A DNA stretch of 64,000 nt, taken from Verrucomicrobiota bacterium (GTDB lineage Bacteria; Verrucomicrobiota; Verrucomicrobiia; Limisphaerales; AAA164-E04). The notes beneath the pieces are model-generated. The model made no database searches. It had not been told where the DNA came from and saw nothing but the letters and a program-made list of their open reading frames with translations. The stretch is taken from NCBI GenBank assembly GCA_047947115.1, contig CP170459.1, forward strand, positions 3,712,001-3,776,000, written 5' to 3'. Shown here in pieces: positions 1 through 64,000 of the stretch. How positions within the stretch are numbered: position 1 is the stretch's first letter; each line of letters begins with the position of its first letter. The translations under genes and the position numbers were made by a program.

Positions 1-345
1 GTATCATCGAAGCCACCGGTTTGCCGCGCGAATGTTTTGCCTCAAGCCTGCTGTTGTCATGGCACGCGCTTACCAAGGAATCGGATGTTCAAAATGGGGT
101 GGAGATACTGGCGGGTTGCGTGGAACGTATGCGAAGTATGTCCCCTTCATGGGCTGGAATCCGGTCGGGAAAAATTCCGTCAAAACTTCATTTGTTGAAC
201 AAGGGTTCATGATGCTTTTGGTGCGTGATGCGTCAACCTCGCTTGTGCAGGATCTGTTTTCTGCACGTGAAAGTCCCCTGAAGTGTCATGTTTCTTGATT
301 TGTCGTTTGCCAAGAGGTGTGTCTTGGTCGTATCAGTATCTTCTT

Positions 346-1644
346 ATGAATGGTGCGGTTTCTTCAGATCCCAAGTTTGGAAGTATATGGAAAAAGGTCA
401 TGTCAACGTCCAGCCTGTTTGATCCGGTGGTGGATGAACGGGTGCGTTCCATCATGGACGAAGTGGCCCGGCACGGTGACAAGGCCCTGTTGAAATTTTC
501 CGAACAGTTTGACGGTGCGAAATTGACCGTCAAACAACTGACGGTTTCCCAGGATGAATTCGATGATGCCGCAAAAAAAGTCAGCAAAACGGCACGAGCG
601 GCGATTAAGGAGGCATTTGCCAATATCCAGTCCTTCGGCAAACAGTCCAAACGGACAGCATGGAATAGCCGGAATTCGCACAAAGCCAGAGTGGGTGAAA
701 AATATGACCCGTTTCGCCGGGTAGGTCTCTACGTGCCGGGGGGGACCGCCCCGTTGGCTTCAACGGTGCTGATGACAGTCGGTCTTGCCAGGGTGGCAGG
801 CTGTCAGGACATCGTTGTCTGCACGCCTTGCAACAAGGAAGGACAGGTCAATCCGGATCTGCTATATGCTTTGAAATACGCCGGGGCGACACAGGTTTTT
901 AAACTGGGCGGCGCCCAGGCGGTGGCGGCGATGGCTTTCGGAACACGGACGGTGCCGAAGGTTGACAAGATTTTTGGTCCGGGCAACGCCTACGTGGTTG
1001 CTGCCAAACGTCTGGCGGTGGGGCATGTTTCGATCGATCTTTTGCCGGGCCCCAGTGAAGTATTGATCATTGCAGATCAAACGGCAGATGCATCGTTCGT
1101 CGCCGCCGACATGTTGGCTCAAGCCGAGCACGGTTCCGGAAAAGAACGGGTCTGCGTCCTGACCACCAGCGCCAAGTTGGCGAGAGACGTGGTCAAGCAG
1201 GTGGATAAGCAACTTAAACAGCTCAGCCGTGCCGATTTTATCCGGAAGGTGTTGGAGAAAAACGGCTGGATCATCCAGGTCAAGAATCTCGATGAAGCCG
1301 TCGATCTCGCCAATCAATTTGCGCCCGAACATTGCGAGATCATGACCGAAAATGCCCGGCAGGTTTCAAAGGGGGTGGTCACAGCCGGGGCCATCTTCCT
1401 GGGGAATCACTCCCCGACGGTGCTGGGAGATTATGTGGCGGGACCGAGCCACGTGCTGCCAACCGGCGGGGCGGGTGCTTCGTTCCCGGGCCTGACCGTG
1501 GACCAGTTCCAGCGTCGCACCAGTGTTGTGGAATATGATCACGCGGCGCTCACACGGGCCCTGCCTGCTGTCAGCGCTTTTGCAGGTATGGAAGGCCTGG
1601 ATGCACATGGACGTTCGGCTTCGATTCGAGCCGACAAGGCTTAG
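346..1644 (+). CDS. hisD: Histidinol dehydrogenase
   Basis: Motifs GLYVPGGTAPLASTVLM, KIFGPGNAYV, PGPSEV, LAQAEH, APEH, GDYVAGPSHVLPT; start moved to ATG 346 within ORF 283..1644. Confidence 0.96.
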   Translation: MNGAVSSDPKFGSIWKKVMSTSSLFDPVVDERVRSIMDEVARHGDKALLKFSEQFDGAKLTVKQLTVSQDEFDDAAKKVSKTARAAIKEAFANIQSFGKQSKRTAWNSRNSHKARVGEKYDPFRRVGLYVPGGTAPLASTVLMTVGLARVAGCQDIVVCTPCNKEGQVNPDLLYALKYAGATQVFKLGGAQAVAAMAFGTRTVPKVDKIFGPGNAYVVAAKRLAVGHVSIDLLPGPSEVLIIADQTADASFVAADMLAQAEHGSGKERVCVLTTSAKLARDVVKQVDKQLKQLSRADFIRKVLEKNGWIIQVKNLDEAVDLANQFAPEHCEIMTENARQVSKGVVTAGAIFLGNHSPTVLGDYVAGPSHVLPTGGAGASFPGLTVDQFQRRTSVVEYDHAALTRALPAVSAFAGMEGLDAHGRSASIRADKA

Positions 1645-1662
1645 TGATCTCTTAAATTTATT

Positions 1663-2793
1663 ATGGCCAAACCAAAATCCCCCAAGCTTGACTGGATCCG
1701 TCCGTTGGTCCGCGAACTGCACCCTTATACGCCCGGTGAGCAGCCGAAAGTCAAAGGACTGGTCAAGCTGAACACCAACGAGAATCCATATCCACCTTCT
1801 CCCAAGGTGCTCAAATCCGTCCGTGACGCTGTGGATGGACGTTTTCGCCTTTACCCCAATCCCACCGCCCAGTTGCTGCGGGATAAACTGGCGGATTTAC
1901 ACGGCGTGGAACGGGATCGGGTCATTGTGGGAAATGGATCCGATGAATTGTTGGCTTTGGCCACACGGGCTTTTGTCGAACCGGGTTCCAGGCGAAGGGA
2001 TGCTTCCGGACGTTCGGTCATTCAGTATTGGGTGCCGAGTTATTCGCTTTACCCGGTGCTGTCCGATATCCATGGAGCCATTCGTAATGAAGTGCCGCTC
2101 CAATCCGATTTTGGCATGCCCTCCGTGGCCACATTAAAAAAGGAAGGGAAATGGCATTTTCAAGCTGCATTAACCTATGTAACCACGCCTAATGCTCCCA
2201 CCGGGCGTGGCTATTCCAATCAGGAGCTTCGAGCTCTTTGCCGGGCTCAAGACGGTATCGTGATCCTGGATGAGGCTTATGTTGATTTTGCCGAAGAAAA
2301 TGCCATGGCTCTGACGGAGGAATGCCCCAACGTTCTCGTTTCCCGCACCTTCTCCAAGTCCTATTCACTCTGCTTTCAGCGGGTGGGTTATTTTGTCGGA
2401 CACCCTCATCTGATACGCGCGCTGGACAGTATCAGGGACAGCTATAACGTCAACGGGATCGGTCAGCTCGCCGCGCTGGAAACACTGAGGCACCTTTCCT
2501 ATTACCGCGCCAATTTTAAGAAGATCATTCGCATCCGAAAGCAAGTGGGGATGGAATTGGAATCCCTCGGATTTGATGTGTTGCCAAGCGAAACCAATTT
2601 CCTGTTCGTCAAGCCTCCCGGAGCGGATGCATCTGAATGGTATGAAGGTCTGAGGAAAAGGAAAATCCTTGTGCGCTGGTTTGGTAACAGTGCTTTCAGG
2701 GATCGCCTGCGCATTACCATCGGTTCCAAAGAGGAGATGGAGCAATGCATGCACGTCATCCGGACGCTTGCCGCAAAAGGGGCGGGTGCATAG
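1663..2793 (+). CDS. hisC: Histidinol-phosphate aminotransferase
   Basis: KLNTNENPY, GNGSDELL, PNAPTG, DEAYVDF, RTFSKSY (PLP lysine), RITIG; directly follows hisD. Confidence 0.96.
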   Translation: MAKPKSPKLDWIRPLVRELHPYTPGEQPKVKGLVKLNTNENPYPPSPKVLKSVRDAVDGRFRLYPNPTAQLLRDKLADLHGVERDRVIVGNGSDELLALATRAFVEPGSRRRDASGRSVIQYWVPSYSLYPVLSDIHGAIRNEVPLQSDFGMPSVATLKKEGKWHFQAALTYVTTPNAPTGRGYSNQELRALCRAQDGIVILDEAYVDFAEENAMALTEECPNVLVSRTFSKSYSLCFQRVGYFVGHPHLIRALDSIRDSYNVNGIGQLAALETLRHLSYYRANFKKIIRIRKQVGMELESLGFDVLPSETNFLFVKPPGADASEWYEGLRKRKILVRWFGNSAFRDRLRITIGSKEEMEQCMHVIRTLAAKGAGA

Positions 2794-2835
2794 CTCGAGT
2801 CTCGGCCTCAAGGTACGGCCGCATGCGATAAAAAG

Positions 2836-3243
2836 TTGATTCCGATCATCGGTTACCCTATGTTTTCCGGCGTGCAACGTTTGATGACATGGCTCCTGAT
2901 GGTTTTACTTACCTTTCCGGGGTGTTTGTGCAGCGCCTGGTGTTATGGTGCGTCGCACCATGATCATGCGGAGTCTCATGTCGATACTTCCGTCCCTCAT
3001 CTTTGCGATTCGCATCGACATCACCACTGTTGTTCTCATGAAGGGGATGCCGTTTCGGAGGCAATCCTTCATGAAATCCAGTCCAATCTGTTGGAACGTC
3101 CACTGGAGCGATTTGCTTCGGTTTTGGAGCAGTCTTCACTGGACCTGACAGCCCGCTTTTCCATTCCTCACGCTTTGCCTTCGGAGGTTCCCAAACCATC
3201 GTGCAGGAAAACACTTGTCTTGCTTCAACGATTCCTGATTTGA
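2836..3243 (+). CDS. Small His/Cys-rich hypothetical protein leading the metal-efflux operon (CzcI-like position)
   Basis: Hydrophobic N-terminus, CLCSAWC, HHDHAESH, HRHHHCCSH; upstream of TolC/RND genes; start uncertain. Confidence 0.55.
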   Translation: MIPIIGYPMFSGVQRLMTWLLMVLLTFPGCLCSAWCYGASHHDHAESHVDTSVPHLCDSHRHHHCCSHEGDAVSEAILHEIQSNLLERPLERFASVLEQSSLDLTARFSIPHALPSEVPKPSCRKTLVLLQRFLI

Positions 3244-3410
3244 ATTGTCTTCCCGCTTCATGGGATCTTTTTCGACGGTTCCATTCAACGTTTAGTAGCG
3301 TCACCCGATACCAGAGGTGATCGCTGACTCTTTTTTCAACTTTAATTTGTTTCAATTTTTCGGAAGTGATTCCGATACAATCCGGCGCAGTCAAGTGCTG
3401 GAACTTTGTG

Positions 3411-4715
3411 ATGACGATAACAGCACGACATGGTTTTATTTGGACCATCATGGTCCTGCTTGCTCAAGGATGTTTGCTTGGGGGGGGCTCTCCGGAGGCG
3501 TTCTCGGGTTCGGATTCCGTTGTGCTGAGTCTGGATTCCATTCCGGTAGAGGTGATGCATCGGAATCCGGATCTTCAAACAGCCCGCTGGACCATTGAAT
3601 CAGCGCGAACCCGGAAGCTGCAGGCGGGGAGACTGAGCAACCCCAGCCTGCAAACGATTTTTCAGGATAACACGCGTAATTCTGAACGCGCCATTGGATT
3701 TGGTGTGCAACAAGCCTTTCCGGTGACGGCACGCCTGAAATTGGAAAAGAGTGTTGCCCACCATCAAATTCTGGAAGCCGAAGCCGAAGTGGCTTCCGTT
3801 GCACGCCAACGCACGGAATCAGCCCTCGAACTGGGAGTTCATCTTCTAGGAAATCAATTGCGTCAGGTAGTCTTGGACGATCAAATTCAACTTGCTGATG
3901 AGTTGACTTCCTTCCTGAAAGTCCAGTCCAGGCAAGGTGAGATTTCTCCGCTGGATGCCACACATGCATCCTTGTTGGCGGGAGAACTCAGGCAGAAGCT
4001 GCGTCCGCTTCGACTCAGGAGCAGGCTGCTGAAAAGTGAACTGCGCGGTTTGCTGGGCTTAACCCCTGCTGTGGGCCTGGTCATGGATGGAACACTCTCC
4101 CCAATGGGTTTGCCGACCGCGAGTGAAATACATTTTGAAAAACTTCCTGAGATGCGGCTGCTGCACCGGAAGATTCATACCGCCGAAGAAACGTTGAAGC
4201 TGGAACGAGCTAATCGAGTGGATGATTTCAAATTGGGACTGGTTCACCAGTGGAGCCGTGAAGAGGACGTTCCCATCGGCATCGAAGCCGAACGTCAGTA
4301 TGGCTTGCAACTCTCGGTACCGCTCCCGTTCTGGAACCGTAATGAAGGCAGGATAGGGGAGGTTCTGTCGGAATTGAGTCGGTTGGAATCCTCCGTTGAA
4401 GCTCTTAAAATTGCCATTCTGAATCAAGTCGATGCCGCGTATACCGCCATGGTGGAGCATTTGGCGGCTTACCGTGAAATTACGGAACAATTAATCCCTG
4501 GCCGCCTTGCTTACCAAGAGGAATTGGAAGCATCTTTTCGTCAGGGACTGATTTCCTTTGAAGCCTTAATCAAAGCGCGGGAGCGAATGTTAGACCTGCG
4601 TTTCTCCGAAGCGGAAGCTTTGGAATCTTTTCATGCCAGCCGCGTGAAGTATCTCTCAGCGTCAGGCGCCTTTTCCAATACCCAACTGAATGAGAATGAA
4701 AAAAAAACTGAATAA
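3411..4715 (+). CDS. TolC/CzcC-family outer membrane efflux protein
   Basis: NPDLQ...AGRLSNPSL, VQQAFPV, LSVPLPFWNRNEG motifs; operon context with adaptor and RND permease; start uncertain. Confidence 0.88.
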   Translation: MTITARHGFIWTIMVLLAQGCLLGGGSPEAFSGSDSVVLSLDSIPVEVMHRNPDLQTARWTIESARTRKLQAGRLSNPSLQTIFQDNTRNSERAIGFGVQQAFPVTARLKLEKSVAHHQILEAEAEVASVARQRTESALELGVHLLGNQLRQVVLDDQIQLADELTSFLKVQSRQGEISPLDATHASLLAGELRQKLRPLRLRSRLLKSELRGLLGLTPAVGLVMDGTLSPMGLPTASEIHFEKLPEMRLLHRKIHTAEETLKLERANRVDDFKLGLVHQWSREEDVPIGIEAERQYGLQLSVPLPFWNRNEGRIGEVLSELSRLESSVEALKIAILNQVDAAYTAMVEHLAAYREITEQLIPGRLAYQEELEASFRQGLISFEALIKARERMLDLRFSEAEALESFHASRVKYLSASGAFSNTQLNENEKKTE

Positions 4716-5820
4716 GTGGTTGTGGCTTTGTGCCCTTTGTATCGTGGGGAATGCTGTCACTTGCTGGAGTGACAGGGAGAATGACCTTGTTATCCTGGAT
4801 GAATTGGGGCTTCGGAATCTTGGGATCGAAACAGAAGTGGTTACACGTCGTGATTTTGACGAAACATTGTTTGCTCTGGGGCGTCTTCAGTCCAAACCCG
4901 GCGGGCATGCTTATGTTACTGCTCGCATTCCCGGCAGGCTTGTGGACATCATGGCGCACGAAGGGGATTACGTGAAGAAGGGTGACAAGATGGTCGTGGT
5001 AGAAAGTCTTCAGCCCGGTAATCCTCCGCCTTCCCAAACGTTTTATGCTCCTATTGACGGTCTTGTGGTAAAGAGCTTTCTGCATCTGGGAGAGCCGGTG
5101 GTGCCTGAAAAACCGATATTGGAAATCATTCACCTTGAGGAAATGTATGCCGTCGCCAGGGTTCCCGAGGACAAGGTTGCATTGATTAAACCTGAGACGA
5201 GAGCGGAAATACGCGTTGCAGCTTATCCGAATAGTTTGTTCACTGGAACCTGGGAACGTTTCGGCACCATGGCGGATGCCTCGAATGCCACGCTGGATGC
5301 ATTCTTTCTGATTTCTGATCCAACTGGAAAGATCAGGCCGAACATGCGTACGGAATTCACCCTGCACATCGACACTCGAAAAAAGGTGATGTCGGTGCCG
5401 CTTGCAGCGTTGCAGGGAGATCACTTCCAGCCTTTTGTTTTCGTGCGGGATTTTGATCTGCCCAATGCCTTTCTTAAAGCGCCGGTGACCACCGGAGCAC
5501 GCAACACCACTCATATTGAAATTCTCAACGGATTGTTCCCCGGGGATCAGGTGGTGGTCAAGGGAGCTTACCCGCTTGCGTTTGCCGGAAGCGGAGGGAT
5601 CAGTCTGAAGGAGGCTCTGGACGCAGCCCATGGGCATGAACACAACGAAGATGGCTCCGAATTGACTGCCGATCAGAAAGCCGCAAAGGCGGCGGCTGAT
5701 GATCCTGACGCGGGCGGAATGAATGCCGGGCCGTTGACTTGGTTTCTGGGGATCCTTTGCCTCGGGCAGTGGATACTGCTTCTGCTTCGCGGAAAAAATC
5801 GGAGAGGGGAAACAGCTTAA
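4696..5820 (+). CDS. RND periplasmic adaptor (CzcB/CusB-like) with His-containing C-terminal extension and terminal hydrophobic helix
   Basis: VTARIPGRLV...EGDYVKKGD, APIDGLV, LRPNM-like IRPNM, GLFPGDQVVVKGA; then AAHGHEH and a C-terminal TM-like segment. Confidence 0.88.
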   Translation: MKKKLNKWLWLCALCIVGNAVTCWSDRENDLVILDELGLRNLGIETEVVTRRDFDETLFALGRLQSKPGGHAYVTARIPGRLVDIMAHEGDYVKKGDKMVVVESLQPGNPPPSQTFYAPIDGLVVKSFLHLGEPVVPEKPILEIIHLEEMYAVARVPEDKVALIKPETRAEIRVAAYPNSLFTGTWERFGTMADASNATLDAFFLISDPTGKIRPNMRTEFTLHIDTRKKVMSVPLAALQGDHFQPFVFVRDFDLPNAFLKAPVTTGARNTTHIEILNGLFPGDQVVVKGAYPLAFAGSGGISLKEALDAAHGHEHNEDGSELTADQKAAKAAADDPDAGGMNAGPLTWFLGILCLGQWILLLLRGKNRRGETA

Positions 5821-5832
5821 CCGGTTTGATTC

Positions 5833-8800
5833 ATGCTCAATTCACTCATCCAGTTCTCACTCAGACATCGCGTTGTTATCCTCACTGCGGCAGTGATCCT
5901 TTTGGCGGTGGGGATTCAGTTGGGGCGGAAACTGCCGGTCGAGGTGCTTCCGGATCTGACCAAACCAACGGTCACCATCCTGACCGAAGCCCCCGGACTG
6001 GCCCCCGAAGAGGTGGAGACACGTATCACCATTCCACTCGAAAGCGCCTTAATGGGCGTGTCGGGCGTCACCCGATTACGGTCGACTTCGGATGTGTCAC
6101 TTTCGTTGATCTATGTTGAATTTGACTGGGGAACCGACATCACGACCGCGCGTCAGTATGTTCAGGAGCGCCTGCAGTCAGCTATTCCAAACATGCCCGA
6201 AGGTGTGTTTCCCTACATGACGCCCGTGGCTTCCCTGATGGGGGAAATCATGTTGGTGGGGATGCACCATCCGGATGGGGCCGTTGATCCGCGTGATATG
6301 AGAACCTTGGCGGATTGGACGATTCGAAGACGCCTGCAGAGCATTCCGGGTATCGCCGAAGTGCTGGCCATGGGGGGAGGTGTCAAACAAATCCATATTC
6401 AACCGGATCCGGATCGGATGCGTGCGATGGAAGTGAGTTTTGATGAACTCCTTCATGCCGCGCATGAGGCCGCCGGAAACACGACGGGGGGCTTCCTTAC
6501 CGGTTCCGCTCAGGAAATCATGGTGAGGCATCTCGCCATGACGACCGACCTGGAAGCGATCGGTGCCACGATCATCAAACAAATCAATGATCGGCCGGTG
6601 ATCATCCATGATGTTGCCAAGGTGGTTTGGGACATTGAACCCATGCGTGGTGACGCCGCAGTGAACGGGGTTTACGGCGTGATCCTCAGTGTGACCAAGG
6701 CTCCGGGGTTCGACACGATCACGCTGACGGAAAATGTGGAGCGTGCGTTGGTGGAATTGCAGGAATCCATGCCTGAAGGTGTCCGTTTGGAACCCTTGTT
6801 CCGGCAATCGGATTTTATTGAACATGCCGTCGGCAATCTCCAGGAAGCTATTCGTGATGGTGCGATCATGGTTTCCATCGTGTTGTTTCTATTCCTGCTC
6901 AATGTCAGGACCACCGCCATCACGCTGATGGCGATTCCATTGTCTTTTGCAACGACATTGCTGGTGTTTTACTGGTGGGATTTAAGCGTCAACTCGATGA
7001 CCCTGGGGGGGCTTGCTGTTGCAATTGGGATGGTGGTCGACGATGCGATTGTTGATGTGGAAAATGTCTTTCGACGGCTCAAGGAGAATGCTGCAAGCCG
7101 TCAGCCACAGCCCAGGACCCAGGTGATTGCTTCGGCTTCCGCAGAGGTCAGAAACTCAATTTTTTATGCCACCGTTTTTATCATCCTGGTGTTCCTCCCA
7201 TTGCTTGGCTTGTCGGGTGTGGAAGGGCGATTGTTTGCTCCCATTGCTATGGCGACGATGGTCAGTATGGCGGCTTCGTTTTTCATTTCCCTCACCGTGA
7301 TTCCGGTTTTGTGTTCATTGTTGCTGCACCCCAAAGAGAACAAAACCCACCAGGACGGGGTGGTCGTGCGTTTGTTGAAAGGGTGTTTGCGCACCACCTG
7401 GCTCAGGTTGGCTCTGGATCGTCCCTTTGCCGTGCTGAGTCTGGCGAGTGCGCTTCTGGCAAGTGCTCTGACTTTGTATCCGATGATGGGGAAGGATTTT
7501 CTGCCGGCGTTTGAAGAGGAAACCGCGCTGGTTGCCCTGACGACGGCACCGGGTACTTCGTTGAAACAGACGGCAGAGATCGCCGATATTGCCGATCGAC
7601 TCCTCTTGGAAATTCCGGAAGTGCGGAAGGTGGGACGTCGTCACGGGCGTGCCGAACGCGGTGATCATGTGGTGCCTGTTTCGACGGTGGAATTTGATAT
7701 CGATTTCGAGACCAGTGAGCGGTCGCGCTCCGAAGTGCTGGAGGATATCCGGCGGACCATGCGCAGCATTCCCGGAACGTTCAGTGCCTTGAGCGGTCCT
7801 TTGGCCGATCGGGTCGGTCATATGCTCAGCGGCGTTTCCGCGAAGGTGGCCATTAAAGTGTTTGGTCCGGACCTGGATGAAATCCGCCGCATCGGTTCCT
7901 CCATTCAGCAAATTGCCCAGGATATTCCGGGTTTTCAGGATGCCCGCATTGAGCAGCAGGCCCCCATCCCTCAATTGCGCATCGAGATTGATCGCGATCG
8001 GGCCCAGGCTTACGGGGTTACTCCTGGAGCGTTGAACGAACAGCTTTCCGTATTGATCGGGGGCGAGCGTGTGGAGCAACTCTTTGAAGGAGCACGCACG
8101 GTGGATTTGCTGGTGCGCCTGCCTCAGGAATGGCGGGAATCTCCGGATCGTTTGCGTAATATGTATATCGATACGGAAAGTGATTTGCGGATTCCACTTC
8201 ATCTGGTTGCGGACGTTCGTCCAGCCAAAGGCCCCAATGTGATTCAGCGCGAAAACACCCAGCGGCGATTTGTGGTGAGTATCAATCCCACTGAACGGGA
8301 TTTGAATTCCAAGGTCCGGGAACTTCAGCGTCGAGTCAGTGGTGAAGTGAAAATTCCCAAAGGCTACTTCGTCAGTTTTGAAGGTGAATTCAAAGCACAA
8401 CAGGAAGCGGCTCGTCGCATCCTGTTTCTAAGTCTGCTGGTCTTTGGTGTGATGGCGGTGCTTTTGTACGGATACTTTGGAACGCCTATGTTTGCCCTGC
8501 AGGTGATCCTGGATATTCCACTGGCTTTGATGGGTGGTTTGTTCCTGACTTTTGTTCTCACACATAATGTCAGCATCGCCACCCTGGTCGGATTTATCGC
8601 AGTTGCCGGTGTGGCGGCGAGAAACAGTGTGATGCTGATTTCGCATTACCTGCACCTGATGCGGCACGAGAACGAACCTTTCAGTCGCGCCATGGTGGAG
8701 AGAGGTACTCTGGAACGTTTGGTTCCTGTGTTGATGACCGCCTTGTCCGCCGGTCTTGCACTCATTCCGCTGGTGTTGGCGGCGGATGAACCCGGCAAGG

Positions 8801-8949
8801 AAATCCTGAGACCGGTGGCCATTGTCATCGTGGGCGGATTGGTGACTTCGACTTTGCTGGGGCTTGGTGTGACTCCGGCAGTATTTTTTGCGTTCGGAAA
8901 AAAATATGCAGAGGAGGCTGTCGATAAGAAAGCGCCAGCTTCGGCTTGA
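5833..8949 (+). CDS. CusA/CzcA-family heavy-metal efflux RND permease
   Basis: 1038 aa; EAPGLAPEEVE, NSMTLGGLAVAIGMVVDDAIVDVEN, ERLVPVLMTAL, PGKEILRPVAIVIVGG. Confidence 0.95.
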   Translation: MLNSLIQFSLRHRVVILTAAVILLAVGIQLGRKLPVEVLPDLTKPTVTILTEAPGLAPEEVETRITIPLESALMGVSGVTRLRSTSDVSLSLIYVEFDWGTDITTARQYVQERLQSAIPNMPEGVFPYMTPVASLMGEIMLVGMHHPDGAVDPRDMRTLADWTIRRRLQSIPGIAEVLAMGGGVKQIHIQPDPDRMRAMEVSFDELLHAAHEAAGNTTGGFLTGSAQEIMVRHLAMTTDLEAIGATIIKQINDRPVIIHDVAKVVWDIEPMRGDAAVNGVYGVILSVTKAPGFDTITLTENVERALVELQESMPEGVRLEPLFRQSDFIEHAVGNLQEAIRDGAIMVSIVLFLFLLNVRTTAITLMAIPLSFATTLLVFYWWDLSVNSMTLGGLAVAIGMVVDDAIVDVENVFRRLKENAASRQPQPRTQVIASASAEVRNSIFYATVFIILVFLPLLGLSGVEGRLFAPIAMATMVSMAASFFISLTVIPVLCSLLLHPKENKTHQDGVVVRLLKGCLRTTWLRLALDRPFAVLSLASALLASALTLYPMMGKDFLPAFEEETALVALTTAPGTSLKQTAEIADIADRLLLEIPEVRKVGRRHGRAERGDHVVPVSTVEFDIDFETSERSRSEVLEDIRRTMRSIPGTFSALSGPLADRVGHMLSGVSAKVAIKVFGPDLDEIRRIGSSIQQIAQDIPGFQDARIEQQAPIPQLRIEIDRDRAQAYGVTPGALNEQLSVLIGGERVEQLFEGARTVDLLVRLPQEWRESPDRLRNMYIDTESDLRIPLHLVADVRPAKGPNVIQRENTQRRFVVSINPTERDLNSKVRELQRRVSGEVKIPKGYFVSFEGEFKAQQEAARRILFLSLLVFGVMAVLLYGYFGTPMFALQVILDIPLALMGGLFLTFVLTHNVSIATLVGFIAVAGVAARNSVMLISHYLHLMRHENEPFSRAMVERGTLERLVPVLMTALSAGLALIPLVLAADEPGKEILRPVAIVIVGGLVTSTLLGLGVTPAVFFAFGKKYAEEAVDKKAPASA

Positions 8950-9028
8950 CCCTGTATGGTAGAAAAATGGATACTTTCAATGGATGATTTCAGATTGGAA
9001 AATGCACATGAATCTTATAATAAAACGT

Positions 9029-9622
9029 ATGATGACTACTTCAAAACAATTGGTTTCCTCAATCTTTGCCATGTCAACTTTGGTCCTCTGGACAGCTTGC
9101 GGGCCTTCACCCGATCACGCGACTCATCACGAGGATTCCGACCACCAGCACCCTGGCGAAGTGGCGGCTCATGGTCATGGGGTTGACGGTTCCCATTCAC
9201 ACGAAGATGGCGATGACGGCCACCATTCCGGGGTTCCCGGTCCCAATGGCGGGCGATTGGTTGTAGGGGTGGAGCCTCATCTGGAATTTTTCATGCAACC
9301 CGACCGGCACGCACGAATCACGTTTGTGAATGACGATATCGAGCCGATTGCGCCCGCCGATCTTGAGATCACTCTCACCGGAGGTGACCGATCCAATCCT
9401 GTCGAGATAGGCTTCAGCCGGGCTGACGGATTCCTTTTGTCCAATGCCCCATTGCCGGACGAGCAGGATATGGCGATTGTGTTGCAGGTAAGCGGCGGGG
9501 AGAATGAAGAACCTGTCTTTGAGCGGTTTCATTTGAACATGGCCACCTGCCCGGATTGTCAGTTGCATGAGTATGCCTGTATTTGTGGTCACGCCGACCA
9601 TGAACACGATGATGAACATTGA
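9029..9622 (+). CDS. His-rich putative metal-binding lipoprotein
   Basis: Lipobox-like LWTAC, His/Asp-rich N-terminal region, GPNGGRL motif, C-terminal CPDCQLHEYACICGH. Confidence 0.7.
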   Translation: MMTTSKQLVSSIFAMSTLVLWTACGPSPDHATHHEDSDHQHPGEVAAHGHGVDGSHSHEDGDDGHHSGVPGPNGGRLVVGVEPHLEFFMQPDRHARITFVNDDIEPIAPADLEITLTGGDRSNPVEIGFSRADGFLLSNAPLPDEQDMAIVLQVSGGENEEPVFERFHLNMATCPDCQLHEYACICGHADHEHDDEH

Positions 9623-9737
9623 AGCGGGTAAATGGACCGCCACACACCGAGCGCCTTTCGGTTGTTGTGTGAATCAGTATTGAACTGGTTGAGGTTATTC
9701 CTCATCCTTCGGCACAGATTTGAACGTAAAGTAACCT

Positions 9738-11147
9738 ATGCCGAACACACCCGATCCATCCAAACACATGGACGTTCGACTATGGCATGCACTGATTCCA
9801 GTGGTTGCCCTGGTTGGACTCATTGCCGTCACACTGCTGAAATTTGAAGGTGAGGCCCACATCCCTCTGGTGCTCGCTTCCGCGGTGGCGGTAGTGGTCG
9901 GATTGGCCATCGGACACACCTGGGAAACCATCGAGAACGGTATTCTGCGCGGGATCCAGATCGGTATGAAAGCCATCCTGATCCTGTGCGTGATCGGTGT
10001 CATGATCGGTACATGGATCGCCGCCGGCGTGGTGCCCATTCTTATTTATTACGGACTTCAGATACTTTCCCCTGGAATCTTTCTGGTAGCGGCCTGTTTG
10101 ATTTGTGCGGTGGTTTCCCTGGCAACGGGCAGTTCCTGGACCACCGCCAGTACGGTGGGCATTGCTTTGATGGGAGTGGCGACCGGTTTGAACGTACCTC
10201 CGGCCATGGCCGCCGGAGCGGTGATATCCGGCGCTTACTTCGGGGATAAAATGTCCCCGCTTTCCGATTCCACCAACCTGGCACCCGCCGTTGCCGGATC
10301 GGAATTATTCGAACACATTCGGCACATGCTTTTTACCACGGTGCCTGCATTGATGATCTCGCTGGTGCTTTACGCCATTCTTGGAATGAGGGGATTTGAG
10401 GGCTCGGTGGATACAGGTCAAGTGGACGCCATCACGTCGGCTCTTGGACAACAATTCCAATTGAGTCCCATACTGCTGTTGCCTCCCATGTTCGTCATTG
10501 CGATGGTATTCTTCCGGTGGCAGGCGCTTCCGGCTCTTTTGTTGGCCGCTTTGTTGGGAGGAGTTTTGGCTGTGTGGATCCAAGGTGTTGGGGTGGGGGA
10601 AGTGTTCAACATTGCCCATTACGGATTCACCTCCGAGACCGGCAACGAGGCTGTTGATGCTCTTTTGACCCACGGAGGGTTGGACAGCATGATGAACACC
10701 GTTTCGCTCATTCTTTGCGCCCTCACATTTGGCGGCGTGATGGAAAGTGCCGGTATGCTGGGCATCCTGGCCGGTTCGATATTGAAACTGGCCAAATCCA
10801 CCGGATCACTTGTAGCCGCCACGGTCGCCACCTGTGTGGGGATGAACATCCTGGCGCCGGATCAGTATCTGTCGATCATCGTACCAGGTCGCATGTATCG
10901 CGAGGAATACCACAAACGCGGACTGCACCCCAAAAACCTGTCCCGCACGCTTGAAGATGCCGGAACACTGAGTTCCCCCCTGGTTGCTTGGAACTCCTGC
11001 GGAGCCTTCATGGCAGGCACTCTGGCTGTTTCTCCGATGGCCTACCTTCCTTATGCTTTTTTGAACTGGCTGACTCCCATCGTAGCGATCTTCCTTGCCT
11101 ACACGGGGTGGACCATTGTCCGTTTAAAAGGTGAGAAGGATCATTGA
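9738..11147 (+). CDS. nhaC: Na+/H+ antiporter NhaC
   Basis: TGSSWTTASTVG, GAYFGDKMSPLSDSTNLAP, LSRTLEDAGT...PLVAWNSCG. Confidence 0.93.
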   Translation: MPNTPDPSKHMDVRLWHALIPVVALVGLIAVTLLKFEGEAHIPLVLASAVAVVVGLAIGHTWETIENGILRGIQIGMKAILILCVIGVMIGTWIAAGVVPILIYYGLQILSPGIFLVAACLICAVVSLATGSSWTTASTVGIALMGVATGLNVPPAMAAGAVISGAYFGDKMSPLSDSTNLAPAVAGSELFEHIRHMLFTTVPALMISLVLYAILGMRGFEGSVDTGQVDAITSALGQQFQLSPILLLPPMFVIAMVFFRWQALPALLLAALLGGVLAVWIQGVGVGEVFNIAHYGFTSETGNEAVDALLTHGGLDSMMNTVSLILCALTFGGVMESAGMLGILAGSILKLAKSTGSLVAATVATCVGMNILAPDQYLSIIVPGRMYREEYHKRGLHPKNLSRTLEDAGTLSSPLVAWNSCGAFMAGTLAVSPMAYLPYAFLNWLTPIVAIFLAYTGWTIVRLKGEKDH

Positions 11148-11305
11148 TTGAACCATTCCCTAGCATTGACAGCGTTGAGAGCAACGCATCAAACGCATCC
11201 AAACCTGTTAAGGCTGAAAATGAGATTATAACATTTGCCAAAAGAAATTTCAGAAAAAACTCTGCGTCACTGCGTCTCTAGCGCAGCGGGCGTGAGAATG
11301 CATAT

Positions 11306-11460
11306 GGGGTCAAGTCTCAATATTCAACATTTGTAAAACGCTACAATTAGTATTTCCTTTTTTTCCTCGATTCCAAATATTTTGAACAACTGCATCTCCA
11401 AAAATGGATTAACAAAATTTCAGTTCCGCCTATAAATGTTGAATGTTGAGACGTGACCCC
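11306..11460. repeat. 155-bp MITE/REP-like element with 27-bp inverted ends
   Basis: GGGGTCAAGTCTCAATATTCAACATTT (11306-11332) versus AAATGTTGAATGTTGAGACGTGACCCC (11434-11460): reverse complements with 2 mismatches; AT-rich non-coding interior. Confidence 0.75.
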
Positions 11461-11583
11461 AAAACCCGTACTGGCCAATGAACTCCGTGCCGCTCTCGTG
11501 GAAAAGGGATTGATTAAGGGGGGAGTTTGATTTGCGTGGTTACGTGATAAATGCTCGTAGTCGAGCCTAAATGGCTCCGGGAA

Positions 11584-11844
11584 CTATTTCATGGGATTAA
11601 AGCCAAGCAACAACAACTGGTCTTTAGCCTCCTCCAGCGAATCAGCTGCGTTGATTGCATCCAGAGTTTTAAAATGAATCGGTTGAGAATCCTCTGCCGG
11701 ATTCAATTTTGGATCGTCCGTTTCTGAAAGCTCTTTCCTCAATTGTTCCATGCGCTGATGTTGTCGACGGTAAATTGAGAGCTTTCCACAGAAATGTTGT
11801 CTACTCTCAAACCATTGACCGTTGCTATCCCGTACCACCGCCAA
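11584..11844 (-). pseudogene. Hypothetical ORF or gene fragment
   Basis: 86-aa ORF with plausible protein composition in a junction region; no family recognised. Confidence 0.3.
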
Positions 11845-12115
11845 GCTCGGTCAAGGCGGGGTGGTGTATTGTAGATGGCAAATAGCCATTTTAGCTCGAA
11901 CTAGCAGGATTGGGGCAGGCTCGATTCATCGTTTGAAAGGTGGACAATAGATCTGTTTTTTGTTTAATCAATGTACAACCTCCACAAGTGCAGTAGAGTG
12001 CTTCGCTGGATCCGACCATTTTTCACAGTTGACGTCAGATGCATCAAACTTAGGCATTGCTTTCCGCCGACCAGAGTGTCTATTGAAGTATGACTTTACC
12101 ACTGAAAGGGTTTGC

Positions 12116-14416
12116 TTGAGTTCTTCCCCTAAATTGGATCGAGTTGCTTTTCTCGGTAATTATCTCCCGCGACTTTGTGGAATCTCGACTTTCACTCATG
12201 ATCTCTGTGAATCAATATCACAGGCTGCCCCGAAGGCTGACTGTTACGTGGTCGCCGTCAACGATCGTCCAGAGGGATACGAATACCCCTCAAGGGTGCG
12301 ATTCGAACTCCGCGACAAGGAACTTGACTCGTACCGACTAGCAGCCGATTACCTGAATTTCAACAATGCTGATTTGCTATGCGTGCAGCATGAGTTCGGA
12401 ATCTATGGAGGCGCTGCCGGAAGCCATCTGCTTACGTTGCTGAATGAGGTGCGCATGCCCGTTGTGACCACCCTGCACACGATCCTGCAGGAACCGAACC
12501 ACGCTCAGCGCAAGGTGATGGAGGAGTTGATCGCCCGTAGCGACCGCCTAGTGGTGATGGCGGAGAAGGGCGCCGAGATTATGCGGGGGACTTACGGGGC
12601 GCCAGATGACAAATTGAATGTCATCCCGCACGGCATTCCCGATCTAGACTTTGTCGAATCGAGCGCCAGCAAAGCGCAATTTGGAGTGGAGAGACGCCGT
12701 GTGCTTTTTACCTTCGGTCTGATTGGCCCGGGCAAAGGGATCGAGTATATGATCGAAGCCCTCCCTGAAATCGTGCGAGAGCATCCCGACGTGGTTTACC
12801 TCATCCTCGGAGCCACCCACCCGCAGTTGCTGGCTAACGAAGGGGAACACTATCGTCTGACTCTAAAACGGTTGGCCGAGGATCTAGGCGTGGCATCTCA
12901 CGTCATCTTCTACAACCGGTTCGTGTCGCTGGATGATCTGAAGGAATTTATCGGCGCGACTGACATTTATGTGACGCCTTACCTCAATGAAGCCCAGGTA
13001 ACGTCTGGCACGCTTGCCTACCTGTTCGGAGCCGGGAAAGTGGTCGTTTCAACTCCATACTGGCACGCGAGTGAATTGCTGGCTGATGGGCGCGGTGTTT
13101 TGGTTCCTTTCCGGGACGCGGGTGCCATCGCCCAGGGGGTTCGCGATCTGCTCGACGACGCGCCGCGGATGAAGCGGATTCAAAAGGACGCCTACGCCAT
13201 AGGGAGGGAGATGATCTGGCCGGCGGTGGCAAGGAGATATCTGGGTGCCTTCAAGCACTCGCTTGTAGCCAGGCAGGAAACGCCGCGGACGGCCTTCGCA
13301 AAGTGGACGATTGACAGTCGCCCCCGGGCGTTGCCGCCACGGCGCCTCGATCACTTGGTTCGCATGAGCGACTCGACCGGCATCTATCAGCACGCAATAT
13401 TCAACGTGCCTAACTTTCACGAGGGCTATTGCACCGATGACAATGCGCGAGCGTTTATCCTCTGCAAACTCCTCGACGAACTCGGAGATGCGCCTTCCTC
13501 GGACAGTCTCAACAGACTCACCACTAACTACCTGGCGTTTCTTGCCGCGGCCCTGGACTGCGAGAGCGGACGGTTCCGGAATTTCATGAGCCATAGCCGA
13601 CTCTGGCTCGAGGACGCCGGCAGTGAAGACAGTCACGGGCGGGCGCTTTGGGCCACCGGCACAGGCGCGGGCCGTTCGCGGGACAAAGGTCACGGAAAAC
13701 TCGCCGCCCAGCTCTTCAGGCGCGGGCTGGAAGTGGTGATGGAGTTCACCTCTCCGCGAGCGTGGGCTTTTACCCTGCTAGGCATCCAGGAATACCTCAG
13801 GCGGGGCACCAGCGATTCGTTCATCGACGCGATCCGCAATGGGCTGACAGAAAAACTGGTAAGCCTCTGGCGCGTGGCCAGTCAAGAAGACTGGCCCTGG
13901 TTCGAGAACAGCCTGACCTACGAAAACGCGCGTCTCAGCCAGGCGCTCATTCTGAGTGGCCAGTGGATGTCATGCCCCGAAGTACTCGATATTGGCCTGA
14001 ACTCCCTGCGTTGGCTGGCTTCGGTCCAGACCACGTCGGTTGGCTGTTTCCGGCCCATCGGCAGCAACGGGTTCTACCGGCGCAACGGAACGCGTGCGGA
14101 ATTCGACCAGCAGCCCGTCGAAGCCCAAGCCATGGTGGCGGCATGCCACGAAGCATTCCGCGCTACCGAGGATCCGATGTGGACAAGAGAGGCCAGGCGT
14201 GCATTCGAGTGGTTTCTAGGCCGCAACGATCTCGACGTTTCTCTGTACGACTTCGCCACGGGCGGTTGCAGTGACGGGCTGCACGCTGACCGCATCAGCG
14301 ACAATTTTGGCGCCGAGTCCACCCTCGCCTTCCATCTCGCCCTCGCCGAAATGGAAAGCACGAAACTACTCTTTGCTGCTCCGGTTGCCAATGCAGCCGA
14401 GGCGAAATCATTATGA
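12116..14416 (+). CDS. GT4-family glycosyltransferase fused to a C-terminal alpha/alpha-toroid (glycoside hydrolase-like) domain
   Basis: GNYLPRLCGISTF, QHEFGIYGG, TFGLIGPGKGIE, SGTLAY..GAGK.VVSTPY; C-terminal GYCTDDNARA, EDSHGRALW, FDQQPVEA, GAESTLA; start estimated at TTG 12116 within ORF 11960..14416. Confidence 0.9.
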   Translation: MSSSPKLDRVAFLGNYLPRLCGISTFTHDLCESISQAAPKADCYVVAVNDRPEGYEYPSRVRFELRDKELDSYRLAADYLNFNNADLLCVQHEFGIYGGAAGSHLLTLLNEVRMPVVTTLHTILQEPNHAQRKVMEELIARSDRLVVMAEKGAEIMRGTYGAPDDKLNVIPHGIPDLDFVESSASKAQFGVERRRVLFTFGLIGPGKGIEYMIEALPEIVREHPDVVYLILGATHPQLLANEGEHYRLTLKRLAEDLGVASHVIFYNRFVSLDDLKEFIGATDIYVTPYLNEAQVTSGTLAYLFGAGKVVVSTPYWHASELLADGRGVLVPFRDAGAIAQGVRDLLDDAPRMKRIQKDAYAIGREMIWPAVARRYLGAFKHSLVARQETPRTAFAKWTIDSRPRALPPRRLDHLVRMSDSTGIYQHAIFNVPNFHEGYCTDDNARAFILCKLLDELGDAPSSDSLNRLTTNYLAFLAAALDCESGRFRNFMSHSRLWLEDAGSEDSHGRALWATGTGAGRSRDKGHGKLAAQLFRRGLEVVMEFTSPRAWAFTLLGIQEYLRRGTSDSFIDAIRNGLTEKLVSLWRVASQEDWPWFENSLTYENARLSQALILSGQWMSCPEVLDIGLNSLRWLASVQTTSVGCFRPIGSNGFYRRNGTRAEFDQQPVEAQAMVAACHEAFRATEDPMWTREARRAFEWFLGRNDLDVSLYDFATGGCSDGLHADRISDNFGAESTLAFHLALAEMESTKLLFAAPVANAAEAKSL

Positions 14417-15924
14417 GTGCTATCCGGATTCGCCGCCATGAGGTGATCTTGCTACCCGAGAGCGCCCGAGTTATCATCCGTCCCTTCATTCCTGGGAGCG
14501 CTCACCTCGTGACGACGATCATCGGCCGCACGCTGGCTCTCACTGAGGAGGAGGTCGCCTGTCAGCTTGACGCGGTTAGGGCAGAATTTGATGATCGACA
14601 CATTGACATCGAGTCGATCTTGCTGACCCACTTTGAGAAAGTGCGCGGGCGCGTTTTCACCCAGCGCCCCCTTTCGCGAGAGAGGCGGCTCCTGATAGGC
14701 GCTTTGTTTTCGGGTGAGTATGCTCTCGAGTCCGCCGCCATCTTCAATCCGTCGATCGTGCCACATCCCGATCAGAGCGACGCTCCTGAGGGCGGGCTGC
14801 GATTCATCATGAGCCTGCGCGCCACCGGCGAGGGGCATATCTCGTCCATCGAATTTCGCGCCGGCACAATAGACGGTGAGGGGCACATCGCGTTCGATCC
14901 CGTCTCCCGGTTCGTCACCGCGCCGGACATCATGCCCGATCCTGACTATGACAGAAGGAGCTTCTTGATCAAGCTGCATGAGATGGGGGTTGACGATTTC
15001 CACATCGGAGCGGTTTTGAATCCGCTTTCGGAGCGTTTCACGCGCAGCGATCTGAACAAAAGCGTGGCAACCGTTCGACACGAATTCAAACCAGCCACCT
15101 ACGAACTGAATCACACCCTCGAGTGCATCCAATGGCTGGCGGACTCGAACTACGAAATACGCTTTCCCGAGCAGCTCGCCATCAGCGAACGCATCATTTT
15201 CCCCGTTTCGGCCAATGAAACGAACGGGATTGAGGATGCCCGATTCGTCCGTTTTGTCGATGACGATGAGACTGTAACTTATTACGCGACCTACACTGCC
15301 TACAATGGCTGTGACATCCTCCCCCAACTGATCCAGACGAAAGACTTTCTCAATTTTCGCGTCCTCACTCTTAATGGTGAAGCGGTGCAGAACAAAGGGA
15401 TGGCGCTCTTCCCACGCCGTATCGGGGGGCGCTACGCGATGCTGTCCCGGCAGGATGACGAAAATCTCTTCATCATGTTCTCTGATAGCCCACATTATTG
15501 GAGCGATCCCCAGGTGATCCTGCGCCCCGCGGCGATGTGGGAGTTGGTTAAAGTGGGCAACTGCGGTTCGCCAATCGAAACCGCCGCCGGCTGGCTGGTG
15601 ATCACCCACGGCGTCGGCCCGATGCGTAAGTACTGCATCGGCGCCATCCTGCTTGATCTTGATGACCCGACCAGAGTCATCGGCCGCCTCCATCAGCCGC
15701 TGATCTGTCCCGAGGGGATCGAGCGTGAGGGCTACGTGCCGAACGTCGTCTACAGTTGCGGTTCGCTGATCCACGGCAGGGACCTCATCCTCCCATTCGC
15801 CGTGAGCGACCGTGCGTCCGTGATTGCCAGCGTCTCTCTGGACGATCTTATGACGGCACTACAGTCCGGCAAGGGACCCGTTCCCTGTTCGAAGAGTAAA
15901 TCCAGTGCCAACTCAACTCCTTAG
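14413..15924 (+). CDS. GH130-family glycoside hydrolase/phosphorylase
   Basis: ESAAIFNPS, SLRATGEGHISS, GIEDARFV, YYATYTAYNG, NKGMALFP, GNCGSPIET, REGYVPNVVYSCG; ATGA overlap with upstream gene. Confidence 0.9.
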   Translation: MSAIRIRRHEVILLPESARVIIRPFIPGSAHLVTTIIGRTLALTEEEVACQLDAVRAEFDDRHIDIESILLTHFEKVRGRVFTQRPLSRERRLLIGALFSGEYALESAAIFNPSIVPHPDQSDAPEGGLRFIMSLRATGEGHISSIEFRAGTIDGEGHIAFDPVSRFVTAPDIMPDPDYDRRSFLIKLHEMGVDDFHIGAVLNPLSERFTRSDLNKSVATVRHEFKPATYELNHTLECIQWLADSNYEIRFPEQLAISERIIFPVSANETNGIEDARFVRFVDDDETVTYYATYTAYNGCDILPQLIQTKDFLNFRVLTLNGEAVQNKGMALFPRRIGGRYAMLSRQDDENLFIMFSDSPHYWSDPQVILRPAAMWELVKVGNCGSPIETAAGWLVITHGVGPMRKYCIGAILLDLDDPTRVIGRLHQPLICPEGIEREGYVPNVVYSCGSLIHGRDLILPFAVSDRASVIASVSLDDLMTALQSGKGPVPCSKSKSSANSTP

Positions 15925-16433
15925 AGGCCGGTCGATCTCGCCGGGTTTCGCGGAGGGTTTTATCCACGTTCAGCGCATTCTGGCGAGTCCTTCCGGCATA
16001 CCAGGAGACGAGGAAACCTACTGCGTTGATGAGGAGATTTCGCGGCTTGATCTGGCCACTCGGAGTATCTCGGACGATCTTCTCGCATTGGCTTCCCGGG
16101 TGGCAAAGGAGATTGATTCGAAGATCGCCGAGGTTTTCAACTTTCACAACATCATGGTGAATGATGGTGCTTTACAAGAAGATTTGAAGAAGGAGATCGC
16201 CGGCAACCTCGTCAGCGCAGGCAGTGCGGTAAAGAAGGTGTTTCTCCGCTGGGAGAACCGGTTCCTGCTTATGGAATCGCAGATCGCCAAGGACAAAGGC
16301 GACGACATGCGAGATCTTTCGAACCGGCTCTGCAACGCTTTGGCGGGAATCACCATTCACCCGTTGGAGGGAATCCCCCCCGGCTGCGTGCTGGCGACGA
16401 CGCGCCTCCTGCCATCGGACACGGTGTTCCTAG
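15905..16433 (+). pseudogene. ptsI: PTS enzyme I-like N-terminal fragment truncated by IS630
   Basis: LRGRSISPGFAEG start, helical domain, ...LLPSDTVFL; stops at the IS630 CTAG before the phospho-His motif; no continuation after the IS. Confidence 0.75.
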
Positions 16434-17584
16434 TGTAGTCCGCCTTACAGATAGCATATTAAAAGAAATGTGTTAAAGTCGTTACATGCGAGTTGCTCCG
16501 CCCATTGAATTGACAGCTAAAGAACGTAAAAAATTGGAAACCATTCGCCGTGGGCGAAGCAGTTCAGTGCGGGCACGTGAACGAGCCGCGATCATTCTGT
16601 TGGCCGCCGATGGATTGGAGAACAAAGAAATCGCCGATCAGCTCGGGCAGGATAAAATGAAAGTGGGACGTTGGAGAAAGCGATACTCCCAAGGCGGTCT
16701 TGAAGCTATTCTCAAAGACAAATCACGGCCTGGTCGAATCAAGCCTCTTTCAAAAGCAAAAGTAGCACTCATTATTAAGCTAACACTCAACGAAAAGCCT
16801 GAAAGCGCTACCCAATGGAGCCGAAGCTTGATGGCTCAAAAGGTAGGAGTAAGTCCCTCCAGTGTAGGTCGAATCTGGGCAGCCAACGGACTCAAACCGC
16901 ATCGGATCAAATCATTCAAACTTTCAAACGACAAACAATTTCAAGAAAAGCTCGAAGACATTGTCGGCCTCTATCTCAGTCCTCCTGAGCATGCGTTGGT
17001 TTTTTCGTGCGACGAGAAGAGTCAAATCCAAGCGCTTGACAGGACTCAACCTGGTTTACCAATGAAGAAGGGACGACTGCGGACAATGACGCATGATTAC
17101 AAACGCAACGGAACGACATCACTTTTCGCGGCTATGAACACAGCCGACGGGAATATTATCGGAACCTGCATGAACAAGCATCGGCATCAGGAATGGATTC
17201 GGTTTCTTAATTTGATTGAAAAATCAACACCCAAAGGAAAAGAGATCCACTTGATCTGTGACAATTACGCAACTCATAAGCACGCCAAAGTCAAAGCGTG
17301 GCAGAAGCGACATCGTCGATTCCATTTCCACTTTACGCCCACCAGTGCTTCATGGTTGAACATGGTGGAACGTTTTTTCCGAGACCTGACGGTCAACACA
17401 ATCAGAGGTGGGGTGTTCCATAGTGTTGGAGATTTAACCCGAGCTATCGAAGAGCATATTACCCATCACAACCAGAATCCAAAACCATTTGTCTGGACGG
17501 CTAACGCGACGGACATTCTTGAGAAAGTTAAGCGTGGCCGAGAGAAACTTGTTAATATGCAGTCTGCTTGACGGACTACACTAG
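16430..17584 (+). mobile_element. IS630-family insertion sequence
   Basis: Ends CTAGTGTAGTCCG (16430) and CGGACTACACTAG (to 17584), CTAG/TA at both ends. Confidence 0.92.
16486..17571 (+). CDS. IS630-family transposase (intact)
   Basis: HTH region, CDEKSQIQALDR, THDYKRNGT, CDNYATHK, HFTPTSASWLNMVERFF. Confidence 0.96.
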   Translation: MRVAPPIELTAKERKKLETIRRGRSSSVRARERAAIILLAADGLENKEIADQLGQDKMKVGRWRKRYSQGGLEAILKDKSRPGRIKPLSKAKVALIIKLTLNEKPESATQWSRSLMAQKVGVSPSSVGRIWAANGLKPHRIKSFKLSNDKQFQEKLEDIVGLYLSPPEHALVFSCDEKSQIQALDRTQPGLPMKKGRLRTMTHDYKRNGTTSLFAAMNTADGNIIGTCMNKHRHQEWIRFLNLIEKSTPKGKEIHLICDNYATHKHAKVKAWQKRHRRFHFHFTPTSASWLNMVERFFRDLTVNTIRGGVFHSVGDLTRAIEEHITHHNQNPKPFVWTANATDILEKVKRGREKLVNMQSA

Positions 17585-17615
17585 AGACGTGACCCCAAAA
17601 TTATGTAGCTAGCGA

Positions 17616-18563
17616 TCAATCATCACTTGCATCGACAAGCGGCCCAATGTATTCGGTAGCCACAACGATCTGGTCAAACCACACGGTGTGTGTTTTTGAG
17701 TTGAAAGGGGTGTTGTGTTTTCCAGCGTGTTGTTCGGTGTATTGAAAGGCTCTTTCGGTGACATAATTCATCAACCAGAAGACATTGGCTTTGAGTTTGC
17801 CCGATGAACGCCAATTGATTCCCGAAAAGTGGCCAATCGGATGGCCATCCTGCCAGACCGATTGTTCTCCATCCGGTTCACCAGGGGTATTCAATTTGAC
17901 TCGGAATTCCATACATATCCATTGGTCCCTTGGAATGACATCACTGTCGGGATGAAATTCGTTGCCCCAGTGCTTGCCATCATTGGATGATTTCATCTTA
18001 TGCCAGTAAGAATAAAACATCCATCGACCCGGTGGTGGGTTTTGTCCCCAATCGAACCAGGGTTCCATTCCTGTGGAGAAACGATCGTCTCCCTCCGGAC
18101 GGTAACCGGCTTTCCCGAAACTGCCCCAGCGTTCGGGTGATCCCTTCAGGTGTACAAAGTGGTGAGTGTAACCCGCATCCTCAGCAAACCTGACATAAAA
18201 GCGTGTGTACACCTCGTCCCCTCCTTCGCCCAGCCACTTGATCAATCCGCCACCACTATCTCTGCCCCGGGTTGCCGTCATCCGGCACGCATGCTCACCA
18301 TGGAAGGCGATGTCCGGATCTTGGGTGACGGCACACCTCGAAGAGTCGCCTTCGGCCTGGTTTTCGTCCCATTTTCCAAAATCTCCGGTCTCAAAATCCT
18401 CGGCAAAAAGCACAGCTGGATCGCGGTCCATTCCGAGATCGCCAGGATGCTTCGCGGCCAATCCCATTTGAACACCTGACGGCGCTTCGGACTGACAGTT
18501 GACAATGAAGATAGAAATTAAGAACGAGAAGGCAGTCGCATGCAGGGTGTCATGGAAATCCAT
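17616..18563 (-). CDS. Exported polysaccharide-lyase-like (PL14-type beta-sandwich) protein
   Basis: Hydrophobic leader ending in C; VLFAEDFE, EVYTRFYVRF, QWICMEFRVKLNTPGEPDGEQSVWQDG, VWFDQIVVA. Confidence 0.6.
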   Translation of the reverse strand: MDFHDTLHATAFSFLISIFIVNCQSEAPSGVQMGLAAKHPGDLGMDRDPAVLFAEDFETGDFGKWDENQAEGDSSRCAVTQDPDIAFHGEHACRMTATRGRDSGGGLIKWLGEGGDEVYTRFYVRFAEDAGYTHHFVHLKGSPERWGSFGKAGYRPEGDDRFSTGMEPWFDWGQNPPPGRWMFYSYWHKMKSSNDGKHWGNEFHPDSDVIPRDQWICMEFRVKLNTPGEPDGEQSVWQDGHPIGHFSGINWRSSGKLKANVFWLMNYVTERAFQYTEQHAGKHNTPFNSKTHTVWFDQIVVATEYIGPLVDASDD

Positions 18564-18806
18564 GGTTCGTCGGGCTCTCATAAGGAAACCCTCACAATAA
18601 ACACCGAATCGGTCAAACTTGTTTTGAATCACCGGTCTTAAGACGGTCTTAGCCCGACTTTCGCTATTCGGGAGTAAAATAAACTATTTTCGGGAGTTGG
18701 AGAGAGGTTTTGATCAATAACGACGGGGTGTCGTGGTTCAAAATGGCCTGTGGTGAAGACCTACCTTATTGCACCCTCCTCTGGAATCTGTGATTCTATA
18801 GGAGTC

Positions 18807-19248
18807 ATGGTTTTGCGAGCCAGCAATCGTCAAAAGAACGGAAAAGATCATCGATACTACAGCGTGGTTGAAAACCGCCGCATCCGCAGTGGCAAACATG
18901 TTCTAAAGATCTTATTGTATTTGGGAGAAATCAATGACACCCAAAAGGCCAGTCGGACCAAAACAATTGATGCGATCGACGAACGCAGCCATCGACAGGT
19001 TGCCCTATTTCCAGAGGACCGAGATATCCCCGAAGGGATTGAAGCAGGTCCTCAAGTAAAACTCAGCCAACTACAACTGCACCGTCCTCGACAATGGGGT
19101 GCGTGTTGGATGGCCTGTGATCTATGGCGCCAACTGAAATTGGATGAGTTTTGGGAACAACGTTTGAGGGAAAGCAGGAAAGGCACTCCTTGGCATTTGG
19201 TTTTGCAAACCTTGGTGGCATATCGATTGATTGATCCAGGCAGCGAGT
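18807..19248 (+). pseudogene. IS1634-family transposase N-terminal fragment
   Basis: KNGKDHRYYSVVENRR, LYLGEIN, RPRQWGACW, SRKGTPW..VLQTLVAYRLIDPGSE, then homology ends; candidate left end TTAGCCCGACTTTCGC at 18649. Confidence 0.85.
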
Positions 19249-19325
19249 TGTTACAACTTTGCAACAACCTTAAACCCAGCCCTAAAAACCTTGAAATAAA
19301 GAACGGTTTTCAACAGACTATAAAA

Positions 19326-19733
19326 ATGTCAGACACACAAATATTCAGAGACGAAACAGGACAAGTCACAGGAATCAGAGTATTGCCACCAACTGCTGAG
19401 GGAGCTCAATATGAAGTCTCTCTCTCCACACAAGGAAGTCTTGAAGGAACCCATTATACAGCCCTGTGGACTTACACTCAGGTCCAACGCAATGACGGTA
19501 GTATCTACGGTCAGGGGGACGGAGTCATGACCACAGAATGCGGAGAAGTCATCTATCTCAAAGGAAGCGGCTCTGCTTCTGGCAAAGAAGCCGATGGGAG
19601 TGTTAAATTCAAAATCATCAACCATCACCACACTGGCGCCTCAAAATTCAAGCACATCAATGGAACCGCCGGCGTTGGTGTTTACATTGTATCTGCAGAA
19701 GGAAAGACAACCGCTCAGATAAACCTTCTCTAA
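19326..19733 (+). CDS. Hypothetical small beta-rich protein
   Basis: C-terminal part of ORF 18750..19733 with its own ATG (MSDTQIFRDETGQVTGIRVL...RNDGSIYGQGDGV); alternating beta-strand pattern. Confidence 0.65.
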   Translation: MSDTQIFRDETGQVTGIRVLPPTAEGAQYEVSLSTQGSLEGTHYTALWTYTQVQRNDGSIYGQGDGVMTTECGEVIYLKGSGSASGKEADGSVKFKIINHHHTGASKFKHINGTAGVGVYIVSAEGKTTAQINLL

Positions 19734-20015
19734 TCGGGAAGGGTTGACGAGTTTGATGGTCCTCAAGACAACCTGAGGACTTTTTTGTCCCCATTATCAT
19801 AGAAAGTATAACCAAGTTTGTCCGCATAGAAGTCTCGGGATGCAGACCCCAGTGGAGTTTGCCAAAAATCATTCAAACTAAGCCAAGATTCTTCCTGCGT
19901 TACGGCTACGGCCTCTACTCCGGCAGAATCTTGCTCCACCGCCCCGGCGTGATATGTCCACCCTATCTTCTCACTCAACTTGGGCCAGAAAGTCGACGGC
20001 CGGCAGGGGAAACCT

Positions 20016-22961
20016 CTACCGTGTCAGTTCGAGGTTTTGGTTCCAGTTTTGGACGAGAATGGCATCCGGCTGTCGGCTTCGTTCATTGGATGCTGCGTCG
20101 CCTAGCTGCCTTTCGATGTAGAGAAATTGGCCTGTGGCTGGGACATGGGTCATGATGCGTGGGAAATAACGATTCCCGTAAAACATGTTTTTCGGAAGAT
20201 CGATCACTTTTGCAGGCGGTGTGAAGGCCGGCGCGGGTTCTGGCATGAAGTGAGTGCTGTAAAGAATCTGTGCCTCCGGATCGATGTAATAGAGGGTGTT
20301 GCGGCTTGGGTGCCAGAAAGGATGAATGGCCCTGTGGCCCTGGTTGATGACGTAGCGTATGGAAGCGTCGGGAAACCCCACAACACAGACCGAGTCGTCT
20401 TTTCTCTGTTCTCCTGAAACAAAAGCCATCCATTGATTGTCGTGGGATAGAGCAGGATTCCAGACATCGTCCAAATGAGATGAAAAGGGTTGAGGTGACC
20501 GATTCTCACTCTCCATGTCGATGAATGCATGCCTGCCCCAGCGTGGGTAACCCTGAACCAACACGTAGCGTCCGGATTTGGAAACGGCCACGACATGGCC
20601 CGGGGAAAGCAGGGTTTGTTTGTCGGTGTAGTCGGTTCCACCAAAGAATGTCCGCACTCCTTGATCGTCCCAAAGCCGGAAGACAATTTGCTTCTGATTG
20701 AGCCAATGAGGCGATGCCAGCCAATTCATGTTTTGAAACGATCGGATTCTTGAGCTGGTCTGACGAGCAATGTCGTATTGCCAGAAATGCGAAGATAGAT
20801 CTTCGTTGGCACCAAAGAGGATGTGCTTTTGGTCCGGAGAAATGTCCAGTCCACTGATCCATTGTCGATCCAAAGTTCCTTCCAGATAGGATCCTAGTGT
20901 CCCGTCGTCTTGGATCCAGCGTAAACGAAAAGTGGGTTTGGGTTTTTTGAAATGGTAGATGAGGGTGTTTTGGGCTGAAACGGCAAAACCAAAACTAGCT
21001 TTGTCGGTCACTTTAAAGATTTCGCCAGTCCTTGTCAGGGTAGCCAGGTCAAAAGGGAAGGCCCAGAGCCCCATCTTTCTCGCACTCCAGATATAAAACA
21101 GGATGTGACCACTAGGCGCATACACGGGATTATTCAGGTTGTAACCCTTGAGTTGAAGAAGTTCCTTCCGGCCGGTTTCCTCGCTCCAAATGGTGACCGT
21201 ATCAATGGCGTGATGTCGCCTGTGGGTGATGAATATCAGACCACGACCTTCCGGCAATGCATTGGCTTCGTGAAAGTTGTCGTCCTGGTCCGTAGTCGGA
21301 AGGACAAGCTCCGGAGGCTCGTGGCCGTTGATTTGCACCTTGAAAAGGCCCTGATCCCCTGTGTTGAAAATCAACTCTCCGTTGGCACGCCACAGCCCAC
21401 CTCCATGGTTGGGTGCTTCATTGCCATTGATATTGCAGAGAACCGTGCGCTCATGGGTCTCCAGTGAATGAAGGTAGAGTTTGTTTTTGTCCAGGTAAGC
21501 AATACGGTCGCCTTCAGGTGAGATGAAAGGTTCTTGAACAAAGTGATGATTCAATTGAGCCGTGGGACCCACGTGATCCAATGGGTGAACAAGAATTCCT
21601 TTTTGCGTGCGGAGGATCAATCGGTCGGACCGTGGCGTCAATAGAAATTGGGTGAATGGGCTGAGAATGTGATCGCTCTCGGTGAAGTAAATGGGAAGCG
21701 AAAGAGTGGGTTGGGCCTGTGCCTCTTTTTGAGTTGCCGAGGGAGTGTGTGGGCGACTCAACCAGATGACGCAGCAGAGAATGATGCAAGCCAACCCGGC
21801 GATGCTCCAGGGCAAAAGCCCACGCCTTGGCTGGATCGATTGCGGTGTGGATCGATACTCAAAATCAGAGGCATGCTGCCATTGCAAAAGAATATCTTCC
21901 AGATCGATTCGGGCGGCTCCCATATCAGGGAGTCGACGCTGGACATCCCTTCGGAGACATTTTTCCAACAGCCATCTAAGGTTCTTCGGCGTATCGGCGG
22001 GAAGAGCCTCCCAGGGAATCTCCATCTTCAGGATATTGGAAAGGGTTTCCACTGGGTCCTGGCCGGTGAAAAGGATTTTGCCGGTGAGCATTTCAAAAAG
22101 GACACATCCAAAGCTCCAGATGTCGCTTCGTTGATCCAGAGGGCGACCCCGTGCTTGTTCGGGGCTGAGGTAGGGCAAGGTGCCCATGATAATGGCGGTT
22201 TGGGTAAGCAAGGAGGCGGTTTCGTCCTGCTGCATTGAAGTTTCACCCGAAGCTGCAGCCACAGGAAGCCCGTTGAGGTCGGTGATGAGAGCCGAGATCC
22301 CAAAATCCAGCACCTTGATTTCATTCGTTGAATTGATCTTGATGTTGCCTGGTTTGAGGTCCCTGTGAACAATCCCTTTTGCGTGGGCTGCCTCCACGGC
22401 ATGGCTGATGGAAACGGCCATTTTAATGGCTTCATCGAGAGGCAAGGGGCCCTGTTGCAGTCGTTCTGCCAGGGTATGGCCATCAATGTATTCCATAATG
22501 ATGGCATGGTCGCGATCCGAATGCTCCACTCCATAAATGGCGGCGATGTTGGGGTGTTCCAGCGAGGCGAGTATTTCAGCTTCTTGCTGAACTTTGTGCT
22601 GAAATATTTCGTGTTCGGATCCCTTGTCAGGAATCCATTTTATGGCCACCGGGCGTTTAAGGTGGTTGTCGAGTGCCCGAAACACCTTGCCGCTTACCCC
22701 TTCCCCAATCAATTCCTCCAAGGCGTAGTGGGCAATGGTTGCGGGTGCCTCGCATGGTGTTTTGGTCAAGACACCTGCCGGCTCACGGGTCAGAAAAGCC
22801 GACTGAGTGGTATGAGCCTTCAAGAGGGAGAGAAGGGGGCCATGAAGGCCCGGGTGCGATTGCTCCACGGTTTTTAACCACGATTTTCGAGCAGCGCTGC
22901 CCAGAGACATCGCTTGGTCAAAAAACTTCTCCAGCAACGCATGATTCGACTCCTGTGTCAT
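20016..22961 (-). CDS. Membrane Ser/Thr protein kinase with C-terminal TolB/PD40-like beta-propeller
   Basis: VAIK, HRDLKPGN, DFG, GTLPYLSPEQ, SDIWSFG; TM LLPWSIAGLACIILCCVIWL; propeller repeats (ISPEG, ISPDQ, LSHDN); N-terminal helical extension typical of ECF-linked kinases. Confidence 0.95.
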   Translation of the reverse strand: MTQESNHALLEKFFDQAMSLGSAARKSWLKTVEQSHPGLHGPLLSLLKAHTTQSAFLTREPAGVLTKTPCEAPATIAHYALEELIGEGVSGKVFRALDNHLKRPVAIKWIPDKGSEHEIFQHKVQQEAEILASLEHPNIAAIYGVEHSDRDHAIIMEYIDGHTLAERLQQGPLPLDEAIKMAVSISHAVEAAHAKGIVHRDLKPGNIKINSTNEIKVLDFGISALITDLNGLPVAAASGETSMQQDETASLLTQTAIIMGTLPYLSPEQARGRPLDQRSDIWSFGCVLFEMLTGKILFTGQDPVETLSNILKMEIPWEALPADTPKNLRWLLEKCLRRDVQRRLPDMGAARIDLEDILLQWQHASDFEYRSTPQSIQPRRGLLPWSIAGLACIILCCVIWLSRPHTPSATQKEAQAQPTLSLPIYFTESDHILSPFTQFLLTPRSDRLILRTQKGILVHPLDHVGPTAQLNHHFVQEPFISPEGDRIAYLDKNKLYLHSLETHERTVLCNINGNEAPNHGGGLWRANGELIFNTGDQGLFKVQINGHEPPELVLPTTDQDDNFHEANALPEGRGLIFITHRRHHAIDTVTIWSEETGRKELLQLKGYNLNNPVYAPSGHILFYIWSARKMGLWAFPFDLATLTRTGEIFKVTDKASFGFAVSAQNTLIYHFKKPKPTFRLRWIQDDGTLGSYLEGTLDRQWISGLDISPDQKHILFGANEDLSSHFWQYDIARQTSSRIRSFQNMNWLASPHWLNQKQIVFRLWDDQGVRTFFGGTDYTDKQTLLSPGHVVAVSKSGRYVLVQGYPRWGRHAFIDMESENRSPQPFSSHLDDVWNPALSHDNQWMAFVSGEQRKDDSVCVVGFPDASIRYVINQGHRAIHPFWHPSRNTLYYIDPEAQILYSTHFMPEPAPAFTPPAKVIDLPKNMFYGNRYFPRIMTHVPATGQFLYIERQLGDAASNERSRQPDAILVQNWNQNLELTR

Positions 22962-22987
22962 GAGGCCATGGTGGAATGTGGGGGTGA

Positions 22988-23515
22988 TTAAAGCCTTCTT
23001 GCCAAGTAGGCCCTGCCAAAAATGACCTTGCGCTGGATGGTCCGCTCAGAGATACCCGTAGCCGTTGCAATTTCCTGATTGTTCATGCCAACGAAAAATC
23101 GCATTTGGATAATCTTTCCTACTTCAGGGTGGTCTTTTTCCAGCTGTTGGAGCGCTTCATGCATCGCAAGAATCTGTGGATCGTCACAGTCTTCGGCCGT
23201 CTGAATTTCTTCAAGCATGTGACTGTCGATGTCTGCCATCGGGGGTTGCCGCGAACGTTTTCTGGCTCGATCTACGAGAATGTTGCGCATAACCACAGAG
23301 GCGTAAGCGAAAAAATGTTCTTTTTCCCGCCACCGGTCTCGGCTCTCGAGACGCAACCAGGCCAAATGAGCTAGATCGGTTGCCTGGATGGATTGGGAGT
23401 GGCCAAACTGTTGCAGTTTGAAGCGGGCCAGCTGTCGAAGCCTCAGATAATCTTCGGGAAGCAATTGCCCAGTTTTTTCAAGAATCTGAAAGGGCTGTTT
23501 TAGCTTTTTTCTCAT
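22988..23515 (-). CDS. ECF sigma factor, kinase-associated (TIGR02999/ECF43-like)
   Basis: LLPEDYLRLRQLA...SIQATDLAHLAWLRL...HFFAYASVVMRNILVDRAR...MRFFVGMNNQEIA...ISERTIQR; immediately upstream of the kinase; start ATG 23515 or 23545. Confidence 0.92.
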   Translation of the reverse strand: MRKKLKQPFQILEKTGQLLPEDYLRLRQLARFKLQQFGHSQSIQATDLAHLAWLRLESRDRWREKEHFFAYASVVMRNILVDRARKRSRQPPMADIDSHMLEEIQTAEDCDDPQILAMHEALQQLEKDHPEVGKIIQMRFFVGMNNQEIATATGISERTIQRKVIFGRAYLARRL

Positions 23516-23531
23516 GTTTCTTATCCCGATA

Positions 23532-23570
23532 CGAGGAGGCACCATCTACACTAACGAGCGAGGAGACCGA
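23532..23570 (+). repeat. 39-bp direct repeat, copy 1 (copy 2 at 45978-46016)
   Basis: CGAGGAGGCACCATCTACACTAACGAGCGAGGAGACCGA versus CGAGGAGGCGCCATCTACACCAGCGAGCGAGCAGACCAA, 5 mismatches. Confidence 0.8.
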
Positions 23571-24031
23571 AATAATCCGTGTGTTTCCGATAGGCTGGTA
23601 GAATAACTTTGTTTTAAATAATTACCAGTTTGAACTTATGACTTGAATTAATCGGTCAATCACAGACAATCAATACATTCTAAAGATACAGGACCCACAT
23701 TTTACACGTGCGGGAGACTTCAAATTCAAATAAGCAATTATTTCACAGATTTATCATACTCTCATAAACTCAACCTGTGAGACACCCAATGTATCCATCT
23801 GACTCACAGGGCGTCCTTTTCGCCCACTGCTCTCTTCAGAAAAAAAGCCCCTGGTTTGAAGTCCTAACCCGGATATTTCATCAAAATCAGAAATCTCCAA
23901 AACTGGTGTTAGCACCGGTTTGAAAATGCCGTTTTTCACCGGAATGAACATGTCCATGTTTTCGGGGTAAAAAGAACCCGACGACCTTTTGGTGGACATC
24001 GGGTTGTTTGGTTTCAGGATTGCTACGGCTG

Positions 24032-24787
24032 TTAGGATTCTTCGATCTTATCTCGCATGCGGTAGCTTTTCCCCTGGATCGTTATGGTGCGGGAATGATG
24101 CAACACTCGATACAGAATGGCACTGCTCAGGGTGGCGTCGTTGTTGAAGATTTCACTCCATTTCTTATAGGACTTGTTGGTGGTGAAGATGGTGCTGGAT
24201 TTTTCGTAGCGACCGCTGATGACTTGAAAAAGGAGATCGGCTCCCACTTTGTCGATAGGAAGGTATCCAATCTCATCACAGACCAATATCCGTGGCTTGA
24301 GGTATTTGGCCAGTTCCTGTTTTAAGCGATAGGCAGCGTTGGCGGCGGTGAGTTGATTGATGATGTCTACTGCGGTGGTGTAATAGACCCCGTGATCGTT
24401 CAAGCATGCCTGGTAGCCCAGGGAGCATGCCAAATGTGTCTTCCCCAAACCAACTCCCCCCATGAGGATGACGTTGGAATGGTCTTCCAGGAAGCGCAGT
24501 CCAAAGAGGTCTTTGATCGCTTGGGGATTGATTTTCTGCGGCCAGCTGAAGTCAAAGCTTTCCACAGTTTTGATCACCGGAAAACGGGCGGACTTGATCC
24601 GACGTTGGATTTTGTTGTCGGTGCGACGACAGACTTCGCCGCTGATCAATTCGTGAAGGTAATCGTGGTGCGACCATTGTTTGTCGGCTGCTTCTTTGGT
24701 GATGGTTTTAAGGTTTTCTTCGATGTATCGCAGTTTGAGTATTTGGATTTGTTCGAGCAGTTGCTGGGTTTTGTCTTTTTTCTTCAT
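24032..24787 (-). CDS. istB: IS21 helper ATPase IstB
   Basis: ARFPVIKTVESFDF, GGVGLGKTHLA (Walker A), CDEIGYLP, FTTNK, GKSYR. Confidence 0.94.
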   Translation of the reverse strand: MKKKDKTQQLLEQIQILKLRYIEENLKTITKEAADKQWSHHDYLHELISGEVCRRTDNKIQRRIKSARFPVIKTVESFDFSWPQKINPQAIKDLFGLRFLEDHSNVILMGGVGLGKTHLACSLGYQACLNDHGVYYTTAVDIINQLTAANAAYRLKQELAKYLKPRILVCDEIGYLPIDKVGADLLFQVISGRYEKSSTIFTTNKSYKKWSEIFNNDATLSSAILYRVLHHSRTITIQGKSYRMRDKIEES

Positions 24788-24792
24788 GCTGG

Positions 24793-26265
24793 TTATTCGT
24801 TTCCTTCAAACAGATCGTCCTGGTGATAGGTGGTGAGGTCGGGTTCGGGCAGGTCTACTTCCAGGAGATCTTCACGACGGGTAAGGTGCAGCACGCCGGG
24901 TTCGTTTTGTGGACGTTCGCGTTGCTGCAGGATGTTGATGATGTATTGACTGTCGTAGGCCTTGTAGTGGAGCGCATCCTGAATGGCTCGTGCCACCGGT
25001 TTGTTGCCGTGGGTTTCAACCAGGGCAAGGATGCGGCGTACATGCGTGGTGGTCTGGAAACGTCTATGTTTGAGTGATTCGTAGTATTGTGCCGCCTCGG
25101 TGCAGATTTTCAGGAAGTCCACCAGCATCTTTTGGTCCCGGGCGTGACGTCTTTGTTCCAGGAGGGGGCTGATGTGGTCTTCGTTGACAGTGTCATGCCT
25201 TCTTCGATAACTGCGCACATGGGTGGCAACGAGTTGGTTGTTGTGGTAGAGAAGCAGTTCCTGGGGACGCCGCTTGACGGTGATCCGTTGTACGGCCAAT
25301 CGGTAGGGAGCGGTGTAGGTGTTGGTGTCCAGCCGTATGCGGCAGGTGCTCGATACCCGGTAGTCTTCAATAACACCCGTGTCATATGGTTGAGGGGAGA
25401 GCGGGATCAGTTTTTCTTTTGTGTGCAGATCGATGGGAGCTTGCGCGGTTTGTGGGTGTTTGCGCACGTTGGCCACGTTGCGCAACCATTCCATGGCTGC
25501 TGGTTGCACTTGGGCAAAGTCGGTGAAAGTGTGACTGCTGAGAAAGTTCTTTTTGACGTAGCCGACACCGTTTTCCACACGCCCCTTTTGCTGAGGTTGG
25601 CGCACCCAGCAGGCGACGATGCCAAAGCCAAAGTGGTTGGCCATTTCAAGGTAGCGGGGATGAGGCACCGCAGGGCTGCCAACCGGATGTTTGAGGATGG
25701 CCACTTTGCAGTTGTCGACCCAGATTTTCTTGGGGCATCCGCCAAAAAACTCGAAAGCCTGGCAATGAGCTTCCAGGAAGTGTTCCATGGTTTCGGCCAA
25801 TGTGAAATGGACGTACATCATTCGGCTGTAAGCCAGCACCATCACAAAGGATGACAGTTGGCGCATGGTGTCGCCCACCGGGATTTCACCAAAGGTTCCC
25901 CAGTCGACCTGAGCGCATTCTCCCGGTTCGAAGTCCAGCTTGAGTTAGGCCTGCTTTTGAGGAGGACGGATTTGCCGAACATAATCCCTGAGTACAGTGA
26001 TGCCTCGCTGATAACCTTCGTTACGCAATCTCTGGAAAACTTGCTGGGCGCTGTATGGATGCTCGCGCAACCATGCCGCAATGCGTGGTTTGAAGGGGGC
26101 CAGTTTGCTGTTTCTGGGAGCGGTTGCACGTGGGTGGTATTTTGCACGTTTGATCCATCGGCGCACCGTACGTCGATCGCATCCGATCTTTTTGGCGATT
26201 TGCGATGGCTTGAGCCCATTTGCCTTGAGGTGGTGGATCTCGCTCCAGAGGAAGAAATCAATCAT
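24793..26265 (-). pseudogene. istA: IS21 transposase IstA with one in-frame stop
   Basis: HTH N-terminus (25945..26265), TAA at 25947-25945, then in-frame FEPGECAQVDWG, VLAYSR, VDNCK, KGRVENGVGYVK. Confidence 0.9.
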
Positions 26266-26653
26266 TCAATCCCTCCTTTCCACTCATGGCCTGCTCGAAC
26301 AACTGAGCGATGCTCAACGCTTTCCCGGAACAGGAACGAGTTGGCACAGGTGCCAGATCCAGGACCTGATACAAGGGTTTTTGATAAGCAATCAGACCAC
26401 GGGCAATCAATTGGGAACGCCCCGATTCCAGTCCATCATGTGAAAGTCCACAGGAACGAACCAAGGCCTTATCTCCGTAATAACTGAGCCCTTGAGCGTC
26501 GGAGACGACGACCAAAAACAAATACAAGGCCATGGCGTTGGGCTAAAGATCGCGCAGGTGGTGATCCCGGACCAGGCGATGGTCCAGCCAACTGAAGTGT
26601 TCAGGAACCCGGCGGAGCCGTTCCGGACGCAGTAGACGTTTGTTTATCCTCAT
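26258..26653 (-). pseudogene. IS21 passenger ORF 2 (HTH-like) with in-frame TAG
   Basis: MRINKRLLRPERLRRVPEHFSWLDHRLVRDHHLRDL*PNAMALYLFLVVVSDAQGLSYYGD; TAG at 26545-26543. Confidence 0.7.
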
Positions 26654-27182
26654 TTGAATCCTCTTGATGTTTGGTTAAAGCGCCGGGCAACCGGTTTGTG
26701 GTTCCCAGCACATCCTGCCCCCTTTGTAAGATCTCCCGGGTCTGTTGGCCGATGTCGTCTTGTAACGTGCTTCCGGATATAAGCGATATAAGCCCAACGA
26801 GAAGAGCACGTTGCTCAATCAAGAGATCTTGTAACGCAGGATCAACGATAAGAGCTGCATCCTATTTATTATGTGCAGTTTCCAGAAAGCAGTCGCCTTT
26901 TAACGGTGAACGCCGTTTACGAGGCTTGGTTTGGGCTCGGTAACCAGGGTTTTGCTTGCGCCAATGTTGAACCCGCTTCACATGATTTGGACCTTTCCAG
27001 TAGTCTCTGTTTTCAGGTTTTCGGCTCCACTTACGTTGAGAAGCAGCGCAATGAGCCTTCCGGCATTCGGCCTTGGGACACGTCTTTTGATGCCGAACAT
27101 TACGAAAATCCGGGAAGTAATACTCTTTACATACCTGACACTTGCGTTTGTTGATGCGCTTGCGATGGCGAACCTTACCCAT
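26601..27182 (-). pseudogene. IS21 passenger ORF 1 (Cys-rich, zinc-finger-like) with in-frame TAG
   Basis: KCQVCKEYYFPDFRNVRHQKTCPKAECRKA...; ORFs 26862..27200 and 26601..26822 are in frame across one TAG. Confidence 0.7.
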
Positions 27183-27361
27183 GCCGCAAACAAGGGCCAC
27201 GACACTGAAGAAAAAAGAAGAAAATCCAATCCGCTACTGCGGATCAGGGAAGAAAACGGGAAGAAGAGGATTTGCTGATCAAAGTCTGAAGAAAACGGAA
27301 CACCGAAGAAGATACATTTTCAAACCGTTGGAAAATGGACAATTTCAGCTCGCTGCTCATA

Positions 27362-27590
27362 TTTGGCATCGGCTTCACGCATGAGGCCGTATTTTTTTCG
27401 CCACCGGAGGAGAGTTGCTATGGATATTTGTTCTGTCTACAGAACGCCTCCTGGTTCAGGTCGCTACTATCGGCCTCCCGCAACAAGCGGATGATTTCTT
27501 CTGGTTTGTGTCTTTTTTGCTTCATTGTGAGTTGTTTTGTTTATTCAAAACTTCTCACTCGCTTTGGGCCAGTTTTTCAGGCGGCGGCCA
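27362..27590 (-). mobile_element. IS3-family left-end remnant, truncated by IS21
   Basis: Near-identical to 37504-37733; end TGGCCGCCGCCTGAAAAACTGGCCC on minus strand; orfA start MKQKRHKPEEII. Confidence 0.88.
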
Positions 27591-27611
27591 GTTCTTTTTT
27601 TCTGAAGTTTT

Positions 27612-27640
27612 TGGCACCCTATCTCGCCGTATTTCGTTTA
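27612..27640 (+). promoter_or_regulatory. Putative ECF promoter TGGCAC-N17-CGTTTA
   Basis: TGGCAC 27612-27617, 17-nt spacer, CGTTTA 27635-27640; T-run upstream; 13 nt before ATG 27654; same geometry at three other array promoters. Confidence 0.68.
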
Positions 27641-27653
27641 TGTAAGTAATCGG

Positions 27654-28637
27654 ATGAAAAAAAATATGAAAACAATCGTAAAAAAACCGACCCGCCTTGG
27701 GTTTTTCCTGGCGCTTTATGGTCTACTTTACTGGGGGCTGAGCGCGGCTTCGGCGCAGATGCCAGTCCATGTGAAGCAAAGCCTCGATCGGTTGGTGGGG
27801 CATTGGGAGACGGTGACGCAGCTTGGGGGGCGTCAAATCATTGAACACGCGACCCTCGAATGGAGCGCCGATGAGACCACTCTCTTTTATGAGGGAGAAG
27901 GAGAGAAATTTGCCATCAAAGGGCAAAAAAACCATTTCTCGGGAGTCTTTGGATGGGATGCCAAATCGCAACTGGTTCGGGAGTTTGGCTTTGATAATCA
28001 GGGTGGGACGTTCTTTGCGGATCACTCTATCACGGCCGATTCCTGGTCCGACATAGTGACGGCCACGTCCATTGGGGCGGATGGTCAGACCGTCTCTGAG
28101 GTTTTTAAACGGACTTTTCATTTTGAGTCCGCAGACACCTTTGTTCTGGAATCCAAGAATCGGGTTTTGAGGGGGCAAAAAGGGTTCAAAACGGTATTCA
28201 GAAGAGTTGCTAGTAAGGAGACAGAGGCGACCGATAGCCCCTGTCCCTGGGAGTGGATGTTGGGGCATTGGACGGTCGAGCGGAGTGACGGTTCGTCAGC
28301 CAAAGTTCACTGGGATAAACCAAGATCGAACGTCGACTCGGTAGTGGGTAAATGGTGGGAGTCCGATGGCAATGAGTTTCAAGAGCTTGTCGGGTGGGAG
28401 CCTGACCGAAAACATTTAATAGCCCATGGCTACGGCTTCAAGGGATCCTATTTTAGCGTGCGATTTAACGAAGTAAGCCGCAATGTGATGCGTGGTTTCC
28501 TTCGTAGCCGGGATATGGAAGGGGTTCTTCAAATGTCAGTGGTCCATTTAAATCGGGTTTCCCAAAAAGAGGTTCAGTCCAAAATCATCATGGCTGATGG
28601 CTCCATTGTCTCTGAAACATTCCGTCGATCAAAATGA
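27654..28637 (+). CDS. Exported protein, two lipocalin-like/DUF1579-like barrel modules
   Basis: Signal peptide ending ASA-Q; LDRLVGHWE... and WEWMLGHWT...; repeated GWDAK/GWEPD motifs. Confidence 0.8.
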   Translation: MKKNMKTIVKKPTRLGFFLALYGLLYWGLSAASAQMPVHVKQSLDRLVGHWETVTQLGGRQIIEHATLEWSADETTLFYEGEGEKFAIKGQKNHFSGVFGWDAKSQLVREFGFDNQGGTFFADHSITADSWSDIVTATSIGADGQTVSEVFKRTFHFESADTFVLESKNRVLRGQKGFKTVFRRVASKETEATDSPCPWEWMLGHWTVERSDGSSAKVHWDKPRSNVDSVVGKWWESDGNEFQELVGWEPDRKHLIAHGYGFKGSYFSVRFNEVSRNVMRGFLRSRDMEGVLQMSVVHLNRVSQKEVQSKIIMADGSIVSETFRRSK

Positions 28638-28783
28638 AGGTTAATCCTTACGGGGTTACCTGGATTTGTCCCTTTTGATAACGCCTTGTTCATTCAGCAA
28701 GAAGGGCATTGTTGCCATCGGAGAGTTAGTTGAAATCGGAGGTTAAGAACGAATTAAAACACACGCAGAAAAAACAGACAGTT

Positions 28784-29596
28784 ATGAATAGACGATTAAA
28801 ACTAATTGGGTTTGCCGCCCTCGTGGCCGGCTTTTGTTTCGGGAAAAGCTTCAGTCTTATGGCGCAGGAAGAGGAGCCACCTCCGATGTACATCAACATT
28901 GGCTTTTACAAAGTCGATCAGGAAAACAGGGCTGCCTATGAAATGTTGATGAAGGATGTTTTTGGACCCATCATGCAAAAACGGGTTGACGAGGGATGTC
29001 TTAACAATTGGATTTTTCGACGCGTTCTCCCCAATTCTTCGCTGTTCGGGGAATTCACTCATATGACGCTTGATGTCATGCTGCCTGGTGAGGAGGGGTA
29101 TTGGAATTGCGAGGCCAATCTGGAGGAGGTCTTTCCGGGGCTTAGTCCTGAGGTCAGGGAATATCTATACCAAGAGAAAAACAGTCTCAGAACCTTGGTT
29201 CAACGAGTTAGGACTTCCTATGTGGCTGGTTACACTTCGCTGACGCAGGCCCCCCCGATTGCCGTTTTCAATTTGAGTAAAACGAAATCCGACCAATACG
29301 AAGCTAAACATCGAGATGGATTTGCTGACTTTTTTGCCGAAGGGAGTAACACGGTGGCCTGCCACGCCATGAAGCGGATTGACTCCACGGCCTGGGCAAA
29401 ATGGGAATGGGACTACCTCACGGTTGACTGCTACGAGACTCCGGCAAAGATGCGCGAGCCCGTTCGCTTTCCGGCTGAAAAAAGTCGGTATTACCAAGAG
29501 AACTACGGTCCCGCCTCCGATCAACGGGATATTCTTATGCGTGCTGAGACCCGCCTTTTATTCGCCACGGAAAAAAAAGAGGCTCCCCAAAACTAA
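28784..29596 (+). CDS. Exported protein, paired dimeric alpha+beta-barrel-like modules
   Basis: Signal peptide ending LMA-Q; FYKVDQENRAAYEMLMKDVFGPIMQKRVDEGCLNNWIFRRV, resembles central parts of 34790, 39106 and 43649 genes. Confidence 0.78.
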   Translation: MNRRLKLIGFAALVAGFCFGKSFSLMAQEEEPPPMYINIGFYKVDQENRAAYEMLMKDVFGPIMQKRVDEGCLNNWIFRRVLPNSSLFGEFTHMTLDVMLPGEEGYWNCEANLEEVFPGLSPEVREYLYQEKNSLRTLVQRVRTSYVAGYTSLTQAPPIAVFNLSKTKSDQYEAKHRDGFADFFAEGSNTVACHAMKRIDSTAWAKWEWDYLTVDCYETPAKMREPVRFPAEKSRYYQENYGPASDQRDILMRAETRLLFATEKKEAPQN

Positions 29597-29637
29597 GAGT
29601 AGGTCATTTTTAACAAACTGAGGCAAAAGGAAACGAA

Positions 29638-30216
29638 ATGCGATTTAAGCAAAGTTATTCGAGCATTCTTAAAGCGTTGTTTTTGAGTGTCACGCTGGGG
29701 GTTTTGTCATCGTCCGTTGTGACCGGCGCCGAACCGAGTCCTTCATTGAATCGTGAGTTGGCTCCTTTGTCGTGGCAACTGGGCACATGGAAGTGGTCAC
29801 AGCTTGAGGGTGATGTTGTGAATTCGGGCGTGGTGGAAATTCGTTCAGGCCTCAACGGGACGGCTATTTTTCATGACGGTCACAGCACTGCTGGGGGTGA
29901 GTTTCGCTTTCATGTGAGTGTGGCCTTTGATCCTCAGCGGGGCGTGCCAGTCGCGCGTGGTAGCAATAACCATGGGGAGGTTTGGCAAGATCTGGTGGGC
30001 CTATTCGAAGGCCGGTGTGTGATGAGGCGGACCTACATCAATGCAAAGCCGGTGATGAAAATCGATGGCACGCAATCGGAAGGTATGGGCATCCATACCC
30101 GCATCATCACTCAGACCAGAATCAATCATGACACCTGGAAACACGAGCAAGTGTTGATCCTTCCCTCAGGCAAGGCGGAGACACGCTTTGTTGCCCGCCT
30201 GGAAAGGGTGAAGTGA
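29638..30216 (+). CDS. Exported single lipocalin-like barrel protein
   Basis: Signal peptide; ELAPLSWQLGTWK...LNGTAI...FDPQ; similar to 30332 and 38279 genes. Confidence 0.8.
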   Translation: MRFKQSYSSILKALFLSVTLGVLSSSVVTGAEPSPSLNRELAPLSWQLGTWKWSQLEGDVVNSGVVEIRSGLNGTAIFHDGHSTAGGEFRFHVSVAFDPQRGVPVARGSNNHGEVWQDLVGLFEGRCVMRRTYINAKPVMKIDGTQSEGMGIHTRIITQTRINHDTWKHEQVLILPSGKAETRFVARLERVK

Positions 30217-30331
30217 TCCGTTGAACGTTGGTTTTGTCCCCAGGCCCAGTTTTCTCACTCAAACCATTGGCAAGAATGACTAATCGGCTCTGTTGGCCCA
30301 TTGAATACAAACGACTGCTTACTTTCAAACC

Positions 30332-31636
30332 ATGAACCCTCGAACACTGATCTTACTCGCGATGTTGGTCTGCTCGGCGTCTGCCCTAGCGGCGGAGAGC
30401 GACGCGCCCCTATTGCATCCACAACTTAAGCATCATGCGTGGCAGTTGGGATCCTGGATGGCCAAAGGTGGCAATGGGAACCATTGGGTGATCAGTTTTG
30501 CGCCGGCACTGGATGGGAATGCGATTGTTCTGGATGGCAAGCAGATCGATCCTCATGGGGACACGGTCGGAAGTGTGCACGCGGTCCGGATTTACGATCC
30601 CGATCTGAAAGCGTTGGTCACTCATTTTAAGGGGGCCAACACCGAAGCGGCATGGAATAACGTCGGTACTATCAAGCCCGGCCTGACCAGTTTTCGAAGG
30701 ACGACTGTTGATGAAGAGGGTCAGATTCAAACCTTTCTCACTGTGGACAAGGAGATCGACGCCGAAACCTATCACAATTTCGGAGTCACGGTGGATGCTG
30801 AGGGAAACGCAACCGCTCGTGATCCTTGGGAGCACCGAAGGGTGACTCGGATCGTAAGGGCGATCGACCACGTCCGCGAGAATGAGGAAGCCTATGTCTT
30901 AAACCTGGCCGCCGGTGCTTATCAGTTCCGGCCTGAGCAGTGGGCGGCGTCCGATCTGGAAATGACCATTCCTCTGCTATCCAATGCGATTCAATCGAAT
31001 CCTAACAACGCCCGGTTACGCTCCGCTCGGGCAAAGATTCATCTGCTAAGACACGAGTGGGAGTTCGCGGCAAAGGATTATTTGAAGTTTTCTGAATTAG
31101 ACGAAAAGGGATTTAATGACGGACACCATGCCAGTTTAACCTGGATGGACGGGGCAGCGGCCCAGGTACAGATTGGCGATATCTCGGCTTACCAGACTTT
31201 TGTGGCGCGAATGTTGAACCGTTTTGGAGGCTCCATGAACTTGATGACCGTGGAGCGGGTCGCGAAATCGGCCCTGTTCTTTGAGTCGACGAAGGTGGAT
31301 TTAAAAAAGGCTGGTGATTTGGCGGATCTTTCTTTGAAGTTCGAATGGCCTCATGCCCGATTTGTAAAGGCCTTAGTTGAATACCGATCGGGGCGGTTGA
31401 AAAGCGCCGCGGGGTTTGTTGACGAATGTCTCGCTCGAGCACCCAAACAGCAACCTTTTCTTTCTATCCAAGCCAACCTCCTGGGAGCCTTGATCGCCAA
31501 AGCCCAGGGCAACGAAGAGAAACTTCAATCCCATCAGGTCAAGGCGGAGCGTCACATGAAGGACCGGGTTTATGGTTGGTTTCATAATAAGGTCATTGGC
31601 GAGGCCTTACTCAAGGAATTGAAGAGGGGTCTTTAG
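30332..31636 (+). CDS. Exported lipocalin-like barrel + TPR-like helical protein
   Basis: Signal peptide ending ALA-A; LKHHAWQLGSW...LDGNAI...YDPD; C-terminal helical repeats NPNNARLRSARAKIH, ERVAKSALF, VKALVEYRSG. Confidence 0.82.
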   Translation: MNPRTLILLAMLVCSASALAAESDAPLLHPQLKHHAWQLGSWMAKGGNGNHWVISFAPALDGNAIVLDGKQIDPHGDTVGSVHAVRIYDPDLKALVTHFKGANTEAAWNNVGTIKPGLTSFRRTTVDEEGQIQTFLTVDKEIDAETYHNFGVTVDAEGNATARDPWEHRRVTRIVRAIDHVRENEEAYVLNLAAGAYQFRPEQWAASDLEMTIPLLSNAIQSNPNNARLRSARAKIHLLRHEWEFAAKDYLKFSELDEKGFNDGHHASLTWMDGAAAQVQIGDISAYQTFVARMLNRFGGSMNLMTVERVAKSALFFESTKVDLKKAGDLADLSLKFEWPHARFVKALVEYRSGRLKSAAGFVDECLARAPKQQPFLSIQANLLGALIAKAQGNEEKLQSHQVKAERHMKDRVYGWFHNKVIGEALLKELKRGL

Positions 31637-31737
31637 ATAGAAGGCCATTAAGCTTGGGGAGACGTCCGATTTGGCGGTGATATCAGACTCCTCGACGAGG
31701 TCTCTCTGGAGTCGGACGGCTAACTTAGAAATTTAGA

Positions 31738-32829
31738 ATGATGAATCATAAAACAAACTTAATTGGATGTACCCTGATCGCGTGCCTGCTGTTTGCAGGC
31801 GGACGGATGATGGGTGAAGAAACGCTGCGTATGCCCTCGAGTTGGAAGGAGTTGGTGGCGTTTCGAATGGCCAAGGGGGATCTAGGGGAGTGGAAGGGAA
31901 CAGGTGTGACCACCGGGATCTGGGCGGGCATTCCGGCCGGCTTGGATTATGAAATATCCGAGAGCGTGGATTGGAACGCTGACCGGACGAAACTGTTGAA
32001 TTCCCATCGGTTCAAGACCAGGGCTGGTGCGATTCTCAGCACGGGGGCGGGTTTCGTCACCTTTGATGCCCAGCGCGGCGGATTCTATGCCAGTGGATCG
32101 GGTTACGATAGCGGGCAATTGTACACGGGGTTCAGTCGCCTGGTCGGCTTGGGCAGGGATCGGGAGGTCTGGACTTACACCGAATCGATCGGGGGGCAGA
32201 CCTACAACGTCCGCAGAACGACCCGATGGGTGTCCGATACTGAGAAAGTGGTGACGTCACAGCGGGAGGGAGGCGCCGCGACCGCCGACGTCGTACGATT
32301 GACGAAGGTGGTGAAGGGACAGGGTAAAGGTCAGGGCCAGGGAAAGATTGCCCCCTCCTCGCTAGAGGATTTCTACGAATTCTGTGACTTGTTGGAGGGA
32401 CGTTGGATGCGCGATGTGATCCTGATTGCCGACTGGCCCGGGGTCGGATTGAAACGGGGGGAAACACTGACCGGCTATGATTCGTTCTCAAAATTACTGG
32501 ACGGGGAGTTACTACAGTGGCGTTCGTCTGCTGGAGAAGCGGAATACACCGCCTTTTTCCACTGGGACAGCGCGTCCTCAACCATCCAGACCACGGCCTA
32601 CAACGCCTCTGGCGCCATGCATCATCTGGTGTGGTGGAAGGAGGGAGACGGTCATTATACGTTTAAGTTGGATCGAGCCTTTGAGCGAGATGGCAGGCGA
32701 TTGAAAGGGCAGGCAAGTTTTGTTTTCGAGGACGATGGCCGTGCCTTTCGATTCCTCGGGGAAGGCCTCAAGCTGGGGGGTGAAAAACTGGATCCCCTCC
32801 GTGACGTGTTCCGTAAGGTTTCCAAGTAA
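31738..32829 (+). CDS. Exported protein, two barrel modules joined by a GQGK linker
   Basis: Signal peptide; DLGEWKGTG..IWAGIPAG and LLEGRWMRD..ADWPGVG; FDAQ/WDSA motifs. Confidence 0.8.
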   Translation: MMNHKTNLIGCTLIACLLFAGGRMMGEETLRMPSSWKELVAFRMAKGDLGEWKGTGVTTGIWAGIPAGLDYEISESVDWNADRTKLLNSHRFKTRAGAILSTGAGFVTFDAQRGGFYASGSGYDSGQLYTGFSRLVGLGRDREVWTYTESIGGQTYNVRRTTRWVSDTEKVVTSQREGGAATADVVRLTKVVKGQGKGQGQGKIAPSSLEDFYEFCDLLEGRWMRDVILIADWPGVGLKRGETLTGYDSFSKLLDGELLQWRSSAGEAEYTAFFHWDSASSTIQTTAYNASGAMHHLVWWKEGDGHYTFKLDRAFERDGRRLKGQASFVFEDDGRAFRFLGEGLKLGGEKLDPLRDVFRKVSK

Positions 32830-32902
32830 AGGCGTGTACCCTTCACCATGTTATGGAGGGAAAAAACGCCTGTAACTGAAGCGAAGATAAAGCCGAAAAG
32901 AA

Positions 32903-34705
32903 ATGAACAAGAGATTAGTGAGTCTGTTTTTACTGGGATCCTTTTGCGTCACGGGATGGGCGCAGGATTGGTCCGCGATGCGGGGCGCCTGGAAGAGGGA
33001 AAACCGATACCGTTTTCAATGGGATGTCGATGACACCGATCTTTCGGCCGTCATCGGTCTGCAAGTGGATGCTGAAGGCACGGTCGAGAGCATGTGGGAG
33101 GCTTGGGTAGCGCCGCCCAATGAAAACGGATTCAGCCCCCGGATGTATGTGAGTTCCGGCGGGACGGTGGGCTATGCGGCCCAAACCTTCAAAGACGGGG
33201 AGATGCATCTTTTTTGGATGCCCCGGAACGGAGGAGGGGGTGGGGGGCATGTCTCGGCCAAGCTCTCCAAGGATGGGATGTCGACGGAACAGCGGGGAGG
33301 AATGTCGCTTGGTCCGAACGGTTTTTCGGAAAACACCGGGTTGAAAATAGGCCTGACCAAGTTGCCTAACAGCGATGTGAAGGGTTGGAAAACCCTTCGC
33401 GCGCTCCGCGAATCAGGGGTGATCAAGATGTCCGATCCGAATGAGACATCCCTTTTCGAACCCAGCCTGGAACCGCTTCTGGGGCGTTGGCAGTCGACTC
33501 GGCCCGACGGCAGCCTGGCGTTGGAGATTCGCTGGAGGCCCTCTTGCCAGGGAGCATTTTTAGTGGAGCGTTACGCTTTCTTTGACGAAGCCGGCAGGGT
33601 CACCGCTTCGGGACTCAACATTAGCGGGAAAGATCCGTTTTCCGATCAGGTCTTAATGTGGGGCAACAGTGATCAAGGCTTTCACCAAAAGGGGGGGTGG
33701 GATTTTAAAGGGGATAAGAGCTTCATCCAGCGCGAGGGCAACCACCGATTGGTTCGAAACCTCAAAGAGGATGGCACGATCCAGGCCCACTGGGAGCAGA
33801 GAGTGAACGGGGAATACCAGAAGGGCAAAGACTCCCAGTCTTATCGGTTGACCAAGGTTCCCTCCAGCGATGAGGCACTCTCTGTCATAGAGACTCACAT
33901 TGACCGTTTTGTCACCGTGTTCAACCGAGGGGATTTACGCGAGCTAAAAAAGCTCTACGCGAAAGATATCGTCAAGGTCACGAGTCGATCCAGAAATCCG
34001 TTGATCGGGTGGGATGCGGTAAGGGCGGATTTTGAAGGACGCGCAGGGGCGGCGGATAAATTGAAGGCCAAGGTTTTACGTGCCTCATTTTTAACGCCTG
34101 AATACGTGATGGGATCAGGTGAGTTCATGTTCGTCGGGCCGGATGGTAAGACCAAGGCTGCTGGTAAGTGGGGTAATGTTTTCCGCATTGAGAACGGTCG
34201 TTGTCTGCTGGTGCAGGAAGCGGCGTTTCTGAACCGGATCGAGGGGGCTGCCTTTGATGCTTCCGGCTGGGAGCTCGGATCCGTTCAGGCGGACAGGCTG
34301 ACAAAGTCCGAGCGTTCGGCTTACCGGAGTGCTGATCGCAGTATCGCGGACTACGTTGAAGGTTGGAAGCGGCGGGAGGTCGGGGCCTTGGTTGATGTGT
34401 TTCACCATGCCGCGATCCGTTCGGTTTCAGGCGTCGAGGGAGTTCGATGGAATCACGCTTCGATTGAGCGATCTTTCAAACAGGAGTTGGCTGGATCAAT
34501 AGGTCAGCAGTCGCCTGAACTTGAGGCCGTGACACTGGGTGCGCGCCCCATTGGCGGAAGAATGGTGATGGCGTTTGGTCAATGGCAGGGCAAGTCCAAG
34601 GAGGGCGGCCGGGTGACCGAGGGGGGGCTCTGGGGCAATGTCCTGTTGCAAGACGGTGACCAGGTCAAAATCATACTCGAGTCCGCAGGTGTTTATCAGC
34701 CGTAA
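32903..34705 (+). CDS. Exported protein, two barrel modules + two SnoaL/DUF4440-like domains
   Basis: Signal peptide ending GWA-Q; MRGAWKR, LEPLLGRWQS; FVTVFNRGDLRELKKLYAKD and YVEGWKRREVGALVDVFHHAA, each ending G.WGNV. Confidence 0.84.
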   Translation: MNKRLVSLFLLGSFCVTGWAQDWSAMRGAWKRENRYRFQWDVDDTDLSAVIGLQVDAEGTVESMWEAWVAPPNENGFSPRMYVSSGGTVGYAAQTFKDGEMHLFWMPRNGGGGGGHVSAKLSKDGMSTEQRGGMSLGPNGFSENTGLKIGLTKLPNSDVKGWKTLRALRESGVIKMSDPNETSLFEPSLEPLLGRWQSTRPDGSLALEIRWRPSCQGAFLVERYAFFDEAGRVTASGLNISGKDPFSDQVLMWGNSDQGFHQKGGWDFKGDKSFIQREGNHRLVRNLKEDGTIQAHWEQRVNGEYQKGKDSQSYRLTKVPSSDEALSVIETHIDRFVTVFNRGDLRELKKLYAKDIVKVTSRSRNPLIGWDAVRADFEGRAGAADKLKAKVLRASFLTPEYVMGSGEFMFVGPDGKTKAAGKWGNVFRIENGRCLLVQEAAFLNRIEGAAFDASGWELGSVQADRLTKSERSAYRSADRSIADYVEGWKRREVGALVDVFHHAAIRSVSGVEGVRWNHASIERSFKQELAGSIGQQSPELEAVTLGARPIGGRMVMAFGQWQGKSKEGGRVTEGGLWGNVLLQDGDQVKIILESAGVYQP

Positions 34706-34789
34706 TCGGTCGCTCAAATGGAGCTTTTCGAGCCGTTCGATCAACAATCACGACAGAATTTTAAAAATGAAACAAAGATAACAGAAAAA

Positions 34790-36460
34790 ATGAAAACAAA
34801 GATAACAGATAGAATGAAGGGGGCGGCATGGCGTTTGGGCGGGATGCTTTTCCTCGTGATGCTGCCCTTGGCCGGGTTGTCGCAACAGGGGCAGGGTCGG
34901 TCTTTTGAGGTGCGGCTCAAGGAAGCGACGAAACCATGGGACTACGGCGTGATCGCCTACGTCGCGGTCGATCCGGCGAAGGAAGATCTTTACCTGGAGT
35001 TCGTCGAGGAATGGGCCGAGGAGATCGACAATCGGATTATCGAAAAAGGCTATGCCCTTCAATCGGGTTGGAACAAAACCGATTCGGATTCAGCAGTGTC
35101 TAACTATGTCTATTGGATGGTCTCCCGGGAAGTGGAGGCCATGTTGCCTGGTAATCCTCTGGGAAGTGCCATGATGAATGAGGTTTGGAGTGAGATCGCA
35201 AAAGAGGAGGGTGAGGCGAAGGCGGAAGCGATAAAGACCCGTCTCGAACAGAAATTCGAAGCCTCTGCCAAGATGATCGGCACGCAGACCGTCGCCCTGA
35301 TTGATTGGACCTATGCCACCGACTGGGAAGCTGTTGATTTTGACAAGGTCCGAATAGAGTTCGGCCAGATGGTTCCTCGCGAGGGTAAAGAGCAGGCGTA
35401 TGTGGCTTTGGAACGGGATTATTTTTCAAAGCTCTGGCAGTCCCACTTAGGTTTTGACTTCTCATTCACAGGGTGGAGCATGATGAAGGAAATCGCGAGC
35501 ACTGGCGTGACCCCGGAGGCCCCTTTCATCACCATCCGAACCTACCGTAGTGACAAACCTTCCCCGACCGCAGCCCAGTGGGAAGCATTCAGGAAAACCA
35601 GCCTCAAACTGCCGGAAGGGACGAACATGGGGGCTTTGAGAGAATTCACGAATATCACCTATCGGGGCGTCCATACCTCTGACGCAACCCGGTCGCCTGA
35701 GGCAAAGGCTTGGTCGGACTTGGTCGGCACTTGGACGGCTCGAAATCCCAATGGCGGATGGCGGACGAAGACGATCAGTCCCTTCATTGAACAGATCCAG
35801 TACTTTGGCCCTGATGGCAAGATGGGTGGTGAGCAGCGTAAACCGATGTCGATCCGTCACATCAAGGGACTCAATTACTTTAGTGCTCACATGTCGGGAG
35901 GTAACTACACCAGCATTTTCGATGTGCATGACGGCAAATGGTATGAGCAATCCAGATCGATCTTTGAGGAGGCCAGTGGTCAGCCGGACCGCTTCTTTAT
36001 TTACAGCAAATCGGACCAACCCGAGCCGATTGACCGATCCGCATTCACAAGAAGTGGACCCGAAATCGAACAGGTTAAGGCAACCGTTCAGGCCTATGCA
36101 GCGGGTGACATTGACGCCTATCTAAGCCATTTCACCGAGAATGCCACCGCCGGCCACAACAGTTGGTCGAGAGAAGGGAGTGTGCCGGTCTCGACCATCG
36201 CCGCCGTTCATCGGGATCATCACCGTCAGCTGGCTGGGAAGATCGAGATCACCAAGTCAATCTATGAACTGGTTACCCTCAAGGGAGGTGGAAAACATGC
36301 TCACGCCTGGTTGAACTTCAAACACACCTACAAGACCGGCGAGATCGTCGAAGTGCCCGTCTTTGTGGCGTTTGGGATCAATCGGCAGAACAAGATCACA
36401 TACGAGTGGGCCTTCTATGACAGCGCTCTCCTGCCCAAGGCCTCGCCCTATAAAGAGTAG
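34790..36460 (+). CDS. Exported protein: alpha+beta pair + barrel + SnoaL-like domain
   Basis: Signal peptide; full-length paralog of 39106..40803 (LVGTWT, HDGKWYEQ, GGKHAH.W, VFVAFG, TYEWA); start ATG 34790 or slightly downstream. Confidence 0.84.
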   Translation: MKTKITDRMKGAAWRLGGMLFLVMLPLAGLSQQGQGRSFEVRLKEATKPWDYGVIAYVAVDPAKEDLYLEFVEEWAEEIDNRIIEKGYALQSGWNKTDSDSAVSNYVYWMVSREVEAMLPGNPLGSAMMNEVWSEIAKEEGEAKAEAIKTRLEQKFEASAKMIGTQTVALIDWTYATDWEAVDFDKVRIEFGQMVPREGKEQAYVALERDYFSKLWQSHLGFDFSFTGWSMMKEIASTGVTPEAPFITIRTYRSDKPSPTAAQWEAFRKTSLKLPEGTNMGALREFTNITYRGVHTSDATRSPEAKAWSDLVGTWTARNPNGGWRTKTISPFIEQIQYFGPDGKMGGEQRKPMSIRHIKGLNYFSAHMSGGNYTSIFDVHDGKWYEQSRSIFEEASGQPDRFFIYSKSDQPEPIDRSAFTRSGPEIEQVKATVQAYAAGDIDAYLSHFTENATAGHNSWSREGSVPVSTIAAVHRDHHRQLAGKIEITKSIYELVTLKGGGKHAHAWLNFKHTYKTGEIVEVPVFVAFGINRQNKITYEWAFYDSALLPKASPYKE

Positions 36461-36516
36461 GAACCTCATTGGGCGAGTCCTGCGAATCGCGGCAAAAAGG
36501 CATAAATCGAACCACC

Positions 36517-36710
36517 ATGACAATTCCCAATAGACTGAAAAAATCCCTCCGAGCGATCGTCGTCGTCGGTTGTCCTCAAGGGGCTATGGTCACGCACGCG
36601 TCCATGCCCGAGGCCGTTAAAGCGAGTCTAAACCGGATGGTGGGGCAATGGGTGCTGAGCACCGAACTCGGCGACCGTACTGTTACCGAAAGCATTACCT
36701 TTGAGTCGTC
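36517..36710 (+). pseudogene. Truncated paralog of 27654 gene, interrupted by IS3
   Basis: MPEAVKASLNRMVGQWVLSTELGDRTVTESITFE aligns with MPVHVKQSLDRLVGHWETVTQLGGRQIIEHATLE; runs into IS3 sequence. Confidence 0.78.
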
Positions 36711-37733
36711 AATTCTCTCCTGAACTTGTCGTGGAAACTTTCGACATACCCGTTCTACCATGGGCTACCAGGATCAATGTAGAGCGTTTTGATACCCTGT
36801 TCCTTGAGCCACTCTCCCAATGAACGTCCGATAAACTCTGGACCATTGTCCGATCGGATGAAGTCAGGTGCTCCATATTTGTCGATCATTTTTTCCATCA
36901 GTGCTTGAACCGTCTTGGAACCTATATGTCTGGCCACATGGAGACAATGGGCCTGGCGCGTGTATTCATCGACAACACTCAAAATCCGGCAACTGCCTCC
37001 TTTGAGTGTCCAGTCATGGATAAAATCCCAAGTCCATACATGCCCGGGATAGGATGCCTTCTGCGGGTGCCGTCCAGTGGATTGCCCCAATCGCCGCTGC
37101 TTTTTCTTTGGAGGTGGAACCAGGAGCCCTTCTTGCCGACGAACCTGTCTGACTCGATCATTACTGACTCTATGGTTCTCATTACGCACTAACCTCCCAA
37201 TCTTATCTGCTCCTCATTCCGGGTATTCATGACTAAGCCTGACAATGGCCTGTTCCACAGCAAAGCGGTATGGTGACGGAAACTTGGCTTCGTATCGGAA
37301 CGTGGACCTATTGATTTCAAAGAAACGGCAAGCTTGCCGTTGAGAGCAACCTTCCTCTTTCTTGGCCTGTCTGGCAAGATCGCGGCGATGAGCGGGGCTC
37401 AAAGCTTTTTTTCAATGGTCTCCTTGAGAACTTTGATTCCAAGCATGGCCTCGGCATACATTTTCTTGAGCTCGGCATTTTCCTTTTCCAGGGCGTTCAA
37501 CCGCTTGGCATCGGCTTCACTCATGAGGCCGTATTTTTTGCGCCACCGATGGAGAGTTGCTATGGATATTTGCTTCTGCCTACGGAACGCCTCCTGGTTC
37601 AGATCGCTCCTATCGGCCTCCCGCAACAAGCGGATAATTTCTTCTGGTTTGTGTCTTTTTTGCTTCATTGTGAGTTGTTTTGTTTATTCAAAACTTCTCA
37701 CTCGCTTTGGGCCAGTTTTTCAGGCGGCGGCCA
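36710..37733 (-). mobile_element. IS3-family element, degraded and right-end truncated
   Basis: orfA 37399..37668; orfB broken (37214..37402, 36755..37189) with HVWTWDF, IRSDNGPEF, PGSPW*NGYVESF; left end at 37733. Confidence 0.9.
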
Positions 37734-38180
37734 TCGCCTTTGACTGAGTTTTTTCAAGTTGGGCTCAATCATTTGTCGTCGATGTCCAAACCCAACTGCA
37801 CGCACTTTTTTTGCAGCCACTCCACCTCCATGGTCAACTGGCCAACCTTGGCCTGTAGGGCATTTCGCACCGGAGTAAAGTCCTTGTCCTTCTTCTTTTT
37901 CGTATCTTTCTCGAAGGCGGAATCCATGTTGTCCATCAGATGCTTCTTCCATTCACTTACCTGGACCGGATGGATCTAATATTACGCCGCAATCTCTGAT
38001 GCCGTCTTGATACCCTTAATGGCCTCCATGGCCACTCTTGCCTTAAATTTGGAGCTATGGCGCCGCCTGTTCTGTTTGCTCATTCTGATTTTGTCCTTTG
38101 ACTTGCGTCATCCTACAAAACCCAAGCTCTTTATCAAAAATTTAGCTTAACTCCTGGCCCAGTTTTCCGGGTCCGCCACA
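37734..38180 (-). mobile_element. Second IS3-family remnant (orfA pseudogene)
   Basis: Left end TGTGGCGGACCCGGAAAACTGGGCCA at 38180; MSKQNRRRHSSKFKARVAMEAIKG...IHPVQVSEWKK...KVGQLTMEVEWLQKK with stops. Confidence 0.85.
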
Positions 38181-38278
38181 ATAGGCAATGGAGGGGCCAT
38201 TGCATCGTGTAAATATGATGGAACCTGGCATGTCTCGTGTCGATCACAAAGAGGAAGTTTGTGCAATGGATCGATGGT

Positions 38279-38827
38279 CTACTTGGAGCCTTTTGGGGCT
38301 GACTGCGCAGCGATGCGTTTGTGTTCGGTCGATGGCAGTTGGTTGACGCGTCCTTGGGCATCGATCTGGATTCGGATGAAAGTGTAGTTCTCATCGTCGC
38401 GTCGAATGTCCATTCCGACATGCGATTCGATCTCTCCATCCTCATTCAGGCTCTCGGTTCGGAAGATGGTCTTGTCCTTGAACAAGGAGCCCTTGTTTTC
38501 CCAGTAATCGCCCTTGCTGTTGATGAAAACAGTTCTCACGGTTTTTTCTTTCTTGTCGTAAAACCGCATTCCGTGAATTTGGTTGCCGTTGCTGTGGCTT
38601 CCCTGGATTTGAATCATCGTACCCTTCAACTGAGCAGTGAAGGAAACCGTCCACTTGCCGTCTGGGAAGGTGGCTTGCCATGTGCCGAGCTGCCAGGCCA
38701 TGGGTTGAAGGGGGCTGATAAGGTTTTGCTCATCGGCTCTTGTCATGCTAACCCATGGCAGTATGACAAGGAACAGGGTCCAGACGGAGGCCCGGAGGTG
38801 GTAACTGATATTATTTAGCAATCTCAC
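38279..38827 (-). CDS. Exported single lipocalin-like barrel protein
   Basis: Signal peptide ending TRA-D; LQPMAWQLGTWQ...WTVSFTAQLKGTMI...RFYDKK, paralog of the 30332 N-domain; GTG start 38827 inferred. Confidence 0.8.
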   Translation of the reverse strand: MRLLNNISYHLRASVWTLFLVILPWVSMTRADEQNLISPLQPMAWQLGTWQATFPDGKWTVSFTAQLKGTMIQIQGSHSNGNQIHGMRFYDKKEKTVRTVFINSKGDYWENKGSLFKDKTIFRTESLNEDGEIESHVGMDIRRDDENYTFIRIQIDAQGRVNQLPSTEHKRIAAQSAPKGSK

Positions 38828-38834
38828 ATTGATA

Positions 38835-38863
38835 ACCACGACTTGTGGGTACCAACTGCGCCA
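38835..38863 (-). promoter_or_regulatory. Putative ECF promoter TGGCGC-N17-CGTGGT
   Basis: Minus strand: T-run, TGGCGC (38863-38858), 17-nt spacer, CGTGGT (38840-38835). Confidence 0.68.
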
Positions 38864-39059
38864 AAAAAATCTCCTTAGATGTTGGGTGGACTTAATTCAG
38901 GTGTCCCAGGTAATTCATTTTTTTAACGCCATTTGAAGTGATGCATGGCCGAAATTGCTATCTTTTGTGACCAAAAGAAATCGTTTAGCCCGGTGGCCGA
39001 TTTATCGCGCATTTAATATGCAGAAACCAGTCAAAAAATTTGCAATCTTGTGACTTTTT

Positions 39060-39088
39060 TGGCGGGTTTATCCCGCGTTGCACGTTTC
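39060..39088 (+). promoter_or_regulatory. Putative ECF promoter TGGCGG-N17-CGTTTC
   Basis: T-run, TGGCGG 39060-39065, 17-nt spacer, CGTTTC 39083-39088; ATG at 39106. Confidence 0.68.
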
Positions 39089-39105
39089 AATATTGTAATT
39101 CATCT

Positions 39106-40803
39106 ATGAAAAATACAAGACTTCTCATAATTTATACACTATTAGCCACTTTGTTGGCAAGCTGCGCTACAACGAACCAGACTTCGACCGAAATTGCCGC
39201 ACCGAAAGCAGAACAAAATCAACAAACCACACCGGCCGAAGAAGTTCCTTATTCGGTTCGCTTAAAGCAAGCAAGGCAACCGTACGGATTTGTCCTATTC
39301 CAGAGCATGGATGTTGCTGATGGAATGGAGAAACAATATCTAAGGGTTGAAAAGGAGTGGCTTAAAATCCACGAACATTTGGCCAAGCAGGGAAAAATCC
39401 TTTCCTGGGGCCTGGCCAAAGCCAGAGAGAATAGTCTTGGTTATGAATACGTAACCTGGAAGACGTTTAGGTCACTAAAGGACCTAGAGGCAACTTACGA
39501 TTGGGACGAATTAGGAAAGTGGATGGGACAAGAAAAATTAGATCTGCTTTTCGAAAAGACAAATGAGGCAAGAACGATAACTGGAAGTCAAGTCCTGCGG
39601 CTGCGCGACTACGCTCAAATGCCCTTATCCCAGACAAGCATTTTTGAGAACCTCTCACCACAAGACATCTCATTCAGGTTAAATTTCCTCGCCCCAACAC
39701 CTGGAAAAAGAGCCAAATATTTGGAGATTGTCGAAAAGGCATACAGTCCATTGTTTGAGAAAAGGGCCGAGATAGACAAAACTTTCCTCGGCTGGGAATA
39801 TCAGGAGCTCATGTATTACAATGGCCAGGGCAACACAGAGCCATTTAGAGGAATAGATATTTTTAGAAATGACATCCCAGAGCTGACAGAAGCTGAGCAA
39901 GAAATCGTAAATGCTGAACTCCCAAGCTGGCCGGAGGATATCTACCCAATGTCAAAGCGCGGGGAGTTACGGACTATGACTACCGTCACCTTCGATATTG
40001 TGCAGGTCATCATGCAAAATGCTGAATCGACTCTCATGAATGAGCTAGTTGGCACTTGGACACACACAAACCCTGATGGCTCATACCGAACAAAAACAGT
40101 TACTCCTTATGCTGAGCAACTCAGTTTTTTCGCTTCAGATGGAACTCTTTTGCAGAAAAGGCAGCCTATTCCCTTGCGCATCGAAGCAAGCAACAAATTG
40201 ACTAGGTTCACGGGCTTTTTCCCAAATGGAAAAACATGGAATGCGTCCATACAAATTCACGATGGAAAATGGTATGAGCAGGATAGAGCCTTCACCGACC
40301 TCGAACAGTTTGATGGTGTTTATCCAGCGGCGCCCGATGCCTACTTCGTCTACGAAAAGTCAGCAGAACCGGCTCAAAGAAATCTTGCTGCCTACGACAA
40401 TTCTGAGGAAGGCACGGCCCTAATTCGAAACATCGTAGAATCATATGCCAAGGGTGATTTCAAAAAACTTCGTAGCTACTTTAGTGATGATGCAAAAGTT
40501 GTTCACAACCAATGGGGACCAGCCGCCGAAGGAATAACTATCGATGAGCTAATTGAGACTCATAAAAAACACCATGCCACACTTGCAAAACCTGTCGAAG
40601 TCCTGAATAGCATCTACGAAGCGGTCACATTGCCAAATGGCGGCAAACATGCACATGGATGGATTAACATGCGTAATACAACCAAATCAGGAGAAGTCAC
40701 AGACACCAACGTTTTCGTCGCATTTGGTGTAGGAAATGATGGCAAAGCCACCTATGAATGGGCTCTTTTCGACCCGGCAGGAATACCATCATACCAAAAG
40801 TAG
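39106..40803 (+). CDS. Lipoprotein: alpha+beta pair + barrel + SnoaL-like domain
   Basis: Lipobox LLASC; YLRVEKEWLKIHEHLAKQGKILSWGLAK; LVGTWTHTNPDGSYRTK; SnoaL-like IVESYAKGDFKKLRSYFSDDA. Confidence 0.85.
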   Translation: MKNTRLLIIYTLLATLLASCATTNQTSTEIAAPKAEQNQQTTPAEEVPYSVRLKQARQPYGFVLFQSMDVADGMEKQYLRVEKEWLKIHEHLAKQGKILSWGLAKARENSLGYEYVTWKTFRSLKDLEATYDWDELGKWMGQEKLDLLFEKTNEARTITGSQVLRLRDYAQMPLSQTSIFENLSPQDISFRLNFLAPTPGKRAKYLEIVEKAYSPLFEKRAEIDKTFLGWEYQELMYYNGQGNTEPFRGIDIFRNDIPELTEAEQEIVNAELPSWPEDIYPMSKRGELRTMTTVTFDIVQVIMQNAESTLMNELVGTWTHTNPDGSYRTKTVTPYAEQLSFFASDGTLLQKRQPIPLRIEASNKLTRFTGFFPNGKTWNASIQIHDGKWYEQDRAFTDLEQFDGVYPAAPDAYFVYEKSAEPAQRNLAAYDNSEEGTALIRNIVESYAKGDFKKLRSYFSDDAKVVHNQWGPAAEGITIDELIETHKKHHATLAKPVEVLNSIYEAVTLPNGGKHAHGWINMRNTTKSGEVTDTNVFVAFGVGNDGKATYEWALFDPAGIPSYQK

Positions 40804-40871
40804 AGTAAACATCGGATTACATGACAAAATGTCACACATTGTAATAATGGAAGGTAACGTGGTTCCTGAAA

Positions 40872-42119
40872 TGCCTGGGACCCCTGCATTAAGTCCACCT
40901 TGAGTGATAGGATTTTCCAGCTAAGAAAGGAAAATCCTAATGAAAAAGACACGTAGATCGCCCGAACAGATTATCCGCATCCTTCGTGACAGCGAAGGAC
41001 TGAGTGTGGATGAAGCCTGTCGCAGGCATGAGATCAGCGCGCCAACCTACCACCGCTGGAAAGCGAAGTATGGTGGAATGGGCGTCAAGGAAGCCCAGAG
41101 GCTGAGAAATATTGAGAAAGAGAACTCGGAGCTGAAGAAGATACTGGCCGAGCAGATGCTCAAATCCAAGGCACTGGAGATTGCTCTAGAAAAAAACCTC
41201 TGAGCCCGGAGCGTCGGCGTCGTATGGCTCTGAAGATTCAGGAGACGCTGTCATGTTCCGGGCGAAGTGTCTGTCGCTGGCTGGGATTGAATCGCAGCAC
41301 ACTGCGTTACGCTCCCAGGGCAGTGCCGGACAAGAAGAAGCTGCTTGAAGCGGTGATCGTGAAGATGTCGAAGAAGTATCCCTGCTTCGGCTATCGCAAG
41401 ATCACGCGTAAGCTGGTCGAGCAAGGCTGGGCCGTGGGCAAGAAGCTGGTGCAGCGTGTGCGTGAGGAGTGTTTAAAGGTGCCTGCTCCCAAGCCGCGCA
41501 AACGCCGTCAGGGCATCTCTACCGGGCTTCCTCAGCAGGCGAAGCATCGAAATCGTGTCTGGGCGTGGGACTTGGTTAGCGACCATACGGTGCTTGGAGG
41601 GAAACTGCGGGGCTTGAATCTGATCGACGAGTTTACGAAGGAATGCCACTGCATCCACTCTGACCGTGCGATCAAGGCAACGGACGTGCTGAGCATCCTC
41701 GAAGAAGCCATTAAGGAACATGGTGCACCCGAGTATATCCGCTCGGACAACGGGCAAGAGTTTATTGCTACAGCGATTCAGCAGTGGCTCCGGGATAGAA
41801 GGATCAAGACGATCTATATTGACCCTGGATGTCCTTGGCAGAACGGCTACTTGGAGAGCTTTAACGATAAGTTCCGCCGCGAGTGCCTGAACCGTGAACT
41901 AATCTAAACGTTGAGTGAATCCCGCGTCATCTTCGCCGATTACCGGCATCTTCATAACTACGAAAGACCGCATCGCTCTCTGGCTTGCTCACGCCCCAAG
42001 CGTATGCCAAACAACTTACCTACCTCTCTGGCCTCGGTCGGGCTACACCCTCCCTCAGACAGAGAGGCGGTCAACCGCAACCTAAATCACAAGTAAACAC
42101 CTGGAAAAAACCACTTGGA
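40872..42119 (+). mobile_element. IS3-family element (orfA intact, orfB with premature stop)
   Basis: Left end TGCCTGGGACCCCTG; orfA 40940..41203; orfB with VWAWDL, IRSDNGQEF, PWQNGYLESFN, TAA at 41905-41907; right end lost at the next IS. Confidence 0.9.
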
Positions 42120-43644
42120 TGTAGTGCCCCCCAAAAAAGGGACCAGTAGTTAAGAGAGATTTTTCCGGTGTCAGAGAGTAAAATCGAGACACCAAATGAA
42201 AGCAAAACGCAAACGATACGACGCCCAGTTCAAAGCCAAAATCGGCTTTGAAGCCATCCGTGGAATCAAGACGGTTCAGCAGATCGCCAAGGAAAACCAG
42301 ATCCATCCGACACAGGTGAATCAATGGAAGCAGATCCTCATTGAAGATGCTTCAAGTTTGTTTGAGGGGAAGCGTCCATCTCAGGACCAGGACGATTGGG
42401 CGAATGAACGAGACCGACTCCATGCCAAGATCGGGCAGCAAAGCGTTGAGATCGATTGGTTGGCAAAAAAGTGCAAGCAACTGCATCTCTAACCGAGCGT
42501 CGGGCGATGGTCGTAAAAGGCCATCGCCAGATCAGTTTGAGAAGGCAGTGTGAACTTTTGAATATTAGTCGTAGCAAGGTTTTCTACCAAGGCGCTCAGG
42601 AATCGGAAGAGAACCTCCACTACATGCGATTGATCGATGAGATCTATATGGATCAACCCGTTTACGGGTATCGCCGAATGACAGCGGTGCTGCAACGGAT
42701 GGGGTTTCAGGTCAATGAAAAGCGAATTCAACGGCTGATGAGGTTGATGGGATTGGAGGCCGTTTATCCAAAACCAAGAACCAGCATCCCCATGCCAGGC
42801 CACAAAAAGTATCCATACCTTTTGCGGAACCGAAAACCCACCGGCCCCAATCAAGTATGGAGCATGGATATTACATATATTCCTATGAAAATGGGATTTA
42901 TGTATCTGATGGCCGTTATGGATTGGTGGAGTCGTTTGGTGATCACGTGGGAATTATCCAACACGATGGAAGCTGAGATTTGTGCCAAGACAGCAGGTGT
43001 TGGACTGAGTGCAAGCAAGCATACTCCTCTGATTTTTAACGTGGATCAGGGCAGCCAATTTACCAGCAACGTTTTCATTGATACGATCGAGTCATACGCA
43101 GTGAAGGTAAGCATGGACGGCCGTGGACGTGCATTGGACAACGTCTTTATCGAACGCTTATGGCGTAGCATTAAGTATGAGGACATATACCTTCGTGGCT
43201 ACGAGGATGGGCTCTGCCTGCACCAAGGATTAGAGAGGTGGTTCGACCACTACAACAATCACCGGCCTCACCAAGCGCTTGATTACGCCACGCCATGGGA
43301 GTGGCATTTCACCGCCCAGAAATATGGAGCGACAATCCCGACTTGGATCGACGAGGAGGAACTCAAAATCTAATGTGAGGTAACAAAACAAGGAGACTCA
43401 AAGCAACTTATTGGGATGCCTCATGAACATGCGCGCAGAAAAATCCAGTCCTCCATTCCAGCCCGCGAGTGCCGCTTCGCGGAGACATAAGAAGCGGGCT
43501 TCCATTCCGGACTGGATTTTTCTCTTCCGATCGGGCACCCTTGAAGAAGTTGGCAGCGGAATGCCAGTTCAAACACCAAAACCGACACCGGAGAATATAT
43601 CTTAAATTTCCGCCTCCGTGGTCCCCTAGTTGGGGGGCACCTCA
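42120..43644 (+). mobile_element. IS3-family element, apparently intact
   Basis: TIRs TGTAGTGCCCCCCAAAAAAGGGACCA / TGGTCCCCTAGTTGGGGGGCACCTCA; orfA 42196..42492 and orfB ~42489..43373 (VWSMDITY, DQGSQFTS, DNVFIERLWRSIKYE). Confidence 0.93.
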
Positions 43645-43648
43645 ATCG

Positions 43649-45733
43649 CTATAACTTTTCGTAAATCAAAAATTTGGTAGGTTCCCCACTACTATCGCGC
43701 CAAATACCCCGCATCTGTTCATACCATTTATTATCCTTAATCTTATATATCGAATGATACGTTCCATTTGCGTGAAAGGAGTAGAAATGATTCAAACCAC
43801 CCTTGACTTCAATTTTCATCGGCAAGATAAACTTACTTTTTAAAAGACCATCGGAATCATAAAGTTCCAATTGTTCGGTTCCTTGCGTGATATGCTTGAT
43901 GCGATAACTACCATCCTCATTGGTATGCTTCCAAGAACCCTTTAATTTTTTCCATTCATTTTTCACAGGATGAAATTCATGGTTAGCCTTTATAAGGATC
44001 TCAAACTGGGGACCGCTCGCCATTTTCCGCAACTCACCCCACTCAACATTAGGCTTGTTAAGAATACTCATTGCTTTTTGGGTGGTAGATTGCCAAGCAC
44101 TTTCACCAGGAAGACTCTCCGCGCTTTTAAAATGTGCAGTAACAAAATCATGGGTTATACCTGATCGATTAGACTCGATTAGGCGATGTAATGCCCACCC
44201 CCCAAAAGTCGGATCCATGCTTGAAACAATTTGCCAAAATGGTTTTGCCATGTTCATTTCTGCAAAAAGGTAGTCCTGAATTTTACCAGGTTGCACATTC
44301 ATATAGCCCATGTTGATTTGCCGGATATCCATGCCTCCTGAATTAGGCGACCAATATTGATCGACAGCCTGATAAATATCACTTCCGGCAGATTGAACAT
44401 AAGGCCATGTCCTTTCTCCTAAATCTGCTCTACTGCCAACAGCTGAATAATCCAACGTGTCCCATATAGAACCGTTTTGCATATCTTCCATCGACGCATA
44501 CACCTGCACGGTAGCGTAGTTTGGCTCACCCATATTTGCGTTTTTTATTTTGGCCACATGCCAATGAAGCAAGCTACCTCTTTGCATTCTCTGTTCGTGA
44601 AGTCCTTTCCATTCCTCTTCAGCAGCGAGATATGATTGAACGTCTTGGTCGGCAACTATTTTAAAATCTGTCTTAATGTAACCCGTAAATCTTTGGGATT
44701 CTTTTGTCCTTTGAAAATATGAACGTTTAGTCTTAGCGTTACTATCTTCAGCATTATCAATATTAGCATTTTGTTTTCTTTTAAGTATATAACCGCCAAC
44801 AACATCTGTGTAAATGCCGTTATCTTTTGACTGCCATTTGGCATGTATTTCATTTAAACTAAGGAAAGACCTAACTAGACGACTATCACCCTGACGTTGT
44901 CCTGTGGTCATGCTCCCCATGAAATCCCAGCCGCCAACTTGAGAAAAACCATTTTTAGTTATGCTATACATCACGAGCTCTCCATTTGCGTGATTTCTCC
45001 GAGTTAGGTTGTAACCGCCACCGGTGGGGTTACCCTCTTCATCGAAAAAAACGAATCTCTCATGAAGACTTGCCCCGAGATCAAATTCCCGAAATAGAAT
45101 TTTCAAATTAACATTTCCCGACTCACCAATGGATTCCCAAGACCCATGAAGATCTTCTAATCTTGGGTCTAATGTTTTTATTTTATTTTTGGCCCATACA
45201 ACTTCGCCTTTATCTCCGGGGTTATAGTCAATTTTTTGTGCTTCGATACTTGGAGTCTTTTCAATATACGATTTATCAAAGCCAATAACATTCACTGAGT
45301 ACTCTGAGAATTTGTCCCGCTTTTTATTCCAAGATAACTCAATTTGCCCTGAGACATTGCCATTCTCAGACGATCCTGAGAAGGTGACGACGCTTCCTTT
45401 GTCTTCAAACCTTTCGGTTGATCGTCCCAATCGGCCATTGGAGTCAGCCCAAAGTCTGTCTCCAATTTGATTATTTTGAATAGTTTGAAATGCACTCCAA
45501 GCTGATACAGGCTCAAGAGTTTCCGGATCGATACTAACGTGAGCTACCCGTTGCAAACCAACTACACCGTCCGTCCAATACCATCTGAAACCTTGACGCT
45601 TAGTTCCATCTTCATCTACGGAATGCCACTTCCATGCCCCATCTAGCGGGTGTTTTGAAATTTCTTGGGCATCGACTTCCACAAACGTACTTACCAATAT
45701 TAAGGCAATGCCTAGTATTTGAATGTTTTTCAT
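43649..45733 (-). CDS. Exported chimeric protein: two barrels + alpha+beta pair + barrel
   Basis: Signal peptide ending VDA-Q; N-half aligns with 32903 gene (ERF.FFDE.G, GF.Q.GGWDF, RLVR); C-half aligns with 34790/39106 genes (GSWKHTNEDGSYR, KWYEQ); visibly AT-richer. Confidence 0.85.
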   Translation of the reverse strand: MKNIQILGIALILVSTFVEVDAQEISKHPLDGAWKWHSVDEDGTKRQGFRWYWTDGVVGLQRVAHVSIDPETLEPVSAWSAFQTIQNNQIGDRLWADSNGRLGRSTERFEDKGSVVTFSGSSENGNVSGQIELSWNKKRDKFSEYSVNVIGFDKSYIEKTPSIEAQKIDYNPGDKGEVVWAKNKIKTLDPRLEDLHGSWESIGESGNVNLKILFREFDLGASLHERFVFFDEEGNPTGGGYNLTRRNHANGELVMYSITKNGFSQVGGWDFMGSMTTGQRQGDSRLVRSFLSLNEIHAKWQSKDNGIYTDVVGGYILKRKQNANIDNAEDSNAKTKRSYFQRTKESQRFTGYIKTDFKIVADQDVQSYLAAEEEWKGLHEQRMQRGSLLHWHVAKIKNANMGEPNYATVQVYASMEDMQNGSIWDTLDYSAVGSRADLGERTWPYVQSAGSDIYQAVDQYWSPNSGGMDIRQINMGYMNVQPGKIQDYLFAEMNMAKPFWQIVSSMDPTFGGWALHRLIESNRSGITHDFVTAHFKSAESLPGESAWQSTTQKAMSILNKPNVEWGELRKMASGPQFEILIKANHEFHPVKNEWKKLKGSWKHTNEDGSYRIKHITQGTEQLELYDSDGLLKSKFILPMKIEVKGGLNHFYSFHANGTYHSIYKIKDNKWYEQMRGIWRDSSGEPTKFLIYEKL

Positions 45734-45861
45734 TTTTTTACGATATCTTGTTGGGTTCAGGGCATTGTTGGATTTTGCTGCAACTGAAATGCTTTTTTCG
45801 TTGTTAGTAACATTTACGTAGGTTCCCCAAAAAGACGAAACCAAATTAGCCCATTTTTCTT

Positions 45862-45890
45862 TACACGTATTAATGTCTCGAAGGGCGACA
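45862..45890 (-). promoter_or_regulatory. Putative ECF promoter TGTCGC-N17-CGTGTA
   Basis: Minus strand: A/T-run, TGTCGC (45890-45885), 17-nt spacer, CGTGTA (45867-45862). Confidence 0.62.
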
Positions 45891-45977
45891 TAATTTTTTA
45901 TTTTTTGGGCAGACCAATGTCAAAGGTCTCTTTAAGAAACGGATGGACGGTTTAGGGCCGCGCATTTGCTCAACAAT

Positions 45978-46016
45978 CGAGGAGGCGCCATCTACACCAG
46001 CGAGCGAGCAGACCAA
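45978..46016 (+). repeat. 39-bp direct repeat, copy 2 (copy 1 at 23532-23570)
   Basis: 34/39 identity to copy 1. Confidence 0.8.
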
Positions 46017-46023
46017 GCTGTCC

Positions 46024-46482
46024 TGCCTGGGACCCCTGAATTAAGTCCACCTTGAGTAATAGGGTTTTCCAGCTAAGAAAGGAAAATCCTAATGAAAAAG
46101 ACACGTAGATCGACCGAACAGATTATCCGCATCCTTCGTGACAGCGAAGGACTAAGTGTGGATGAAGCCTGCCGCAGGCATGAGCTCAGCACACCAACCT
46201 ACCACCGCTGGAAAGCGAAGTATGGTGGAATGTGCATCAAGGAAGCCCAGAGGCTGAGAGATATTGATAAAGAGAACTCGGAGCTGAAGAAGCTATTGGC
46301 CGAGCAGATGCTCAAATCCAAGGTACTGGAGATTGCTCTAGAAAAAAAACCTCTGAGCCCGGGGCGTCGGCGTCGTATGGCTCTGAAGATTCAGTAAGCG
46401 ATGTCATGCTCCGGGCGAAGTGTCTGTCGCTGGTTGGGATTGAACCGCAGCACACTGCGTTACGCTCCCAGGGCAGTGCCGG
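46024..46482 (+). mobile_element. Truncated copy of the 40872 IS3 element
   Basis: Same left end and orfA (46092), extra A in the GAAAAAAAAC run, stop early in orfB, homology ends near 46482. Confidence 0.9.
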
Positions 46483-46802
46483 CCGTCGACTTTCTGGCCC
46501 AAGTTGAGTGAGTAGTTAGGGTGATCCATTTTGGGGTTAGGAATAGTGGGCTAGAATCTTTATGAGTAGAAGAAATTAAGCGATTTTTAACTAGCTTGAT
46601 ATCACATCTGAAAGGCCTTAATTGATACCTAATCAACCCGTGATCGCTTCAGAAATTGGTAAAGTTGGCGTCAGAAGTTTTGCCTTTTTCTCGTAAAATG
46701 ATTCCTTTTAGGCCATACAAGACCCATACGCTAAATTAAGTTTTTCTGTGTTCCTATCGGGTTAGGGTAATCAAAAACCATTAAAAATTACAGGGTTAGA
46801 AG

Positions 46803-46873
46803 TGGAGCCAGCTGTCGGGGTCTAACCGACGACCGACGGTTTATCCCGACGCGTCGGGACTCAACCACTGAGC
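46803..46873 (-). pseudogene. Degenerate tRNA-Thr copy with 16-bp palindrome replacing part of the anticodon arm
   Basis: 46803-46843 matches tRNA 3' half 47130-47170 at 40/41; palindrome TCCCGACGCGTCGGGA 46844-46859; D-arm-like GCTCAGTGGTTGAG 46873-46860. Confidence 0.85.
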
Positions 46874-47112
46874 AGGACTTCTCGAATCCATTTAGCGGAT
46901 TTCATTCGCTTGATTTGCCGTTCACGTGCCATTGCGCATGCTCTTGTAGGATGTTCCTCTGACCAAACCAAATTCCAGGGGCCATTTTTGGGGGTGAAGC
47001 GTGTGCCAGGTTCGTTGGGGTCGTTATGGATTTGGATGCGCCTCGTCAGATCCTCAGTATGGCCTATATAAAATTTACCATCTAAGTTCTCTAGAATGTA
47101 TGTCCAAAACAT
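46861..47112 (-). CDS. Stand-alone GIY-YIG nuclease
   Basis: MFWTYILENLDGKFYIGHTEDLTRRIQIHN...FT..NGPW.LVWSE...AMARERQIKRMKS; 83 aa from ATG 47112. Confidence 0.9.
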   Translation of the reverse strand: MFWTYILENLDGKFYIGHTEDLTRRIQIHNDPNEPGTRFTPKNGPWNLVWSEEHPTRACAMARERQIKRMKSAKWIREVLLSG

Positions 47113-47129
47113 GGAAGGGAGGGGATAAA

Positions 47130-47204
47130 TGGAGCCAGCTGTCGGGGTCGAACCGACGACCGACGGTTTACAAAACCGTTGCTCTACCACTGAGCTAAGC
47201 TGGC
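47130..47204 (-). tRNA. tRNA-Thr (TGT)
   Basis: GCCAGCTTAGCTCAGTGGTAGAGCAACGGTTTTGTAAACCGTCGGTCGTCGGTTCGACCCCGACAGCTGGCTCCA; cloverleaf, anticodon TGT, encoded CCA. Confidence 0.96.
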
Positions 47205-47298
47205 CTTTGAAGGTGAATTGTTGTGGGGAGCTTGTATTTACTACCCGAACACGCGGTCCATTGTAGGAGAGATTTTTTTTGAATCAAGCCCTTTTCGA

Positions 47299-49299
47299 TC
47301 AAGGAAGCCTTTTGATGCGCAGATTTTTGTATTCTACGCCCGTGCCGTGGTCCTGGAGCATGATTTTTCCTTCTGTATTTTGCCCGTAATGGGGCCATTC
47401 GGCAAATTTGCTCATCATGACTGCTTGTTTGAATGCTTCGGTGTCGGTGCGAGTTTCCACGATTTTGACTCCGTTCAGCCAATGCTCGATGACGGTTCCT
47501 CTGGATAGGATGCGTCCCCGGTTCCATGTTCCAGGCGGATGTCTGGGGTCGAGACTCCAGTCTCCCATGTCCAGTACGTATAGTGTGGCTGTGATGTAGT
47601 ATTTCTCTTGTGAGGTGGCAGGATTGTATCCCGGGTAATGTTTTTCGTCGTCGAGTATCTGGTATTCTGGGCCCAGAAATCGTCCATCGTAGTCGGTCAT
47701 GCGGTACTTGACTCCACTGTTTCCTCCTTTACCGATCCGGTATTCAAATTGAAACTCAAAGTCGCCGTAGGTTTCTTTTAAATACAGGGCGGTGTGTTCG
47801 CCGTTGTCGCGATCGGTTCGCATGTTGAGGATACCGTTTTCAGTTCTCCAGCCTTTTGGGGTGCTGCCATTGTGTGCTTCCCAGTCGTTCTTACCGTCGG
47901 AATAGATCAGCGTCTTCCAAGGTGTGTTGGTTCGTATGTTCCATTCGGACAGGCTGATGGCTTGTGTACGGTTTGATTCGATTCCTGCCTTGTTGACGGT
48001 GGTGACTTGATAATCCTCCTCGGTCGCTCCGGCTCTGTTTGGATCGAGGAATGTTTTGGGTGGCAATGCCTGCCCGTTAAGTGGCTGGTCGCTGTAGTTC
48101 CAGGCGTGATACGCCCCGGTTGGATTCCAGCGTGGATCCTTCTCTCCGCCAACGGTGCCAATCTTTTTACCTTTGCGATAAATCGTGAACCCTTGAATGC
48201 CTGATTCGATGTCAGCGAAGGCTTCCCAGTGCAGTATGGCTTTTTCACCTTCACATTCGACTCTCAGGTTGTGTGGTCGGGGAGGGGCTGTGGTGTCTGG
48301 AATATTTCCGGTTTTGCTGAACGCCTGCCAATCTCTGGCGAAGGAGTGATTCAGCAGGTAACTGTCTTGATGGTTTGATGCTTCTTCCTCTTCTGAGATA
48401 TCCAGACTTTGATGTTTACCTATCCAGAATGGTTGCTGGGGCAGGGGGCGGAGGGTTGGTTGATTGGGGGTTGGTGTCTCTAATGGATCAGGTAAACGGG
48501 CTTCAATCATTTGATCGAAATACCTGAGCGCCAGTTGTCGGCTTTGGCTGTTTTCATGCTCGGACTCAGGGTGGATAGCGAGGGTCCATGGTGCTTTTTG
48601 GGTTCGCCCATATTCAAACACCTGGTAAACTCCTTCGATGAGTTGGCGGAACCGGTTTCCTTCCATGTATTCCTTCTCTCCATAACAGAAAAGGATGGGA
48701 ACTTGAAAGGTGGCCGGGTTTGAACCGGGTTCCTTGGGCTGGCTGCGTTCGTAGGTACGTCCTACGGGGGAGAGCCCGCCCGATCTGGGAAATGCCGCGA
48801 TGATCCGTTCGGGATAGAGGTAGCACATATTGACGGTCCAGATTGCTCCGCCCGAGTGTCCCCAAAGACACCATGGGACCGTTTCGAGTTCCGGATGTCC
48901 GGTGGCTTTTGCGAATTGCCCAATGGCATTTAGGAAGGCGTTGGCTGATCCGTCTTCAGGCATCGTCCAAGTCGAGCAATCTTCCTCCGGCGCCCAGAGT
49001 TGCGAACCCATCAGGGCAAATCCGTGTTTTTGTGCCAGGGCCTGCCACTGGATGTCGTTTGCGTGTTCCAATCCAAACATACGAGCTCCAGGTCCACAGC
49101 CATGCTGGCGAAAGAGGATGCCGCGAATTTCCGGGGTATCTTCCGGCAGCCACAGGCGATAATCGGCTTTTTCAAATGCGTCTTCTTCTCGCGGTTGCAC
49201 GGTGCAGTCAAAGGACGCCGCATGCACCGCCTTGAAAGCAAAGAGGACGGTGAGTGCGGTTAATGAAAACGCGCACTGGATGCTGGATTTGTTTGTCAT
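47299..49299 (-). CDS. Exported alpha/beta-hydrolase + FN3-like + DUF1080 (3-keto-disaccharide hydrolase) protein
   Basis: Signal peptide; LWGHSGGA nucleophile elbow; DTTAPPRPHNL; YGDFEFQFEY..GGNSGVKY..GPEYQILDD..IMLQDHG. Confidence 0.85.
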   Translation of the reverse strand: MTNKSSIQCAFSLTALTVLFAFKAVHAASFDCTVQPREEDAFEKADYRLWLPEDTPEIRGILFRQHGCGPGARMFGLEHANDIQWQALAQKHGFALMGSQLWAPEEDCSTWTMPEDGSANAFLNAIGQFAKATGHPELETVPWCLWGHSGGAIWTVNMCYLYPERIIAAFPRSGGLSPVGRTYERSQPKEPGSNPATFQVPILFCYGEKEYMEGNRFRQLIEGVYQVFEYGRTQKAPWTLAIHPESEHENSQSRQLALRYFDQMIEARLPDPLETPTPNQPTLRPLPQQPFWIGKHQSLDISEEEEASNHQDSYLLNHSFARDWQAFSKTGNIPDTTAPPRPHNLRVECEGEKAILHWEAFADIESGIQGFTIYRKGKKIGTVGGEKDPRWNPTGAYHAWNYSDQPLNGQALPPKTFLDPNRAGATEEDYQVTTVNKAGIESNRTQAISLSEWNIRTNTPWKTLIYSDGKNDWEAHNGSTPKGWRTENGILNMRTDRDNGEHTALYLKETYGDFEFQFEYRIGKGGNSGVKYRMTDYDGRFLGPEYQILDDEKHYPGYNPATSQEKYYITATLYVLDMGDWSLDPRHPPGTWNRGRILSRGTVIEHWLNGVKIVETRTDTEAFKQAVMMSKFAEWPHYGQNTEGKIMLQDHGTGVEYKNLRIKRLP

Positions 49300-49333
49300 A
49301 TTGAGGGACCTTTGCCTTTATTGGAACGGGGTA

Positions 49334-50302
49334 TCAGCCGAGTGCCTTCTGCACGGCGGATTGCATTTTCCGGAGTCCGGTTTTGGCCACGCTGGCGGCG
49401 TCTTGTTCCCAGTAAGATCGGTTGAAGACCTCCAGGGACAGAACAGGGGTGGCGCCGACCGCTACGAATCCGTTCAAGATGTCGTTCAATGGTGCAATAC
49501 CGTCTCCAGGGTAAACTCGATGTGAGTCATTGATTGTTTCTCTGGGGGGATCCGCCGGGTAATCATTGAAATGAAACACCTGCATGGCTTGGGGGCCCAG
49601 GAGTTTCAGGCCTTCGAAGGGGCAGCCGCCTTTATAGGTATGATAGACATCTCCAAGAAAACAAGCTTTTGGGTGTCCACACTCGATGGCGATGGAAACA
49701 GCTTTACTGATGCGACCAATGACGGGGTGTCCTCCCCACATTTCAATCATTGGAATCACTCCAATGGATTCTCCGATTTCCAGCAGTTTTGCGTATCGTT
49801 CGGCAGCAGCCTCCACCTCAATCTGTTCGCCGCGAGAAGTGCCCGCGGGCGGAGCGGCCATTCGAATGCCTCCTATTTGTGCCAGTCGATCCATCTCGCG
49901 CTTGGCTTGTTCCAGTCCGGCTGCACGTTTGACGTCGTCATTCACGATCCAGGGGGCAAATCCAATGGCGCTTTCAACCGTCATGCCGTGGTCGGCAATA
50001 CGTTTGGCGAGGTCTTTGAGGGATCCTCCACCGTCCGCATACTGGTTGATGCCGTCAAACCATGGTTCCAGAGCATCGTAACCAGCCTGACCTGCAACAT
50101 CGATTTCCTTGATGATGCCAAGTTTTTGGCCGCGGATCGTGCTTGTATTCAAGCAATAGCGGAATGCTCTACCTTGGGGGCTTTGTGGAGTTGCCGCTTT
50201 GAGTTGTGTTTTTCCCAAAGCCAGGGCTCCCATGGCGATTCCTGCTGATTTTAAGGCGTTGCGTCGACTGCATTCCATAGATGGATGATTGATTGGTTTC
50301 AT
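49334..50302 (-). CDS. Tat-exported sugar phosphate isomerase/epimerase (xylose isomerase-like TIM barrel)
   Basis: SRRNALK Tat motif; CLNTSTI, DVYHTYKGG, HFNDYP, RVYPGDG, LSLEVFN. Confidence 0.88.
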   Translation of the reverse strand: MKPINHPSMECSRRNALKSAGIAMGALALGKTQLKAATPQSPQGRAFRYCLNTSTIRGQKLGIIKEIDVAGQAGYDALEPWFDGINQYADGGGSLKDLAKRIADHGMTVESAIGFAPWIVNDDVKRAAGLEQAKREMDRLAQIGGIRMAAPPAGTSRGEQIEVEAAAERYAKLLEIGESIGVIPMIEMWGGHPVIGRISKAVSIAIECGHPKACFLGDVYHTYKGGCPFEGLKLLGPQAMQVFHFNDYPADPPRETINDSHRVYPGDGIAPLNDILNGFVAVGATPVLSLEVFNRSYWEQDAASVAKTGLRKMQSAVQKALG

Positions 50303-50713
50303 AACTGGATTTGCCGGCGACTTTAACTGATAAGATGGTCAAAGGTGAATCTTTTTGTTTGAGGCTGCCGATTTTCGGTGAGTCATGATTCATCTCTGTT
50401 TTTGTTTAAGATCGTTATGAGAGGAGGTTGCTATAAATGCAATGCAGAGCATTGCGAAAAGGGTTTACGGTAGCGCTGTTTAGGGGTTCATTTATTAATA
50501 AGATAAGCTTATATGTCGCAATTTAGTTATAAAAAACTTTCCTAATCGGCTAAAATTTGTATAAAGTCCCTAATATTTCTATTTGGCAAAGGATTTGCTC
50601 GGGTTGCATCAGGTTGCTGGGTTTTGGTTTCATTGCATGCAATGTTAATTCAAATTCGGAGGCTAAGTTGTATGGTACGGCATTTAATTTATGGATAGGA
50701 TAGAGAGACATAT

Positions 50714-51103
50714 ATGTTAGGCAGACTTGTTAAACGAGGCAGTCGGTTATACTGCGTGGCGGACCAGGGGGGACAACTGGATGTTTCGAAACTGGCACGC
50801 CTGAGCGGATTCAGAGCGAGTGAACTCGCCAATTTGTTGAATGTGAGCGATCGCCATCTGGAGCGGGCGTTTCAAACCATTCTCAGTATGTCTCCGAAAA
50901 CCTGGCTGCGTGAACAGCGCATGGTTTATGCCAAGGAGTTGTTTGACCGCGGGATGCATAAACGTGAGGTTGCTTCCATCACCGGCTTCAAGTCTTACAG
51001 TCATTTTGCCGCCGAAGTGGCTCATTATTTCGGTAAACGACCCAAAGAACTGGAGCGCTGCACGGGGAAACGAACCAAGGTATTGATTGAACAGTTTATT
51101 TGA
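50714..51103 (+). CDS. AraC-family HTH transcriptional regulator (HTH domain only)
   Basis: LANLLNVSDRHLERAF...SPKTWLREQRM...EVASITGFKSYSHF...FGKRP. Confidence 0.85.
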   Translation: MLGRLVKRGSRLYCVADQGGQLDVSKLARLSGFRASELANLLNVSDRHLERAFQTILSMSPKTWLREQRMVYAKELFDRGMHKREVASITGFKSYSHFAAEVAHYFGKRPKELERCTGKRTKVLIEQFI

Positions 51104-51171
51104 TTTCCCAAAAGAGCTGGTTTGTAGGGTGGCCAGAAGTCCCTTTGCTTGCTAACACTTGTTCATACAAC

Positions 51172-52215
51172 ATGAACAAGTTTGTTATTATTCAACTCCT
51201 GATGGGGATGATTCCCTTTCTTTCTGAACTTTCGGCTGAGAAAGCTGACACTTCCGGTATTTTTGACGTTTATTCCTACGAAACACCTCAAATGGGTGTC
51301 CCGTTTCGTATCATTCTTTACACCGATCAGGGCAAGTCCCATGCCGACCGAGCCGCTTCACTGGCCTGGAAACGTATCGCTTCACTCAATCACATTCTTA
51401 GCAACTACGAAACCGAAAGCGAACTGAGCCGCCTGGGTTATGAATCAGGTGAGGGAATCTGGACAAAAGTGAGTGATGACATGTGGACGGTGCTGGCGTC
51501 TGCACAGCGTTTATCGGTTTTATCCGAAGGGGCGTTCGATATGACGTTGGGGCCTGCTACAGCTCTTTGGCGCAAGGTTCGACGAGAAAAGCGAATGCCC
51601 TCGTCATCGGCATTGGACTCCATGTGGGAACGTACTGGTTGGGATCGATTGTTGATGCGGCCTGAGGATCAGTCTGTCTGTCTGACCGTTTCCGGCATGC
51701 GCCTGGATCCCGGAGGGATTGCCAAGGGCTTTGCGTTGGATGAAGCGGTGGAAGTGTTGAAAGAGCAAGGAATACCGCATGCATTGATATCAGGCGGGGG
51801 GGACATGGTCTTTTACGGCGGAAAACCAACCGGAGATCCATGGCAGATTCGCTTGGCCGGTTTTACGGAAAGCAGGGAAGAAGGCCCGATGATTGAATTG
51901 AAGGATGGCGCGGTGGCTACTTCGGGTGATCTTTTTCAATATGTGGAAATCGATGGTGTTCGGCATTCGCACATTCTCAACCCCCGAACAGGTCTCGGGC
52001 TCACCGTCCGTACCTTGACCACAGTCATTGCCTTCACAGGCATCCAGGCGGATTCCCTGGCAACGACCTTGTCCGTGCTTGGGCCTCAGCGGGCACCCGC
52101 ATGGACTGAAAAGCATGTGAATGATTGTGGGGTGAGAATGTTGTGGCTGGACGAGGATGTTGTCACCCGCGAATGGGTACATGATGATCAGAACTCTTGG
52201 TTTGGATCCAGGTGA
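51172..52215 (+). CDS. apbE: FAD:protein FMN transferase
   Basis: MGVPF, SELSRL, GAFDMTLGP, LDPGGIAKGFALD, VATSGD, SHILNPRTG, ADSLAT. Confidence 0.92.
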   Translation: MNKFVIIQLLMGMIPFLSELSAEKADTSGIFDVYSYETPQMGVPFRIILYTDQGKSHADRAASLAWKRIASLNHILSNYETESELSRLGYESGEGIWTKVSDDMWTVLASAQRLSVLSEGAFDMTLGPATALWRKVRREKRMPSSSALDSMWERTGWDRLLMRPEDQSVCLTVSGMRLDPGGIAKGFALDEAVEVLKEQGIPHALISGGGDMVFYGGKPTGDPWQIRLAGFTESREEGPMIELKDGAVATSGDLFQYVEIDGVRHSHILNPRTGLGLTVRTLTTVIAFTGIQADSLATTLSVLGPQRAPAWTEKHVNDCGVRMLWLDEDVVTREWVHDDQNSWFGSR

Positions 52216-52273
52216 TTCAGGCTTTGCTGAAGCAGATGTTGAATAATTAAGTGATAAAGGTTAGAAATTTTCC

Positions 52274-52582
52274 ATGTTCGTAAACGCCGGACCAATGGTT
52301 TTGCCGGGCATCGATCCGCGGTCAGATCAGCAAACGAAGGAATTCCTTGATTCGGGATACCTCGTGATTTGCTGGGATGATCCCATCAATCTGATGGATT
52401 ACGTCACACACGTCTTCCAAAAGGTCTTTGGGTGGAATCGAGCCAAAGCCGAACATCATATGATGGAGGTACATCAGCAGGGAAAAAGTTTACTGACACG
52501 CGCGAGCATGGAAACAGCAGAGCATTACGTGCATCAATTGCACCGGTATAATCTCCATGCCACCATGGAAAAAGCTGAATGA
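52274..52582 (+). CDS. clpS: ATP-dependent Clp protease adaptor ClpS
   Basis: VICWDDPINLMDYVTHVFQKVFG...MMEVHQQGKS...AEHYV..LH...LHATME. Confidence 0.92.
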   Translation: MFVNAGPMVLPGIDPRSDQQTKEFLDSGYLVICWDDPINLMDYVTHVFQKVFGWNRAKAEHHMMEVHQQGKSLLTRASMETAEHYVHQLHRYNLHATMEKAE

Positions 52583-53043
52583 AATTGATTCGCAAGGGAG
52601 ATGGGCGTTTTGACATGGCGCTGGATGTTGAGGAATGGCAGGCGTTAAAAAAGCTGGTCAGCCAGTATCCCAAAACCCCCGCGGACCACCACTCCTTGAC
52701 ATGCAAAGATGAACCTGACCCGGATCTGAAGGATTCCGATGATTGGTTGAAGGAAAGCGGTAGCGTTCATCAGGCGCAACGCCATCGACAAATCAGGGCA
52801 TGGATCGACTCCATTCATCCTGATCAAGATGAGGCAACCTATAAAATTGAATTCGACCCTTCGAAGGCGGATTGGTTGATCGAGATTTTGAATGACATTC
52901 GTGTTGGCTGCTGGTTGAGCCTGGGATGTCCGGCACCGGAAGATTTGACAGAGGCTGAGTGGAGGGAAGAGGATTGGCCGACGTTGTGGGCGATGGAGAT
53001 TTCCGGGATGTATCAGTCCGTCCTTCTGAAATGTTTGATGTAG
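52579..53043 (+). CDS. DUF2017-like protein
   Basis: ATGA-coupled to clpS; ADWLIEILNDIRVGCWLSLG resembles the W...LND.R...G motif of clpS-adjacent DUF2017 proteins. Confidence 0.6.
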   Translation: MKLIRKGDGRFDMALDVEEWQALKKLVSQYPKTPADHHSLTCKDEPDPDLKDSDDWLKESGSVHQAQRHRQIRAWIDSIHPDQDEATYKIEFDPSKADWLIEILNDIRVGCWLSLGCPAPEDLTEAEWREEDWPTLWAMEISGMYQSVLLKCLM

Positions 53044-53064
53044 TTCAACCGACTGATCGTCACC

Positions 53065-53781
53065 ATGGTCGCTTTTCTTGAGAAAAAACTTTGGTTTCCT
53101 GATCCGCGCACCTATGACCGGTACCTGGATGAGGGGCTGCTCGCTGTTGGGGGCGACATGAGTGTGGAGCGACTCAAACTTGCCTACCGACTTGGGATAT
53201 TTCCCTGGACCGAAAAGCCGATCACCTGGTGGTGTCCGGATCCCAGGGGGATCTTCGACCTGCAACGGCTGAGAATATCGCGCAGTCTGGCGAAATTCAT
53301 CCGCAAGAAGGTGTATCATTGCACCTTCGACCAGGCGTTTGAACAAGTGATTCGGGCGTGTGCCGAAACGCCACGTCCGGGGAGTTGGATTACGGAATCC
53401 TTTATCCAGGCTTATGTTCGCCTTCACGAAGCGGGGGCAGCCCATAGTGTGGAATGTTGGCATGGAGATCGATTGGTCGGTGGTGTGTATGGAGTGGCGG
53501 TTGAGGGTCTTTTTGCGGGGGAATCCATGTTTTATCGAGCCAGTAATGCATCCAAAGTTGCTTTGGTCCATCTGACCGATCATTTAAACCGGCGCGGGTA
53601 TCAATTGTTCGACGTGCAGATGATCACTCCTGTGACGGAAAGCCTGGGAGCCCGGCTTGTGTCCAGGAACGATTACTTGTCCCGCTTGAAGGCCGCACTT
53701 TCCCATCCTTGCACATTTGGAGGGGATGAAGCAGAATCCGGACGTGAACCCAGGACATCCCAGCCAAATCATCCGCAATAG
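53065..53781 (+). CDS. aat: Leucyl/phenylalanyl-tRNA--protein transferase
   Basis: GLLAVGGD, AYRLGIFPW, WWCPDPR, AHSVECW, LVGGVYGV, FAGESMF, ASKVAL. Confidence 0.95.
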   Translation: MVAFLEKKLWFPDPRTYDRYLDEGLLAVGGDMSVERLKLAYRLGIFPWTEKPITWWCPDPRGIFDLQRLRISRSLAKFIRKKVYHCTFDQAFEQVIRACAETPRPGSWITESFIQAYVRLHEAGAAHSVECWHGDRLVGGVYGVAVEGLFAGESMFYRASNASKVALVHLTDHLNRRGYQLFDVQMITPVTESLGARLVSRNDYLSRLKAALSHPCTFGGDEAESGREPRTSQPNHPQ

Positions 53782-55993
53782 GAGTTTGAAACAGCGTTTT
53801 CAGGGGCTTGTCAGCACCGTCTTGGTGCACGGTCTCTATTATGTGATTCTGTCGGGCAGCCTGCTGCTTGCCCAGGAAATGTTGAATGAGGAACATCTCG
53901 CTCAAAAGGTCAACTCATCTATTGTGACCATCCGGCATCTGGACCGGACGGGACAGGAAAGTGGTATCGGAACGGGATTCATCATCGGGGAGGACGGGCT
54001 TGTTGCCACCAGCCTGCATGTCATCGGCGAATCCAGGGCAATAGAAGTCATATTGGCCGATGGATCAAGGCATGAACCGGTTGCCATTCATGCCTGGGAC
54101 CGTACCTTGGATCTTGCGGTGATCCGCCTGGAGAAAACCGGTCTAAACGCATTGCCATTGGGAGATTCGGATGTCTTGTCGTCGGGTGAAAAGGTGGTTG
54201 CCGTTGGGAATCCGATGGGACTGGAGCGGAGTGTGGTGAGTGGCTTGATTTCCGGATTTCGGCGCTTTGAACATTCCCGAATGATCCAATTGGCCATCCC
54301 CATCGAACCGGGAAACAGTGGAGGTCCACTTTTCAATGTTCGGGGAGAGGTTCTGGGATTGCTCAATATGAAGTCAACCTTGACCCCGAACCTGGGGTTC
54401 GCCACCCCCGTAAACGCACTCAAACCGCTGCTGGCACGTCCCAATACGGTCAAGATGGCTCGATGGTTGAGATTGGGCAGCTTGGATGCATCACGATGGG
54501 TTTCCAGTATGGGAGCCTTGTGGAGTAGTAAGGTTGATCGGATTTCTGTGCAGGGGCAGGGTAGTGGTTTTGGGGGACGCTCACTCTGTCATTTTCATGA
54601 GCAGCCCAAGGCATTTCCGTATGAAGTGGAAGTTCGGGTCAAACTGGCGGATGAATCCGGTGCTGCAGGGTTGATATTCGGATCGGATGGCAAAGACCGG
54701 CAATACGGTTTTTATCCGAGCAACGGGCAGATGCGACTGACGCGTTTTGAAGGACCTTCGGTGTATCAATGGACGATCCTGAATCAAATCCAATCACCCC
54801 ATTATCGCGAGGGAGATTGGAACACGATCAAAGTAAGACATTCAGAACACCATATAAAGTGCTATGTCAATGATCAGTTGGTGATTGAATCTTCGGATAA
54901 TGGGCTGTCGCTGGGCCAGATCGGATTGGCAAAGTTTCGGGATACGCAGGCTGATTACTCGGGCTTTGTGGTCAACACCGGACTGGGTGTTGATTACGAG
55001 TTGTTGGATGATGGCCGGTGGGAGCAGGCGATGAGAGGACTTGAATCCTATCTGAATTCATCAGAACCCTCCTCGGAAGTTCTATTGAACCAAGTAAAAA
55101 CCCTGAGCCCGGAACAACTCGGGCACATGGCTGATATCCTGGCTGATCGGGCAGAGCAATTGCGCCTGCTTTCGGCAGACGCCCACCGTGCCCGGATGCA
55201 GACCAAATTGAGTGAAGAACTCAGCAAACCTGAAGAAGAGATCAACTTGCTTTATGCTTGTCTGATCATTGCCCAGCATGATCATCCCGATTTGAATCTA
55301 ACCGCCTATCTGGACGCCGTCGATGGCATGGCCCGGGAAATCCTGAGTAGACACAATGGAGGCGCATCGCCACAAGAATTGATGAGCTCGTTATTGGAGT
55401 ATTTGTTTGAGGAAAACGGTTTTCATGGGAGCTACGCAGATTACGAAAACGCCGCGAACAGTTACCTGCACAAGGTTATCGATGATCGCGAAGGATTACC
55501 CATCACCCTGTCTGTTCTTTTTATCGAGCTGGCGGAGCGATTGGGGATTCATGGGGTGACGGGACTTCCGTTGCCGGGGCATTTTCTGGTTCGGTATGAA
55601 TCAGGAGCCGAATCCGTGCAATTGATCGATGTCTTTGAAGGCGGCAAGCGAATGAGTTTTACCGAGGCAAATCTACTGGCAGAGTCGCTGCAGCAAAGTC
55701 CGGTCAACAGTGAGCAGATGACATCTGCAAGTAAAATGGAAATCATTCGGCGCATTCTCACCAATTTGAAATATGGAGCACAGAATAAGGAAAGCTTTGA
55801 AAAAGCCTTGCCTTATGTCGATCTGCAGATTGCCATTGCTGCAGACGATGTGGGACTGCGGCTTGAACGTGCCACCATGCTGCTTCGGACGGGGCAACGC
55901 GAAAGAGCGCGACAAGACTTTCTCTGGCTTCTTGAAAAACGCCCGCCCGGCATTCGGTTGGAGCGCATACGCCAAGCCTTGGAAACACTTTGA
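53726..55993 (+). CDS. Trypsin-like serine protease + ConA/DUF1080-like + SirB1/transglutaminase-like + TPR protein
   Basis: GTGF, TSLHVI, DLAVI, PGNSGGPL; NSYLHKVIDDREGLPITLS, PGHFLV, IDVFEGG, RRILTNLK; start uncertain, overlaps aat end. Confidence 0.85.
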   Translation: MKQNPDVNPGHPSQIIRNRSLKQRFQGLVSTVLVHGLYYVILSGSLLLAQEMLNEEHLAQKVNSSIVTIRHLDRTGQESGIGTGFIIGEDGLVATSLHVIGESRAIEVILADGSRHEPVAIHAWDRTLDLAVIRLEKTGLNALPLGDSDVLSSGEKVVAVGNPMGLERSVVSGLISGFRRFEHSRMIQLAIPIEPGNSGGPLFNVRGEVLGLLNMKSTLTPNLGFATPVNALKPLLARPNTVKMARWLRLGSLDASRWVSSMGALWSSKVDRISVQGQGSGFGGRSLCHFHEQPKAFPYEVEVRVKLADESGAAGLIFGSDGKDRQYGFYPSNGQMRLTRFEGPSVYQWTILNQIQSPHYREGDWNTIKVRHSEHHIKCYVNDQLVIESSDNGLSLGQIGLAKFRDTQADYSGFVVNTGLGVDYELLDDGRWEQAMRGLESYLNSSEPSSEVLLNQVKTLSPEQLGHMADILADRAEQLRLLSADAHRARMQTKLSEELSKPEEEINLLYACLIIAQHDHPDLNLTAYLDAVDGMAREILSRHNGGASPQELMSSLLEYLFEENGFHGSYADYENAANSYLHKVIDDREGLPITLSVLFIELAERLGIHGVTGLPLPGHFLVRYESGAESVQLIDVFEGGKRMSFTEANLLAESLQQSPVNSEQMTSASKMEIIRRILTNLKYGAQNKESFEKALPYVDLQIAIAADDVGLRLERATMLLRTGQRERARQDFLWLLEKRPPGIRLERIRQALETL

Positions 55994-55998
55994 ACGGA

Positions 55999-57816
55999 CT
56001 AGTCCGCGATGAAAAACACCTGCTTATTGTGGGGGAAAAAGGAGTAGGGGGAGGTGGCGTTCTGGATGACGCTGTAGGGGCCTTCCACTCGGGCCGATGA
56101 CAATAGTTTGCCGGTAAATTCAACAACAATCTTTCCGTCCGTGCTGAGTTGAATGGATTGAATGCTTGCGGGAGCCTCTTTTGACAGCCAGTAACCGTAG
56201 AACCTGGCATCGGCAAAATCGGAGATAATCAGGGCTTTTCCATCCGACCACATGCCGGATGGGCTTAAGTTTCCGGCGGTCTTCAGGGAGTCGAATTCTT
56301 TCTCAACAATCCTGGATTTGTCCTGCATGCTGTAGGCATAGACCTTGTCGTCTTCCCAGTCAGCAACCCACATGGTGTCGCCGTCGGACCATAAGGCGGA
56401 AGGAGCCTTGTTGCCTGCATTTTCCAGGGTGTTGAAATCCAGTTCGGGTACCGCCTGGCCCGAAGCCAGATCATAAGCGTAAATCTTGTGGTCCTCCCAA
56501 TCAGCAATCCACAGGGTTTGTCCGAGGATGAACATGCCCCTCGGCCAATGGTTGCCTGTTGCGGACAGAGATGAGATTTCGGATTGAGGAACGCGTTCCA
56601 AGGTTGAGAGGGAATAAGCATAGACATGGTCGTCCACATCATCCACCACATACATGATGAGCCCATCGGAACAGATGCCCGTCGGGCTGCCATTGCCGGC
56701 GCTTTCCAACAATTCTTTAGGCAGATCCAATGATTCATTTCTTTCACCGGTTGTGGCGTTGTAGGCATAGATCATGTTGTCCTCAATGTCTGCAGACCAC
56801 AATGTGGCGCCATCGGACCAGATGCCGGTGGGGTGGATGTTTCCAGGCTCAGCCAGCGAGTCCCAGTCCAGATCACGATTTCGAGATGTATCAGATGCGA
56901 TATCGTCCATGGGAGTGGGGGCGGCGATTTGGGCGGCATACACCCTTCCTTGTCGCCAGTCGGACACCCACATCGTGCTTCCATTCGACCAGAGTCCGGC
57001 CGGACTGGTGACGCCGGCTTCTCTCAGTGACTGGTAGTCGAGATCCTTTGCAGCATCACGCTTTCCGGTGGCCAGATCATAGGCGAAAATTTTCCCGTAA
57101 GTAGTTCCGCTCCAGGGTTTGAATCCTCCCTTATCGGCGACATAGAGTGTCGTGCCGTTGGACCAGATGTCACTGGGACTCAAATTGCCATCGGCTTCCA
57201 GGTTATTGATGTCCCGATTCGGCAACCGTTGGGTCGTTGCCAAGTCATAGGCGTAAATTTTTGTATCTTTGGCATCGGCAACCCACATGATGGTTCCGTC
57301 TGACCAGATGCCGGTGGCTTCGGTATTGCCGGCAGGCAGCAGGGAGTCGAATTCCTTTTCCGGTTGCCGTGTGGTCGTGGACAGGTCGTAGGCAAACAGG
57401 CGATCTTCAAAATCATCACACACCCACATGGTTTTTCCATCGGACCAGATTCCCCTCGGAGAACGGTTTCCTGCGGGTGTCAGGCTGTCAAAGTCATGGG
57501 CATGATCTCTGGCTCCGGAGATGCTGTATGCAAACAGTTTGCTGAGCAGCCCCCAGTCGGAGGACCAAATGGTAGTCCCATCTGACCAAAGTCCGACAGG
57601 TCGCCCGTTCCACCCGGCTGCATCGGTAAAGAACCTCAATTGAAACTGTGCCGAAGTCCCAGCCACCAGACCCGGAGCCCAGGCTGAAGGGGTCAGAGAG
57701 AGAGAATCCTGCAATGGGTCTGCTTCCTGTGTCTGCGACCGACCTGTGCCGAGTGTCGCAATGAACCATGTTGCCAGTAGCAAACGGGAGGGATTCGATA
57801 AAAAACTTCGGATCAT
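55999..57816 (-). CDS. Exported beta-propeller repeat protein (10 x G.WSDG..W..D....YAY) with short C-terminal sorting-like domain
   Basis: Ten repeats in two blocks of five; C-terminus FTGKLLSSARVEGPYSVIQNATSPY...FF. Confidence 0.82.
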   Translation of the reverse strand: MIRSFLSNPSRLLLATWFIATLGTGRSQTQEADPLQDSLSLTPSAWAPGLVAGTSAQFQLRFFTDAAGWNGRPVGLWSDGTTIWSSDWGLLSKLFAYSISGARDHAHDFDSLTPAGNRSPRGIWSDGKTMWVCDDFEDRLFAYDLSTTTRQPEKEFDSLLPAGNTEATGIWSDGTIMWVADAKDTKIYAYDLATTQRLPNRDINNLEADGNLSPSDIWSNGTTLYVADKGGFKPWSGTTYGKIFAYDLATGKRDAAKDLDYQSLREAGVTSPAGLWSNGSTMWVSDWRQGRVYAAQIAAPTPMDDIASDTSRNRDLDWDSLAEPGNIHPTGIWSDGATLWSADIEDNMIYAYNATTGERNESLDLPKELLESAGNGSPTGICSDGLIMYVVDDVDDHVYAYSLSTLERVPQSEISSLSATGNHWPRGMFILGQTLWIADWEDHKIYAYDLASGQAVPELDFNTLENAGNKAPSALWSDGDTMWVADWEDDKVYAYSMQDKSRIVEKEFDSLKTAGNLSPSGMWSDGKALIISDFADARFYGYWLSKEAPASIQSIQLSTDGKIVVEFTGKLLSSARVEGPYSVIQNATSPYSFFPHNKQVFFIAD

Positions 57817-57923
57817 GATGGAATCGCTTCAGTAATAATGTCGTTGGTTGAATGATTGACTCCCTGTCAGTTGGAGGCCTTTCACTTTATCGTGAGCTTA
57901 CCCCCCTGACTTGTGGACGAGCA

Positions 57924-58994
57924 TTACGGAAGAGGCACGGTTCCTTCAGGGAACAACCACTCCCACACTTGCTCATCCTCAAAACCGGTCAAGTCCTTGA
58001 AAGGAGTGCTCAGGCTGCTGAATCGTCTGTCTACATCGAAAGCGGCATCGATTGTTGGGATCAATTCATCCAGAGGATGTCGGTAGGCCTGCAGGATCTC
58101 AGGCAGTTGCTCGCAGAGCAACGCTGCCATCAGGTAGGCACCTGTCCGGGAAAAGTGTGAGAGATCATCGCATTCATTGCCGCAGACGGTGATAAAGGCG
58201 CTGGAAATAATGCCCATGCGCGCGTAGACCTCCGCGCTTTTCAGGTTCAGGTCTAGATATTGGGAATGTTTTTGGTTGGCAATCTTGATGACGCTGTCCC
58301 GTCGCTCCGCAAGTTCATTGATGTGGTTGTCTTTGGCGTCATACAAGCGGATGGCAACCGGTGTGACCAAAAGCGGTACCGCGCCGATACCTCGGATTTC
58401 ATCGACAATCTTGCCCAGGTTTTCCTCAAAGAGAGCCGTGCTGGTGCCGTCCCTGTGTTCAATATGCCCAAACTGAAGTATGACAAAGTCAGGTTGCAGC
58501 ACCTCCAGCGCTTTTGTCTTGTTGCGGGCAAAGTATTGAATCGTGCCCATTCCCGCTTCAGCGAGGTTGATGAAGTTGGCTTCCGGTCTGAAAAAATCCT
58601 GAAAATGCTGGCCCCAACCATGGTATTGAATGGATAATGCCGAAAGGTCAGCCATGGTCGAATCTCCCAGAAGCACCACCCTTGGCTCAAATTCGTCCAA
58701 ATGAACATCCGGGACCAACTGGACAAATCCCTGATCTCCTTCAGGAAAACTCAAAGGCACACGGTCCGAAGGCAGAAACACGTCACCAGGATCACTCCAT
58801 GAGGTCAAGTCAGAGGAAAACCGTGGACGATAGGCCCTGCGCTCTTCCACTTGCCCGGTCCAGGAAGTGTCGTCGCCCACCTGGTAACGGATGATCTGGG
58901 CATGGGCCCAACCGGCAAGAAACAAAATGGCCAAGGTAATTCCTGTGCGCTGCAAGCTCTTCAAACTGATTGTCATAGTTTTCAATGTTTCCAT
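57924..58994 (-). CDS. SGNH/GDSL esterase, rhamnogalacturonan acetylesterase (CE12)-like
   Basis: Signal peptide; LLGDSTM, GWGQ, INLAEAG, DFVILQFGH, PLLVTP, DLSHFSRTGA. Confidence 0.85.
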   Translation of the reverse strand: METLKTMTISLKSLQRTGITLAILFLAGWAHAQIIRYQVGDDTSWTGQVEERRAYRPRFSSDLTSWSDPGDVFLPSDRVPLSFPEGDQGFVQLVPDVHLDEFEPRVVLLGDSTMADLSALSIQYHGWGQHFQDFFRPEANFINLAEAGMGTIQYFARNKTKALEVLQPDFVILQFGHIEHRDGTSTALFEENLGKIVDEIRGIGAVPLLVTPVAIRLYDAKDNHINELAERRDSVIKIANQKHSQYLDLNLKSAEVYARMGIISSAFITVCGNECDDLSHFSRTGAYLMAALLCEQLPEILQAYRHPLDELIPTIDAAFDVDRRFSSLSTPFKDLTGFEDEQVWEWLFPEGTVPLP

Positions 58995-59291
58995 TCCTTT
59001 AGATGAAGGTCGATGCGGCGTCCGGACACAACTGGATTACGTGTTCAAGAGACGCCGGTTGATTGCTGATCGCCTTAAAAACGGAGTACGAACCGTACCG
59101 AAATGAGGTGGCATGTGCAATCCTAAAAGGCCATCAAGATCACCCAATACAAGGGGATACATTAATGGTTTTTCATTTCCCATTTCCCCAGGCGGACAAG
59201 ACCATTCGTGAGAATCCTTAGCGCTCAATTTATTCCATAAAGTTTGCGTTTGATCTTTATTGTTTCTATCTGGCAACGTTTGAAAGATATC

Positions 59292-62200
59292 ATGACAAGA
59301 GATCTGCTTAAACAAACCTGCAAAAAGCCCGTGCAGACGTTCTGTGTCCAGTCTGGCCCAGGCATGCAAGCTTTCCTGGTTTGGATGGCTTGTTTCCTCT
59401 TTTCAATGCAGGTCAATGCCCAGGTGCATACGATTCGAATCGACGAGGTCATGCCGCATAATGGCCGTACTTTGTCGGACGAATCCGGCAAATTCCCTGA
59501 TTGGGTGGAGCTTGTCAATACAGGCAATCAAGTGGTGGATTTGCGTGATCATGGATTGTCCATCGATCCGGAAAGGCCATTTTTGTTTCAATTTCCCACC
59601 TATCAACTGGCGCCAGGAGAGCGTGTGGTTGTTTTCTGTTCGGGACGTGATGATGTTCCGTTGGCGCCGGTAAGGCCAAGAGGAGAATCGGCCGTCAAGC
59701 CTTCCATGGACGGCGTGGTGTTTCATCTGGATGCGTCGGTGCAAGGCGCTTTTGAACTGCATGGAAACGGGGGGATTGCACAGTGGGCGGATCAGAGCGG
59801 GCAAGGCCATCATGCCCGCCAAACAGAACCGGAAAGGGCGCCCGTTTTCTCACGACTTGCGCCTCAAGGAACACCGGCCGTTTTCTTTGACGGCGAAAAT
59901 GATTTTTTTGAGTTGGATCCATTGAATAACACTAAAATGGTGTTTTGGGTCGGCGCTGAACACCCCTTTGCAACGGATGATTTTCGTCCCATCCTGGGAC
60001 ACTCGACCCAGAGCCCAATGATCCGGGGTTCGAACCACCAACTGGTGCATCACTGGTACGGAACAACCTGGCTGAATTCCGGGATTTTTATGAACGGGCA
60101 GTTGATTGATGGAGCCATTGAAGCTGCCCCGCTGTCCACTGCGTTGCTGACGTTTCGAACCCAGGCGCCACAGGCCATCAATACGTTGGGAACCGACCGG
60201 TTCATTGATAATCAATATTGGCATGGTTGGTTTTCCGAACTGATCTTTTTCGATCGCCTTCTTGGTAGTGATGAAGAAGCGGAAATACAGCGTTATTTGA
60301 TGGAAAAATGGGGCTTGCCGACACGTTATTTCCACGCGCCCTTTACGTTGCCGAATGAGAATGGGCTCCTGTTGTTGTCCGGTCCCGAAGGCGCTAGGTT
60401 GGACGCAGTCGCGTTGAAAAGGACCCTGAGGGATGTGTCCCTGCAAAGATTGGCTGACCGCAACGAGTTTGGTTTTGTGAAACATCCGTCGCCCGGATCT
60501 CCCCCGCAGGACAATGGTTACATGGGGATTCTTGAACCTGTTCATGCTTCGATCGCAGCGGGGGTGTATGATCAACCCGTATCGGTGGAACTCGGCCACG
60601 AGGATGGTGCTGTTCAGATTCGCTACACCTTGAACGGCGATGAACCGGGAGAGGACTCGATACTTTACTCCACCCCCATCAGCATCGCACGGTCCAGCGT
60701 CCTCAAAGCCAAAGCGTTCCGCCAGGATTATTTGTCGGGTGAGACCATGACGGCGTCCTATCTCATTGAATTTCCAACCACGATACCCGTTGTCTCCATC
60801 AGCGGACCTCCCGATGACTGGTTCAGCGCCGAAAGAGGTATTTATGCACTGGGCGAACGTGCCGACGCCGAGCGCCCACATTTTGGGGCGAACTTTTGGC
60901 AGGCCTGGGAGCGGGAAGTGGAGTTTGAATGGTTCGAACCTACTGGGGAACGAACGCATCAACAAAGGGCCGGAGCCAAGATTCATGGTGGGTGGTCCAG
61001 GGCATCAGATCAAAAATCCGTCGTGCTGATTGCCAGATCTCGTTACGGAAACAACCGGTTTGATGGCCGCTTTTTTGACTCCAACGAAAAGGTATCCGTC
61101 AAACAGTTGCTCCTGCGCAATGGTGGCAATGACTGGACACTTGCCATGCTGCGCGATCCGCTTGGGCAATCCCTGATGGGTGACATTGGATTGGACACCC
61201 AGCCTTATCGACCGGTGCATGTTTTTCTGAACGGCGAATATTACGGGATGCACAATCTGCGTCAGCGCGCCAACGAACATTTTCTTTCGGCAGAAACCGG
61301 GATTCCGGATGATCAGATGGATGTGGTCGCCAGTAATTTCGATGCGCTTGCCGGAGACCATGCCGGAGCGCTGGCGTTCATTCGTTGGATTGCCTTGCAG
61401 GATGCTTCTGATCCGAAATTCGAAGAGGAACTGGAGCGTCAAATGGATTTGGATAATTTCCTGGATTACATGATCGGGGAAATCTGCATTGATAACTTTG
61501 ATTGGCCCAACAACAACGTCCGCTTTTGGAAGGAACGCCAACCGGACGCGCGATGGCGATGGATGCCGTTCGACGTCGACGGAGCCTTCAATCCCCTTGG
61601 TTGGAGCATCCAGGTCAACACCATCCGAAGAATTATCAACTACAAAGTGCATTCCGCTGCCAAGGTGTTCGTAGCTGTCACTGAAAACGAAGCTCTCCTG
61701 CGACGTTTTATCCTGCGGTTTCAGCATCGACTCAACAACACCTTCTCCACTCACAACATGCTTTCCCGCCTTGAATCCATGGCATCGGCAATCCGCCCTG
61801 AAATGCCCCGGCACATCGAACGCTGGAAAGGAAGCAAGGTGGGGAATCTGTCATTCCCAAACACAATCAATGAATGGGAAGAGCGCCTGGACGTTATCCG
61901 GGAATTTGCCAGCGAGAGACCCGATGCGATACGTGGATTTGTGGCTTCGGAGTTTGGATTGGAAGAGCCCGTCTCCATTCGGTTGAATGTGCCTTCGTCT
62001 GATACTGGTGAGATCAGGATCGACGGATTGCCGTTGGTTCACCCCCAGGATGGCCCGTGGGAAGGACAGTTTTTCACGGAATACGACATCACTGTTTCGG
62101 CGCAACCAAAAAACGGATTTGCGTTTCGAGGTTGGGCCGAGTTGAACACCACCTCCCCGGAAATCACGGTGAGCCCTTCCCGGATTCGTTCTCTGACACC

Positions 62201-64000
62201 CGTGTTTGAGCAGATTGCGGAACCCATGCCAGCGGGAACGGAAGGAAGGATTCTTATCTCTGAAATCATGTATCATCCTGCCACACACAGGCCTAATGAA
62301 GAGTTCATCGAGTTGGTGAATGTGGATGATCATCCGGTGCAATTGCATGGGTGGAGCGTGGATCGAGGCATTTCGTTTGAATTCCCGGATGTGACGTTGG
62401 AGCCGGGTGGCTACGTCGTTGTGGCGGCGGATCCGGTGGCTTATCAGACTGCCTATCCGGATGCCCCGACGCCTCTGGGACCATGGTCGGGAAAACTCAA
62501 GAACTCAGGGGAACAGATCCGATTGAGGAATCATTTGAATCAGACAGTGGATGCTCTTGATTTTAAAGATGAGGGGGACTGGAGTGAAAGGGTCAGGGGA
62601 GTCCCGATGGGAGGACATCAGGGCTGGATGTGGTCCAATGCACATGATGGCGACGGGTATTCCCTTGAGCGAATCTCAATGAATGCCGACGGTAAACAGG
62701 GCCAGAATTGGGGCGCTTCAAAACAACTGGGCGGCACTCCCGGTGAGGTGAATTCCATCCATCAATCGATCCTGGCGCCATTCATCCTGCAGGTGAAGCA
62801 TACCCCCGCCGTACCAGGATCCGGCGACCATGTTTGGGTCAGTGCGAAGGTGGAACAAAGCGGAGATGAACCGCCATCCGCCGAAGTATGGTTTCGCATC
62901 GATGGGGAGACAGATTTTCAAATGCTGGCCATGCAAGATGATGGACTGGGCAAGGATCAAAAGGCAGGCGACGGTTTGTTTGGCGCCGAAATGCAACGGT
63001 TTCCAAACGGAACGATTGTTGAATTTTACGTAAAGGCAAAGAGTTCGAATGGCCTTACAAGGACCTGGCCCAACACGACTCCAGAAGGCCAGGTTGCCAA
63101 TGCCTTGTTTCAGGTGGATGACACAGTTTATCCGTCCCGGCATCCGGTTGCCCGGGTGATCACCACTGAGGCGGAGCGGCTGGAACTGGAGGCAATCGGG
63201 CGTTTGCCTTGGAACGCCAGTAGTGATGCGCAGATGAATGCCACATTTGTCATGATTGAAAACGGCATCGAAGAGATCCGGTATCAATCCGGTTTCCGTA
63301 TTCGGGGCACCACTTCGCGCAGTCTGAACCCAAAGAACCGGCGCGTTAATTTTCCCGGCGATCAACCCTGGCGTGGCAGGTCCTCCGTCCTGTTCAATGC
63401 AGTTAACGTGCCTTCCCACATCCTGGGATCCGAGCTGTTTCGCTTCGGTGGCGTGCCGGTATCTCCGGCCCGGCCTGTGATGTTTCTTGAAAACAATCGA
63501 AACCATGCTTCGGCTGATTTTTCCCAATTTGGCATGTATGCCCAGATGGAAGCCTTGAACGATTTGTTCGTGGAGCAACGATTCGCCGGGAATGAGAACG
63601 GGAATCTCTACCGACCCTACGGCTATGGAAATCTTGAGTTCCTGGGAACCGATCCGATGGCCTATCAGGAGCCAGGTTATTACGTGAAAGCAACCAATGT
63701 GGAAGAAAACGATTGGTCCGATTTGATTCGACTTACGCAGACATTGGCGGAGACATCCGATGCCCATTATGAAACCGCTGCTGAGACCGTGGCCCATGTA
63801 GAAGAGTGGTTGCGGTACTTTGCAATTGATACATTGACTGCCAACATGGAGACCAGTTTTGCCAACGGTGGAGCGGGGGACTATGCTTTTTATATCGGGG
63901 AAAGGGATCGTCGAGCGGTCCTGATTCCTTACGATCTGGACTCCCTGTTTGGGATGGCGGTAGGCGGTGTGGAGATGCCGATCTTTCGAGCCATCGCCAA
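59292..64000 (+). CDS. Very large exported lamin-tail-domain/CotH-kinase protein, partial (runs off window)
   Basis: Absent from the ORF track (no stop seen); same frame gives IDEVMPHN..DWVELVN (LTD), IRYTLNGDEP, GAKIHGGWSR...QKS (CotH, 60972), ISEIMYHP..EFIELVN (LTD), DDGLGKDQKAGDG, GFRIRGTTSR (second CotH, 63291), IPYDLDSLFG. Confidence 0.88.
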   Translation, partial: MTRDLLKQTCKKPVQTFCVQSGPGMQAFLVWMACFLFSMQVNAQVHTIRIDEVMPHNGRTLSDESGKFPDWVELVNTGNQVVDLRDHGLSIDPERPFLFQFPTYQLAPGERVVVFCSGRDDVPLAPVRPRGESAVKPSMDGVVFHLDASVQGAFELHGNGGIAQWADQSGQGHHARQTEPERAPVFSRLAPQGTPAVFFDGENDFFELDPLNNTKMVFWVGAEHPFATDDFRPILGHSTQSPMIRGSNHQLVHHWYGTTWLNSGIFMNGQLIDGAIEAAPLSTALLTFRTQAPQAINTLGTDRFIDNQYWHGWFSELIFFDRLLGSDEEAEIQRYLMEKWGLPTRYFHAPFTLPNENGLLLLSGPEGARLDAVALKRTLRDVSLQRLADRNEFGFVKHPSPGSPPQDNGYMGILEPVHASIAAGVYDQPVSVELGHEDGAVQIRYTLNGDEPGEDSILYSTPISIARSSVLKAKAFRQDYLSGETMTASYLIEFPTTIPVVSISGPPDDWFSAERGIYALGERADAERPHFGANFWQAWEREVEFEWFEPTGERTHQQRAGAKIHGGWSRASDQKSVVLIARSRYGNNRFDGRFFDSNEKVSVKQLLLRNGGNDWTLAMLRDPLGQSLMGDIGLDTQPYRPVHVFLNGEYYGMHNLRQRANEHFLSAETGIPDDQMDVVASNFDALAGDHAGALAFIRWIALQDASDPKFEEELERQMDLDNFLDYMIGEICIDNFDWPNNNVRFWKERQPDARWRWMPFDVDGAFNPLGWSIQVNTIRRIINYKVHSAAKVFVAVTENEALLRRFILRFQHRLNNTFSTHNMLSRLESMASAIRPEMPRHIERWKGSKVGNLSFPNTINEWEERLDVIREFASERPDAIRGFVASEFGLEEPVSIRLNVPSSDTGEIRIDGLPLVHPQDGPWEGQFFTEYDITVSAQPKNGFAFRGWAELNTTSPEITVSPSRIRSLTPVFEQIAEPMPAGTEGRILISEIMYHPATHRPNEEFIELVNVDDHPVQLHGWSVDRGISFEFPDVTLEPGGYVVVAADPVAYQTAYPDAPTPLGPWSGKLKNSGEQIRLRNHLNQTVDALDFKDEGDWSERVRGVPMGGHQGWMWSNAHDGDGYSLERISMNADGKQGQNWGASKQLGGTPGEVNSIHQSILAPFILQVKHTPAVPGSGDHVWVSAKVEQSGDEPPSAEVWFRIDGETDFQMLAMQDDGLGKDQKAGDGLFGAEMQRFPNGTIVEFYVKAKSSNGLTRTWPNTTPEGQVANALFQVDDTVYPSRHPVARVITTEAERLELEAIGRLPWNASSDAQMNATFVMIENGIEEIRYQSGFRIRGTTSRSLNPKNRRVNFPGDQPWRGRSSVLFNAVNVPSHILGSELFRFGGVPVSPARPVMFLENNRNHASADFSQFGMYAQMEALNDLFVEQRFAGNENGNLYRPYGYGNLEFLGTDPMAYQEPGYYVKATNVEENDWSDLIRLTQTLAETSDAHYETAAETVAHVEEWLRYFAIDTLTANMETSFANGGAGDYAFYIGERDRRAVLIPYDLDSLFGMAVGGVEMPIFRAIA

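Follow-up and report, generated by a model that had tools for sequence, protein, structure and literature searches.

The closest described counterparts of the locus analysed here are the ECF43 pairs of Xanthomonas citri (EcfK/PknS) and Vibrio parahaemolyticus (EcfP/PknT). According to the available parts of the two accounts (PMC13147305, PMC8999054), these pairs and ours share a PF07638 sigma factor, a kinase gene at the +1 position, a single-pass receptor kinase and a Thr substituted for the DAED motif (QATE in EcfK, PMC13147305; QATD here), with no anti-sigma factor seen. As far as the same accounts go, the ectodomain there is made of TPRs and the targets are T6SS or polymyxin-resistance genes, whereas the locus described here has a TolB-like propeller, a verrucomicrobial host and predicted exported pocket proteins as targets. 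The promoter predicted for ECF43 (GTC/CAG in the part of PMC7826278 available) also differs from the motif found here, TTTTTGGC-N19-CGT(T/G). Our verdict is that the locus is a variation on a known switch with an undescribed, domain-shuffled cargo. The literature searched, which included few subscription papers, held no account of such cargo or of such a promoter, and the name TIGR02999 found no match there.

The regulatory pair occupies two neighbouring genes of the window, by which we mean the whole 64,000-nucleotide stretch of DNA that was analysed:

20016..22961, minus strand: Hanks-type receptor Ser/Thr kinase with a TolB-like beta-propeller ectodomain, which one membrane helix joins to the cytoplasmic kinase
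22988..23515, minus strand: TIGR02999/PF07638 ECF sigma factor, with its likely start taken from comparison with relatives (the first-ATG ORF extends to 23545)

Profile searches bear out the adjacent propeller kinase and ECF sigma factor recognized in an earlier, sequence-only reading. The kinase matches Pkinase (E=6e-50) with intact motifs, the kinase domain spanning residues 1-380, has a single hydrophobic helix at about residues 380-403 and ends in a PD40/TolB-like propeller; in comparison with three relatives, identity is 59-63% in the ectodomain and 81-86% in the cytoplasmic part. The sigma factor (175-185 aa) scores 136.7 bits against TIGR02999 (cut-off 126.15) and 103 bits against PF07638 (Sigma70_ECF; cut-off 21.1), carries in region 2.2 the residues QATDL, where a Thr takes over the position of the DAED motif, and is followed 26 nt downstream on the same strand by the kinase gene (+1 position). 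It has no C-terminal TPR extension and thus falls outside ECF42. The narrow 2021 definition of ECF43, judged by host, ectodomain and promoter, likewise leaves it outside (verrucomicrobial relatives, propeller, different motif), and the assignment supported by sequence comparison is that of an ECF43-type pair. A sigma-70 promoter scan upstream of the sigma gene on the minus strand gave only two weak 9/12 sites. Two further TIGR02999 sigma factors exceed the cut-off elsewhere in the genome, and a quick tree of the kinases gives subgroups similar to those of the sigma clade. By analogy with EcfP/PknT and EcfK/PknS, it is very probable that a cue at the propeller would activate the kinase, that the QAT Thr would then be phosphorylated and that the sigma factor would thereby bind RNA polymerase.

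Once active, the sigma factor would direct transcription of A1-A8, A9 and A10 from promoters of the form TTTTTGGC-N19-CGT(T/G), a motif that heads these three array units and has three of its seven genome copies there:

27608..27638, plus strand: candidate sigma promoter TTTTTGGC-N19-CGTT, heading A1-A8 (matrix rank 1)
38837..38867, minus strand: candidate sigma promoter TTTTTGGC-N19-CGTG, heading A9 and, in insert-free strains, sigma-kinase (rank 18)
39056..39086, plus strand: candidate sigma promoter TTTTTGGC-N19-CGTT, heading A10 (rank 49)

These ranks, out of 12,161,490 positions, were obtained with a matrix built from four sites in other genomes, none of them orthologous; the test is only partly blind, because the motif shape and the matrix mask were picked after the window sites were known. 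Control spacers (14-18 and 20-24) gave 0/40 copies within the region. Five copies of the motif fall within 20 kb at the array locus of genome G002, and of 20 unlinked sites three lie ahead of cargo-family genes and four ahead of exported esterases. The local regulon proposed in the earlier reading is thus supported for the units that begin with A1, A9 and A10 but not for A11, upstream of which no clear motif was seen; nor was the motif found at the array of G085, a genome from another family. A 37-nt repeat (23532-23568 and 45978-46014) was rejected as a regulon motif, having two copies only and none at the relatives' loci examined.

From the placement of the motif, we infer with good though not full confidence that the adjacent sigma factor reads it and autoregulates in insert-free strains. 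It is quite unlikely that the motif is real but read by another TIGR02999 sigma factor, such as that at C1:1402054, with the adjacent pair as a fellow traveller. The C1:1402054 sigma factor does occur throughout the genus, and the kinases of its relatives have a similar -35 box: a related sequence, TTTGGCCC-N18-CGCA, lies ahead of the kinase at other TIGR02999 loci (5 of 36 kinase ORFs scanned). The -10 element is unlike, however, being CGCA before those kinases and CGTT or CGTG at the arrays, and in close relatives the motif itself heads the A9-sigma-kinase operon. Two genomes, G005 (79% complete) and G003 (86% complete), have motif sites with no detected member of the sigma clade, as the other-sigma explanation would have it, but complete genomes lacking the clade have motif counts near those of the reversed-pattern control.

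The present arrangement of the locus is explained by a large insertion:

23531..38180, no strand: 14.65-kb insertion between A9 and the sigma gene, missing in close relatives, with TAT at both sides
23863..27360, minus strand: IS21-type remnants (istB 24032-24787, broken istA 24793-26265)
27363..27590, minus strand: IS3-family end, a direct repeat of 37505-37733
36712..38181, minus strand: two nested IS3-family remnants that close the insertion
47130..47204, minus strand: tRNA-Thr at the border of the variable region; 44 nt of its 3' end are duplicated at 46800-46843

In relatives with 84-97% nucleotide identity, A9, sigma and kinase genes are contiguous and co-oriented with the motif in front, and 23531-38180 is therefore an insertion, which in this strain parts the sigma gene from the motif promoter. 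Deleting the IS remnants alone thus does not recover the ancestral layout. The IS21 and IS3 remnants noted earlier are genuine (IstB is matched by PF01695, and IS3-type integrases were confirmed), and the head-to-head spacing of sigma and A1 that results from removing 23907-27590 is arithmetically right at about 0.43 kb, but this layout is derived, its ancestral status being excluded by the relatives' contiguous A9-sigma-kinase. The 37-nt repeat begins at the insertion junction. Laden with IS, the insertion carries A1-A8 with their own matching promoter. It is likely that motif-A9-sigma-kinase is a single autoregulated operon in close relatives, and likely too that most cargo genes came later as a transposon-flanked cassette. 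That cargo generally arrives as IS-flanked cassettes already bearing a compatible promoter is suggested by the IS flanks and is rather more probable than the opposite.

RNA contigs of three studies cover A1-A8 and start at 27660, 27667 and 27714, just downstream of the A1 promoter candidate, and contigs at the A9 candidate end at 38809, 38809 and 38807; they stop slightly inside the predicted starts where a DNA run continues, and the agreement is a weak hint. The starts predicted from the three motif sites lie near 27645 (plus strand), 39093 (plus strand) and 38830 (minus strand). One contig connects 23501 to 38275. The lack of contigs over 24169-26836 cannot serve as evidence of a silent stretch, since loose ends at 23906 suggest that the IS21 part may be missing from those strains.

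The cargo genes are as follows:

19326..19733, plus strand: cargo-type gene (135 aa) without a signal peptide, in frame after an IS1634 remnant and convergent on the kinase
27654..28637, plus strand: A1, two large (DUF1579-like) barrels
28784..29596, plus strand: A2, tandem dimeric alpha+beta barrel, joined to A7, A10 and A11 by profile A4
29638..30216, plus strand: A3, single large barrel, DUF1579-like lead
30332..31636, plus strand: A4, large barrel and TPR-like helical region (TPR matches below cut-off)
31738..32829, plus strand: A5, likely two barrel modules
32903..34705, plus strand: A6, two barrels and two SnoaL/NTF2 domains (SnoaL_2 E=7e-8)
34790..36460, plus strand: A7, tandem alpha+beta barrel, small lipocalin barrel and SnoaL (31% to A10, E=2e-77)
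36517..36711, plus strand: A8, truncated A1 paralogue, cut by the IS3 copy starting at 36712
38279..38839, minus strand: A9, one large barrel, which opens the A9-sigma-kinase operon in relatives (the GTG at 38827 is the likely true start)
39106..40803, plus strand: A10, lipoprotein with tandem alpha+beta barrel, small lipocalin barrel and NTF2/SnoaL domain (from models and fold searches)
43649..45730, minus strand: A11, two large barrels, tandem alpha+beta barrel and small barrel

The ten intact genes and the truncated one, which aligns to the A1 N-terminus, were confirmed, but eleven is not the whole set: the gene at 19326-19733, which has no Pfam match and is 71% identical to a gene within a related array in L125, had been overlooked. 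Predicted export was also supported, as judged by a hydropathy check rather than a signal-peptide predictor: each of the ten intact ORFs begins with a hydrophobic stretch, whose mean hydropathy over 11 residues is 2.2-2.9, and lacks membrane helices further on, and A10 has the lipobox LASC. The array genes, earlier taken as related, are shuffles of four modules rather than one family, and no pairwise comparison links A1, A2 or A5 significantly to the others, which they join only via profiles or relatives. The A5 module, for instance, is fused to an A9-type module in L079, and a gene of L042 matches both A5 and A6. Module profiles match 11 ORFs in the genome, 9 of them in the window, and the clustering is therefore far beyond chance.

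All three folds proposed from the sequence were recovered in predicted structures. The alpha+beta barrel is a tandem ferredoxin-like barrel (Z 14.8 to 2pgc, rmsd 3.6, 201 aligned), the A10 NTF2/SnoaL domain resembles NTF2-like 3rob (Z 13.9, rmsd 3.5, 125 aligned), and the small barrel, an eight-stranded up-down barrel with GxW as in lipocalins and calycins, resembles lipocalin 4gzv (Z 10.1, rmsd 3.4, 106 aligned). SnoaL_2 exceeds its cut-off in A6. For the large barrel, no window protein has a Pfam match to DUF1579 (PF07617), a G085 relative scores 24.8 against a cut-off of 25.2, and an Atlas search gave 0.91 to clusters with 15-48% DUF1579 content; the best Atlas value for the small barrel, 0.81, is a lead only. 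The match to the ToxS/VtrC fold concerns the small barrel and not A9. Matches of the alpha+beta barrels to named enzyme families were all sub-threshold (TIGR03792 in 10 of 36 members, rhamnose mutarotase in 1, HmuQ in 1), and the viral fold library returned generic NTF2/ABM matches only. Foldseek with the small barrel gave nothing at E<=0.001, and a scan with its profile of 400 other genomes sampled from the whole phylum was likewise negative. Profiles A2, A3 and A4 and the 135-aa gene, when searched against the sequences of solved structures, gave nothing meaningful, and no meaningful match to PADLOC anti-phage models was seen for the 11 proteins (one partial at E=0.004). Kinship of the small and large barrels by hhalign was discarded as invalid, the alignment having fallen on an N-terminal overhang. 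Related exported modules number 630 cluster representatives at E<=0.001, and these searches yielded no family name, ligand or activity for any module.

The dimeric alpha+beta barrel is also the fold of YCII. ECF42 sigma factors with upstream YCII/DGPF genes resemble the present system, in the available part of their description, in having a small regulon of adjoining genes, but differ in their TPR extension, absence of a kinase and promoter (TGTCGAT/CGTC; PMC7826278), and the presumed targets here are exported multi-module proteins.

Residues Y, E, W, H, W and R are conserved across 163 alpha+beta barrel rows, and polar residues are kept across 29 SnoaL rows. Because of the folds, these conserved polar residues and the co-regulated esterases and PQQ dehydrogenase among motif-led genes of relatives, we give an even chance to a role of the cargo in handling small molecules, for example esters, alcohols or aromatics released from algal matter. 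Under the same regulon, the cargo could instead consist of protein-binding inhibitors or immunity proteins against predators, proteases or toxins, which we regard as unlikely. This would fit the match of the small barrel to the protease inhibitor potempin E (Z 9.6, rmsd 3.0, 89 aligned, tying the top row), and more weakly to staphostatin (Z 6.7), the joining of barrels to a TPR-like region in A4 and to ankyrin repeats in G085, and the response of EcfK/PknS to amoeba contact, as reported in the available part of PMC13147305. However, enzyme-like polar residues are kept in both sets of diverse rows, the relatives' motif-led genes include enzymes, and no toxin genes were seen in the window or at arrays.

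Homologs had been expected to recur beside a TIGR02999 sigma factor and kinase, and viewed from the regulator they do: in the sigma clade (support 100/100; 15 rows, representing about five lineages), 13 of 15 rows adjoin cargo genes and the remaining two lie at contig ends, compared with 0/15 control regions. In G085, the sole TIGR02999 sigma factor above cut-off directly precedes six barrel genes, and barrels are fused to ankyrin repeats in four tandem genes. Viewed from the cargo, however, a sigma factor or kinase was present within the sequence retrieved at only 5 of 28 loci, several of which are short contigs; in G030, five cargo genes occur although no TIGR02999 sigma factor exceeds the cut-off, and a similar array in L125 adjoins a TetR-like gene. 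The cargo-regulator link is not obligate. Distant DUF1579-like genes were rejected as members of the system (TIGR02999 sigma in 0/20 regions and an unrelated kinase in 1, in a set where ORF calling missed the barrel gene in 6/20). It is very unlikely that an IS-rich island by tRNA-Thr merely gathered exported orphan genes that share no regulation; the at least eight IS remnants, the tRNA 3' duplication, gene GC from 41% to 57% and an A11 paralogue in another tRNA island that has neither sigma nor motif all suit this view, but motif placement, clade-specific linkage in varied gene orders and the G085 case argue against it. The earlier interpretation is partly supported: the evidence backs its sigma/kinase type, folds, linkage and local regulon, and does not back its head-to-head argument.

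Our preferred reading, which we hold a little more probable than not, is that the activated sigma factor reads the motif and thereby induces the genes beside it. Their products, pocket proteins with shuffled domains that are predicted to be exported, would on this reading bind or convert small organic molecules outside the cytoplasm. Integron cassette arrays also bring variable cargo genes together next to a constant core, with differences among close strains, but no integrase or attC was seen here, and the cassettes are IS-flanked with their own candidate sigma-dependent promoter. A speculative and rather doubtful extension is a plug-in regulon, in which IS elements dock promoter-bearing cassettes at a mobile core (promoter, lipocalin A9 as co-receptor, sigma factor and kinase with fast-evolving propeller), same-clade orphan kinases elsewhere in the genome (two orphan kinases lie at C1:2344181 and C1:3292876) feed extra signals to one sigma factor, and each strain gains its own inducible library of exported, domain-shuffled enzymes or small-molecule binders; if true, this would give an integron-like effect without an integrase. 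The position of A9 in the core operon recalls VtrA/VtrC and ToxR/ToxS, where, in the available part of PMC9214523, the gene of a lipocalin-like periplasmic protein lies beside that of a single-pass signalling protein, but the output there is a DNA-binding membrane regulator rather than a kinase and sigma factor. The more distant sigma subclade here also differs, in having no A9 upstream.

Verrucomicrobia and related phyla are very rich in kinase-activated sigma factors, and in the literature surveyed, part of which was available only in excerpt, targets are described for EcfK and EcfP only. In a marine lineage present in metatranscriptomes, the locus offers a concrete candidate promoter with three predicted start sites, a core that is probably autoregulated and cassettes that differ from strain to strain. 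The ligands of a large pool of unnamed exported modules could be reached by following the inducing cue.

Every gene named by the sequence-only reading was found in the window, and the products of all ten intact array genes, here called cargo, have an N-terminal hydrophobic stretch. The eleventh gene is truncated as described, being an A1 paralogue cut by an IS3 element.

20016-22961 (-), kinase
22988-23515 (-), ECF43-type sigma factor
23531-38180, insert between the sigma gene and A9
27654-36711 (+), A1-A8
38279-38839 (-), A9
39106-40803 (+), A10
43649-45730 (-), A11

The kinase combines a Pkinase domain (E=6e-50) and a single membrane helix with a TolB-like propeller; in close relatives the propeller has diverged more quickly than the kinase domain (59-63% versus 81-86% identity). 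The sigma factor exceeds the TIGR02999 cut-off (136.7 versus 126.15 bits) and does contain the QATDL sequence noted earlier; PMC13147305 gives QATE at the phosphorylated position in EcfK. The pair has the three sequence hallmarks of ECF43 and by analogy probably works alike, although it does not fit the narrow 2021 description of that group (Proteobacteria, a TPR ectodomain and a GTC/CAG promoter). Elsewhere in the window genome, two propeller kinases from the clade of the window kinase are orphans with no adjoining sigma gene: one (G000:C1:2344181-2346202) converges on an A11 fragment beside an integrase and the other (G000:C1:3292909-3295634) is split into two ORFs. The same genome holds a genus-wide TIGR02999 sigma gene with no adjoining kinase (G000:C1:1402039-1402611) and a second split across two frames (G000:C1:4772233-4772780), and a 60-kb tandem cluster in another genome (L058-L060, G020:C11:20000-80000) contains about 10 TIGR02999 sigma genes and a dozen kinases.

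The proposal that the sigma gene and A1 originally lay head-to-head fails, since relatives keep A9, sigma and kinase contiguous and co-oriented. This order, behind the candidate promoter motif or a one-base variant, occurs in G001 (97% nucleotide identity), G010, G012 and the seven metagenome contigs with an intact upstream region; such an arrangement commonly marks an ECF operon under autoregulation, and it suggests one here. A9 precedes sigma in every close insert-free relative and, by analogy with VtrC, may be a co-receptor. In the window strain 23531-38180 interrupts the gap between A9 and sigma; the insert is flanked by TAT on either side and has an IS3 end at the right. A pair of IS3 direct repeats encloses its A1-A8 genes, and the best-scoring promoter copy is retained within the 64 bases preceding A1. 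G002 and G019 have A1-A5 orthologues in an order unlike that of the window (60-84% identical as proteins), A4 retains 83% DNA identity across genera, and in other close strains a different, A6-like cargo gene lies downstream of the kinase, flanked by IS remnants. The insert, the reordering and the A6-like gene thus suggest a fixed core around which cargo is gained and lost.

Several other repeats and mobile features were observed. A 37-nt repeat, present in only two copies in the genome (23532-23568 and 45978-46014, 89% identical), starts at the insertion junction in one copy and abuts an IS3 end upstream of A11 in the other. Inverted 47-nt IS ends (19959-20005 and 46477-46523) bracket the whole kinase-to-A11 region, which could be a composite transposon. 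At 15905-17584 a PEP-utilising enzyme gene is broken by an IS that recurs at two other places in the genome with 99.8% identity. An island at G000:C1:341562-355900, bounded by two apparent tRNA-Tyr copies (by eye), has two tyrosine integrases, three near-identical transposase genes, an A11 paralogue (45%) and a gene for a 183-aa exported barrel-like protein, with no sigma, kinase or motif.

The motif, TTTTTGGC-N19-CGT(T/G), was found by reading upstream regions. It has seven copies in 6.08 Mb, three of which head A1, A9 and A10; with spacers of 14-18 and 20-24, none of 40 copies falls in the array region. A matrix built from four G002 and G019 sites, non-orthologous to those of the window, ranks the A1, A9 and A10 sites 1, 18 and 49 of 12,161,490 positions, a test only partly blind because the motif shape was picked after the window sites were seen. 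The G002 array locus has five copies within 20 kb. Among 20 further sites from a family-wide pattern search, all ten in G002, G004 and G005 are intergenic (three before cargo-family genes, four before exported esterases, the rest before a TIR gene and a membrane gene), and of the remaining ten, eight fall within ORFs. A similar sequence, TTTGGCCC-N18-CGCA, was found ahead of 5 of the 36 kinase ORFs scanned, and all five belong to other TIGR02999 loci; the motif therefore looks like a version, distinguished by its -10 box, of a promoter shared across the family. The motif was not found upstream of A11, its paralogue or the G085 array.

Aquatic runs hold the cassette (6 of 20 are metatranscriptomes) and related loci are recorded under Limisphaerales, Pedosphaera and Verrucomicrobiota, making a marine or estuarine verrucomicrobial host likely. 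In three metatranscriptomes from three studies, contigs span A1-A8 from 27660, 27667 and 27714, and on the A9 side the contigs end at 38809, 38809 and 38807; these positions lie 15-70 bases inside the predicted starts, and a DNA run continues past both places. The agreement is a weak hint, since contigs show neither starts nor levels. One RNA contig joins 23501 to 38275, and an insert-free allele therefore exists in the same sample.

Recurring linkage of array homologues to a TIGR02999 sigma and kinase, the check proposed earlier, holds from the sigma side and is weak from the cargo side. The window sigma clade (100/100 support, 37-row tree) comprises 15 rows from about five lineages, 13 of which adjoin cargo genes (L095 and the 12 that carry this label in the tree); in the other two the contig stops 57 and 287 bases beyond the kinase. 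The 15 control regions, taken around other TIGR02999 sigmas or their kinases, contain no cargo. A quick kinase tree gives similar subgroups, with the two orphan kinases added, one beside the A11 fragment. G085 belongs to another family; there a single TIGR02999 sigma exceeds the cut-off, and it lies ahead of its WD40 kinase and of six barrel genes, of which four are fused to ankyrin repeats. The reverse link is weak: a sigma or kinase occurs at 5 of 28 cargo-anchored loci (30 minus L039, without cargo, and L044, which overlaps L027; the L040 sigma is counted), G030 has cargo and no such TIGR02999 sigma over the cut-off, and a comparable array in L125 adjoins a gene that looks by eye like TetR. 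Besides its tandem alpha+beta barrel genes, that array (L125:6621-12970, Ca. Pelagisphaera), divergent from the TetR-like gene, has one gene resembling A10 and one homologous to window 19326-19733. At L042:8120-12446, a TIGR02999 sigma and a WD40 kinase are followed by four genes in tandem, each combining a small lipocalin barrel with ankyrin repeats. Genes with a TIR domain are found repeatedly near cargo or behind the motif (L025:9246-13234, L034:13803-15863, L104:364-1854), and one of the TIR domains is joined to a PD40 propeller similar to the kinase ectodomain.

The array genes had been called related; they are not one family and instead shuffle four modules. The three folds proposed earlier were recovered in AlphaFold models of A10 (pLDDT 84.6; middle domain folded alone, 88.8): a tandem dimeric alpha+beta barrel (Z 14.8 to 2pgc, rmsd 3.6, 201 aligned; sulfur oxygenase reductase and putative monooxygenases score about 1 Z unit lower at most), an NTF2/SnoaL domain (Z 13.9, rmsd 3.5, 125 aligned) and, in the middle, a lipocalin-type barrel (Z 10.1 to 4gzv, 9.6 to potempin E, 8.0 to ToxS) for which Foldseek gave no match at E<=0.001. 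A larger barrel occurs in A1, A3, A4, A6, A9 and A11, its sole leads being DUF1579 and nitrobindin-like clusters. Residues Y, E, W, H, W and R are conserved in 74-95% of 163 alpha+beta barrel rows, and HNxW, YE, HxW and EW are conserved in the SnoaL domain (29 rows); this conservation fits a defined pocket or active site. Cargo homologues, none with a functional name, occur in Planctomycetota, Marinimicrobia, Opitutales and one Flavobacteriales bin in many other module combinations. Also in the window, 55999-57816 encodes a 605-aa exported protein of many short P.GIWSDG.TMWV.D-type repeats, likely a beta-propeller.

Our literature search found no description of the window cargo or promoter. 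The ECF43-like switch is already known in kind and the locus is a variant of it; its distinguishing features are the cargo, the promoter variant mapped here and the signs of cassette docking. In the most likely mechanism, a cue in the periplasm would bind the kinase propeller; the kinase, by analogy with EcfK and EcfP, would phosphorylate the QAT threonine, and the activated sigma would transcribe the motif-led units. The main rival reading of the cargo is a panel of protein inhibitors. A small-molecule role, in which the cargo would bind or convert small molecules in the periplasm, is the most probable one, given the module folds, their conserved pockets and the esterases and PQQ dehydrogenase that are co-regulated in relatives.

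What the first reader, a model, noticed from the sequence alone, without database searches (positions are those of the whole stretch)
27612..45890. Same bipartite promoter motif TG[G/T]C[G/A][C/G]-N17-CGT in front of all four array transcription units
Seen: TGGCAC-N17-CGTTTA (27612, +), TGGCGC-N17-CGTGGT (38863, -), TGGCGG-N17-CGTTTC (39060, +), TGTCGC-N17-CGTGTA (45890, -). Each has exactly 17 nt of spacing, an A/T run just upstream, and the orientation of the downstream gene; three lie within about 20 nt of the start codon. The spacers are otherwise dissimilar, so this is not a recent duplication. Established: a CGT-type -10 with fixed spacing is typical of ECF promoters. Inference: this is the target promoter of the neighbouring ECF. 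I did not find it upstream of the sigma gene itself.
Basis: partly seen in the sequence, partly recalled or inferred. Interest (0 to 1): 0.82.

Follow-up and report, generated by a model that had tools for sequence, protein, structure and literature searches.

The report
Kinase-linked sigma promoter, naturally rewired
A two-part DNA signal in front of a cluster of genes for likely exported proteins in a coastal bacterium recurs in front of the same gene families in its relatives and is very likely the promoter read by the neighbouring, probably kinase-activated, sigma factor; two of its letters differ between lineages in step with DNA-reading residues of that sigma, one of them as published mutagenesis would predict.

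Summary
The four sites are exactly as described. The motif fits the canonical ECF register (T-36...C-31, C-13 G-12 T-11), sits near this sigma subclade and not near other TIGR02999 sigmas, and RNA contigs stop 10-21 nt after each predicted start (weak hint). In close relatives the 38863 site heads an A8-sigma-kinase operon, so it does lie upstream of the sigma gene; here insertion sequences and an allele swap broke that link. Lineages with Lys at the RpoE-Arg171 position have TGGCCC; the Gln lineage has G/A at -32 and C/G/T at -31, matching published mutagenesis (one evolutionary event). Site 45890 is less secure. Activation by phosphorylation and the function of the targets (calycin, SnoaL and ferredoxin-like folds) are inferred. 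An ECF43-like regulon with a new promoter: known kind, good test case.

The parts
27612..27637 (+). Promoter site 1: TGGCAC (-36..-31), N17, CGT (-13..-11); T-run upstream; predicted +1 near 27648; heads A1-A7
   Evidence: rank 2 in the genome with a matrix from other genomes; A1 orthologues in G002 and G019 carry TGGCCC-N17-CGT; RNA contigs begin at 27660, 27667, 27714, 27714
38838..38863 (-). Promoter site 2: TGGCGC-N17-CGT; predicted +1 at 38827; heads A8 here and A8-sigma-kinase in close relatives
   Evidence: rank 4; RNA contigs stop at 38809, 38809, 38807, 38805; two of four runs have contigs that reach over or into the motif
39060..39085 (+). Promoter site 3: TGGCGG-N17-CGT; predicted +1 near 39096; heads A9
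   Evidence: rank 25; identical in L067-L069; A9 homologues in G002, G003 carry TGGCCC-N17-CGT; RNA contigs begin at 39116 in two studies
45865..45890 (-). Promoter site 4 (less secure): TGTCGC-N17-CGT; predicted +1 near 45854; heads A10
   Evidence: scores only 3.3 with the outside matrix; RNA contigs stop at 45845, 45810, 45725; no orthologous upstream region found
22988..23515 (-). ECF sigma, TIGR02999 / PF07638, ECF43-like; QATD motif (Thr46); Asp82, Gln161, Arg162, Ile165 at the RpoE Asn84, Arg171, Ser172, Phe175 positions; start at 23515 (23545 possible)
   Evidence: (136.7 bits, cut-off 126.15)
20016..22961 (-). Hanks-type Ser/Thr kinase, one hydrophobic segment near residue 387, C-terminal TolB/PD40-like propeller (weak hits)
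27666..36460 (+). A1-A7: seven genes for proteins with hydrophobic N-termini (27666, 28784, 29638, 30332, 31738, 32903, 34718); A3 and A4 are related to A8; A6, A7 carry SnoaL-like domains
   Evidence: one RNA contig covers 27660-33684, which does not prove one transcript
38279..38827 (-). A8: predicted exported 10-stranded calycin barrel; start probably the GTG at 38827 (leaderless, inferred)
39106..40803 (+). A9: predicted lipoprotein; duplicated ferredoxin-like (dimeric alpha+beta) part, beta-rich part, SnoaL/NTF2 part
43649..45733 (-). A10: protein with signal-like N-terminus, related to A6, A7, A9
23907..27590 (-). IS21-type element (about 23907-27360) and an IS3-type end (27363-27590) between the sigma and site 1
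36712..38181 (-). IS remnants; the end at 38181 cuts the A8-sigma spacer about 12 nt before the sigma start codon of relatives
40866..43647 (+). IS3-type elements between A9 and A10

Best explanation
The motif is very likely an ECF-type promoter, (T)4-5 T-G-G-C-R-B at -36..-31 and C-G-T at -13..-11, that is likely read by the neighbouring TIGR02999 sigma factor after the adjacent membrane kinase likely phosphorylates it, switching on a small local set of genes for probably exported proteins. Shown: the sites, their recurrence before homologous genes in relatives, their tie to this sigma subclade, the operon layouts, the residues. Inferred step 1 (about 0.93): the sites are promoters. Step 2 (about 0.88 for 27612, 38863, 39060; about 0.6 for 45890): this sigma reads them; Asp82 favours CG at -13/-12, Gln161 accepts C, G or T at -31, Arg162 leaves -34 loose. 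Step 3 (about 0.75): the kinase activates the sigma at Thr46 of QATD as PknS does EcfK (QATE). Step 4 (about 0.35): the targets bind, convert or neutralise small hydrophobic organic molecules in the envelope, the signal being sensed by the kinase's outer propeller. In close relatives site 38863 closes a positive feedback loop (A8-sigma-kinase); in this genome the loop is cut and the sigma has another upstream region, as in the Lys lineage, where the motif points away from the sigma.
For: Blind enumeration: GGCCC-N17-CGT tops 1.3 million words, 12/18 position-chosen regions against 2/2021; window-only matrix puts 11/18 above every background region and 0/5 G030 regions. Outside matrix ranks window sites 2, 4, 25. 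With -32/-31 left free, 9 of 11 G002 and 7 of 9 G004 matches read CC, 6 of the 11 on the 29.7-kb sigma contig; 0 of 5 in G030. Spacing 17 gives 6 hits on that contig and 4 in the array, at most 1 at any other spacing 12-22. Density 11.9 per 100 kb near the subclade (inflated by training sites) against 0.79 near 103 distant-sigma loci and 0.58 in the genome. A8-sigma-kinase order in G001, G010, G012 and L066-L072. Register equals Table S1 of PMC7776599; Dataset S3 gives Lys171 -> C 0.98, Gln171 -> C 0.28/G 0.27/T 0.41/A 0.04, Arg172 -> flat, Asp84 -> CG 0.62; observed -31 in the Gln lineage is C, G or T and never A, and -32 is G or A in all 9 listed sites plus a tenth found afterwards before the A6-like gene of L067. 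RNA contigs of the best run stop 13, 19, 21 and 10 nt after the four predicted starts.
Against: No enrichment genome-wide. Site 45890 scores 3.3 with the outside matrix and equals the TGTCGC-N17-CGT before another ECF at G000:1773518. The motif is absent before this genome's sigma. RNA data are contigs, no DNA run was laid, and run X1 has a contig spanning site 38863 and X4 one starting 5 nt before it; 7 of 18 held-out regions do not beat the background with the window matrix; G003 has sites but this sigma was not found in its 86% complete assembly; G006 and G012:C48 have subclade sigmas with at most one site found. The Lys-to-Gln change is one event on the tree, so the covariation has n = 1. 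Relatives are not independent. The genome has 29 other or same sigma matches over the TIGR02937 cut-off, four with Arg at the Ser172 position.
Confidence: 0.85

Rival explanations
1. The sites are ECF promoters, but some or all are read by another ECF sigma of the genome, for example the one at G000:1772377-1773276 or a TIGR02999 paralogue (1402039-1402611, 6018724-6019440). This is most plausible for 45890.
For: TGTCGC-N17-CGT lies 242 nt (216 nt from CGT) before the ECF at 1773276 and TGTCAG-N17-CGT before the ECF near 3545700; ECF41 and ECF42 use TGTCACA/CGTC and TGTCGAT/CGTC (PMC7826278 supplement part 13). A canonical paralogue in G010 has TGGCCC-N17-CGC beside it.
Against: The 1773276 sigma was not found in G002, G003, G004, G006 with a 50-residue query, its upstream site is not seen in 4 related loci, one of them cut short, and it has Thr at the Ser172 position, which prefers G at -34 (0.74), not the T of TGTCGC. 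The paralogue at 1402611 has Lys171/Ala175 like the TGGCCC lineage, yet 0 of 4 window sites have C at -32. G002 has nine TGGCCC sites and no TIGR02999 match other than this sigma above 66 bits (75% complete).
Confidence: 0.1
2. The motif is the binding site of an ordinary transcription factor or part of a housekeeping promoter, not an ECF promoter.
For: No direct start mapping; RNA contig ends fall 10-130 nt after the predicted starts.
Against: Strict orientation, no symmetry, fixed 17-nt spacing equal to the ECF register, covariation with the sigma helix.
Confidence: 0.03
3. The four sites are chance matches picked after the fact, or sigma-54 sites (TGGCAC resembles the -24 element; recalled).
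For: Loose pattern at background frequency genome-wide; four further matches inside genes of the window.
Against: Held-out enrichment. The sigma-54 spacing GG-N10-GC is met by 0 of 4 window sites and 4 of 10 outside sites, while CGT is invariant.
Confidence: 0.02

Closest known systems
ECF43 sigma/kinase pairs: EcfK/PknS of Xanthomonas citri, EcfP/PknT of Vibrio parahaemolyticus (PMC13147305, passages read; PMC7826278 supplement part 13 read)
   Same: PF07638-type sigma, Hanks kinase in the next gene, one membrane segment, Thr in region 2.2 (QATD here, QATE in EcfK, QTTA consensus), no anti-sigma gene seen
   Different: Verrucomicrobia, not Proteobacteria; propeller-like instead of TPR outer domain; promoter TGGC/CGT instead of the predicted GTC/CAG; targets are exported barrel/SnoaL proteins, esterases and a PQQ dehydrogenase, not a type VI secretion system
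ECF41 and ECF42 promoters (TGTCACA/CGTC; TGTCGAT/CGTC; PMC7826278 supplement part 13)
   Same: TG-C -35 element and CGT -10 element; small local regulons
   Different: Those sigmas are controlled by fused C-terminal domains; this one has none and has G at -34 in most sites plus a T-run upstream
ECF residue-to-base code of Todor et al. 2020 (PMC7776599; part 2 of main text, Table S1, Dataset S3 read)
   Same: Same register and the predicted effects of Lys versus Gln at Arg171 and of Asp at Asn84
   Different: That work made the changes in the laboratory; here the change is natural and is seen across orthologous target genes (A1, A6-like, A9)
Calycin barrels OssO/OlmO, nitrobindin, RsfG; EthD/ABM-like monooxygenases; ketosteroid isomerase / epoxide hydrolase (folds of the targets)
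   Same: Predicted folds of A8 (TM-score 0.76 to OssO) and A9
   Different: 10-23% identity only; signal-like N-termini; no activity shown

Membership tests
ECF-type promoter | Two elements at fixed spacing in the ECF register (-36..-31, -13..-11) | tested here: met
ECF-type promoter | Conserved before homologous genes while the spacer diverges | tested here: met
   met for 27612, 38863, 39060, no orthologous region for 45890
ECF-type promoter | Transcription start about 11 nt after the T of CGT | tested here: inconclusive
   RNA contig ends 10-130 nt after the predicted +1, two contigs reach over site 38863; contigs cannot map starts
ECF-type promoter | Transcribed by the cognate sigma with core polymerase | not testable with these tools
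   Needs reporter or in vitro assay
ECF-type promoter | Autoregulation (site before the sigma's own operon) | tested here: inconclusive
   Met in G001, G010, G012, L066-L072; not met in this genome nor in G002, G004, G019, where the site points away from the sigma
ECF43 (Casas-Pastor 2021) | Sigma70_ECF (PF07638) domain | tested here: met
   103 bits; TIGR02999 above cut-off
ECF43 (Casas-Pastor 2021) | Ser/Thr kinase encoded at +1 with one membrane helix | tested here: met
ECF43 (Casas-Pastor 2021) | Ser/Thr in place of DAED in region 2.2 | tested here: met
   QATD/QATE/HATD, Thr invariant in 9 of 9; motif definition
ECF43 (Casas-Pastor 2021) | Extracytoplasmic TPR domain on the kinase | tested here: not met
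   No TPR hit; weak PD40/TolB propeller hits
ECF43 (Casas-Pastor 2021) | Found only in Proteobacteria | tested here: not met
   Nearest relatives are titled Verrucomicrobiota
ECF43 (Casas-Pastor 2021) | Predicted promoter GTC (-35) / CAG (-10) | tested here: not met
   TGGC/CGT here
ECF43 (Casas-Pastor 2021) | Best score to the ECF43 group model | not testable with these tools
   Group models not held
ECF43 (Casas-Pastor 2021) | Direct phosphorylation by the cognate kinase | not testable with these tools
   Inferred from PMC13147305
Sigma-54 promoter | GG-N10-GC spacing (recalled definition) | tested here: not met
   0 of 4 window sites

The most novel reading that the evidence does not exclude
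A natural rewiring caught in the act: one Lys-to-Gln (plus Ala-to-Thr/Ile) change in the recognition helix of a phosphorylation-activated sigma was followed by matching changes at -32/-31 in every target promoter, yielding two sister sigma-promoter sets that are orthogonal to each other; the regulon is an undescribed kinase-triggered envelope response of coastal Verrucomicrobia to small hydrophobic molecules, and mobile elements switch its feedback loop on or off between strains of one population.
Probability: 0.4. Interest if true: 0.7.

Novelty: new variant of a known kind. Interest (0 to 1): 0.55.

Why it matters
Kinase-activated ECF sigmas are characterised in two Proteobacteria, and I found no printed promoter of this form for them (searches; 'TGGC' and 'GGCC' absent from the stored, cut supplement of PMC7826278). 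The motif gives a ready reporter for testing phospho-activation outside Proteobacteria, names the targets of the system (about ten promoters in G002), and supplies a natural test of the ECF recognition code with two sister sigmas and their own promoter sets, which could also serve as orthogonal kinase-driven switches. The genes are present in 19 RNA libraries from salt-marsh, estuary and other aquatic samples, so the system is probably active in nature. Conceptually it is an ordinary ECF regulon, and this scan has noted several like it in other genomes.

Tried and rejected
Genome-wide enrichment of the loose pattern: none; T-run patterns in ten relatives do not exceed reversed-pattern controls. 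Further targets in this genome: the other top matrix hits lie inside genes or have no gene downstream (558368, 342470); the A10 paralogue near 347-349 kb has no strict site within 320 nt. A family-wide TIGR02999 promoter: background density in 103 distant loci and no common -10 among 47 T-run hexamers. A third covariation in G006 (Ser at the Gly168 position, TGGTCC before its A9): one site only, pattern not enriched (21 against 43 controls); left open. G003 versus G030 before the A6-like gene: 94% alike but the -10 block differs and G030 has 19-nt spacing; one case, direction unknown; the A9-like pair is unalignable there. A TAT on both sides of the 23531-38181 interval suggested one insertion, but the sigma and the first 450 nt of the kinase are about 90% identical to L067 while the rest is 98-100%, which favours an allele swap; not settled. 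Housekeeping-type sites before the sigma: 3 against 0.8 +/- 0.9 expected, not evidence. Gaps in RNA cover over IS regions were not used. Pfam and NCBIfam name none of A1, A2, A3, A5, A8, A10; ESM Atlas hits for A8 (0.90-0.91, Lipocalin_3 33%, DUF1579 15%) are leads only. Rfam finds only a tRNA in 19000-47500. ECF217 and ECF59 descriptions were checked and not used. No complex prediction was run. Datasets S1 and S2 of PMC7776599 were too large to read, so no full predicted matrix, and no expected base for Ala, Thr or Ile at Phe175, could be computed; the group logos and Table S2 of PMC7826278 were not seen; Iyer et al. 2020 was not read (known only through PMC13147305).


Full report
OBSERVATION. 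The four sites are present as described. The pattern was fitted to its four examples, so it needed a test on other DNA.

SETTING. The sigma (22988-23515, -) passes the TIGR02999 cut-off and matches PF07638; the next gene is a Hanks kinase with one hydrophobic segment and a weakly propeller-like C-terminus. Ten genes, A1-A10, with hydrophobic N-termini form four units broken up by IS elements; a tRNA-Thr and a 44-nt copy of its end lie at 47130-47204 and 46800-46843. Record titles of the nearest sigma relatives name Verrucomicrobiota. Close homologues of the sigma were found in 3 of 13 genomes of the own family and 0 of the other 387 genomes of the order that were searched; they form one clade of 19 of 30 rows (100/97).

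OUT-OF-SAMPLE TESTS. I took 18 upstream regions from G002, G003, G004, G006, G012 and G019 by position (first gene of a run with an array homologue, or the gene divergent from the sigma); I had seen hits in many of them before, and G002/G004 pairs are orthologous. Enumerating all 5+3 words with gaps 8-27 put GGCCC-N17-CGT first, 12 of 18 against 2 of 2021 background regions; a matrix from the four window sites alone put 11 of 18 above every background region and 0 of 5 regions from G030. G030 (92% complete) has array homologues, but its best TIGR02999 match is 34 bits. In reverse, a matrix from 10 outside sites (located with window-derived patterns, so not fully blind) ranks 27612, 38863 and 39060 at 2, 4 and 25 among about 12 million positions; 45890 scores 3.3 and is not among the 348 hits above 11. 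With the last two hexamer letters free, 9 of 11 matches in G002 and 7 of 9 in G004 read TGGCCC, 2 of 7 in G003, 0 of 7 in G006, 0 of 5 in G030; six of G002's lie on the sigma's contig; total counts do not exceed the reversed controls. Near 103 more distant TIGR02999 loci the density is background.

THE SIGMA'S OWN PROMOTER. In G001, G010, G012 and metagenome loci L066-L072, A8 lies directly before sigma and kinase in the same direction, with site 38863 or a variant (TGGCGT, TGACGT) at its head. In this genome the DNA behind A8 follows the relatives' spacer to about 12 nt before their sigma start and then enters an IS; the sigma has a different upstream region without the motif, shared with L065, and the sigma with the first 450 nt of the kinase is about 90% identical to L067 while the rest is 98-100%. 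RNA contigs show both layouts: A8 running into the IS in X10 and X11, and into the intact spacer in X15, so the split is not an assembly error. In G002, G004, G019 and L077-L083 the site between sigma and neighbour points away from the sigma. Which layout is older is not settled.

FIT TO THE RECOGNITION CODE. Table S1 of PMC7776599 numbers the ECF consensus T-36 G-35 ... Mapping through SigL and RpoE alignments, the window sigma has Asp at Asn84, Gln at Arg171, Arg at Ser172, Ile at Phe175. Dataset S3 gives Asp84 -> CG 0.62, Lys171 -> C 0.98 at -31, Gln171 -> C 0.28, G 0.27, T 0.41, A 0.04, and Arg172 -> no preference at -34, which may also mean a weak mutant. In the three Lys/Ala genomes 11 of 12 position-chosen regions have a site and all 11 read TGGCCC (the 22 of 22 include sites I picked for reading CC). 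In the Gln lineage the 9 listed sites (4 distinct promoters) have G or A at -32, C, G or T at -31, and G, A or T at -34; a fifth promoter, before the A6-like gene of L067, reads TGGCGT-N17-CGT. The same target families carry TGGCCC in Lys genomes (A1, A6-like, A9). Table S1 assigns -32 to Arg171 plus Phe175, the second residue that differs. On the tree the Gln sigmas are one nested clade (100/99) among Lys sigmas: one event, so this is a consistent case, not a statistic. It still ties the motif to this sigma and not to the Lys/Ala paralogue at G000:1402611.

RNA. Nineteen RNA libraries hold the A8-A9 stretch. In four runs laid on 27591-46010, listed contigs start or stop 13, 20, 67, 67 nt after the predicted +1 of site 1; 19, 19, 21, 23 for site 2; 21, 98 for site 3 (two runs not listed); 10, 45, 130 for site 4 (one not listed). 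On L067, X2 and X3 stop at the same places on both sides of the divergent pair, but X1 has a contig over site 2 and X4 one from 5 nt before it. These are contigs, no DNA run was laid, and A/T-rich ends drop out easily: a weak hint, though the only independent support for 45890.

TARGETS. A8 folds (pLDDT 89) as a 10-stranded calycin barrel closest to the spirocyclases OssO/OlmO, nitrobindins and RsfG; A9 (pLDDT 89) matches duplicated ferredoxin-like monooxygenase-type proteins and SnoaL/ketosteroid-isomerase folds. In G002 and G004 the motif also precedes a PQQ dehydrogenase with cytochrome c, an esterase, a GDSL-CBM9 protein, a LamG protein, a DUF5684 protein and a TIR protein. An envelope response to small hydrophobic compounds is my guess (about 0.35).

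MECHANISM AND KINSHIP. By analogy with EcfK/PknS (PMC13147305, passages read), the kinase likely phosphorylates Thr46 of QATD, invariant in 9 of 9 subclade sigmas, enabling core binding. It works like ECF43 but fails three listed features of that group (phylum, TPR domain, GTC/CAG promoter), so I do not file it there.

VERDICT. Real promoter motif, very likely of the neighbouring sigma (0.85 overall; about 0.6 for 45890). Known kind of system, new promoter and targets, with a natural specificity change as the distinctive point. Unchecked notes of this scan describe similar regulons in other genomes, which lowered my novelty rating. Papers seen: PMC7826278/bioRxiv 2019.12.11.873521 (passages; supplement passages and part 13, file cut when stored), PMC13147305 (passages), PMC7776599 (part 2 of 7, Table S1, Dataset S3 parts 1-2); others only as search listings. 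Interest 0.55.

Noticed in passing
window 47130-47204 (-) and 46800-46843: tRNA-Thr(TGT) with a 44-nt second copy of its end 327 nt away; suggests the region is a tRNA-anchored island.
   Followed up: partly
window 23532-23568 and 45978-46014: A 37-nt repeat (89% alike) with only these two copies in the genome; one ends at the breakpoint just before the sigma start, the other lies 88 nt upstream of site 45890. Unexplained; possibly a scar of the rearrangement.
   Followed up: partly
window 38827 (-): In-frame GTG at the predicted +1 of A8, kept in the orthologous regions: possible leaderless mRNA.
   Followed up: partly
window 22520-23530: Sigma and kinase 5' part about 90% identical to L067, remainder 98-100%: mosaic by recombination; this allele has Ile where the others have Thr at the Phe175 position.
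   Followed up: partly
L043 9949 (-) (G010:C78): TGGCCC-N17-CGC with a T-run between a canonical TIGR02999 sigma (Lys171) and its kinase gene; may be the related promoter of that paralogue.
   Followed up: no
G000:C1 1773518 (-) and 5542078 (+): Two TGTCGC-N17-CGT sites with nearly the same spacer, one before an ECF gene that ends after 300 codons here while relatives have about 920.
   Followed up: partly
G000:C1 4772233-4772786 (-): A TIGR02999 paralogue split in two reading frames, next to a kinase fragment.
   Followed up: no
window 42120-43644: The IS between A9 and A10 is absent in run X3, replaced by 299 other letters.
   Followed up: no
G020:C11 24279-70531: About ten TIGR02999-like sigma genes within 46 kb of one contig; 25 matches in that genome.
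   Followed up: no
L034 10457-12012 (G012:C48): A Lys-type sigma whose kinase frame stops after 377 codons, next to a fragment of an A9-like gene; G012 carries both sigma types.
   Followed up: no
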